43,510 bases of DNA, from NCBI RefSeq assembly GCF_001194135.2, contig NC_068984.1:109678625-109722134 (forward strand), read 5' to 3'. The position numbers were made by a program, and so were the translations under genes. A model generated the notes under the pieces. It did not search any database, was not told the DNA's origin, and saw only the letters and a program-made list of their open reading frames with translations. Origin of the DNA: Octopus bimaculoides (Eukaryota). Shown here piece by piece: positions 1 through 43,510 of the stretch; the first letter of the stretch is position 1; the number at the start of each line of letters is the position of its first letter.

Positions 1-329
1 TATGTGTGTATGTATGTATCTATCTATCTATCTATATACCTATCTGTCTATATCTCTCTCTCACACTTTCGCGCTCTCCCTATGTACATATATATATATA
101 TAAATACGTGTTTCTTTGTGTTTGATTGTTCCCCCTCCGTTGCTTGGCAAATGATGTTGGTATGTTTACATCCCTGTAACCTAGCAGTGCAGCAAACGTG
201 ACCAATAAAATAAGTACAAAGCTTTCAAAGAATAAATTCTGGGGTCGATGTCTTTGACTAAAACCTTTTAAGGTTATGCTCTTGTTTGGGTGCAGTCAAT
301 AAATAAAAGAATATATATATATAACAGTT

Positions 330-514
330 GGCGCAGGAGTGGCGGTGTGGTAAGTAGCTTGCTTACCAGCCACAAGGTTCCGGGTTCATTCCCACTGCAT
401 TGCATCTTGGGCAAGTGTCTTCTACTATAGCCTCGGGCTTACCAAAGCCTTGTGAGTGGAATTGGCAGACAGAAAACGAAAGAAACCCTCGTATATATGT
501 ATATATACACACAA

Positions 515-559
<45 letters not shown>

Positions 560-825
560 GATAGATATGTGTGTGTGTGTGTGTGTGTGTGTGTTTATGT
601 GTGTGTGTGTGTATATGTTTGTGTGTTTGTGTTTGTCCCCCCAACATCGCTTCACAACCGATGGTGGTGTTTACGTCCCTGTAACTTAGTGGTTCATCAA
701 AAGAGACCAATAGAATAAGTACTAGGCTTACAAAAAATAAGTCCTGGGGTCAATTTGCTCGACTAAAGGCGGTGCTCCAGCATGACCGCAGTCAAATGAC
801 TGAAACAAAGTAAAAGAGTAAAAGG
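330..825 (+). mobile_element. tRNA-derived SINE family 1, full length, with internal microsatellite
   Basis: A-box/B-box-like head (GTGGCGGTGTGGTAAG...GGTTCCGGGTTCATTCCC), internal (TA)/(CA)/(TG) tract, GACTGAAAC..AAAG tail. Relatives at 1440, 3863, 5570, 13563, 23160 and 36962. Confidence 0.8.
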
Positions 826-834
826 GAGTAAAAG

Positions 835-902
<68 letters not shown>

Positions 903-967
903 ATATATACATACATTCATATGTATATATGTATATATGTATATATATATACATATGTATATATATA

Positions 968-1000
<33 letters not shown>

Positions 1001-1371
1001 GCATATACCGTTATATTTCGAGATGTCATTTTTTTTTGTGTCAAATAAACACTTGCACTGTATATTTGTTCTTCACTTCATATGCATTTTATTATTGTTC
1101 TTATTTTATGTCCTTGGAAATTTTTAGTCACACATCTTTTGACCCCTTCAGTGACCCTCCATCCCACTTGTCTTCTCCTGTTTTGTTTAGTTCATTTTGC
1201 CTTTTCTATTTGGCAACAAAAATTAATAAATGACCGTCACAAAATATAACGGTATCTGTCTCAACATCTAATTTCACATCCAAGAATCTTGAAAAACAAT
1301 GCACACACACACAGACACACACACACGCACACACACACACACACACACACAGACACACACACACACATACA

Positions 1372-1403
<32 letters not shown>

Positions 1404-1439
1404 TCATATATAGATTTATATACTTATATATATATTTAT

Positions 1440-1613
1440 ATGGAGAGGGTCTGCTTCCCATCCACATGGTTCTGTGTTCAGTCCCCACCATGCAACAGCT
1501 TGGGCAAGTATCTGTTACTCAGATCTCTGATTAACAAAAGCCTTGTCAATGGATTTGGTAAATGGAAACTAAAAGAACCCTGTTGTATACATATTTATAT
1601 GTGTGTTTGTGTG

Positions 1614-1647
<34 letters not shown>

Positions 1648-1723
1648 CACATAAATATATATATGTATATGCCTATATATGTGTGTGTTGTGAGTGTGTG
1701 TGTGTGTGTGTCTATGTGTGTGT

Positions 1724-1809
<86 letters not shown>

Positions 1810-2020
1810 CTGCGTCTGTGTTTGTCCCCCACAACCACTTGACAATGAATATTGATGTGTTTACGTTCTCGTAACTTAGCAGTTCGGCAACAAAAGGGCC
1901 ACAATAAAAATTGTACTAGGCTTTAAAAGAGATAACTACTAGTGTTGATTCATTTGATAGAAAATTTGTCAAAGCAATGCTCCAGCATGGTAACAGTCTA
2001 ATGACTAAAACAAGTAAATC
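1440..2020 (+). mobile_element. SINE family 1, 5'-degraded
   Basis: Homologous to 330-825 with an expanded (TG)n. Confidence 0.7.
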
Positions 2021-2495
2021 GTAATATAAAAGATATATATATATATATATATATATGTTTGTGTATGTATATTCACAGATATATGTATAGATATACATAC
2101 ATATCTATGCGTGTGACATGTCTGTATATACCATACATAAGTGGTGTATATAAATTTAGGGGATATATGCAAAAATGAATAAGGCATACTCTCTGTCTGC
2201 AGGTTTGGTATAATCTGTGTGTGTATATGCATGCAAGCGTGTATAAAATTGGTATTCAGCCAATGTATGTGTTTGTGCTTAAGTGAATATTTGTGTTTAA
2301 ATAATGTGTATATGGTATGTATGCTTTTGGTATGTATAAAGTATATAAGTTAAATTTTACTCTTTGCATGTTTATATGTGTGTATACACACAAACACATT
2401 TTATATACATACTTACTACATACTTCCATGCATGCATATATATATATACACACCTACATATATATATACCTTAGCACACACATACATCTATAGAC

Positions 2496-2540
<45 letters not shown>

Positions 2541-3862
2541 NNNNNNNNNNCTCTTTGCATGTTTATATGTGTGTATACACACAAACACATTTTATATACA
2601 TACTTACTACATACTTCCATGCATGCATATATATATATACACACCTACATATATATATACCTTAGCACACACATACATAAATATATATATATAAATATAT
2701 ATATATATGCTGAATATTTGTGTATATTTGTGGATGTGTGTGTGTGTGTGTATATATATGTATACATATATATTTATAAATATATATATATATATATATG
2801 CATATATATACACACATAGATATATATTGACACATTCAAATATTGTTTTAATTTTGTGCATATACATGTATACGTGCATGTGTGTGTGCATACATGTGCT
2901 TCCATTGTAAATCTGTGTTTAAATGAGCATATGTACATTGTATGTGAGCGTGTAACTCTGTGTAAGAGCGTAACTATATAGCCATGTAGGCACTGTATAT
3001 TTGTATGTGTATGTATTGACCATGTCCATTACGTTTTGTATGAGTTTGTGTATGCATGTATGTGTGTGTGTCTGTGTGTCTGTGTGTTTGTCCTTGTACA
3101 TGTGTATTTTTTGTGCATGTGTGCATGCTCCGTGTGTATTTGCTTATGCATGTTTATATACCTATACAAATATATGGTTAACTGGAGCCTCTCATAGTGT
3201 AACATCATGTTTTCTATATAAGTATATGGGCATATATGTGTTTGTATGTGTGTGTATGTTTGTTTGAATGTGCGTGCCAGTGTGTGTTTTTGAATCTGTA
3301 GTAGCATCTTATGAATCTGAAGCTACGTGTGCATTGCTTGTTAGTGTTGTTTAACCTTTGGCTAAATTGAGTCAAGCAGATCTAAGATCAAATACAATCC
3401 GGTTGTGACCATCCCATCATTTTTCCGACATCCAGAGAATCCACTACAACATTAGTCAATGATCTTAAGTGTGTTTGTTTCGAAGGGGATTTGACTGCTA
3501 TTTCTAGCTGATTGCTTGATTATGTAGAAGCTCGCTTGTTGGTCTCATATGACTGTATGTGTATATATATGTACATGAGTGGCATATATAAATTCATGTG
3601 TTTGTGTGTGTTTTACTGTGTTTTAGATGTGTGTATGCGAGTATGTGAGCATTCATATGTTTTTGTATAGCATTCTCTATCTGGACGTATATCTGGATTA
3701 GATTTTCGTGTATATATCTCTGTGTATGTCTAATCATATGTGTATAGATATGGCTATATGAGTGTATGTATTACTAAGCACGCATGTGTGAGTGTGTGTC
3801 TATTTGCATGTTTATACATGAATCAAGACAAACACAGACACACACAGATAAATATATATATC

Positions 3863-3993
3863 ATGGGCTTCTTTCAGTTTCCGTCTACTTGAGGCTATAG
3901 TAGAAGACGTTTATGTAAGGTGCCACACAGTGGGACTGGACCCAAGACCATTTGGTTGGGAAAAAACATCCTTAAAACAGCCACACCAGTGCC
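3863..3993 (-). mobile_element. SINE family 1 head fragment
   Basis: Reverse complement of the SINE1 head. Confidence 0.7.
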
Positions 3994-4178
3994 TATGCAC
4001 ATGTATATATACACACACACACACATATATATGTATACATACACACACACATATGTGTGTGTGTGTGTATTATTACAAATTTGGGATTTTACCAATTGGA
4101 CCACAACTTCAATTTCAGGACAACCTTATTTTCTGGAGTACACATAGAAAGTTATATCCAAAATACTAATCTAATAAT

Positions 4179-4215
<37 letters not shown>

Positions 4216-4939
4216 NNNNNNNNNNNNNNNNNNNNNNNNNNNNNNNNNNNNNNNNNNNNNNNNNNNNNNNNNNNNNNNNNNNNNNNNNNNNNNNNNNNNN
4301 NNNNNNNNNNNNNNNNNNNNNNNNNNNNNNNNNNNNNNNNNNNNNNNNNNNNNNNNNNNNNNNNNNNNNNNNNNNNNNNNNNNNNNNNNNNNNNNNNNNN
4401 NNNNNNNNNNNNNNNNNNNNNNNNNNNNNNNNNNNNNNNNNNNNNNNNNNNNNNNNNNNNNNNNNNNNNNNNNNNNNNNNNNNNNNNNNNNNNNNNNNNN
4501 NNNNNNNNNNNNNNNNNNNNNNNNNNNNNNNNNNNNNNNNNNNNNNNNNNNNNNNNNNNNNNNNNNNNNNNNNNNNNNNNNNNNNNNNNNNNNNNNNNNN
4601 NNNNNNNNNNNNNNNNNNNNNNNNNNNNNNNNNNNNNNNNNNNNNNNNNNNNNNNNNNNNNNNNNNNNNNNNNNNNNNNNNNNNNNNNNNNNNNNNNNNN
4701 NNNNNNNNNNNNNNNNNNNNNNNNNNNNNNNNNNNNNNNNNNNNNNNNNNNNNNNNNNNNNNNNNNNNNNNNNNNNNNNNNNNNNNNNNNNNNNNNNNNN
4801 NNNNNNNNNNNNNNNNNNNNNNNNNNNNNNNNNNNNNNNNNNNNNNNNNNNNNNNNNNNNNNNNNNNNNNNNNNNNNNNNNNNNNNNNNNNNNNNNNNNN
4901 NNNNNNNNNNNNNNNNNNNNNNNNNNNNNTATATATATA

Positions 4940-5080
4940 TAGGTTTGTATGTATGTATGCATGTATATATACATGTATGTATGTATGTATGTATGCATGT
5001 ATATATACATGTATGTATGTATGTATGTATGCATGTATATATACATGTATGTATGTATGTATGTATGTATTTATGTATGT
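4940..5080. repeat. ~32-bp minisatellite derived from (TATG)n
   Basis: GTATGTATGTATGCATGTATATATACATGTAT repeated about three to four times. Confidence 0.8.
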
Positions 5081-5363
5081 ATGCATATTTAAATGGCTGG
5101 ATTTATATATGTATATATATGCGTTACACTTGACTATATGCATATACTTGCTGTGTGCTTGTGTGTACATATATGGCAACACTAGTATGTGTGCTTGCAC
5201 ATGTGTGTGTATGTGTGTGTGTGAGTGTGTGTGTGTGTTATTTGTGACTATATGTGCTTATTTTACAATACGACTGATGTATATGGATATAAATGTAAAT
5301 ATAATTGTTAAATGATTTTAAATCTTGAAGTGTTTGTATCTGTACCAGCATGTGTGGATGTTT

Positions 5364-5428
<65 letters not shown>

Positions 5429-5569
5429 TAAACGTCTATACCTTTATGTCTAGATATCCCTCCATCTATCTGTCAATCTATCTATCTATCTATTTATCTA
5501 TCTGTCTATCTGTCTGTTTGTCTATCTGTCTGTTTGTTTGTTTATCTGCCTATCTATCTGTCTGTCTAT

Positions 5570-6472
5570 TTGGCAACCCGCTAAGTTATGGGGACGTAAA
5601 CACGCCAACATAGTTTGTCAGGTATAATGGGGACACACACACAAACACACAAACACACACACATATATATATATATATACATACACACACANNNNNNNNN
5701 NNNNNNNNNNNNNNNNNNNNNNNNNNNNNNNNNNNNNNNNNNNNNNNNNNNNNNNNNNNNNNNNNNNNNNNNNNNNNNNNNNNNNNNNNNNNNNNNNNNN
5801 NNNNNNNNNNNNNNNNNNNNNNNNNNNNNNNNNNNNNNNNNNNNNNNNNNNNNNNNNNNNNNNNNNNNNNNNNNNNNNNNNNNNNNNNNNNNNNNNNNNN
5901 NNNNNNNNNNNNNNNNNNNNNNNNNNNNNNNNNNNNNNNNNNNNNNNNNNNNNNNNNNNNNNNNNNNNNNNNNNNNNNNNNNNNNNNNNNNNNNNNNNNN
6001 NNNNNNNNNNNNNNNNNNNNNNNNNNNNNNNNNNNNNNNNNNNNNNNNNNNNNNNNNNNNNNNNNNNNNNNNNNNNNNNNNNNNNNNNNNNNNNNNNNNN
6101 NNNNNNNNNNNNNNNNNNNNNNNNNNNNNNNNNNNNNNNNNNNNNNNNNNNNNNNNNNNNNNNNNNNNNNNNNNNNNNNNNNNNNNNNNNNNNNNNNNNN
6201 NNNNNNNNNNNNNNNNNNNNNNNNNNNNNNNNNNNNNNNNNNNNNNNNNNNNNNNNNNNNNNNNNNNNNNNNNNNNNNNNNNNNNNNNNNNNNNNNNNNN
6301 NNNNNNTATATATATAATGGGCTTCTTTCAGTTCCCATCTACCAAATCCACTTACAAGGCTTTGGTCAGCCTGAGGCTATAATAGAAGAGACATGCTCTG
6401 GATGCTATGCAGTGGGATTCAACCCAGAACCATGAGGTTGAGAAGCATGCTTCTTACCACAGAGCCATGCCT
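5570..6472 (-). mobile_element. SINE family 1 spanning an assembly gap
   Basis: Body at 5570-5640 and head at 6318-6472 match SINE1 in reverse; the gap sits in the internal microsatellite. Confidence 0.65.
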
Positions 6473-7139
6473 ACATTTATATATATATACACATACATAT
6501 GTATATTCTGCTTTAAATGGATCTTTGTGTGTGTGTGTGTGTGTGTGTGTGCATCATTATTATTATGCACTTGCATGTATAGCAGTACAGAATATTTAAA
6601 CAATCTGCATGTGTTTTAGTGTAGTCATATGTATATGTCTGGTGTGATGGCTAGACAGATATATGGATGTATATATATATATATGTGTAGAAGTTTTAAT
6701 GTATAGTTATGCATGATTGTCTGTATGCATGAATGCATGCCTGTATGCATATACGTATATAGTTCTTTGTGTCATTATGTGAATATTTTTGCATGTGCTT
6801 TATGTGTGAGTAAAAGTGTGTGTATATGTGTATGTGTATGTGCATTAACTTCTCTATATCTAAGCATATAGCATGCTCTGTGTATGTATAGATATATGAT
6901 GCACCCTTGCTTGTGTGTATATAAATTGGCATATGGTATCGATGGTTGAGAATTTTTACATGGAAATATGCATGCGTGTTTATAGTTATTCGTATCAATA
7001 TATGATAGATTTTTGCATGCTTTATACTCTATGCATATGTAATTGTATATACGCAAAAGTTAAACTCTTGGCATGTATGTTTGATAGTCAGTTTATATAC
7101 ATTAATATGTGTGTACATATATATGTATAAAATATATAC

Positions 7140-7171
<32 letters not shown>

Positions 7172-8260
7172 GAATATGTATACACACATGTTTATGTCCG
7201 TATATGTATATACATATAATATGTATATGTATATATAGGTATATATTTATGTATGTATATATANNNNNNNNNNNNNNNNNNNNNNNNNNNNNNNNNNNNN
7301 NNNNNNNNNNNNNNNNNNNNNNNNNNNNNNNNNNNNNNNNNNNNNNNNNNNNNNNNNNNNNNNNNNNNNNNNNNNNNNNNNNNNNNNNNNNNNNNNNNNN
7401 NNNNNNNNNNNNNNNNNNNNNNNNNNNNNNNNNNNNNNNNNNNNNNNNNNNNNNNNNNNNNNNNNNNNNNNNNNNNNNNNNNNNNNNNNNNNNNNNNNNN
7501 NNNNNNNNNNNNNNNNNNNNNNNNNNNNNNNNNNNNNNNNNNNNNNNNNNNNNNNNNNNNNNNNNNNNNNNNNNNNNNNNNNNNNNNNNNNNNNNNNNNN
7601 NNNNNNNNNNNNNNNNNNNNNNNNNNNNNNNNNNNNNNNNNNNNNNNNNNNNNNNNNNNNNNNNNNNNNNNNNNNNNNNNNNNNNNNNNNNNNNNNNNNN
7701 NNNNNNNNNNNNNNNNNNNNNNNNNNNNNNNNNNNNNNNNNNNNNNNNNNNNNNNNNNNNNNNNNNNNNNNNNNNNNNNNNNNNNNNNNNNNNNNNNNNN
7801 NNNNNNNNNNNNNNNNNNNNNNNNNNNNNNNNNNNNNNNNNNNNNNNNNNNNNNNNNNNNNNNNNNNNNNNNNNNNNNNNNNNNNNNNNNNNNNNNNNNN
7901 NNNNNNNNNNNNNNNNNNNNNNNNNNNNNNNNNNNNNNNNNNNNNNNNNNNNNNNNNNNNNNNNNNNNNNNNNNNNNNNNNNNNNNNNNNNNNATATATA
8001 TATATATATATATAATATATATGTATATATATTTGTATATATATGTATATGTGTATATATATATACATATTTATGGGTAGGTGTGTGTGTGCGTCTCTGT
8101 GTTTATGTATCTCTTTGTCTATGTATGCATATATGCATACAAGTTGTTTAGGTGTATGTATATATGTACAAATGTATGTGTTCATGTGTGCATCAATGTA
8201 TGAATTTATGTAAGTTTTTATTATATACTTTTTGTCCACATGTGATAATTCTTGTGCATG

Positions 8261-8295
<35 letters not shown>

Positions 8296-8421
8296 TATAT
8301 AGCTGTATGATTTGAATTTATTGTGTGTATTATTAGACTTGTGTATATGCATACTTCTATATTGGTATCTGTGTATACATGTATGTGTGTGTATTACTAT
8401 GAATCTACATCTCTAGCTGTC

Positions 8422-8900
8422 AGGTGGCAAACTGGCAGAATTGTTAGAACATTGAATGAAATGCTTAGTGGTATTTCACCATTGCTATGTTGTGTGTTCA
8501 AATTCTACTGAGGTCGATGTGGCCTTTCATCTTTTCAGGGTCGATAAATTAAGCAGCAGTGAAACGCTGGGGTCGATGCAATCGACTAGCCCCCTCCCCC
8601 AAAATCTGGGGCCTTGTGCCACCAGTAGAAAGGATTATCATCATTATTATTATTATTATTATAAAAGATATAAAAGGGATTATTATTATTATTATTATTA
8701 TTATAAAAGATATAGAAGGGATTATTATTATTATTATTATTATTATTGTTGTTGTTGTTGTTATTAAGGGCAGTGAGCAGGCAGTGTCCTTCACACACCA
8801 GGCAAAACAAAATAAATACCAGCTGAGCACTGGGGTCAATTTAATCGACTTACATTCACCTCCTGAGCTTCCTGGCCCTGTACCTCAATTTGAAATCAAT
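8422..8900 (+). mobile_element. SINE family 2 copies separated by a (TAT)n tract
   Basis: GGCAGAATTGTTAG...AAATTCTACTGAGGTCGATGTGGCCTTTCATC...GGGGTCGAT motif shared with the 15.2-16 kb copies. Confidence 0.7.
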
Positions 8901-8916
8901 ATACATACCTATGGCA

Positions 8917-9206
8917 CCTGTGCCCAGCGTCGCCTTTCTGGCACTTGTGCCTGCGGCATGTGTAAGGACTTTCGAGCGAGATCGTTGGCATTACCGCCAG
9001 ACTGGCCTTCGTGCCAGTGGCATGTAAAAAGCACCGACTACACTCTCTGGGTGGTTGGTGTTAGGAAGGGCATCCAGCTGTAGAAACTCTGCCAAATCAG
9101 ATTGGAGCCTGGTGTAGCCATCTGGTTTCACCAGTCCTCAGTCAAATCGTCCAACCCATGCTAGCATGAAAAGCGGACGTTAAACGACGATGATGATGAT
9201 GATGAT
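8917..9206 (+). mobile_element. SINE 3' portion with (GAT)n tail
   Basis: GGTTGGTGTTAGGAAGGGCATCCAGC...CCATGCTAGCATGAAAAGCGGACGTTAAACG(AT G)n. Diverged relatives at 11780-11940 (-), 40850-41030 (-) and 42150-42322 (+). Confidence 0.7.
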
Positions 9207-9633
9207 ACACATCTCTCTCTCTGGATATATNNNNNNNNNNNNNNNNNNNNNNNNNNNNNNNNNNNNNNNNNNNNNNNNNNNNNNNNNNNNNNNNNNNNNN
9301 NNNNNNNNNNNNNNNNNNNNNNNNNNNNNNNNNNNNNNNNNNNNNNNNNNNNNNNNNNNNNNNNNNNNNNNNNNNNNNNNNNNNNNNNNNNNNNNNNNNN
9401 NNNNNNNNNNNNNNNNNNNNNNNNNNNNNNNNNNNNNNNNNNNNNNNNNNNNNNNNNNNNNNNNNNNNNNNNNNNNNNNNNNNNNNNNNNNNNNNNNNNN
9501 NNNNNNNNNNNNNNNNNNNNNNNNNNNNNNNNNNNNNNNNNNNNNNNNNNNNNNNNNNNNNNNNNNNNNNNNNNNNNNNNNNNNNNNNNNNNNNNNNNNN
9601 NNNNNNNNNNNNNNNNNNNNNNNNTATATATAT

Positions 9634-9681
<48 letters not shown>

Positions 9682-10253
9682 GTAGATAGATAGATAGATA
9701 GATAGATGAAAAGATACACAGATGTACAAATAGAACTCATTCATACGCATAAATACAATCTTTCATCTATAACCTATAACATAAACATGTAATTATTTAA
9801 AAACACATTTACATATGTATATACACTCATATACACATACACACGTATACACACACATATATATTTATATATATGTATATATGTACAACATACATATGTA
9901 TATATACACACACACACACATATACATATATAGACATATATATATGTANNNNNNNNNNATATAATATATATATAAATATACACATACATATATATATATC
10001 TGTATATCTGTATAGATATATATACATACATACACGTATTTAGATTTATATGCATATGTTTATTTATTTACACACACACATTACACACATTATGGGAGTC
10101 CACACACACTTTATCGGAGTCCAGATATTCATAGATAGTTCTTGCGGTGCAACATAGCTTCGAGGGAAGATATTGTTGGATATGTCAAAATTATAGTTTC
10201 TTACCAGCTGACAGCAGATGTATATGCATGTGTACGTGCATGTGTGTGGTGTT

Positions 10254-10290
<37 letters not shown>

Positions 10291-10489
10291 CAGGCATACA
10301 CGCACAAACACACATATACATATAAATAGATAGATATTTATAACTAAATCCATATACATATATATAGTTATGCATGCATACATACCTCCACAAACACACG
10401 TGTGCACACACATATGCACACACATACATACACACATATGCATACACACATATGTGTGTGTGTGCGTGTGCACATTTGTGTATGTTATA

Positions 10490-10533
<44 letters not shown>

Positions 10534-10905
10534 TGTAAAATTANNNNNNNNNNNNNNNNNNNNNNNNNNNNNNNNNNNNNNNNNNNNNNNNNNNNNNNNN
10601 NNNNNNNNNNNNNNNNNNNNNNNNNNNNNNNNNNNNNNNNNNNNNNNNNNNNNNNNNNNNNNNNNNNNNNNNNNNNNNNNNNNNNNNNNNNNNNNNNNNN
10701 NNNNNNNNNNNNNNNNNNNNNNNNNNNNNNNNNNNNNNNNNNNNNNNNNNNNNNNNNNNNNNNNNNNNNNNNNNNNNNNNNNNNNNNNNNNNNNNNNNNN
10801 NNNNNNNNNNNNNNNNNNNNNNNNNNNNNNNNNNNNNNNNNNNNNNNNNNNNNNNNNNNNNNNNNNNNNNNNNNNNNNNNNNNNNNNNNNNNNNNNNNNN
10901 NNNNN

Positions 10906-10983
<78 letters not shown>

Positions 10984-11405
10984 TGAGAAAGAGAGAGAGA
11001 GAGACAGAGAGAGAGAGAGAGATAGAGAGAAAGAGAGAGAGATTGATTGATTGATTGATTGATTGAGAATTTCTTTCTGTTATTTTTCCAAAGGATGTCT
11101 AACAGATTTCTTGATTTCTCCTTGTTGCTGTCGCAAAAGTTTATAAAAAAAAATGGATCATAATATGTACAGTTACAGAAAGCACACACATACACACATG
11201 CATGCACAAAAGCCATTCTTATGGTCTTGCTGACATATATGCATACATGTATATACTTACATTTACAATATTTGCATGTGAATATATGTATATGTGTGTT
11301 TTGTTGACAGCCTTTTTATTGGACAATTGTTTTATTGAACTAATTCTAATGTTAATACACATTTCTTATCTGTTTGCATGTGTGTGCATATGTATATGTT
11401 TCTAA

Positions 11406-11718
11406 GTCGCATGGCTCAGTGGTTAAAGCATTGGGTTCACAATCATGAGGTAGTGAGTTCAAATCATGGATTAAGCTGCGTTTTGTGTTTTTGAGCAAGA
11501 CACTTTATTTCATGTTGCTCCAGTTCAGTCAGCTGTAGAAATGAGCTGTGATATCTCTGGTGCCAAACTGTATCAATCTCTTTCTTCCCCTTGGATAACA
11601 TTGTTGGCATGAAGAGTGGATATTGGTATGCATGGGTGACCGCTGGTCTTCCATAAACAACCTTTGCCTGGACTTATGTCTCGGAGGGTAACTATCTAGG
11701 TGCAATCCTATGGTCATT
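11406..11718 (+). mobile_element. tRNA-derived SINE family 3
   Basis: GGCTCAGTGGTTAAAGC A-box, GAGTTCAAATC B-box and TTGAGCAAGACACTT motif; related head at 22860. Confidence 0.7.
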
Positions 11719-11984
11719 CATAGATGCATCATAAGCAAATAGGTATGCATAAAATTGCATAGCCATGTAACTATGTTTATATTCCTTGCTGGCATGGGTT
11801 GCACGGTTTGGTAGGATCCAATGAGTCCAAGAACTGATTGTGTTCCATTGTCAGCTTTGGCCTGGTTTCTATGGCTGGATGCCCTTTCTAATGCCAACCA
11901 CTTTACAGAATGGAGAGGATGTTTTTTTTTTTGTACCACCTACAATTTTGAGGTCAGCTTGCAGTTTGCAGGACCATGTACCAT

Positions 11985-12135
11985 GAAGGTGGAGGTGGTG
12001 GTTGTGGTGGAAGTGGTAGTTGCAGGGTGTGGTGGTGGTGGTTGTGGTGGAAGTGGTAGTTGCAGGGTGTGGTGGTGGTGGGGTGTGATGGTGGCAGGTT
12101 GTGGTGCTGGTGTTGGTGGTGGTGATGGTGTTAGT
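11985..12135. repeat. (GGT)n-derived low-complexity tract with an internal duplication
   Basis: GTTGTGGTGGAAGTGGTAGTTGCAGGGTGTGGTGGTGGTG occurs twice. Confidence 0.8.
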
Positions 12136-12349
12136 GGTTTTGGTTTGGTTGTGCTAGTTCAGCTTCATGCTAGGAGACGAGGGGATTACTATGTCAGTAA
12201 TCTTTTCTATTAATTTTTATTAATGAAATTTAATAACTATACTCTGCAGTACACTAAACAACACACATCGAGTCCTAATTAAATACTGGTTCACTTGATC
12301 CCGAGTCAGTTTACCAAATAGCTTACACACACACTCAAACACACACATA

Positions 12350-12580
12350 GGATAAGAGATAGAGTGACTCATTCACAACCATCCCCCACAAACATACACC
12401 CAATCAAAACACTTAATCATCACTTCAAACCACTATCAACATCTCTCCCCACCATCACTGTATGCTCACCTCCATTTACTCCCATATGTCCTCAGTCCTT
12501 TACCATGTCACATTTCCAATTTTCAAATCACTGTCCACATTTTACTGCTTCTGACTCACACACTGGTCAATCAGTATTTA
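12350..12580 (+). mobile_element. Possible highly decayed Penelope-like RT remnant
   Basis: Translation PTNIHPIKTLNHHFKPL resembles the Penelope TYHP..I..II..HF region; heavily degenerate. Confidence 0.3.
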
Positions 12581-12977
12581 CAGGTAAGAGTATGAGGTGA
12601 TTTTTTTTTCTTTTTAATAATGCCCTTAAAGCTAAACCTAACACTCACCCTAAACCTTAATCCCTAAACCCTTTTATTAATGAAATATTTCTATACTGTG
12701 TGGTTTTAGTAGTGAGCATTGTAGTAATTGTGGTCCCTTTATTTTTGATACAAATATATTGACATTGTATTTATGTGTAAAGGGTGACGACAGGTTACAG
12801 ACATTGTGGCATTAGGTAACACCTATGTGATCTTTAGCCCACTTCAACTGTTTCATTTAGTGCAATAATCATCATTGCTTCATAATGTATGTGTGTGTGT
12901 GTATATTACATTATATTATACATTATGTAATCTTTACAAATATTTCTTATCTTATTATATCTATTATTTTACCTTAT

Positions 12978-13205
12978 TATTGCCTCTGCCTTAGCGAAGG
13001 TGGAGATATTGTTTTCAGTCGTGTTTGTTTCTTTGTTTGTCCATGGACAAGATATCTCAACAACCACTGGATGGATTCGAATGAAACTTTCAGAGATGTT
13101 TGCCCTTGTGATTGGCATGAACTGATTATATTTTGGGATCGATCCGGTGCCAGACAAGGATTCTGGATTATTTTTCCTTTTTTTATTTTTCTAAATTTTT
13201 GAGAG
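12978..13205 (+). mobile_element. Possible DINE-1/Helentron-type non-autonomous element fragment
   Basis: Layout TGCCTCTGCC...GTTTTCAGTCGTGTTTGTTTCTTTGTTTGTCC...GGATTCGAATGAAACTTTC is typical of these elements (recognised from memory). Confidence 0.4.
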
Positions 13206-13562
13206 CAGTTGGGTTCATTTTTAGTATTCTCACTTACGTATCCAAGGTATATGCTTCTGTGTATAAGAGTAGACAGGAGAGGTTGGAAGGTAAGTAGGGA
13301 GGAGAGCAAGCGGCATTGGGCAATTAAAGTAGGTTATTAAGGATGAAAATAAAAGAAACTTTAAGAAAGTTCATGCTATATGAGTGTGTGTGTATGTGTG
13401 TGTGTGTGTGTGTGTTTGCGTGCATGCATGTGTGTGTTCGTGCGGGAAGGCCACTAAAAGATAGAAAAATTGATGGCGGCCAACAGACAAATGACATAGA
13501 CAGATCTTCAGGTATCACTCAACAAACTACTTTGCTTTACTCCAGAAATATCTAGAAAATAT

Positions 13563-13726
13563 AGGTGCAGTGGTGGCTGTGTGATAAGAAGCTTGCTTCA
13601 CAACTACATGGTACCGAGTTCAGTCCCACTTCGTGGTACTTTGCCCAAGTGTCTTCTACTATAGCTTCGGGCCGACCAAAACCTTGTGATTGGATTTGAT
13701 AGACAGAAACTGAAAGGAGTCCGTCG

Positions 13727-13787
<61 letters not shown>

Positions 13788-14060
13788 ATGTATGTATGTA
13801 TTAAGTATGTATGTGTATATATGGGGCGGGGTTAGTGTGTGTTTGTTTGTCTGTGTCTGTATTTGTCCTCCAACCACCACTTGATAACCGGGGCTGGTGT
13901 GTCCCTATATTGTAGCGGTTCGGCAAAAGAAAGGGATAGAATAAATACTAGACTTTAAAAAAAAAGTCCTAGTGTCGATTGTTCGATTAAGACCCTTTAA
14001 GGCGTTGCTCCAGCATGGCCGCAGTCCCATGACTGAAACATGTGAAAGAATAAAATAATA
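13563..14060 (+). mobile_element. SINE family 1, full length
   Basis: Homologous to 330-825. Confidence 0.8.
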
Positions 14061-14165
14061 AAGAGTTTAATAACAACAGACCTACGTTTTAATAAAAATA
14101 CCTACAAATATTCTTGAAATACGCATAATTATATGTTTAAGAATCAATATTTCATGTCCATCATT

Positions 14166-14939
14166 TTTATTGTTATTCAATGTCAGATTCTCTTTAGAGT
14201 CACACAATTGCTTACAATGAAATATTCTGTGTGAATATATCGAGAGTGAAGTATCGTTTCTGGTTGGAACCTCCAGGTTTCCTGTCCTGAAATTGCCTGG
14301 CTAAGAGTTCATACGGGTGCAGGAACAATACCGGACACCTTGTAACTATGTTATGGTACCAACCAGCATGTTACAGAGGGTGTTTAAGAACTCAAAGGTG
14401 CATAAAACGGCAGACCCACACAGTTGTACCCCCGACTTTGCTTCCTGATAACTTCCAAAGGAATTCGTATGTTTTTAATGAAATTTTCTAGAAATACCTC
14501 TCAGATGGTGTAGATTACGATTATATCGGAATTTAATGTGAAAAAAAGCGCCCCAAAAGACCTAGACGTACACACACATATATACTGACACACATAAAAT
14601 GGAACTCGACATTTTGAATAAAGTTGTGATGTGTGTCAATATATATATGTGTGCGCAACTCTACTTTTTTTACATTAAATTTCGATATTGTCGTAATGTA
14701 CGCTACCTGAGAGATATTTGTAGAATAATATCCTTAAACGGTATCCATTATTTTTCTAAAAGTTATTGAGGAAACAATTTTGTGGAGGGTACACCTGTGA
14801 GGGTCTGCTCAAAATATCCCCACAAACACCAAAAACAAGGTGAAGATGACGCTGACTTCACTCTAGTCTTCAGGTGTCCGGGTGCGTCCCCCGGCGCACA
14901 CATTCCCTAGCCTCTAATCACCGTGAAAGGTTGAAAGAG
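14166..14939 (-). ncRNA. Candidate long-hairpin structured ncRNA gene, copy A
   Basis: Conserved blocks 14248-14422 (175 nt) and 14782-14939 (158 nt) are mutually complementary on the minus strand. TCT-like start at 14939, TGACGTCA at 14990-14997, AATAAA (plus TTTATT) at 14166-14171. No conserved ORF signature. Confidence 0.55.
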
Positions 14940-15207
14940 ACTGAAAAATATTTTAAACGAAAGCTTAGGAGAATATTTTGGTGGTATTATGACGTCATAA
15001 TGACAATACGAAAATATTTAGAAATGTCTGGAATAAACAAGAAATTCTTGAATGAATTTCATACGTAGACGCTACACACGTACGCATACAGTAGCACACA
15101 AATTTATAAAGTAAATATATACATATATAATGTATGCAATTACATTAATGTGTGTGTGTATATATGTGTCCTGCCTACCTATCTGTCTGTCAATATATAA
15201 AGATATA

Positions 15208-16050
15208 AAGGCGGCGAGCTGACAGAATCGTTAGCACACAGGACGTAATGCTTAGCGGTTTTTCGTCTGCCGTTACGTTCTGAGTTCAAATTCCACCGAG
15301 GTCGACTTTGCCTTTCATCCTTTCGGGGTCGATAAATTAAGTACCAGTTACGCACTGGGGTCGATCTATTCGACTTAATCCTTTTGTCTGTCCTTGTTTG
15401 TCCCCTCTATGTTTAGCCCCTTGTGGGCAATAAAGAAATAAGAATCGTTAGCATGCCGGATGAAATTCTTAGCGGTATTTGTTCTGCCGTTACGTTAGTT
15501 CAAATTCCGCCGAGGTCGACTTTGCCTTTCATCCTTTCGGGGTCGATATAATCGACTTAATCCTTTGTCTGTCCTTGTTTGTACCCTCTATGTCTAGCCC
15601 CTTGTGGGCAATAGAGAAATAAGAATCGTTAGCACGCCGAGCAAAATGCTTAGTGGGATTTCTTCCGTCTTCATGTTTTGAGTTCAAATTCTGCCGGGGT
15701 CGACTTTGCTTTTCCTCATTTCGGGGTTGATAAATAAGTAGAAGTTGACCACCGAAATCTGTGTAATGGACTTACCTCCTCCTACGAAATAGCTGGCCTT
15801 GTGCCAAAATTTGAAATCAATATATGCAGACATAAAGGCAACGAGGTAGAAGGAAGCTTAGCGTGCCGGGCAAATGCCTAACAGAATTTTCTTTCATTTT
15901 TACGTTTTGAGTTCAAATGCCGCCGGGGTTGAGTTTGTCTTTCATCCTTTCACAATCAATAAAAGAAATAGTAGTTGAACAATGGTTTCGGTGTAATCGA
16001 CTTAGCTCCTCCCCTGAAACTGCTGGCCTTGTGCCAAAATGTGAAATTAA
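15208..16050 (+). mobile_element. Head-to-tail train of ~5 SINE family 2 copies
   Basis: Repeated GAATCGTTAGCA...GAGTTCAAATTCC(A/G)CCGAGGTCGACTTTGCCTTTCATCC units. Confidence 0.8.
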
Positions 16051-16115
16051 TGTATACAGGTATATGTATTTATGATTGAGAATTATTTCTGTATGTATCT
16101 CTTGACTTATCTTCT

Positions 16116-16600
16116 TCACCCACTTAATTCATGGAAGAGTCATGCGGGCAGAGTCTTCGAGCCCGTCTTACATCGGGTCCCGCCAGAAGCAATTGTCTCC
16201 AAATGATTCTGCTGGAACTCCAAATGCATTAACCAAGCTCATGGATGTTATCCAAGCAAATTGCTCATGGTCTACCCATGGAATTCCTGCCAATTGTTGT
16301 TGACCTTAAAACCTGTCCATCGATTCTTTCCTGAGGCATTCTTACCACATTTCCGTAGTATCGGAACTGTGATCTCCCAGTTCGGAGAAGTAGACGCTCT
16401 ACCCAGAACACCTCTCTGATGTCCAGGTTACGCACTCAATAGAGTAAAGTATCTCTAAGGATTATTCGGAGGAATCCGATTTCGGCAGTTTGTATTAACC
16501 ATTGTATTCTTTCGATTATTACCCAAGAGGATCACAACTGCTCCCACTTACTCTACTTCTTCCATAAACATGAAACCACGAAAATGCAGATCTTTCATTT
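16116..16600 (-). mobile_element. Decayed RTE-clade non-LTR retrotransposon 3' fragment
   Basis: Minus-strand translation IQTAEIGFLRII..VRNLDIREVFWVERLLLRTGRSQFRYYGNVVRMPQERI..GRP resembles the post-RT C-terminus of RTE LINEs; several stops. Confidence 0.75.
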
Positions 16601-17103
16601 CAGTCAATGTGCATTATACTAAGCACCACAAAGGTTATAAGAGGTTTTCACTTATTTGTAATAATGAAAGATCATAACAGTATTTGATTACGCAGCACTA
16701 CAACAAGGGGTGTGGTCAGATGTTGGTTTGCAGAGAACTGCGGCTGCTGATGTCCATATTATATTTGTTATGGCTGTAGCGGTAGTTCATTGTTGCTGAT
16801 ATGCTGATTACAACAACAGAGAAAAAGAAAAAAAAAACCCTCAGACTGTTTGATCCACCATGTAAGAAAGCATAAAGAGATTATCTTGAATTATAAGAAA
16901 AATTTCGCGCGCCTTTTATCGCAAGGTTATCTTATAATATAAGAAAGAGCTGTGCGCTCAAAAGCTGCGCTCTCTGGTGTCTCATACAAGACATACCTTG
17001 TTGCGAGAAGAAGTCTTGAGCTGTTCTGTTTTTATGAGAGGGCAAGAGATTGTGAAAGTTTTTGAAGATCCCACCGGAGCGCAAAGTACCTTGTAACTCG
17101 TTG

Positions 17104-17223
17104 CGGCGAAGGTAAAGAATACGCACACCACCCATTTTCGGCGTTTAGGGTTAGGGTCAGGCTTAGGTTTAGGGTTAGAGATACGGCGAAAACGGATGGT
17201 GTGTGTATTCTTTGCCTCCGCCG
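17104..17223. mobile_element. Small fold-back (MITE-like) element with a degenerate TTAGGG core
   Basis: ~40-nt inverted arms (17104-17143 and 17184-17223) flank TTTAGGGTTAGGGTCAGGCTTAGGTTTAGGGTTAG. Confidence 0.65.
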
Positions 17224-17430
17224 TCATTGCGTCTAGATGTTTGTTAGGTGTTTGTCGTGCACCATCTCTTGCAACTTAGGATGGAGGGTATGTTTTCTTT
17301 ATTTTCAATATGCACTACTTGGTGCTCCATGGTCGGTGGCTGTAGAGAGGAAAGTTACTTGTTTCCTCCATGCCTCACATGAAGGTAAAACGAACATGCA
17401 TCTAGTCGCACACACACACCATTTATTGTC

Positions 17431-18125
17431 TACAGGGTTGGGAGGAAAGTAAGCAGGCATTAAAAATTGGTAATAAAATCCATATTCCTTTTCCAAAATT
17501 ATTGAAACAAATGATACATGTTCTTTATTACATGGGAAAATAAAAGTAAATCTTCACATTTCAACGTAAGAACCGGTGGCGTCGACCAGTTTTCTCAAAC
17601 GGCCAGGGATGGAATGAACAACCTTCTGAAGGAAGTCATCTGAGATATCATTGAGAACCTCCTGAATCCGTGTCTCCAAGTCCTCCGGTGTGTGAGGTTT
17701 TGTCTTGTACACCTGTTTTGTGTAACCCCAGAAGTAAAAGTCACATGGAGTGAGATCCGGACTTCTTGGAGTTCTGGACTTCTGCGGTCACAGTCTTCAG
17801 GTTTTAGCTCCTGCACGTAATGGGCTTTCCACGGATGAAAATTCAGTTCTTTATGCAACACCATACATATTGTGTGTCTTGTTAGTCCATTTTCACAAGC
17901 TGCTTGACGTGTTAATTTTTGCGGGCTGCGATTAAACATTTCCTGTACTGTTGCCATGTTCTCCACTGATCACAGAACCCGTCAAATTTGGTCGTCAGAT
18001 TTGCATGACAAATTTTTATCGTCTTCGGACGTAGTGTTTCATACTTACCTTTGCATGCCCGCCATGGACCAAAAAAATGGAATTCTGCACTTCTGCACTG
18101 AACAGTCAAGCGACCGGCCATCTGG
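17431..18125 (-). mobile_element. Internally deleted Tc1/mariner element
   Basis: HTH-like region RSPQKLTRQAACENGLTRHTICMVLHKELNFHPWKAHYVQEL is fused by deletion/frameshift to PRSPDLTPCDFYFWG...LRKLVDATGSYVEM (stop ~17554). TA-CAGGG end at 17431; the partner TIR was not found. Confidence 0.8.
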
Positions 18126-19772
18126 AAAATAAGGAATAAAACAATAAGACAATACGAAAATAGGAAATCCCCATTAGTGTTGTCTATTTAAAAAATGTTT
18201 TCGTCATGACTTCAGTGATACCAAAAATTCTATAAGCAATTTGCACCATAAATCTCATCGGAGGTCCACAATTGAGCATTACTCTCCTCGCATTTGGAAC
18301 AGAGCTGTTGCTGCACACATACTCATACTAGACCGTACTTAGTAAAAAGGACACAAGCCCGATTGTCTATCACCATAAGCGAGCTACGTCTTCTCTCTGC
18401 ACTCCAAATCATGCCGTCTTCACTCAACCATTAGACTCAATCGTCTCTCTTTTCTCATGATGCTTGTTGTACCCAATCTCTTAGGCTCCATATGATTCAC
18501 TACACTCTGCCGTTTCTCTTCAGAATCTCTTGTGGATTCGCTTGATTTGCCCAATTGGAGGTCCATAGGGTGGCTGCTAAGTCCGCTAGAAATAGCAGCA
18601 AATCTCGCTCACTACATGAATGAACACAAAAAACATGAGCTGTGATATCTCTGGTGCCAAACTGTATCAATCTCTTTCTTCCCCTTGGATAACATTGTTG
18701 GCATGAAGAGTGGATATTGGTATGCATGGGTGACCGCTGGTCTTCCATAAACAACCTTTGCCTGGACTTATGTCTCGGAGGGTAACTATCTATTCGTCTT
18801 GGAAAGGGCATAACAAAAATAGATATTGGTTGAATTTACGATCTAAGCGGTGAGTGTTCATCTCACTGAGACAGACTGTGTTTTGGTTTTCATTTTACCC
18901 TAGTGAATACCGAGATACGTGCCTTAATGTATAAGGGTTGATACGAGTGGAAGTAAAGAAGAAACATCGCACAGCTTAAGGGACCAAACGTTTATGGACA
19001 GAAGTAACTTCACGAAAGACCACAAACTAATTTGCGTGCGGGTGTATGTGAGGGAGAGTGAGAGTGAGAAAGAGAGAGGGAGAGAGAGAGAGGGAGATGT
19101 TGCACATAAACAACGTTGTTACTTCCAAACACATTGTACGATTATAACCAAAGTCGTATTGTCAAATTGTGTTTGCAGCTATAGTGATTATAAGAAAATT
19201 ATCGTACAATTAATGAAGCAACTACTTCACTTTATTAGAGACAAGCTTTAAAGCCGCATTCCGTAGTGGGGACATTTAAGTTAGCTCCTGCGCGGGTTAA
19301 TAGGCCTGTGACCCAAATCTAAAAGGATCTAAATAGTATGACTATAATACGTCTATAATGACTATATGTTCTGGTGGTGTTTGATCAGAGGTAAAAGGTG
19401 GATGAGAATTAATTTTGTAAAGCATTCATTCTATCATTCCAGTCCCCAGTTGAATTCGAACTGTTGGCCAATTTGTCCCAAAGTTCTTATCTCGACGTAA
19501 AATTAACGAAGCGAATGTCATTTATCTTCCCCTTGATCCCTGACGTCATCTGATCAACGCCAAACAAGATGGCGTAAATCAGCCAAGTTTTTTACCTGCT
19601 AGAAGTCGCAACCCATATGCTTTTAAATCACAGCCCAACACTGGATGTTCAAGAACCAAATGAAGGGCAAATTTTCAATATCGGGAACATTCTGATTCCA
19701 AAACGGTATAATATGTGTAAGTAGAGCAAATGTAGACTGAGATACAGGAGTCGCAGGTAGACAGAATTTCGC

Positions 19773-19930
19773 TTGGCAGAATCGTTAGCACGCTGGACGA
19801 AACACTTAGCGGTATGTCGCCCATCGCTACGTTCTGAGTTCAAAATCCGCCGAGGTCAACTTTGGATGTAACCGATTACTCTCCTTCCCACAAATTTCAG
19901 GCCTTGTGCCTATAGTAGAAAGGATTATAA
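19773..19930 (+). mobile_element. SINE family 2 insertion specific to unit B
   Basis: Interrupts GAATTTCGC^...TTATAAC, which is contiguous in units C, D and E. Confidence 0.7.
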
Positions 19931-20269
19931 CTGAAGTATCAAGAAAATATTATCAAGCATTTTAATAGCAGCAAACTTGTGTTTTATTTAAACAGTTACC
20001 GAGTTTATAACCCTACACTTGACACCTGCCTGTGAACTATATGTTGAGTAACTTTTATTTCATGTTGATAAGGCGGTGAGTGGCAGACTGGTGGCATTTC
20101 GTCCATCTTTGCAATCTGAGTTCAACTTCTGCCGAGGTCGATGGTTATCTTGATCCTTTTGATGTTGATAAAATAGGTGCCAGTGATGCATTGGGGTCAA
20201 TAGGATCGACTAGTCACTCCACCAAATTTCAAGCCTTGTTCCTAGAGAAGAAAGAAATATATGTACGAT

Positions 20270-21038
20270 TTTCATTTATCGATCCTTACTATCAGATTCA
20301 TTTACAGTAACACGATTGTTTACAATGAAATATTCTGTGTGAATATATCGAGAGTGAAGTATCGTTTCTGGTTGGAACCTCCAGGTTTCCTGCCCTGAAA
20401 TTGCCTGGCTAAGAGTTCATACGGGTGCAGGAACAATACCGGACACCTTGTAACTATGTTATGGTACCAACCAGCATGTTACAGAGGGTGTTTAAGAACT
20501 CAAAGGTGCATAAAACGGCAGATCCACACAATTGTGCCCCCGACCTTTGTTTCCTAATAACTTCCATTGGTATATTTTTAATGAAATTTTCTAGAAATAC
20601 CTCTCAGATAGTGTAGATTACGATTATGTCGGAATTTAATGTGAAAAAAAAGCCCCCAAAAGACGTGGACGTACAAAAATATATACTGACACACATAAAA
20701 GGGAAAATAAAATTTAGAAAACAAATTGTGATGCGTGTTAATATATATATATGTGCGCAAACTCTATTTTTTTACATTAAATTCCGATATAGTCGTAATG
20801 CACGCTATCTGAGGGATATTTGTAGAATATTTCCCCAAAAGGTATCCAATTTTTACAGAAAGTTACGAAGAAACAATTGTGTGGAGGGCACACCTGTGAG
20901 GGTCTGCTCAAAATATCCCCACAAACACCAAAAACAAGGTGAAGATGACTCTAACTTCACTCTAGTCTTCAGGTGTCCGGGTACGTCCCCCGACGCACAC
21001 ATTCCCTAGCCTCTAATCACCGTGAAAGGTTGAAAGAG
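20270..21038 (-). ncRNA. Candidate long-hairpin structured ncRNA gene, copy B
   Basis: Blocks 20356-20530 and 20881-21038; TGACGTCA at 21089-21096. Two substitutions in block 1 relative to the other copies, one breaking a predicted pair. AATAAA reads GATAAA here. Confidence 0.5.
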
Positions 21039-21654
21039 ACTGAAAGCTAGTTGAAACGAAGGCCTTGGAGAAAACTTTTCCGATATTGTGACGTCATAAC
21101 GACAATATGAAGAAATACAGAAATGTCTGGAATAGACGAGAAATTCTTGAATGAATTTCGTACGAAACGCTACACGCGCAGGCATACAATAGCACATTCG
21201 AATTTACAAAACAAATATTTACATATATAATGTATGCATTTACATCAATATGTTTGTGTGTATCGCATATGTGTGTGTTTGTGTGTGTTCACATATGTGC
21301 GTGTGTGTGTGTGTGCCTGTGTGTGTTTTTTTTTGTGTGTGTGCATCCCTATCTTTCTACCAATATAAACAGATACAAGGGCGGGAGTCGCACGAATGTT
21401 GGGCATGAAAGGCACCTCGTGAATGCGATATGGTTTAAAAACCCAGGTCAGTGGTAAGGCGGGGTTCGAAGGGCCCGTTATAATCCCGCCTCCACTCCAT
21501 CTGTTACGTCTTATTGTGTGCTATCATCATCCGTATTATATACATTTCTTAGAATTTTAAAAAAGGACCCTAATCGCATTTCTTGTAAAATCATTCGATT
21601 TCATTGTGTTGTCCCTTCTATGTATGTTGTTATGCATAATAAAAAATTCAGAAT

Positions 21655-21875
21655 CGGTACCACGCCGGGCGAAATGCTTAGTGGTATTTCGTCTGCCGAT
21701 GCGTTCTTAGTTCAAATTCCGCCGAGGTCGACTTTGCCTTTCATCTTTTCGGGGTCGATTAAATAAGTACCAGGTACGCAATGGGGTCGATGTAATCGAT
21801 TTAATCCCTTTGTCTGTCCTTGTTCAGCCCCTCTGTTTAGCCCTTTGTGGGCAATAAAGAAATAAGAATCATTAG
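21655..21875 (+). mobile_element. SINE family 2
   Basis: Well-preserved copy of the same motif set. Confidence 0.8.
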
Positions 21876-22371
21876 CGCGCCCATTCAAATAATGTTATTA
21901 TGTTAATAGGGAATTGTATTCCCTTCTGATTTTCGAAGAATTGCTAGGATCGCGCCTGCACACACACACACACACATTTACTGTCTATATGTATATAGTG
22001 ACTCCCTTGATTTTGCTAATTTTTGACAACCATTATTGCTCATACTACGAGCTGTTCGAGATCACTATCCATACCAAATGTACTTTGTAGGGTTGGCAGC
22101 CTAATTGCCGCCGAACAATTTGTTCTTTTTCTAACGTACCAGTAGCGCCCCCAATCGGACTGTTTAAACGTAGTTCAAATGAACAGAAAACAAAGGACAG
22201 AAACAGGTGAGGCAACGACAGGCGTGTGTATTAGTTAGACGTTCGGGAAAAATGGAAAAGTCTTTGACGTTTCGAGTCAATCATTTTCGACAAAAAGAGA
22301 TGAGGAGATAAAGATGGAGAGATCAAGAAAGCAACGTAGATATACACGCACGCATGCACACACATACGAAC

Positions 22372-22419
<48 letters not shown>

Positions 22420-22859
22420 AAACGAACACGCGAAGAAACCTATGTACACATGCTTGTATGTGTTTATGAAAGCATGTATGAGTGTGAAATCAACTTGAAA
22501 ATTATTTATTTATGAATTTTTAATGTATACACCCACAGTTTACAAGTCTCCATCATTACTTTATACATACATATGCACATACATCAGACAGTATGCTATT
22601 TTTTCTGTGAGATTCGTTAAAGCAAATACTTAAGACAGCTAGGACCACATCGCAATGACTTTCCTTTCTGCTCAAGCCCAGATTCTCCACTCTCCAACAA
22701 TTATCGTTATTCAACAACGGCAGTTTCCAAAATATTTTTACCCGACAGACTGATTTCGTGCAAGATAATTTTTCCACACACCGTGGGATCATATGCATAA
22801 GAAAACGCAATCATGTGAATAACATAATTTATTTATTACCTGTATATGATGTCATTTGT

Positions 22860-23105
22860 GTAGGCACGTGGCTTAGTGGTTAGGATGTCAGCACCATGAT
22901 CGTAAGATTGTGGTTTCGATACCTGGACCGGGCGATGTGTTGTGTTCTTGAGCAAAACACTTCATTTCACGTTGCTCCAGTCCACTCCGCTGGCAAAAAT
23001 GAATAACGCTGCGATGGTCTGGCATCCCGGCCATCTGGGGAACACTTACGCCATTGAAACCGGGCCCATAAGCTGTCTAGGCTTTAAAAGGGCGCATTTA
23101 TTATT
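22860..23105 (+). mobile_element. tRNA-derived SINE related to family 3
   Basis: GTGGCTTAGTGGTTAGG...GGTTTCGATACC...TTGAGCAAAACACTT. Confidence 0.65.
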
Positions 23106-23159
23106 TATTTTATATGATGTCATTTACATCTATAAAAAACACTCTGCAGACTACCATAT

Positions 23160-23485
23160 TCTTTTACTTGTTTCAGTGATGCGACTGTAGCCATGCTGGA
23201 GCATCAGCTTCTGTGGAATAAATCGACCCGAGGATTTATTTCTTAATCCTGGTACTTATTCTATCGGTCTCTTTACCTAGAGTAGAGGAAACATACACAC
23301 ACCAACAACTGTTGTCATGCACATATAAGAGGGGATTCATTCATTTTCCATCTACCAAATCAATTTACAGGGCTCTGGTTGGCTCGAGACAAAAGTAGAT
23401 GACACTTGCCGAAGGTACCACGCTGTGGGAATGATTCTGGAAACATGTGATTGGGACGTAGGCTTCTTACCACTCGGCCATGCCT
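23160..23485 (-). mobile_element. SINE family 1, diverged
   Basis: Reverse-strand homology to the SINE1 head and tail. Confidence 0.65.
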
Positions 23486-25382
23486 GTGTCAATAAATTAG
23501 AAATAAAATTTAAAAGTTTATTCTTTCTGTACGACCTTGCATCACATGATGCGCGACACGGTGGTTGGAGACCCAAGCACTACAAAGCTCATCGGAGATC
23601 CGCAATGGAGTATTACTCTCCTCACATTTGGAACAGAGCTGTTGCTGCGCACATAGTCATACTAAACCGTATCTTGTAAAAAGTCAGACGCCTGATTGTC
23701 TTTCGCCGTTATCAATCTACGTCTTCTCTCTACACCCCAGAATTGGCTGAATTCATGTCATCTTCACTCAACCATAAGTCCCAGTCGTCTCTTTTTTTCT
23801 CGTGGTTATTGTTGTACTCAGTCTCTATGGCCCTGCATAGTTCATTACACGCAGCCGTTTCTCTTCATAATCTCGTGAGTTCCTCTTGATATATACAATT
23901 TGTCCAACTGGAGGTCCGCTAGAAATAATAGCCAAATTTCGCTCATTACATAAATGAATTAACACAAAAGACATGGAAATATATCGAAGAAATTTTTTAA
24001 AATATTTAACTTAGAAAAGGAATGAGAGAGAAGAGATTGGTTGAATTTACGATCAAAGGGGTGGGTCTTTATCTTGCTGAGACAGACGGTGGTGTTGTGT
24101 TTTTTTTTATTTTAGCAGAGTGAATACTTTAAGTACCTGAGGTACATGCCGCAGTGTTTAAGGTGTAGCAGACGGATTAACAAAATAAAAGAAAGCAAAT
24201 TATTCTCTCTCCCTTTGATTTATGGTTGTTGTTTGGACGTAGCAGAGAACACTTAGCTATAAAGACCAGATTGTAACCATTGTTCTTATTGGTTATTTTT
24301 TAGGTGCAAATTGTCCCCTAAACAATTGCGCCTATTTACACGGTCAAGTAATCAGATGCGCTAAAATGGATCACGTGTTCTCTTGGCGGAAAAACTTTCA
24401 CCAACTTCTGGAAGCACACTTTTCCCTATAAGAGGGACAATTTTCGACTGCTCTAGGTCTTTGAACACACACGCATCTCGTCTCCAACAACGATGTCCTG
24501 ACACCAGCCAGTCTCTGCTCTCATCATCTCCACCAGGCGCCTGTCCACATCATTGCTGTATGAAGACCAACAAACCAAACTCCCGCCTCACCACACCATC
24601 AACAGTCCAGCCTAACCACGACGAAGTTCTCACACATCCTTGTGGTAACATATTGTGTTATGTTAATTTATGTATGGCAATCATTGTATTTTATGACGGA
24701 GAATAAATCGTCGCTAACCAGTTCATTTCCATCTCATGTATTTTTTCCTAATTAAACATCTTCGTTATAAAGGGTTGATACGAGTGGAGGTAAAGAAGAA
24801 GCATCGGACAATTTAAATGAGTTAACGTCTGTGGAAATAAATAACTTGAAGAAAGCCTACAGTTTGCGTGCGTGTGTGGAGAGACAGTGAGAGATTGAGA
24901 GAGAAAGAAAGAGAGAGCGAGAGAGAGAGAGAGAGATAGAGAGAGAGAATGCTGCTCATAAAGAACATTCTTAGTCCAAACCACTGTGTACAGTTACAAT
25001 CAAAGTTGTATTGTCAAATTGTGTTCGCAATTACAATGATAGATGAAAATTAGTGAACAATTAATAAAGCAACTATTTTACTTGATACTAGCTTAAAAGC
25101 CGCACTCTGTGCGGACTTTTGAGCTGGCTTCCGTGGAGTACTAATTGGGCCTGCGTCTCAAAACTGAAGGAAGCCAAATAACATGACTATAATACGTCTA
25201 TAATGACTATGTGGTCCAGTGGTTTTTTTTTTGGTTTTTTTTTTATCAGAGGTTAAGGACGGATGAGTATTTTATTGTTCCAATGTCAAGTTGAATTCCA
25301 ACTGTTGGTCAATTTGTCCCAAAGTTCTTATCTCGACGTTATAATTAAAGAAGCGAATGTCATTTGTCTCCTCTTTGATCTC

Positions 25383-25416
25383 TGACGTCACCTGACAAAC
25401 GCCAACCAAAATGGCG
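25383..25416 (+). promoter_or_regulatory. Second CRE + YY1-like module (also 19541-19574, 29186-29219, 33199-33232)
   Basis: TGACGTCA followed exactly 25 nt later (start to start) by AA(G/A)ATGGCG in units B-E. Confidence 0.4.
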
Positions 25417-25944
25417 TGAATCAGCAAAGCTTTACCTGCTAGAAGTAGCAACCCAAGTGCTTTTAAATCTGATCCCAATACTGAATGTCCAAGAACCAAA
25501 TAAATGAAGGAGAGATTTCTCAATCCCAGGATCATTCTGATTCCAAAACGGTATAATATGTCTATGTAGGGCAAACGTAGACTGAGATACAGGCGTCGCA
25601 GACAGACAGAATTTCGCGTTTATTATAACAGAAATATCAAGAAAATATCATCAAACATTTTCAGGGCAGTAAACTTGTCTTATTTCAACGCTTACCGTGT
25701 TTATAACCCTGCTATTTACATGTACCTGTGGACTATACGTTGAGTATATTTTATTTCGTGCTGATAAGGCAGTGAGCGACAGAATGGTTAGCATGCCGGT
25801 GGCATTTGGTCTACTTTTGCAGTTTGAGTTCAAATTCTGCCTAGGTCGATGGTTCCCTCGATCCATTTGTTGTTGATAAAATAAGCGCCAGTCAATATTT
25901 CAAGCTTTGTTCCTAGAGAAGAAAGGAATATTTAATGTATTATT

Positions 25945-26718
25945 TTTATTTACCGATCCTTACTATCAGATTCATTTACAGTAACACGACTGTTTTCAAT
26001 GAAATATTCTTTGTGAATACATCGTGGGTGAAGTATCGTTTCTGGTTGGAACCTCCAGGTTTCCTGTCCTGAAATTGCCTGGCTAAGAGTTCATACGGGT
26101 GCAGGAACAATACCGGACACCTTGTAACTATGTTATGGTACCAACCAGCATGTTACAGAGGGTGTTTAAGAACTCAAAGGTGCATAAAACGGCAGACCCA
26201 CACAGTTGTACCCCCGACTTTGTTTCCTAGTAACTTCCAAACGAATTCGTATATTTTTAATGAAATTTTCTAGAAATACCTCTCAGATGGTGTAGATTAC
26301 GATTATGTCGGAATTTAATGTGAAAAAAGTCCCCCAAAAGACGTAGACCTACACACATATATATACTGACACACATAAAATGGAACTCGAAATTTTGAAT
26401 AAAGTTGTGACGTGTGTCTATATATATCTGTGTGCGCAACCTCTACTTTTTTTTACATTATATTCCGATATAGTCGCAATGCACGCTATCTGAGAGGTAT
26501 TTGTAGAATATTTCCCTAAAAGGTATCCAAGTTTACAGAAAGTTACGAGGAAACAATTGTGTGGAGGGCACACCTGTGAGGGTCTGCTCAAAATATCCCC
26601 ACAAACACCAAAAACAAGGTGAAGATGACTCTGACTTCACTCTAGTCTTCAGGTGTCCGGGTACGTCCCCCGACGCACACATTCCCTAGCCTCTAATCAC
26701 CTTGAAAGGTTGAAAGAG
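25945..26718 (-). ncRNA. Candidate long-hairpin structured ncRNA gene, copy C
   Basis: Blocks 26030-26204 and 26561-26718; TGACGTCA at 26769-26776; TTTATT at 25945-25950. Confidence 0.55.
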
Positions 26719-26776
26719 ACTGAAAACTAGTTGAAACGAAGGCTTTGGAGAAAACTTTTCCGATATTGTGACGTCA
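26712..26776 (-). promoter_or_regulatory. Putative promoter: CRE/ATF palindrome plus TCT-type initiator (present in all five copies)
   Basis: Minus-strand TCTCTTT fits the TCT consensus YCTYTYY. TGACGTCA lies 51 nt upstream in A-D and 49 nt in E. No TATA box. Confidence 0.45.
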
Positions 26777-27371
26777 TAATGACAATATGAAGACATACAG
26801 AAATGTCTGGAATAGACGAGAAATTCTTGAATGAATTTCGTACGTAAATTCTACACGCGCACGCACACAACAGCACACACAAATTCATACAACAAATATT
26901 TACATATATAATGTATGCATTTACATCAATGTATGTGTTCTGTGTGTCTCTGTGTGTTTCTGTGTGTTCGAAATTGGCAAACTCAGAAATTAAGAAGGGC
27001 GTGCTATTGGAGAGAGAGAAAGAGGGGAGAGATTAGTAGAACTGTTTGGAAAAAAAAAAGAGTTGAAGTGTGACCACTTCAGTTTAGATACGACGAGTTG
27101 CCATCTGTTGTAATTTTCGACGATCTTATGCAATATTTGTTGTAATTGTCTGTTAATGAAGAAGAGACATGACTGTAAAGTGAACTGTAATTTAAAAGGA
27201 CAGTAAAATGAAACTGCTTGCTTCGGGGGGCGAGTCAGCCATTTCATCCTAATTTTTTATCATAGTCAAAGTCCATTCGATATGTGTTTTATATGTAGCC
27301 CCAATGTCTTGTTTTGTCTGTTCTTGTGGTGTCTCCCCTTTATAAAGGCCATGTGATCTAAATAAAGGAAA

Positions 27372-28195
27372 TCGAGCTGGCAGAAAAGGTAGCTCGCAGG
27401 GCAAAATGCTTAGCGGTATTTCGTCTGTCTTTATGTTCTGAGTTCAAATTCTGCCGAGGTCGACTTTGCCTTTCATCCTTTCGGGGTCGATAAATTAAGT
27501 ACCAGTTGCGTACTGGAGTCGATCTAATCGACTGGCTCCCTCCCCAAATATCTTGTGCGTTGTGCCTAGAGTAGAAAAGAATCTATAGCGCGTCGGTCGA
27601 AATGCTTAGCAATATTTCGTCTGCCGCTACGTTCTGATTTCAAATTCCGCTGAGATCGACTTTGCCGTACATTCTCTCCGGGTCGGTAAATTAAGTACCA
27701 GCTGGGTATTAGGGTCGATGCTATCGACTATTTCCCTCCCCACAAAATCCAAGTGAGCTGGAGGAACCGTTAGCATGCTGGGTATTTCGTCCATCTTCAT
27801 GTTTTGAGTTCAAATTCCACCGAGGTGGACTTTGCCTTTCAGCCTTTCCGGGTTGATAAATGAGTTCCAGTCGAACACAGGAATCTTTGTAATGGCCTTA
27901 CCCCTCCCCCAAAGTTGCTGGCCTTGTGCCAAAGTTTTAAATCAATATATACAGATCTAGGTGCAGCGAGCTGGCAGGATGTTTAGCATGCCGGACAAAA
28001 TGCCTAACAGAATTTTCTTTCGTCTTGTCTTTCTGAATTGAATTCTTTCGTCTTCACTTTCTGCCTTTCATCCTTTCATCCTTTCATCCTTTCAGGGTCC
28101 ATAAAATAGATACCAATAGAACACTTTGGTCGATGTAATCAAGGTTCAAACTGCCCTGAAATTGCTGGCCTTGTGCCAAAATTTGAAACCAATAT
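27372..28195 (+). mobile_element. SINE family 2 train (unit C)
   Basis: Four tandem SINE2 copies, paralogous to 31220-32025. Confidence 0.8.
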
Positions 28196-28251
28196 ATACA
28201 GGTATATGTGTTTGCGTGTGTAAATATGTGTGTATCTAAATCTCGAGTCAA

Positions 28252-28740
28252 CTTCACCCACTTTTTACTCTTGGAAGGGTCATGGGGGCAGAGTTCTCGA
28301 GCCCGTCTTATATCGGGTTCCTTCAAAAGCAACCGTCTCCAATGATCCTGGTGGAACCCCAAACGCTATCAACCAAGCTCATGGATGTTATCCAAACAAA
28401 TTGCTCATGGTCTATCCCTGGGATTTCTGCCGGTTGTTTTTGACCATAAGACCTGTTCATCGATTCTTTCCTGATTCTTACCACATTTCCATAGTTTTGG
28501 AGCTGTGATCTCCCGATTCGGAGAAGTAGAGTCTCTACCTGGAACACCTCTCTGATGTCCAGGCTACGCACTCAATAGATTGACGTATCTCTAAATATTC
28601 TTCAGAAGAACTCCATTTCGGTTGTTAGTTTTCACCATCGTATTCTTTCGATTATTGCCCAAGAGGATCACAACTGTTCTCTCTTATTCTACTTCTTCCA
28701 AATACCTGAAGCTACTAAAATGGAGATTTTCGTTGCCTTC
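28252..28740 (-). mobile_element. Decayed RTE-clade LINE 3' fragment (paralog of 16116-16600)
   Basis: ORF 28323-28571 reads RSLDIREVFQVETLLLRIGRSQLQNYGNVVR; sequence aligns with the 16.1-16.6 kb fragment. Confidence 0.75.
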
Positions 28741-29778
28741 AGAGAGAGGGGGGGGGAGTGAGAGAGAGGTTGCGCATAATCAACGTTCTTAGTCCCAAAC
28801 ACATTGTACAATTATAACCAAAGTCGTATTGTTAAATTGTGTTGGTAGTGATATATGAAAATTATATATAATTATCGAACAATTAATGAAGCAACTAGTT
28901 AACTTTATTAGAGACCAGTTTAAAAGCCGCACTCCGTGCGGACTTTCTGCTGGCGGCCCAAAATTAAAGAGACCTAAATAGCATGACTTTAATACGTCTA
29001 TAATGACAATACGCCGCGCTGGTATTTGATCAGAAGTGAAGGATGGATGAGCATTTATTCTTTAAAGCGATCATTCCATTATTCCCGTCTCAAGTCGAAT
29101 TCCTACTGTTCGTCAATTTGCTCCTAAGTTCTTATCTTGATGTAAAATTGAAGAAGCGTATGTTATTTATCTCCCCTTTGATCCCTGACGTCAACTGATA
29201 AACGCTAAACAAGATGGCGTGAATCAGCCAAGTTTTACCTGTTAGAAGTAGCCACCCAAATGATTTTAAATCAGATCCCGACACTGGATGTTCAAGAACC
29301 AAATGGAGGATAAATTTTCATTCCCAGGATCATTCCAACAAAATGTAAAATATGTCTATGTAGGGCAAATGTAAACTGAGATACAGGCGTTGCAGACAGA
29401 CAGAATGTCGCGTTTCTTATAACAGAAATATCAAGAAAATATCATCAAACATTTTCAGAGCAGTAAACTTGTGTCTTATTTCAACGCTTACCGTGTTTAT
29501 AACCCTGCTATTTACATGTACCTATGGTCTATGCGTAGAGTAACTTTTATTTCGTGTTGATAAGGCAGTGAGCGGCAGAATGGTTAGCATGCCGGAAGCA
29601 TTTGGTCTACCTTAGCAGTCTGAGTTCAAATTCTGCCTAGGTCGATGTTTCCCTCAATCCATTTGTTGTTGATAAAAATAAGTGCCAGTCAAGATTTGGG
29701 TTGAATATGTTCAACTACTTACACCACCAAATTACAAGCTTTGTTCCTAGAGAAGAAAGGAATATTTCATGTATTATT

Positions 29779-30552
29779 TTTATTTACCGATCCTTACTAT
29801 CAGATTCATTTACAGTAACACGATTGCTTACAATGGAATATTCTGTGTGAATATATCGTGGGTGAAGTATCGTTTCTGGTTGGAACCTCCAGGTTTCCTG
29901 TCCTGAAATTGCCTGGCTAAGAGTTCATACGGGTGCAGGAACAATACCGGACACCTTGTAACTATGTTATGGTACCAACCAGCATGTTACAGAGGGTGTT
30001 TAAGAACTCAAAGGTGCATAAAACGGCAGACCCACACAATTGTGCCCCCGACTTTTGTTTCCTAATAACTTCCAAAGGAATTCGTATGTTTTTAATGAAA
30101 TTTTCTAGAAATACCTCTCAGATGGTGTAGATTACGATTATATCGGAATTTAATGTGAAAAAAAGCCCCCAAAAGACGTAGACGTACACACACATATATA
30201 CTAACACACATATACTAACACACATAAAGTTTTGAATGAAGTTGTGATGTGTGTCAATATATATATGTGTGCGCGCAACCTCTACTTTTTTTTACATTAA
30301 ATTTCGATATAGTCGCAATGTACGCTATCTGAGGGGTAGAATATTACCCTAAAATGTATCCAATTTTTACAGAAAGTTACGAAGAAACAATTGTGTGGAG
30401 GGCACACCTGTGAGGGTCTGCTCAAAATATCCCCACAAACACCAAAAACAAGGTGAAGATGACTCTGACTTCACTCTAGTCTTCAGGTGTCCGGGTACGT
30501 CCCCCGGCGCACACATTCCCTAGCCTCTAATCACCGTGAAAGGTTGAAAGAG
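29779..30552 (-). ncRNA. Candidate long-hairpin structured ncRNA gene, copy D
   Basis: Blocks 29864-30038 and 30395-30552; TGACGTCA at 30603-30610; TTTATT at 29779-29784. Confidence 0.55.
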
Positions 30553-31219
30553 ACTGAAAACTAGTTGAAACGAAGGCGTAGGAGAAAACGTTTCCGATAT
30601 TGTGACGTCATAATGACAATATGAAGAAATATAGAAATATCTCGAATAGAGGAGAAATTCTTGAATGAATTTCATATGTAAAGGCTACACGCGCACGCAT
30701 ACAACAGCGCACACTGAAATTCATACAATAAATATTTACATATATAACGTATGCATTTACATCAATATATGTGTTCTGTGTTTCTGTGTGTGTTTCTGTG
30801 TGTGTTCACATCTAAAAATGTTATCAGAGTGAAATTGGCAAATTCAGAAGTTAAGAAGGGCATGCTATTGGAGAGATTAGTAGAACTGTTTGGAAAAAAA
30901 AAAAGAAGAGTGGAAATATCACCACTTCAGTTTAGATACGACAAGTTGCCGCCTGTTGTAATTTTCGACGATCTTATGCAATATTTGTTGTAATTGTCTG
31001 TTAATAAAAAAGATACATGACTGTAAAGTGAACTGTAATTAAAAAAAACAGTAAAATGAAACTGCTTGCTTTGTGGGGCGAGTAAGCCATTTCATCCTCA
31101 TTTTGTATCATAGTCATAGCCCATTCGATATTTGTTTTATATGTAGCCCCAATGTCTTGTTTTGTCTGTCCTTGTGGTGTCCTCTTTTTATAAAGGCCAT
31201 GTGATCTAAATAAAGGAAA

Positions 31220-32025
31220 TCGAGCTGGCAGACAAGCTAGCACGCAGGGCAAAATGCTTAGCGGCATTTCGTCTGTCTTTATGTTCTGAGTTCAAATTCT
31301 GCTGAGGTCGACTTTGCCTTTCATCCTTTCGGAGTTGATAAATTCAATACCAGTTGCGTACTGGAGTCGATCTAATCGACTGGCCCCCACCCCAAATATC
31401 TCGTGCGTTGTGCCTAGAGTAGAAAAGAATCTATAGCGTGCCGGGCGAAATGCTTAGCAGTATTTCGTCTGCCGCTACGTTCTGAGTTCAAATTCCGCTG
31501 CGATCGACTTTGCCTTACATCCTTTCCGGGTCGAAAATTAAGTTCCAGTTGGGTACTAGGGTCGATGTGATCGACTTTTTCCCTCCCCACAAAATCCAAG
31601 TGAGCTGGAGGAACCGTTAGCATGCTGGGCATTTCGTCCATCTTCATGTTTTGAGTTCGAACTCCACCGAGGTCGACTTTGCCTCTCAGCATTTCCGGGT
31701 TGATAAATGAGTTCCAGTCGAGCACAGGAATCTTTGTAATGGCCTTACCCCTCCCCCAAAGTTTCTGGCCTTGTGCCAAAGTTTTAAATCAATATATACA
31801 GATCTAGATGCAGCGAACTTGCAGGATGTTTAGCATGCCGGACAAAATGCCTAACAGAATTTTCTTTCGTCTTCAGATTCTGAATTGAAACGCTGCCTGG
31901 ATCGGCTTTATCTTACATCCTTTCAGGGTCCATAAAATAGATACCAATAGAACACTGTGGTCGATGTAATCAAGGTTCCAACTGCCCTGAAATTGCTGGC
32001 CTTGTGCCAAAATTTGAAACCAACA
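31220..32025 (+). mobile_element. SINE family 2 train (unit D)
   Basis: Paralogous to 27372-28195. Confidence 0.8.
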
Positions 32026-32081
32026 TATACAGGTATATGTGTTCGCGTGTGTGAATATGTGTGCATATAAATCTCAACTCA

Positions 32082-32569
32082 TCTTCACCCACTTTACTCT
32101 TGGAAGGGTCATCGGAGCAGAGTCCCCGAGTCTTACACCGGGTTCCGTCAGAAGCAACCGTCTCCAATTGACCCTGCTGGAACCCCAAACGCTATCAACC
32201 AAGCTCATAAGTGTTATCCAAACAATTTTCTCATGGTCTACCTCAGGGATTCCTACCGGTTGTTTTGACCATAAAACCTATTCATCGATTCTTTCCTGAG
32301 ATATTCTTACCACATTTCCATAATAACGGAGCTGTGATCTCCCGATTCGGAGAAGTAGAGTCTCTACCTGGAACACCTCTCTAATGTCCAGGCTATGCAC
32401 TCAATAGAGTGACGTATCTCTAAATATTCTTCGGAAGAACCCCATTTCAGTTGTTAGTATTCACCATCGTATTCTTTCGGTTATTGCCAAAGAAGATCAC
32501 AACTGCTCTCGTTTATTCTACTTCTTCCACATACTTGAATCTACTAAAATGGAGATCTTTCATTGCCTT

Positions 32570-32570
<1 letters not shown>
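32082..32570 (-). mobile_element. Decayed RTE-clade LINE 3' fragment (third paralog)
   Basis: Aligns with 28252-28740 and 16116-16600. Confidence 0.75.
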
Positions 32571-32607
<37 letters not shown>

Positions 32608-33795
32608 GAGAGAGAGGGTGGAAGAGAGAGAGGGGGGAAGAGAGAGAGAGAATGTGAGCGAGCGAGATGTTGCGCATAAACAACATTCTTAGTCCCAAAC
32701 ACATTGTACAATTATAACCAAAGTCGTATTGTGAAATTGTATTGGTAGCTATAGTGATATATGTAAATTATATATAATTATCGAACAATTAATGAAGCAA
32801 CTAGTTAACTTTATTAGAGACCAGTTTAAAAGCCGCACTCCGTGCGGACTTTCTGCTGGCGGCCCAAAATTAAAGAGACCTAAATAGCATGACTTTAATA
32901 NNNNNNNNNNNNNNNNNNNNNNNNNNNNNNNNNNNNNNNNNNNNNNNNNNNNNNNNNNNNNNNNNNNNNNNNNNNNNNNNNNNNNNNNNNNNNNNNNNNN
33001 NNNNNNNNNNNNNNNNNNNNNNNNNNNNNNNNNNNNNNNNNNNNNNNNNNNNNNNNNNNNNNNNNNNNNNNNNNNNNNNNNNNNNNNNNNNNNNNNNNNN
33101 NNNNNNNNNNNNNNNNNNNNNNNNNNNNNNNNNNNNNNNNNNNNNNNNNNNNNNNNNNNNNNNNNNNNNNNNNNNNTATTTATCTCCCCTTTGATCCCTG
33201 ACGTCAACTGATAAACGCTAAACAAGATGGCGTGAATCAGCCAAGCTTTAGCTGTTAGAAGTAGCCACCCAAATGTTTTTAAATCAGATCCCGACACTGG
33301 ATGTTCAAGAACCAAATGAAGGACAAATTTTCATTCCCAGGATCATTCTGATTCCAACAAAATGTAAAATATGTCTATGTAGGGCAAACGTAGACTGAGA
33401 TACAGGCGTCGCAGACAGACAGAATTTCGCGTTTCTTATAACAGAAATATCAAGAAAATATCATCAAACATTTTCAGAGCAGTAAACTTGTCTTATTTCA
33501 ACGCTTATCGTGTTTATAACCCAGTTATTTACATGTACCTGTGGACTATACGTTGAGTATATTTTATTTCCTGCTGATAAGGCAGTGAGCGACAGAATGG
33601 TTAGCAAGCCGGCGGCATTTGGTCTACCTTTGCAGTCTGAGTTCAAATTCTACCTAGGTCGATGGTTCCCTCGATCCATTTGTTGTTGATAAAAATAAGC
33701 GCCAGTCAAGATTTGGGTTGAATATGTTCAACTACTCACACCACCAAATTTCAAGCTTTGTTCCTAGAGAAGAAAGGAATATTTAATGTATTATT

Positions 33796-34574
33796 TTTAT
33801 TTACCGATCCTTACTATCAGATTCATTTACAGTAACACGACTGTTTTCAATGAAATATTCTTTGTGAACACATCGTGGGTGAAGTATCGTTTCTGGTTGG
33901 AACCTCCAGGTTTCCTGTCCTGAAATTGCCTGGCTAAGAGTTCATACGGGTGCAGGAACAATACCGGACACCTTGTAACTATGTTATGGTACCAACCAGC
34001 ATGTTACAGAGGGTGTTTAAGAACTCAAAGGTGCATAAAACGGCAGACCCACACAATTGTGCCCCCGACTTTTGCTTCCTAATAACTTCCAAAGGAATTC
34101 GTATATTTTTAATGAAATTTTCTTCAAATACCTCACGAATAGTGTAGATTACGATTATGTCGGAATTTAATGTGAAAAAAAGTCCCTGAAAAGACGTAGA
34201 CGTACACACACATATATACTAACACACATAAAATGGAACTCGAAATTTTGAATAATGTTGGGATGTGTGTCAATATATATATTTGTGCACGCAACCTCTA
34301 CTTTTTTCTACATTAATTTTCGATATAGTCGTAATGTACTCTATCTGAGAGGCTTTTGTAGAATACTTCCCTAAAAGGTATCCAATTTTTACAGAAAGTT
34401 ACGAAGAAACAATTGTGTGGAGGACACACCTGTGAGGGTCTGCTCAAAATATCCCCACAAACACCAAAAACAAGGTGAAGATGACTCTGACTTCACTCTA
34501 GTCTTCAGGTGTCCGGGTACGTCCCCCGACGCACACATTCCCTAGCCTCTAATCACCGTGAAAGGTTGAAAGAG
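33796..34574 (-). ncRNA. Candidate long-hairpin structured ncRNA gene, copy E
   Basis: Blocks 33881-34055 and 34417-34574; TGACGTCA at 34623-34630; TTTATT at 33796-33801. Confidence 0.55.
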
Positions 34575-34825
34575 ACTGAAAACTAGTTGAAACGAAGGCG
34601 TAGGAGAAAACTTGTGATACTGTGACGTCATAATGACACTATGAAGAAATATACAAATCTTTGGACATGAATGATTTTTAATTTCAAACACATACAGACA
34701 TATACACAAACGCATGGGCACACACAAACATATACGGACGTAGAAGCTGAAATATACATGTACGTATTATATATTCATGCATTCATACACGCATGCACGC
34801 ACACACATACAGATGTATGTATACA

Positions 34826-34864
<39 letters not shown>

Positions 34865-34948
34865 TACATAGGATATATAAGCATATGCATCTATACATAC
34901 ATATATGTATAAATACATACAAATACAGACACACAAACATATACACAG

Positions 34949-34981
<33 letters not shown>

Positions 34982-35442
34982 NNNNNNNNNNNNNNNNNNN
35001 NNNNNNNNNNNNNNNNNNNNNNNNNNNNNNNNNNNNNNNNNNNNNNNNNNNNNNNNNNNNNNNNNNNNNNNNNNNNNNNNNNNNNNNNNNNNNNNNNNNN
35101 NNNNNNNNNNNNNNNNNNNNNNNNNNNNNNNNNNNNNNNNNNNNNNNNNNNNNNNNNNNNNNNNNNNNNNNNNNNNNNNNNNNNNNNNNNNNNNNNNNNN
35201 NNNNNNNNNNNNNNNNNNNNNNNNNNNNNNNNNNNNNNNNNNNNNNNNNNNNNNNNNNNNNNNNNNNNNNNNNNNNNNNNNNNNNNNNNNNNNNNNNNNN
35301 NNNNNNNNNNNNNNNNNNNNNNNNNNNNNNNNNNNNNNNNNNNNNNNNNNNNNNNNNNNNNNNNNNNNNNNNNNNNNNNNNNNNNNNNNNNNNNNNNNNN
35401 NNNNNNNNNNNNNNNNNNNNNNNNNNNNNNNNNNNNNNNNNN

Positions 35443-35481
<39 letters not shown>

Positions 35482-35731
35482 TATATACAAAGGGATGCTG
35501 TAAAGTACCTTGTTGTAAGGGTATTGCGAAAAGCCTGGTCGGAGGACCAACCTTCGGAGTACTTTTACAGGGCTTAGAAAACCTGAAGGACTGCTGTAAT
35601 TAGTGTGTGAATCTGATCCTCCTGTATTTTTGTTTTACATAAAGTCAACACATACATGTTTGTATATATGATACACACACATTCACATGTATGTGGAAAT
35701 GCATATATACCAATTTATATATGTAAATATA

Positions 35732-35763
<32 letters not shown>

Positions 35764-35812
35764 CCTATGTAAGAATCTTTGTTGTTTTGCTCTCCTTCTC
35801 TGTCACTCTCAC

Positions 35813-35861
<49 letters not shown>

Positions 35862-36437
35862 TTATATTAGTGGTGATAGTGGTAATTTAGAATGTGTATC
35901 TTTGAAGTTGTGGTTATAGTATTATTGTTGGTAGTTGACGTGATTGGTGGCAGTAGTATTAATAGAATGGTGGTGTAAATGGTGGAGGCATTAATGATAA
36001 ATTTGATAGTGGTGGTGGTTGTGATGATATTAGTTGTAGTAGTAGCAGCAGCAGTAGTAGTTGTAGAGGTGGTGGTGTCGGTGGTTGTGGTGGTAATAAC
36101 TTCAGTATGACAGTGATGATGTCATAGTAGCTACTGTTCCTTTTTAACAACTGCTCTTGAAAAAATGGGGTAGCCTTGTTACTTGACCATTATCCTGCAA
36201 GAAGTAGATGCTAGGACTCTCTTTAATCACACCCTTGAAATAAGACACATTACATAGCTTAGTACAAAATACAAAATTCTAGAAAATAAAAACAAATAGA
36301 AAGAAAGAAAAATATAAAAAGATGAGATGGTCAAGGAACTTGAACGTGTTCATAGTTCTGGTGAATCATGCATGCCTGGGGTTAAACAATAGCATAACAA
36401 TAGCTGAGATGGTAGTTGGAATGAAGTTGAGAGAGAA

Positions 36438-36796
36438 GCAATTAAACTGGCCTTATCTGGCAGAAAAGTGTACCAGCTTTATGTTCAAACTGTCAAAATC
36501 TGGCCTCTTGTACCTACCCTACAATGTCATTCTAAAAATATACAACCACTTCATTGAAATCGCAAAGTTACAAGATATGGTACAATTAATTCAAAACTAT
36601 GTGAATTAAAAAGTATTCAATTTGACAGAGTAATCTGAATGCTAAAGGGTTTTGAAGGGATAAAAACGAAGTAGGTGAAACAGAAGTTGATGATGAAGTG
36701 GAATGACATTGTAGGGTAGGTACAAGAGGCCAAATTTCAACAGTTTGAATATAAAGCAAGTACACTTTTCTGGCCAGATATGGCCAGTTTAAATGC
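36438..36796. mobile_element. MITE-like element with ~95-bp terminal inverted repeats
   Basis: 36438-36535 (ATTAAACTGGCC...CCTACCCTACAATGTCATTC) is the near reverse complement of 36700-36796. Confidence 0.75.
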
Positions 36797-36961
36797 TTCT
36801 CTGGATAGGCAAACATATAATCACAGGAATTCTGGCCATGACCATCCTGTCATTTTTGGAGTATATTGGCCTATATTAGTAGTCCTATGTGAAGAATATC
36901 TTCTGTCTTTTACTTGTTTACTGCAGTCTAATTACTCAATAATTAGACTGCAGACATACTC

Positions 36962-37354
36962 TTTACTCTCTTTTACTTGTTTCAGTCATTTGACTGCAGC
37001 TATGCTGGGGCAATCGACCCCAGGACTTATTCTTTGTAAGCCTAGTACTTATTCTATCGGTCTCTTTTTGCCGAACCGCTAAGTTACGGGGACGTAAACA
37101 CACTAGCATCGGTTGTCAAGAGAAGTTGGGGGGATAAACACAGACACACAAACATATACACATACATACATATAAATATATACATAGATACGACGGGCTT
37201 CTTTCAGTTTCTGTCTACCAAATTCACTCACAAGGCTTTGGTTGGCCGGAGGCTATAGTAGAAGACACTTGCCCAAGGTGCCACACAGTGGGACTGAGCC
37301 CGAAACCATGTGGTTTATAAACAAGCTACTTACCACACAGCCACTCCTGGGCCT
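36962..37354 (-). mobile_element. SINE family 1, full length
   Basis: Reverse complement of the 330-825 family. Confidence 0.8.
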
Positions 37355-37740
37355 ATTACATTGATTCCAGTTCTCTACTGGTAGTTGTTTTATGGACTCT
37401 GCTCTGAAAGGATGAAAGGCAAAGTTGACCTTGATGGAAGTTGAACTCAGAATGTAAAGCCAGAAGAGATGCCACTAAGCATTATGCCCAGCACAGCAAC
37501 AATTCTGCCAGCGCATTGCCTTAGCTGGAACACTAGCATTTTATTCACACTCCACTGTCATTATCCATTGCTATAATAGTCGTTTCTGATGTAAGCATAA
37601 GGCCTGAAATTTTGGGGGGATGAGTCTAGTTGATTGGATAAACACCCAATGCACAACTGGTACATATTCTGTTGGCCCTGAAAGTATGAAGGGTTAAGTT
37701 GACTTTGGCAGAACTTGAACTCAAAATGTAAAACTGGAAA
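37355..37740 (-). mobile_element. Two degraded SINE family 2 copies
   Basis: GGATGAAAGGCAAAGTTGACC...TTGAACTCAGAA is the reverse complement of the SINE2 core. Confidence 0.6.
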
Positions 37741-39187
37741 AATTTTAGTTCAATGAATCGATCCCAGTACTTATTTTGGTTTAAAGCTTGTATTTATGCT
37801 ATTGGTTTCTTGCTGAACTGAGAAGTTATGGGACTGTAAACCCACCAACACTGGTTGTCAAACACAAACACACATACAAGCAAAAAGGTTGATGAAATAA
37901 AACTTCAGGTTCCTTCATTATTAATTGTTGAATGAGAGGCTCCAATATAGGCCATAGTCTGGTGATTGAATATATATATATATATATATAATTTTCAAAA
38001 TTTTTTGAAAAGAATAGTGAAAATTTGTTTGATGTTTTTATAAGAAACACTGATGGAGCTGAAATTTATGACCAATCTGAATGTTTTATTTTACATTTAA
38101 TTCTAAGAAGCTTAATCTTCACAAAGTGGTTTATACGGTGATGATGGTTTAATTACTTCATGTATTATGATCTGCCAAGGGATGTGTAGCTCTAGGAAAG
38201 AGCTAATCAATATATTCAAACAATTAGATTTAAAGATTATAGTTGATACAAACCTTGGTGTTGACAGTTTTCAGGAAATAACTTTTATATTTAGATACAA
38301 ATAAACACAGCTCTTGTGAGAAAATGCAGGTTATTAATAAAATTTATAACCATCTTTCAACAATTTTAAAAACACAACTCAATGATATAAGTAAATGTAT
38401 ATAACAATGCTGCATTATTGTATATGATTCATATAACAATAATGGCTACTACAGTACTATGCTGATAATAATAAATAACAAATAAAAAAAGAATAATGTT
38501 ATCATATAATCATTTTCATAGTCTAATCATTTTGGTGAACCTTGCTTAGGTTTTTCTAAATCTCATATATAAATAGTTTTTTTCTGAATATAGTATATAA
38601 ACAGTTTCCCCTGTCCATAAGTATCACAATTTTTAATAGAAATAATATATAACAAGTCTTTGTCATACAATTACTTCTTCAGTCGTGACCATTCTCTCTC
38701 GATTGCTAAAGATACATATCAAGCACTCTATTATCTAATGAATCTTTAATCATTTTAAAAGATAGGGTTTCATTTCAAGGAGATTTTATTTTTATTGTAG
38801 TAAACTGAGAACACAGACATACTTGTTAGCTTTTAGTTTTATCATAGGTTATCAGAAATGGCCATAAGAAGAAGACTTTAGCTGATGAAACTATAGGATG
38901 TTATTCAGGCACTTGACTATGAGTCCACTGCATCTTATAACCGAAACAGCTGTAAGCTAATGAAGTTTATAACCAAATCATCGTTTTTCTTGTGTCATCC
39001 CATTTTCTTATTACCACTCTATATTCATCTAACAGTCTATTCTGAAACATACATATATTGAGTTCTACATCAGGTTATTAGTTTCACAAATATTAAGTGA
39101 AATATTAAAAAACTTCAGAAATATTCAGATCTTCTATGGGATAAAATATCTACCATATGTCATTTACTGTGGTATGCTGTATGCACA

Positions 39188-39562
39188 GTGGAGGCGCAAT
39201 GGCCCAGTGTTTAGGGCAGCGGACTCGCGGTTTCGATTCCCAGACCGGGCATTGTGAGTGTTTATTGAGCGAAAACACCTAAAGCTCCACGAGGCTCCCG
39301 CAGGGGATGGTGGCGAACCCTGCTGTGCTCTTTCACCACAACTTTCTCTCACTCTTTCTTCCTGTTTCTGTTGTGCCTGTAATTCAAAGGGTCAGCCTTG
39401 TCACACTGTGTCATGCTGAATATCACTGAGAACTACGTTAAGGGTACACCGTGTCTGTGGAGTGCTCAGCCACTTGCACGTTAATTTCACGAGCAGGTTG
39501 TTCCATTGATTGGATCAACTGGAACCCTCGACGTCGTAAGCGACGGAGTGCCAACAACAACA
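39188..39562 (+). mobile_element. tRNA-derived SINE family 4 with (CAA)n tail
   Basis: GGCCCAGTGTTTAGG A-box, GGTTTCGATTCC B-box, short-repeat tail. Confidence 0.7.
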
Positions 39563-40101
39563 AGCTGTATGCACAACCAATGTCTGAGTAGAAGACAATG
39601 CTGAGTTGACGATGAACAATGAGGCAAACCTAATGCAGGAAGGAAGAAAAGCTGAAACAACAAAAAAATCCCTTATAATCAAGCTAAAAGCTAAAAATAA
39701 AACTTGCTATAAAAATAAAAGCAGTTCACAGCATAGAGAAAGCCACCAGATGAGAATACTAGCATCAGAACTAAACATCTCTTTTAACCAACCCAGCAGA
39801 CTTCATCACACCATGTTCATTTTAACAGATTTGCCACCAGCTATATAGGAATGAATCCTTGATATCAGAAACTCTTGGGACTTGTGGAAAATTCCAATTA
39901 AATTTAGGGTCAATAAATGTCTCTTCCTNNNNNNNNNNNNNNNNNNNNNNNNNNNNNNNNNNNNNNNNNNNNNNNNNNNNNNNNNNNNNNNNNNNNNNNN
40001 NNNNNNNNNNNNNNNNNNNNNNNNNNNNNNNNNNNNNNNNNNNNNNNNNNNNNNNNNNNNNNNNNNNNNNNNNNNNNNNNNNNNNNNNNNNNNNNNNNNN
40101 N

Positions 40102-40135
<34 letters not shown>

Positions 40136-41149
40136 CATATATATGAATATATGTGTGTATATATACAGTATATCTCTTAAACATACATATATATAAATAT
40201 GTATAAACGTATGTTTATATAAGTATATATATATATGTGTAAGGAAAGAAGCTAAACTGTTTATCTAACTACACATATGCATGCACTCACACAGTCATGC
40301 AGATATATCATCATCATCATTTAACATCCACCTTCCATGCTAGCATGGGTGGGACAATAGATATACGTTTTCCAAATATACTAATAATTTTATGTTAAGA
40401 GAAGCTAGATTTCTTTATATATCTCATTAATTATAGAGGTACTAAGCACATCGGTCTCAGTAAATATGAAGAATTTTAACAACCTTATGAAGTGAAATTT
40501 GTCGTTGCTGCTGTCATCATCATTATTATCATCATTATTTAACCCATTACCTACAAGTGATCTCATATGAGATTACTTAAAAATTACAAATTTCATAATT
40601 ATCTGTCAATATTTATACATATCTAACCTTTTTGCTATATCTTCCAGGTATATTTCTCTGATATTCAAATGAGGTTTGCTAATTTTTCACCCAATATCTC
40701 GCTTATTTCTATTTGAAATGTTATTTTGAAATGTTATTTTGATCATTCCAGTGTGTTTCTAAGGCTGTTTTATGCTAGAAATCAAAGTTTCATAAAAAAA
40801 TTCCAGTTAATAGAATTGTGGGCGGAAATGGGTTAATGTCTTTATTTCATGCTGGTATTTGGTTGGATAGTTCAACAGGATCCAATTAGCCAAAAGGATA
40901 TATTGGATGCCAATGTTTACTTTTAGTAAGTTTTCTTTGGTTTAATGCTCCTTGTAATGCCAAACCCTTAACAGAGTGTACAGAGTGTTTTTTTTTCTTT
41001 GTGGCACCAGCACTAGTGATGTCAGCATGCAATGTGCAAGACAAAACTTCTTAATGGAGTGAGAGTGCAGAATTGAAGGATGTGGCTTTGTCCCGGTGTT
41101 GAGAGGCTAAAGCATTATAGAGGACAGGAACAGATGTTTGCTATGAAGT

Positions 41150-41830
41150 AGGCATATGGATACTCCAGCAGAAAAAGGAGTAAGATGGTGAAAATGACGT
41201 ATCAGAACACACCCTCAAGGTACAAGAAGGTAAATAAAGAGTGAGAATGGGCAGAAAATTGGGGATGGTAGGTGAGTAGGTAGGTTCGTGAGGATGTGAA
41301 AAGAGAGTGACAAACAGTAGGGATGAGGATAGAAGTAGATGTAGTGAGTTATGAATATGGATGGTGAATCTCAGTTGGGAGGAATTTAAGGCAAATAGAA
41401 GTGAGTCAAGTAGGAGGAGGAGAAGGTGGTAATATGAGCTAATACATAAAGATGGGCTGGAGAACAACAGTATAATATAACTGTAGACAGGTGAGGAATA
41501 ATATAGAGAGATAAGGTGAATTGTTGCAGGTAGAAAAGAGATACAGTGACTGAGATGGAGAACAGAGGCATGTAGGGTTACAATAAAGGAAGGGGCATCA
41601 ATGGCAAATATGAGAGCGTGTTCATGGAAAAGGAGCATTCAAGTTAAATATGATGGCAAAGAATAATTTGGAGAGTGCAAGATGAGTAGTAAGGAGATGG
41701 ATTACTTGGTAGCACTGAAGTGGGGCTGGAATATGTACAGATTAGCTGTCATACAATCACAGCAGCTGAGAAAATAGTGCTGTAGTTAGACGAGTGATGG
41801 AGGGATTGGTGTCACAATGATGAGTTGCTG
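41150..41830 (-). mobile_element. Possible highly decayed Penelope-like RT remnant
   Basis: Minus-strand SHPH....TIPNFL....LRVCSD resembles the Penelope SSHP...IPYSQ.LR..RLCS motif; many disruptions. Confidence 0.3.
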
Positions 41831-42149
41831 GGAAAGTTTGACAAGTACAGACCGAGTCCAGACAATAACAATGTATTCTGAGGACCTTATTTTTGCTGAG
41901 ATGTACCGGTCTTCTTAAGCAGAGTGAATTGCCATTTATCTTGGTCCTTTGTCAACTCTTCTGTGAAGTTCAACAACAAACTTTGTCCCACATCTTCTTG
42001 GGTATCTTTCTTCCATAAATTCAATCCATATTTAACAATCAGCACTTCTTTATACAGTTGTCCTCATCTATATGTACCACATAACAATATCAGCACAGAA
42101 GTCTCTACTACAAGCTACAGCTGACACTTCTTATTTTTCTCTCACTCAG

Positions 42150-42322
42150 GCCACTTTGCAGAATGGTTGGTGTTAAGAGGGGCATCCACCCATATAAAAA
42201 CCATGCCAAAACAGACAGCAAAGTTTGGTGCAGTCGTCTCCCTAGCCAGCTGCTGTCAACCTGTCTAACCCATGCCAGCATGAAAGGCAGATGCTAAATG
42301 ACGATGATTATGATGATGATCA
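42150..42322 (+). mobile_element. Diverged copy of the (GAT)n-tailed SINE
   Basis: Homologous to 9040-9206. Confidence 0.6.
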
Positions 42323-43510
42323 TCACATATTTAATGTATTTATATTATTAGGATACCAAAAGGTGCAGTTTTCCATCAGGGAAAGATCCCTTTAAAAGTG
42401 TACAGTGTTTAAAAAAAAACCCAGTAAACTTCACTATTGGAGAGATTTCGAATGTCGATAGGAAGTGTAGCCTGTCTTGGAATTATTATTGAATTGTGTC
42501 GTATTTTAAGCAATATGCTTTTGTGATCCAAATGCTGGAGAAAGCTACAAAATACCTATTGAATATAAAAATGTGTGACGTCCTCAAACCTGCAAAGATA
42601 TGACTGAAAATGACAATTATATAGCATTTCTCTAGAAGATATTACATATGTGATCAGAAGCTGTCTATGTTGCTAAAAAGTATACAAAGCCAATTGTAGG
42701 AAAAACTGTCTTGGATAGATATAAAAAATAATAATAGCCAAGTTGGATATATACTTAAGTTTCAGCATAATATTAATTGGTGGAACATCAGACATTTTAC
42801 CAAATGCATATATGACAGGTCTGCTATAGTTGTTTAAAATAGGAAAATATATCTGCCACCAAATAAATGTAAAATTTATATCAGAACTGGTCAGGAAAAT
42901 AATATTCATGGGTAATTCTTTGGAAACCTACAATTTTCCTATCCACATTATAATTCCACATCTTCTACCCATTATTATTTTGGTGCTTGACTATGCTACT
43001 AAATGCCTAAATGGTAACTTCAAAAAGCTGGTGTTTGCACACAGATATTTGAGTAGCTACCTTGGATTTTGCTAATTGCAACCTGTAAGTGGAATGGTAA
43101 AAATATGCAAGACTTTTCTAAAATTCAGTGTTTAAGTCTTTACTGCTGCCTCCATCTAGATTCCAGTGATGAAGCATTATTCCTTGGTTAGTAATCATTT
43201 TATTTACTGAAAGAATTCAATTATAAGTAAAAGAGGAAATAAGAAATATATGGCTACATCATCATCCATCATTAACTTAGAAAAAAAATGCAAAAAATTG
43301 ATGTCGAATCTTATAGAAAAAAGTAGGAACAAATTACATAATATAAAGAATAATAAATCAATTAGATAAAAAAAAAAACATCAAATAAAAACAAAAAACA
43401 AAATATAGAAAAATTCATTAATTTACTAAATATACAAAAATGACAAATATATCATGGTTAAATAAACAAAATGTCAAGGAATTTAAAAAAGTAAAAATGT
43501 ATATGTATAT

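What the first reader, a model, noticed from the sequence alone, without database searches (positions are those of the whole stretch)
14166..34630. Five-copy tandem family of a candidate uncharacterised ~770-nt long-hairpin ncRNA gene
Seen: five units each carry a 175-nt block (identical in A, C, D and E; 2 substitutions in B) and a 158-nt block (a few substitutions, no indels). The spacer, SINEs and RTE fragment in the same units show many substitutions and indels. The blocks are complementary to each other, and each unit has promoter-like and 3'-end-like signals at fixed distances. The differences are mostly amino-acid-changing in the open frames I checked, and 1-nt indels occur next to block 1, which argues against protein coding. 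I could not match it to U1-U12, U3, 7SK, 7SL, RNase P/MRP or telomerase RNA from memory. Inference: a dosage-amplified Pol II structured RNA. It could be a Dicer-processed hairpin RNA like Drosophila hpRNAs, an ADAR substrate or decoy (coleoids edit heavily), or a new structural RNA.
Basis: partly seen in the sequence, partly recalled or inferred. Interest (0 to 1): 0.9.

Follow-up and report, generated by a model that had tools for sequence, protein, structure and literature searches.

The report
Five-copy conserved non-coding gene array
Five tandem copies each carry two almost invariant, non-protein-coding segments (177 and 156 nt) flanking a faster-evolving 390-nt hairpin; this is most likely an unclassified multicopy non-coding RNA gene, but no transcription or cross-species evidence could be obtained here.

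Summary
The repeat is real. There are five tandem units spaced 3.8-6.1 kb apart, each with a ~1 kb core. Block 1 (177 nt) is identical in A, C, D and E and has 2 substitutions in B. Block 2 (156 nt) has 5 variable sites and no indels. Spacers differ by 9.5-24% and the segment between the blocks by 11-17%. The assembly gap at 32901-33176 lies in the D/E spacer, and its flanks are collinear with unit C, so it does not affect any core.

The "770-nt long hairpin" reading is only partly right. A ~390-nt imperfect palindrome sits between the blocks and takes in only their inner 13-18 nt. The rest of the two blocks is not complementary above chance. The palindrome is the least conserved part of the core and shows almost no compensatory change.

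The blocks have stop codons in all six frames. They match nothing in Rfam, Pfam or 5.8 billion proteins.

Minus-strand signals sit at fixed positions: TGACGTCA at -55, an Inr-like TCAGTC exactly where conservation begins, CAG|GTGTG exactly where it drops, and AATAAA 75-78 nt after block 1 (4 of 5 units).

Best reading (confidence about 0.4): a lineage-restricted, amplified Pol II non-coding RNA gene whose functional parts are the two invariant blocks. The palindrome would be a tolerated or spliced-out insert. Transcription is not shown.

The parts
14166..14997 (-). Unit A candidate transcription unit, from the AATAAA-like signal to the upstream TGACGTCA
   Evidence: Alignment; coordinates
20271..21096 (-). 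Unit B candidate transcription unit; its poly(A) hexamer is the variant AATGAA
25945..26776 (-). Unit C candidate transcription unit, used as the reference copy for folding
29779..30610 (-). Unit D candidate transcription unit
33796..34630 (-). Unit E candidate transcription unit, last of the array; homology to the other units ends about 35 nt beyond it, near 34665
14246..14422 (-). Block 1, copy A (177 nt, identical to C, D and E); 3' conserved domain on the minus strand
20354..20530 (-). Block 1, copy B (2 private substitutions)
26028..26204 (-). Block 1, copy C
29862..30038 (-). Block 1, copy D
33879..34055 (-). Block 1, copy E
14791..14946 (-). Block 2, copy A (156 nt); 5' conserved domain on the minus strand, predicted to form three stem-loops
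20890..21045 (-). Block 2, copy B
26570..26725 (-). Block 2, copy C; folds with z=-3.3 on the minus strand
30404..30559 (-). Block 2, copy D
34426..34581 (-). Block 2, copy E
14410..14808 (.). Imperfect palindrome (long hairpin), copy A; 146 arm-to-arm pairs
20518..20907 (.). Imperfect palindrome, copy B; 143 arm-to-arm pairs
26192..26587. Imperfect palindrome, copy C; arms from I2, I5, I1 and I3; apex 26375-26411 is (CA)n(TA)n-like
30026..30421 (.). Imperfect palindrome, copy D
34043..34443 (.). Imperfect palindrome, copy E
26769..26776 (.). Invariant palindromic TGACGTCA (CRE/ATF-type site), -55 to -48 from the putative start; also at 14990-14997, 21089-21096, 30603-30610 and 34623-34630
   Evidence: the distance was counted on the sequence
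26718..26723 (-). Inr-like TCAGTC, invariant, at the exact start of block 2 conservation; putative +1 A at 26721 (A 14942, B 21041, D 30555, E 34577)
26569..26577 (-). CAG|GTGTGC donor-like site; conservation drops immediately after it (variable at +5 and +6). The last exon-like base is 26574 (A 14795, B 20894, D 30408, E 34430)
26172..26229 (-). Two acceptor-like sites: YAG|G at 26227-26229, kept as CAG, TAG or TAG in all copies despite substitutions, and the invariant TTTGAG|TT ending at 26173
26113..26122 (-). 10-nt segment in block 1 (AGGUGUCCGG on the minus strand) exactly complementary to 26651-26660 in block 2; the only inter-block pairing outside the palindrome besides a 7-mer
   Evidence: I12
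25945..25950 (-). AATAAA on the minus strand, 78 nt after block 1; also at 14166-14171, 29779-29784 and 33796-33801. B has AATGAA at 20271-20276
32901..33176 (.). Assembly gap in the spacer between cores D and E. Not part of the element; its flanks are collinear with unit C

Best explanation
Each unit is an independently promoted, minus-strand, Pol II-type non-coding RNA gene of about 780 nt, measured from the start site to the poly(A) signal. The gene has been tandemly amplified to five copies.

The functional parts are the two nearly invariant segments:
- a 5' domain (block 2, about 150 nt) predicted to form three stem-loops;
- a 3' domain (block 1, about 177 nt).
Both would be read at nucleotide level, as RNA sequence or structure bound by a protein or RNA partner, not as codons.

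The ~390-nt imperfect palindrome between them is an older inverted duplication or foldback-type insert that evolves almost freely. It is either spliced out (CAG|GUGUG ... YAG) or tolerated as a stem that holds the two domains together. Sequence exchange among the copies (gene conversion) plus purifying selection keeps the blocks identical while the spacers and the palindrome drift.

Shown: the array, the conservation contrast, the absence of coding potential, the positions of the motifs, and the predicted folds.
Inferred: transcription, strand, polymerase, splicing and function.
For: - Conservation contrast: block 1 has 0-2 differences in 177 nt and block 2 has 1-4 in 156. The palindrome segment has 38-59 in about 350, and the spacers differ by 9.5-24%. 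Fisher p=9e-14 and 1.5e-9.
- Gene conversion alone cannot explain this. The palindrome lies between the blocks and carries many mutually incompatible site partitions (AC|BDE, BD|ACE, BC|ADE, AD|BCE and others). Exchange therefore occurs across the core, yet the palindrome stays 11-17% diverged.
- Non-coding: at least one stop in every frame of both blocks. The ATG-initiated 49-aa ORF shows 4 non-synonymous and 0 synonymous differences. There were no hits in Pfam or in a six-frame search of 5.8 billion proteins.
- Strand and transcript boundaries coincide with conservation boundaries:
  - conservation starts within 4 nt of an invariant TCAGTC, 47 nt downstream of an invariant TGACGTCA;
  - it drops right after CAG|GTGT;
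  - AATAAA follows block 1 at 75-78 nt in 4 of 5 units.
- Folding of block 2 gives z=-3.3 on the minus strand. The joined blocks give z=-3.0 on minus (2 of 300 shuffles as stable) against -1.4 on plus.
- Four of the 7 variable block sites fall in predicted loops (by inspection).
- Only five copies exist in the window and there are no degenerate extras.
Against: - There is no expression data of any kind.
- No homologue from another genome could be retrieved, so constraint is inferred only from paralogues that also exchange sequence.
- Block 1 alone does not fold better than shuffles (z about -1).
- The donor-like site lies inside the paired base of the hairpin. The invariant acceptor-like site is a disfavoured GAG, and its pyrimidine tract is weak.
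- The TATA-like sequence upstream is not conserved.
- B lacks a canonical AATAAA.
- TGACGTCA is a palindrome and so gives no strand information by itself.
- The motif matches were recognised by eye, not scored against a background.
Confidence: 0.4

Rival explanations
1. The long duplex is the functional part. The transcript would be a hairpin RNA that feeds Dicer (endo-siRNAs, as in Drosophila hpRNA loci) or binds and titrates ADAR. The invariant blocks would be flanking processing or stabilising domains.
For: - All five copies keep 141-148 arm-to-arm pairs out of about 178, at -142 to -165 kcal/mol. The full unit folds with z=-12.6.
- Copies keep slightly more pairs than random placement of the same substitutions predicts: 676 against 662 +/- 4.7, P about 0.004.
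- Paired columns change less often than unpaired ones: 63 of 287 against 33 of 91.
- hpRNA arms are known to evolve fast (established knowledge).
Against: - The arms are the least conserved part of the core.
- Only 2 of 156 pairs show a compensatory change, and the covariation term is +5.4 kcal/mol.
- Wobble-preserving transitions (A>G plus C>U = 18) equal the pair-breaking types (G>A plus U>C = 18), so there is no RNA-level strand signature.
- Left arms resemble the left arms of other copies (about 86%) far more than their own right arms (about 70%), so the arms have not been homogenised against each other.
- The excess of kept pairs may only reflect the hypermutable microsatellite-like apex.
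- This reading gives no reason for more than 300 nt of invariant non-duplex sequence.
Confidence: 0.15
2. There is no RNA function. The blocks would be DNA-level elements (protein-binding regulatory or architectural sequence of a macrosatellite-like array), or they would be kept alike by locally restricted, possibly biased, gene conversion.
For: - Reticulate site patterns show that sequence exchange among the copies happens.
- The blocks are more GC-rich (46-48%) than the palindrome (35%) and the window (37%), as biased conversion would produce.
- No transcription evidence exists.
- Block 1 has no significant fold.
Against: - Two separate conversion hot-spots would have to coincide exactly with the two blocks and skip the 350 nt between them, even though that stretch also shows exchange.
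- Ordinary protein-binding elements do not require 156-177 consecutive invariant bases (established knowledge).
- The conservation boundaries coincide with start-site-like, donor-like and poly(A)-like motifs.
- The joined blocks fold better on the minus strand than on the plus strand.
Confidence: 0.15
3. Two separate small RNA genes per unit are transcribed convergently: block 2 on the minus strand from the TGACGTCA side, and block 1 on the plus strand from the left flank. Both would end in the shared palindrome, which acts as a bidirectional 3'-end or terminator element.
For: - Block sizes (156 and 177 nt) are in the snRNA range, and the 4-6 kb tandem units resemble snRNA gene arrays (established knowledge).
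- Block 2 alone folds significantly.
- An AUAUUUUGA Sm-like stretch lies between its last stem-loop and the palindrome.
- Block 1 is closed by a 12-bp stem (I10).
- A TATA-like AATATAT lies about 26 nt upstream of that stem on the plus strand in A, B and D.
Against: - That TATA-like motif is disrupted in C and E.
- Block 1 does not fold better than shuffles on either strand.
- No snRNA, snoRNA or other Rfam family matched, even at E up to 10.
- No 3'-box or T-run terminator is conserved at the block ends.
- The Sm-like site lacks the 5' purine of the consensus.
Confidence: 0.1
4. It is a transposon-derived composite: a non-autonomous element with conserved ends and a variable foldback interior, or a MITE inserted into an older element, simply carried along by segmental duplication.
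For: - The palindrome looks like a foldback or MITE.
- Its only Rfam echoes are MITE-like plant and animal miRNA hairpin models, far below threshold.
- The spacers are full of SINE-like repeats.
Against: - The copies sit at the same position in homologous spacers, so they were duplicated in place and not inserted independently.
- Transposition-level selection cannot keep in-place duplicates identical.
- The outer ends of the blocks share no terminal inverted repeat.
- No target-site duplication flanks the palindrome (by inspection).
- There are no other copies in the 43.5-kb window.
Confidence: 0.05
5. It encodes a micropeptide: the 49-aa ORF from ATG 26682 on the minus strand, or a ~42-aa spliced version.
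For: An ATG-initiated ORF is present in block 2 in all copies.
Against: - All four substitutions inside it change the amino acid.
- It runs into the variable palindrome.
- It has no homologue among 5.8 billion proteins and no Pfam hit.
- Most of the invariant sequence, including all of block 1, would be untranslated.
Confidence: 0.03

Closest known systems
Tandem small-RNA gene arrays under concerted evolution (for example the human RNU2 6.1-kb array, spliced-leader RNA and 5S arrays)
   Same: Units of a few kb are repeated head-to-tail. Each has a short, nearly invariant transcribed segment and its own proximal promoter element near -55. The spacers are diverged and TE-ridden, and there are signs of sequence exchange between copies.
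   Different: No snRNA, SL or 5S family matches. There are two invariant segments separated by a 390-nt palindrome. It has an AATAAA rather than a 3' box or T-run, and only five copies.
Drosophila-type hairpin RNA (hpRNA) loci, such as hpRNA1 and hp-CG4068
   Same: A long inverted repeat lies inside a putative Pol II unit, the locus is tandemly duplicated, and it is lineage-restricted.
   Different: Here the arms are the least constrained part and the non-duplex flanks are invariant. No target gene and no small RNAs are known.
MITE or foldback-derived hairpins and transposon-derived introns ('introners')
   Same: There is a ~390-nt imperfect palindrome with a microsatellite-like apex. Donor-like and acceptor-like sites lie near its ends. 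Weak similarity to MITE-type miRNA hairpin models was seen.
   Different: No target-site duplication was found and no other copies are in the window. Splicing is unproven, and the host here is non-coding.
Macrosatellites with a transcribed conserved core (D4Z4 and DXZ4 type)
   Same: kb-scale tandem units contain a conserved promoter-plus-transcript core.
   Different: The copy number is much lower, the spacers are strongly diverged rather than homogenised across the whole unit, and there is no ORF.

Membership tests
Any curated RNA family (U1-U12, U3, 7SK, 7SL, RNase P/MRP, telomerase RNA, vault, Y, ribozymes, snoRNAs, miRNAs) | Covariance-model match at or near the family's gathering score | tested here: not met
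   There were no hits at gathering over the whole window. With lax filters on one unit and on each block alone, only sub-threshold noise appeared: the best result on the blocks was SNORD35 at 15.9 bits against a threshold of 36. Generic miRNA-hairpin models hit the palindrome at 42 bits against 211.
Telomerase RNA | Template complementary to about 1.5 telomere repeats (CCCTAA permutations) | tested here: not met
   No 8-mer permutation occurs in any core; the only matches are in spacers.
Sm-class Pol II snRNA gene | Proximal sequence element near -55 with no TATA | tested here: inconclusive
   An invariant TGACGTCA-containing element lies at -55 to -48 and there is no conserved TATA. No cephalopod PSE consensus was available for comparison.
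Sm-class Pol II snRNA gene | Sm site RAU(4-6)GR between stem-loops | tested here: inconclusive
   Only a loose AUUUUG is present on the minus strand at 26594, within UAUUUUGA. The strict pattern is absent.
Sm-class Pol II snRNA gene | 3' box downstream of the mature end | tested here: not met
   Only a loose GTTTC...AAAAATTGGA was seen after block 2 on reading the sequence, with no clear 3'-box match. Instead, AATAAA lies 75-78 nt after block 1.
hpRNA / endo-siRNA hairpin locus | Long inverted repeat able to form an extended duplex | tested here: met
   Arms of about 180 nt form 141-148 pairs in all five copies.
hpRNA / endo-siRNA hairpin locus | The duplex is the selected part (arms conserved or co-evolving) | tested here: not met
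   The arms are 11-17% diverged against 0-2.6% for the blocks. Only 2 of 156 pairs are compensatory, and there is no wobble-favouring transition bias. There is only a weak deficit of change at paired columns.
hpRNA / endo-siRNA hairpin locus | Dicer-dependent 21-22-nt small RNAs and a complementary target gene | not testable with these tools
MITE / foldback transposon (palindrome only) | Terminal inverted repeats flanked by a target-site duplication | tested here: not met
   Arms are present, but the flanks read ...TTTTGA|GCAGACCC and GGGTCTGC|CGTTTTA, with no direct repeat.
MITE / foldback transposon (palindrome only) | Many dispersed copies | not testable with these tools
   There are none in the window outside the five units. 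The rest of the genome is not available.
Protein-coding exon | Open frame through the conserved segment, with a synonymous bias among differences and homologues | tested here: not met
   Every frame of both blocks has at least one stop. The ATG ORF shows 4 non-synonymous and 0 synonymous changes. No protein or Pfam hits were found.
Spliceosomal intron (palindrome as intron) | GT...AG boundaries, with conservation dropping at the boundaries | tested here: inconclusive
   CAG|GTGTG lies exactly where conservation drops. YAG|G is kept in all copies and TTTGAG| is invariant. However, the pyrimidine tract is weak, the GAG acceptor is disfavoured, and there is no cDNA.
Spliced-leader RNA gene | Short 5' exon plus donor, a downstream Sm site, and the leader found on many mRNAs | not tested
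   A 21-nt AGUCUCUUUCAACCUUUCACG|GUGAUU arrangement can be read at the 5' end. No transcriptome was available. SL trans-splicing is, to my knowledge, not reported in molluscs, and the literature search returned nothing specific.

The most novel reading that the evidence does not exclude
A lineage-specific, dosage-amplified structured RNA of a new family. Two invariant domains would be zipped together by a ~180-bp duplex plus short inter-domain helices, forming a four-way-junction-like core. The duplex might recruit a dsRNA-binding protein such as ADAR or Dicer, while the invariant domains carry the specific function. A variant reading is that a foldback transposon became a spliced intron of a non-coding RNA gene.
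Probability: 0.15. Interest if true: 0.75.

Novelty: new member of a known kind. Interest (0 to 1): 0.45.

Why it matters
If the unit is transcribed, it would be an unclassified, multicopy non-coding RNA with more than 330 nt under nucleotide-level constraint. The locus is unusually easy to test: five near-identical genes, a clear strand prediction, and predicted 5' end, junction and 3' end coordinates. It also bears on how long, nearly perfect RNA duplexes are tolerated in a lineage with heavy A-to-I editing. If it is not transcribed, it is an example of strongly constrained DNA blocks inside a small macrosatellite, which is of modest interest.

Tried and rejected
- Rfam: searched at gathering threshold over the whole window, then at E up to 10 over one unit and over each block alone. 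Nothing credible appeared.
- tRNA and tmRNA scan: none found.
- Protein homology: a concatenated six-frame translation of one core was searched against 5.8 billion proteins, with no hit. Pfam on core and spacer ORFs also gave none.
- Homologous DNA or transcripts:
  - exact-protein contig look-ups for two window ORFs were not on record;
  - 22-mers from both blocks against JGI metagenome contigs and a 20-mer against viral contigs gave zero matches;
- Literature: searches on cephalopod hairpin RNA, on spliced leaders in molluscs, and on octopus lncRNA/tandem/hairpin returned nothing relevant. Six 16-18-mers from the blocks searched as sequence words gave zero papers.
- Telomerase-template scan: negative in the cores.
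- Residual complementarity or direct similarity between the two blocks outside the palindrome: not above shuffles.
- More diverged copies in the window, searched with nhmmer profiles: none.
- ADAR-like A>G bias among paralogue differences in the arms: none, the spectrum is symmetric.
- Considered by eye and rejected: C/D and H/ACA snoRNA boxes (no RUGAUGA), Pol III type-2 A/B boxes and T-run terminators (partial matches only, not conserved), Helitron ends, and hammerhead or other ribozymes (no Rfam hit).

Full report
**What is there.**
The window is AT-rich (37% GC) and full of microsatellites, with ten N gaps. Between about 14.1 and 34.7 kb it holds five head-to-tail units with start-to-start spacing of about 6100, 5680, 3834 and 4020 nt. 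BLASTN of one core against the window finds exactly five ~1000-nt copies at 90-94% identity, plus the self-inverted match of the central palindrome. nhmmer profiles of the two blocks find no further, more diverged copies. The array ends just right of core E: the sequence beyond it shares essentially nothing with the other spacers.

**The assembly gap.**
The gap at 32901-33176 lies in the spacer between cores D and E.
- Its left edge aligns to unit C position 28994 and its right edge to 29164.
- The flanks are therefore collinear, and roughly 169 nt of C-equivalent spacer is missing.
- No core is within 600 nt of the gap, so it has no bearing on the finding.

**Conservation profile.**
In a five-way alignment the core splits into five zones:

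| Zone | Size | Pairwise differences |
|---|---|---|
| Left flank | 78 columns | 1-20 |
| Block 1 | 177 nt | 0-2 (two variable sites, both private to B) |
| Inter-block segment | 354 columns | 38-59 (76 substituted and 28 indel columns) |
| Block 2 | 156 nt | 1-4 (five variable sites, no indels) |
| Right flank | 97 columns | 3-31 |

- Block against inter-block variable sites gives Fisher p=9e-14 (block 1) and 1.5e-9 (block 2).
- Spacers outside the cores differ by 9.5% (C-D), 17-22% (B-C, B-D) and 22-24% (A against the rest).

**The hairpin.**
Inverted-repeat search and folding show a ~390-nt imperfect palindrome. In unit C it spans 26192-26587, with arms I2, I5, I1 and I3 and a (CA)n(TA)n-like apex.
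- All five copies keep 141-148 arm-to-arm pairs, at -142 to -165 kcal/mol.
- The palindrome takes in only the inner 13 nt of block 1 and 18 nt of block 2.
- Outside it, the best inverted alignment between the blocks is one 10-mer (CCGGACACCT/AGGTGTCCGG). Its score of 20 compares with a shuffle mean of 19, and 195 of 500 shuffles score at least as well.
- In MFE folds this 10-mer and a 7-mer (GGUGUUU/AAACACC) extend the helical axis of the hairpin and frame one local stem-loop from each block. This is suggestive but not statistically secure.
- The statement that the blocks are complementary to each other is therefore not confirmed. The element is two non-complementary conserved domains flanking a hairpin.

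**How the hairpin evolves.**
- RNAalifold finds 156 pairs, of which 2 show a double (compensatory) change. The covariation term is +5.4 kcal/mol, which is unfavourable.
- Differences among copies have an ordinary, symmetric spectrum of 43 transitions and 36 transversions, with A>G 10, G>A 9, C>T 12 and T>C 12.
- At paired positions, wobble-preserving transitions (18) equal pair-breaking types (18), so no RNA-strand signature of selection is visible.
- Two weaker results point the other way. Copies keep slightly more pairs than random placement of their substitutions predicts (676 against 662 +/- 4.7, P about 0.004). Paired columns also change less often than unpaired ones (63 of 287 against 33 of 91). 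Both could simply reflect the hypermutable apex.
- Left arms match the left arms of other copies (about 86%) much better than their own right arms (about 70%). The arms are therefore not homogenised against each other, and the palindrome predates the array.
- Informative sites show many mutually incompatible partitions. Hairpin distances are star-like at 11-17%, whereas spacer distances are hierarchical. This indicates sequence exchange among the cores.
- Because that exchange spans the palindrome yet leaves it diverged, the near-identity of the two blocks needs purifying selection, or a much lower mutation rate, and not conversion alone.

**Not coding, not a known RNA.**
- Each of the six frames has at least one stop inside each block.
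- The only ATG-initiated ORF is 49 aa, starting at 26682 on the minus strand. All four differences inside it are non-synonymous (by hand), and it runs into the variable palindrome.
- A concatenated six-frame query of one core found nothing among 5.8 billion proteins. Pfam found nothing.
- Rfam gave nothing at gathering thresholds.
- With lax filters, Rfam gave only generic miRNA-hairpin echoes on the palindrome and noise on the blocks.
- There are no tRNAs and no telomere-template motif in the cores.

**Strand and transcript model.**
On the minus strand, the conservation boundaries coincide with gene-like signals.
- An invariant TGACGTCA lies 44 nt outside block 2 in all units.
- Forty-seven nt further on lies an invariant TCAGTC (Inr-like), within 4 nt of where strict conservation begins.
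- Conservation drops immediately after CAG|GTGT at the block 2/palindrome border, with positions +5 and +6 variable.
- A YAG|G is kept as CAG or TAG in all copies despite substitutions, and an invariant TTTGAG| lies inside block 1.
- AATAAA follows block 1 by 75-78 nt in A, C, D and E, while B has AATGAA.
- Block 2 folds into three stem-loops with z=-3.3 on the minus strand and -2.7 on the plus strand.
- Block 1 alone is unremarkable, with z about -1.
- The two blocks joined fold with z=-3.0 on minus (2 of 300 shuffles as stable) and -1.4 on plus.
- Of the seven variable block sites, four fall in predicted loops, one turns G-U into G-C, and two break pairs (by inspection). These numbers are too few to be a test.
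- All promoter, splice-site and poly(A) assignments are motif recognition plus positional coincidence, not evidence of use.

**Interpretation.**
The best-supported reading is a small tandem family of a minus-strand, Pol II-type non-coding RNA gene. Its functional parts would be the two invariant domains. The palindrome would be an older foldback or inverted duplication that is either spliced out or tolerated as a connecting stem. I put this at about 0.4. The rivals are:
- a duplex-centred hpRNA or ADAR-substrate function (0.15), weakened by the evolutionary pattern of the arms;
- DNA-level function or locally restricted gene conversion without an RNA role (0.15);
- two convergent small RNA genes sharing the palindrome as a 3' element (0.1);
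- a transposon composite (0.05), which cannot explain in-place conservation;
- a micropeptide (0.03).

**Comparison with known systems.**
- In organisation it works most like tandem small-RNA gene arrays under concerted evolution. However, it is not a member of any curated RNA family tested.
- It shares the long inverted repeat with hpRNA loci but fails the feature that the duplex is the selected part.
- The palindrome resembles a MITE or foldback but lacks a target-site duplication.
- I therefore file it as a new member of a known kind (a lineage-restricted multicopy non-coding RNA gene), with a minority chance of being something structurally new.

**Limits.**
- No eukaryotic genome or transcriptome could be searched by DNA. 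Metagenome and viral scans, protein-based contig look-ups and literature searches all came back empty.
- Transcription, cross-species conservation, genome-wide copy number and even the organism remain untested.

Noticed in passing
window 17557-17969 (minus strand), inside the spacer of unit A: Stop-free stretches such as ...RSPDLTPCDFYFWGYTKQVY... and ...LHKELNFHPWKAHYVQEL... look, from memory, like remnants of a Tc1/mariner-type transposase. Pfam gave no hit. This insertion and neighbouring ones would account for units A and B being about 2 kb longer than C and D.
   Followed up: partly
window 17145-17180: A short degenerate interstitial telomere-like tract (TTAGGGTTAGGG...TTAGGTTTAGGGTTAG) lies in the spacer of unit A.
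   Followed up: partly
window 15223-15408, 15655-15776, 21649-21834, 27381-27762, 27781-27902, 31229-31749: A ~120-190-nt SINE-like repeat family (D6/D7) occurs one to several times per spacer, sometimes as adjacent copies 196 nt apart. A second family is at 8547-8649, 15732-15834, 15962-16064, 28104-28206 and 31935-32037.
   Followed up: no
window 28140-28169 and 31970-32000 against block 1 positions 27-56: There is weak, non-significant similarity (nhmmer E 0.16-0.32) between part of block 1 (CCTGAAATTGCCTGGC) and the tail of a spacer SINE-like repeat (CCTGAAATTGCTGGCC). It could be chance or a trace of the block's origin.
   Followed up: partly
window 41080-41680: About 600 nt of strongly purine-rich (G+A) sequence on the plus strand, with GC skew 0.43 and few C. 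A 165-aa low-complexity ORF lies on the opposite strand. The protein is not on record in the contig collection.
   Followed up: partly
window 1-13000 and 34700-40200: Nine further assembly gaps (2541-2550, 4216-4929, 5692-6306, 7264-7993, 9231-9624, 9949-9958, 10544-10905, 34982-35442, 39929-40101) lie mostly next to (TA)n, (TG)n and (AG)n microsatellites. There is also a 191-nt, two-copy tandem repeat at 2358-2761.
   Followed up: no
window 20626-21009 (plus strand), unit B core: Unit B alone has a 127-aa ATG ORF running through the palindrome and block 2 on the plus strand. It is broken in the other four units, has no Pfam hit and is not on record, so it is taken as chance.
   Followed up: yes
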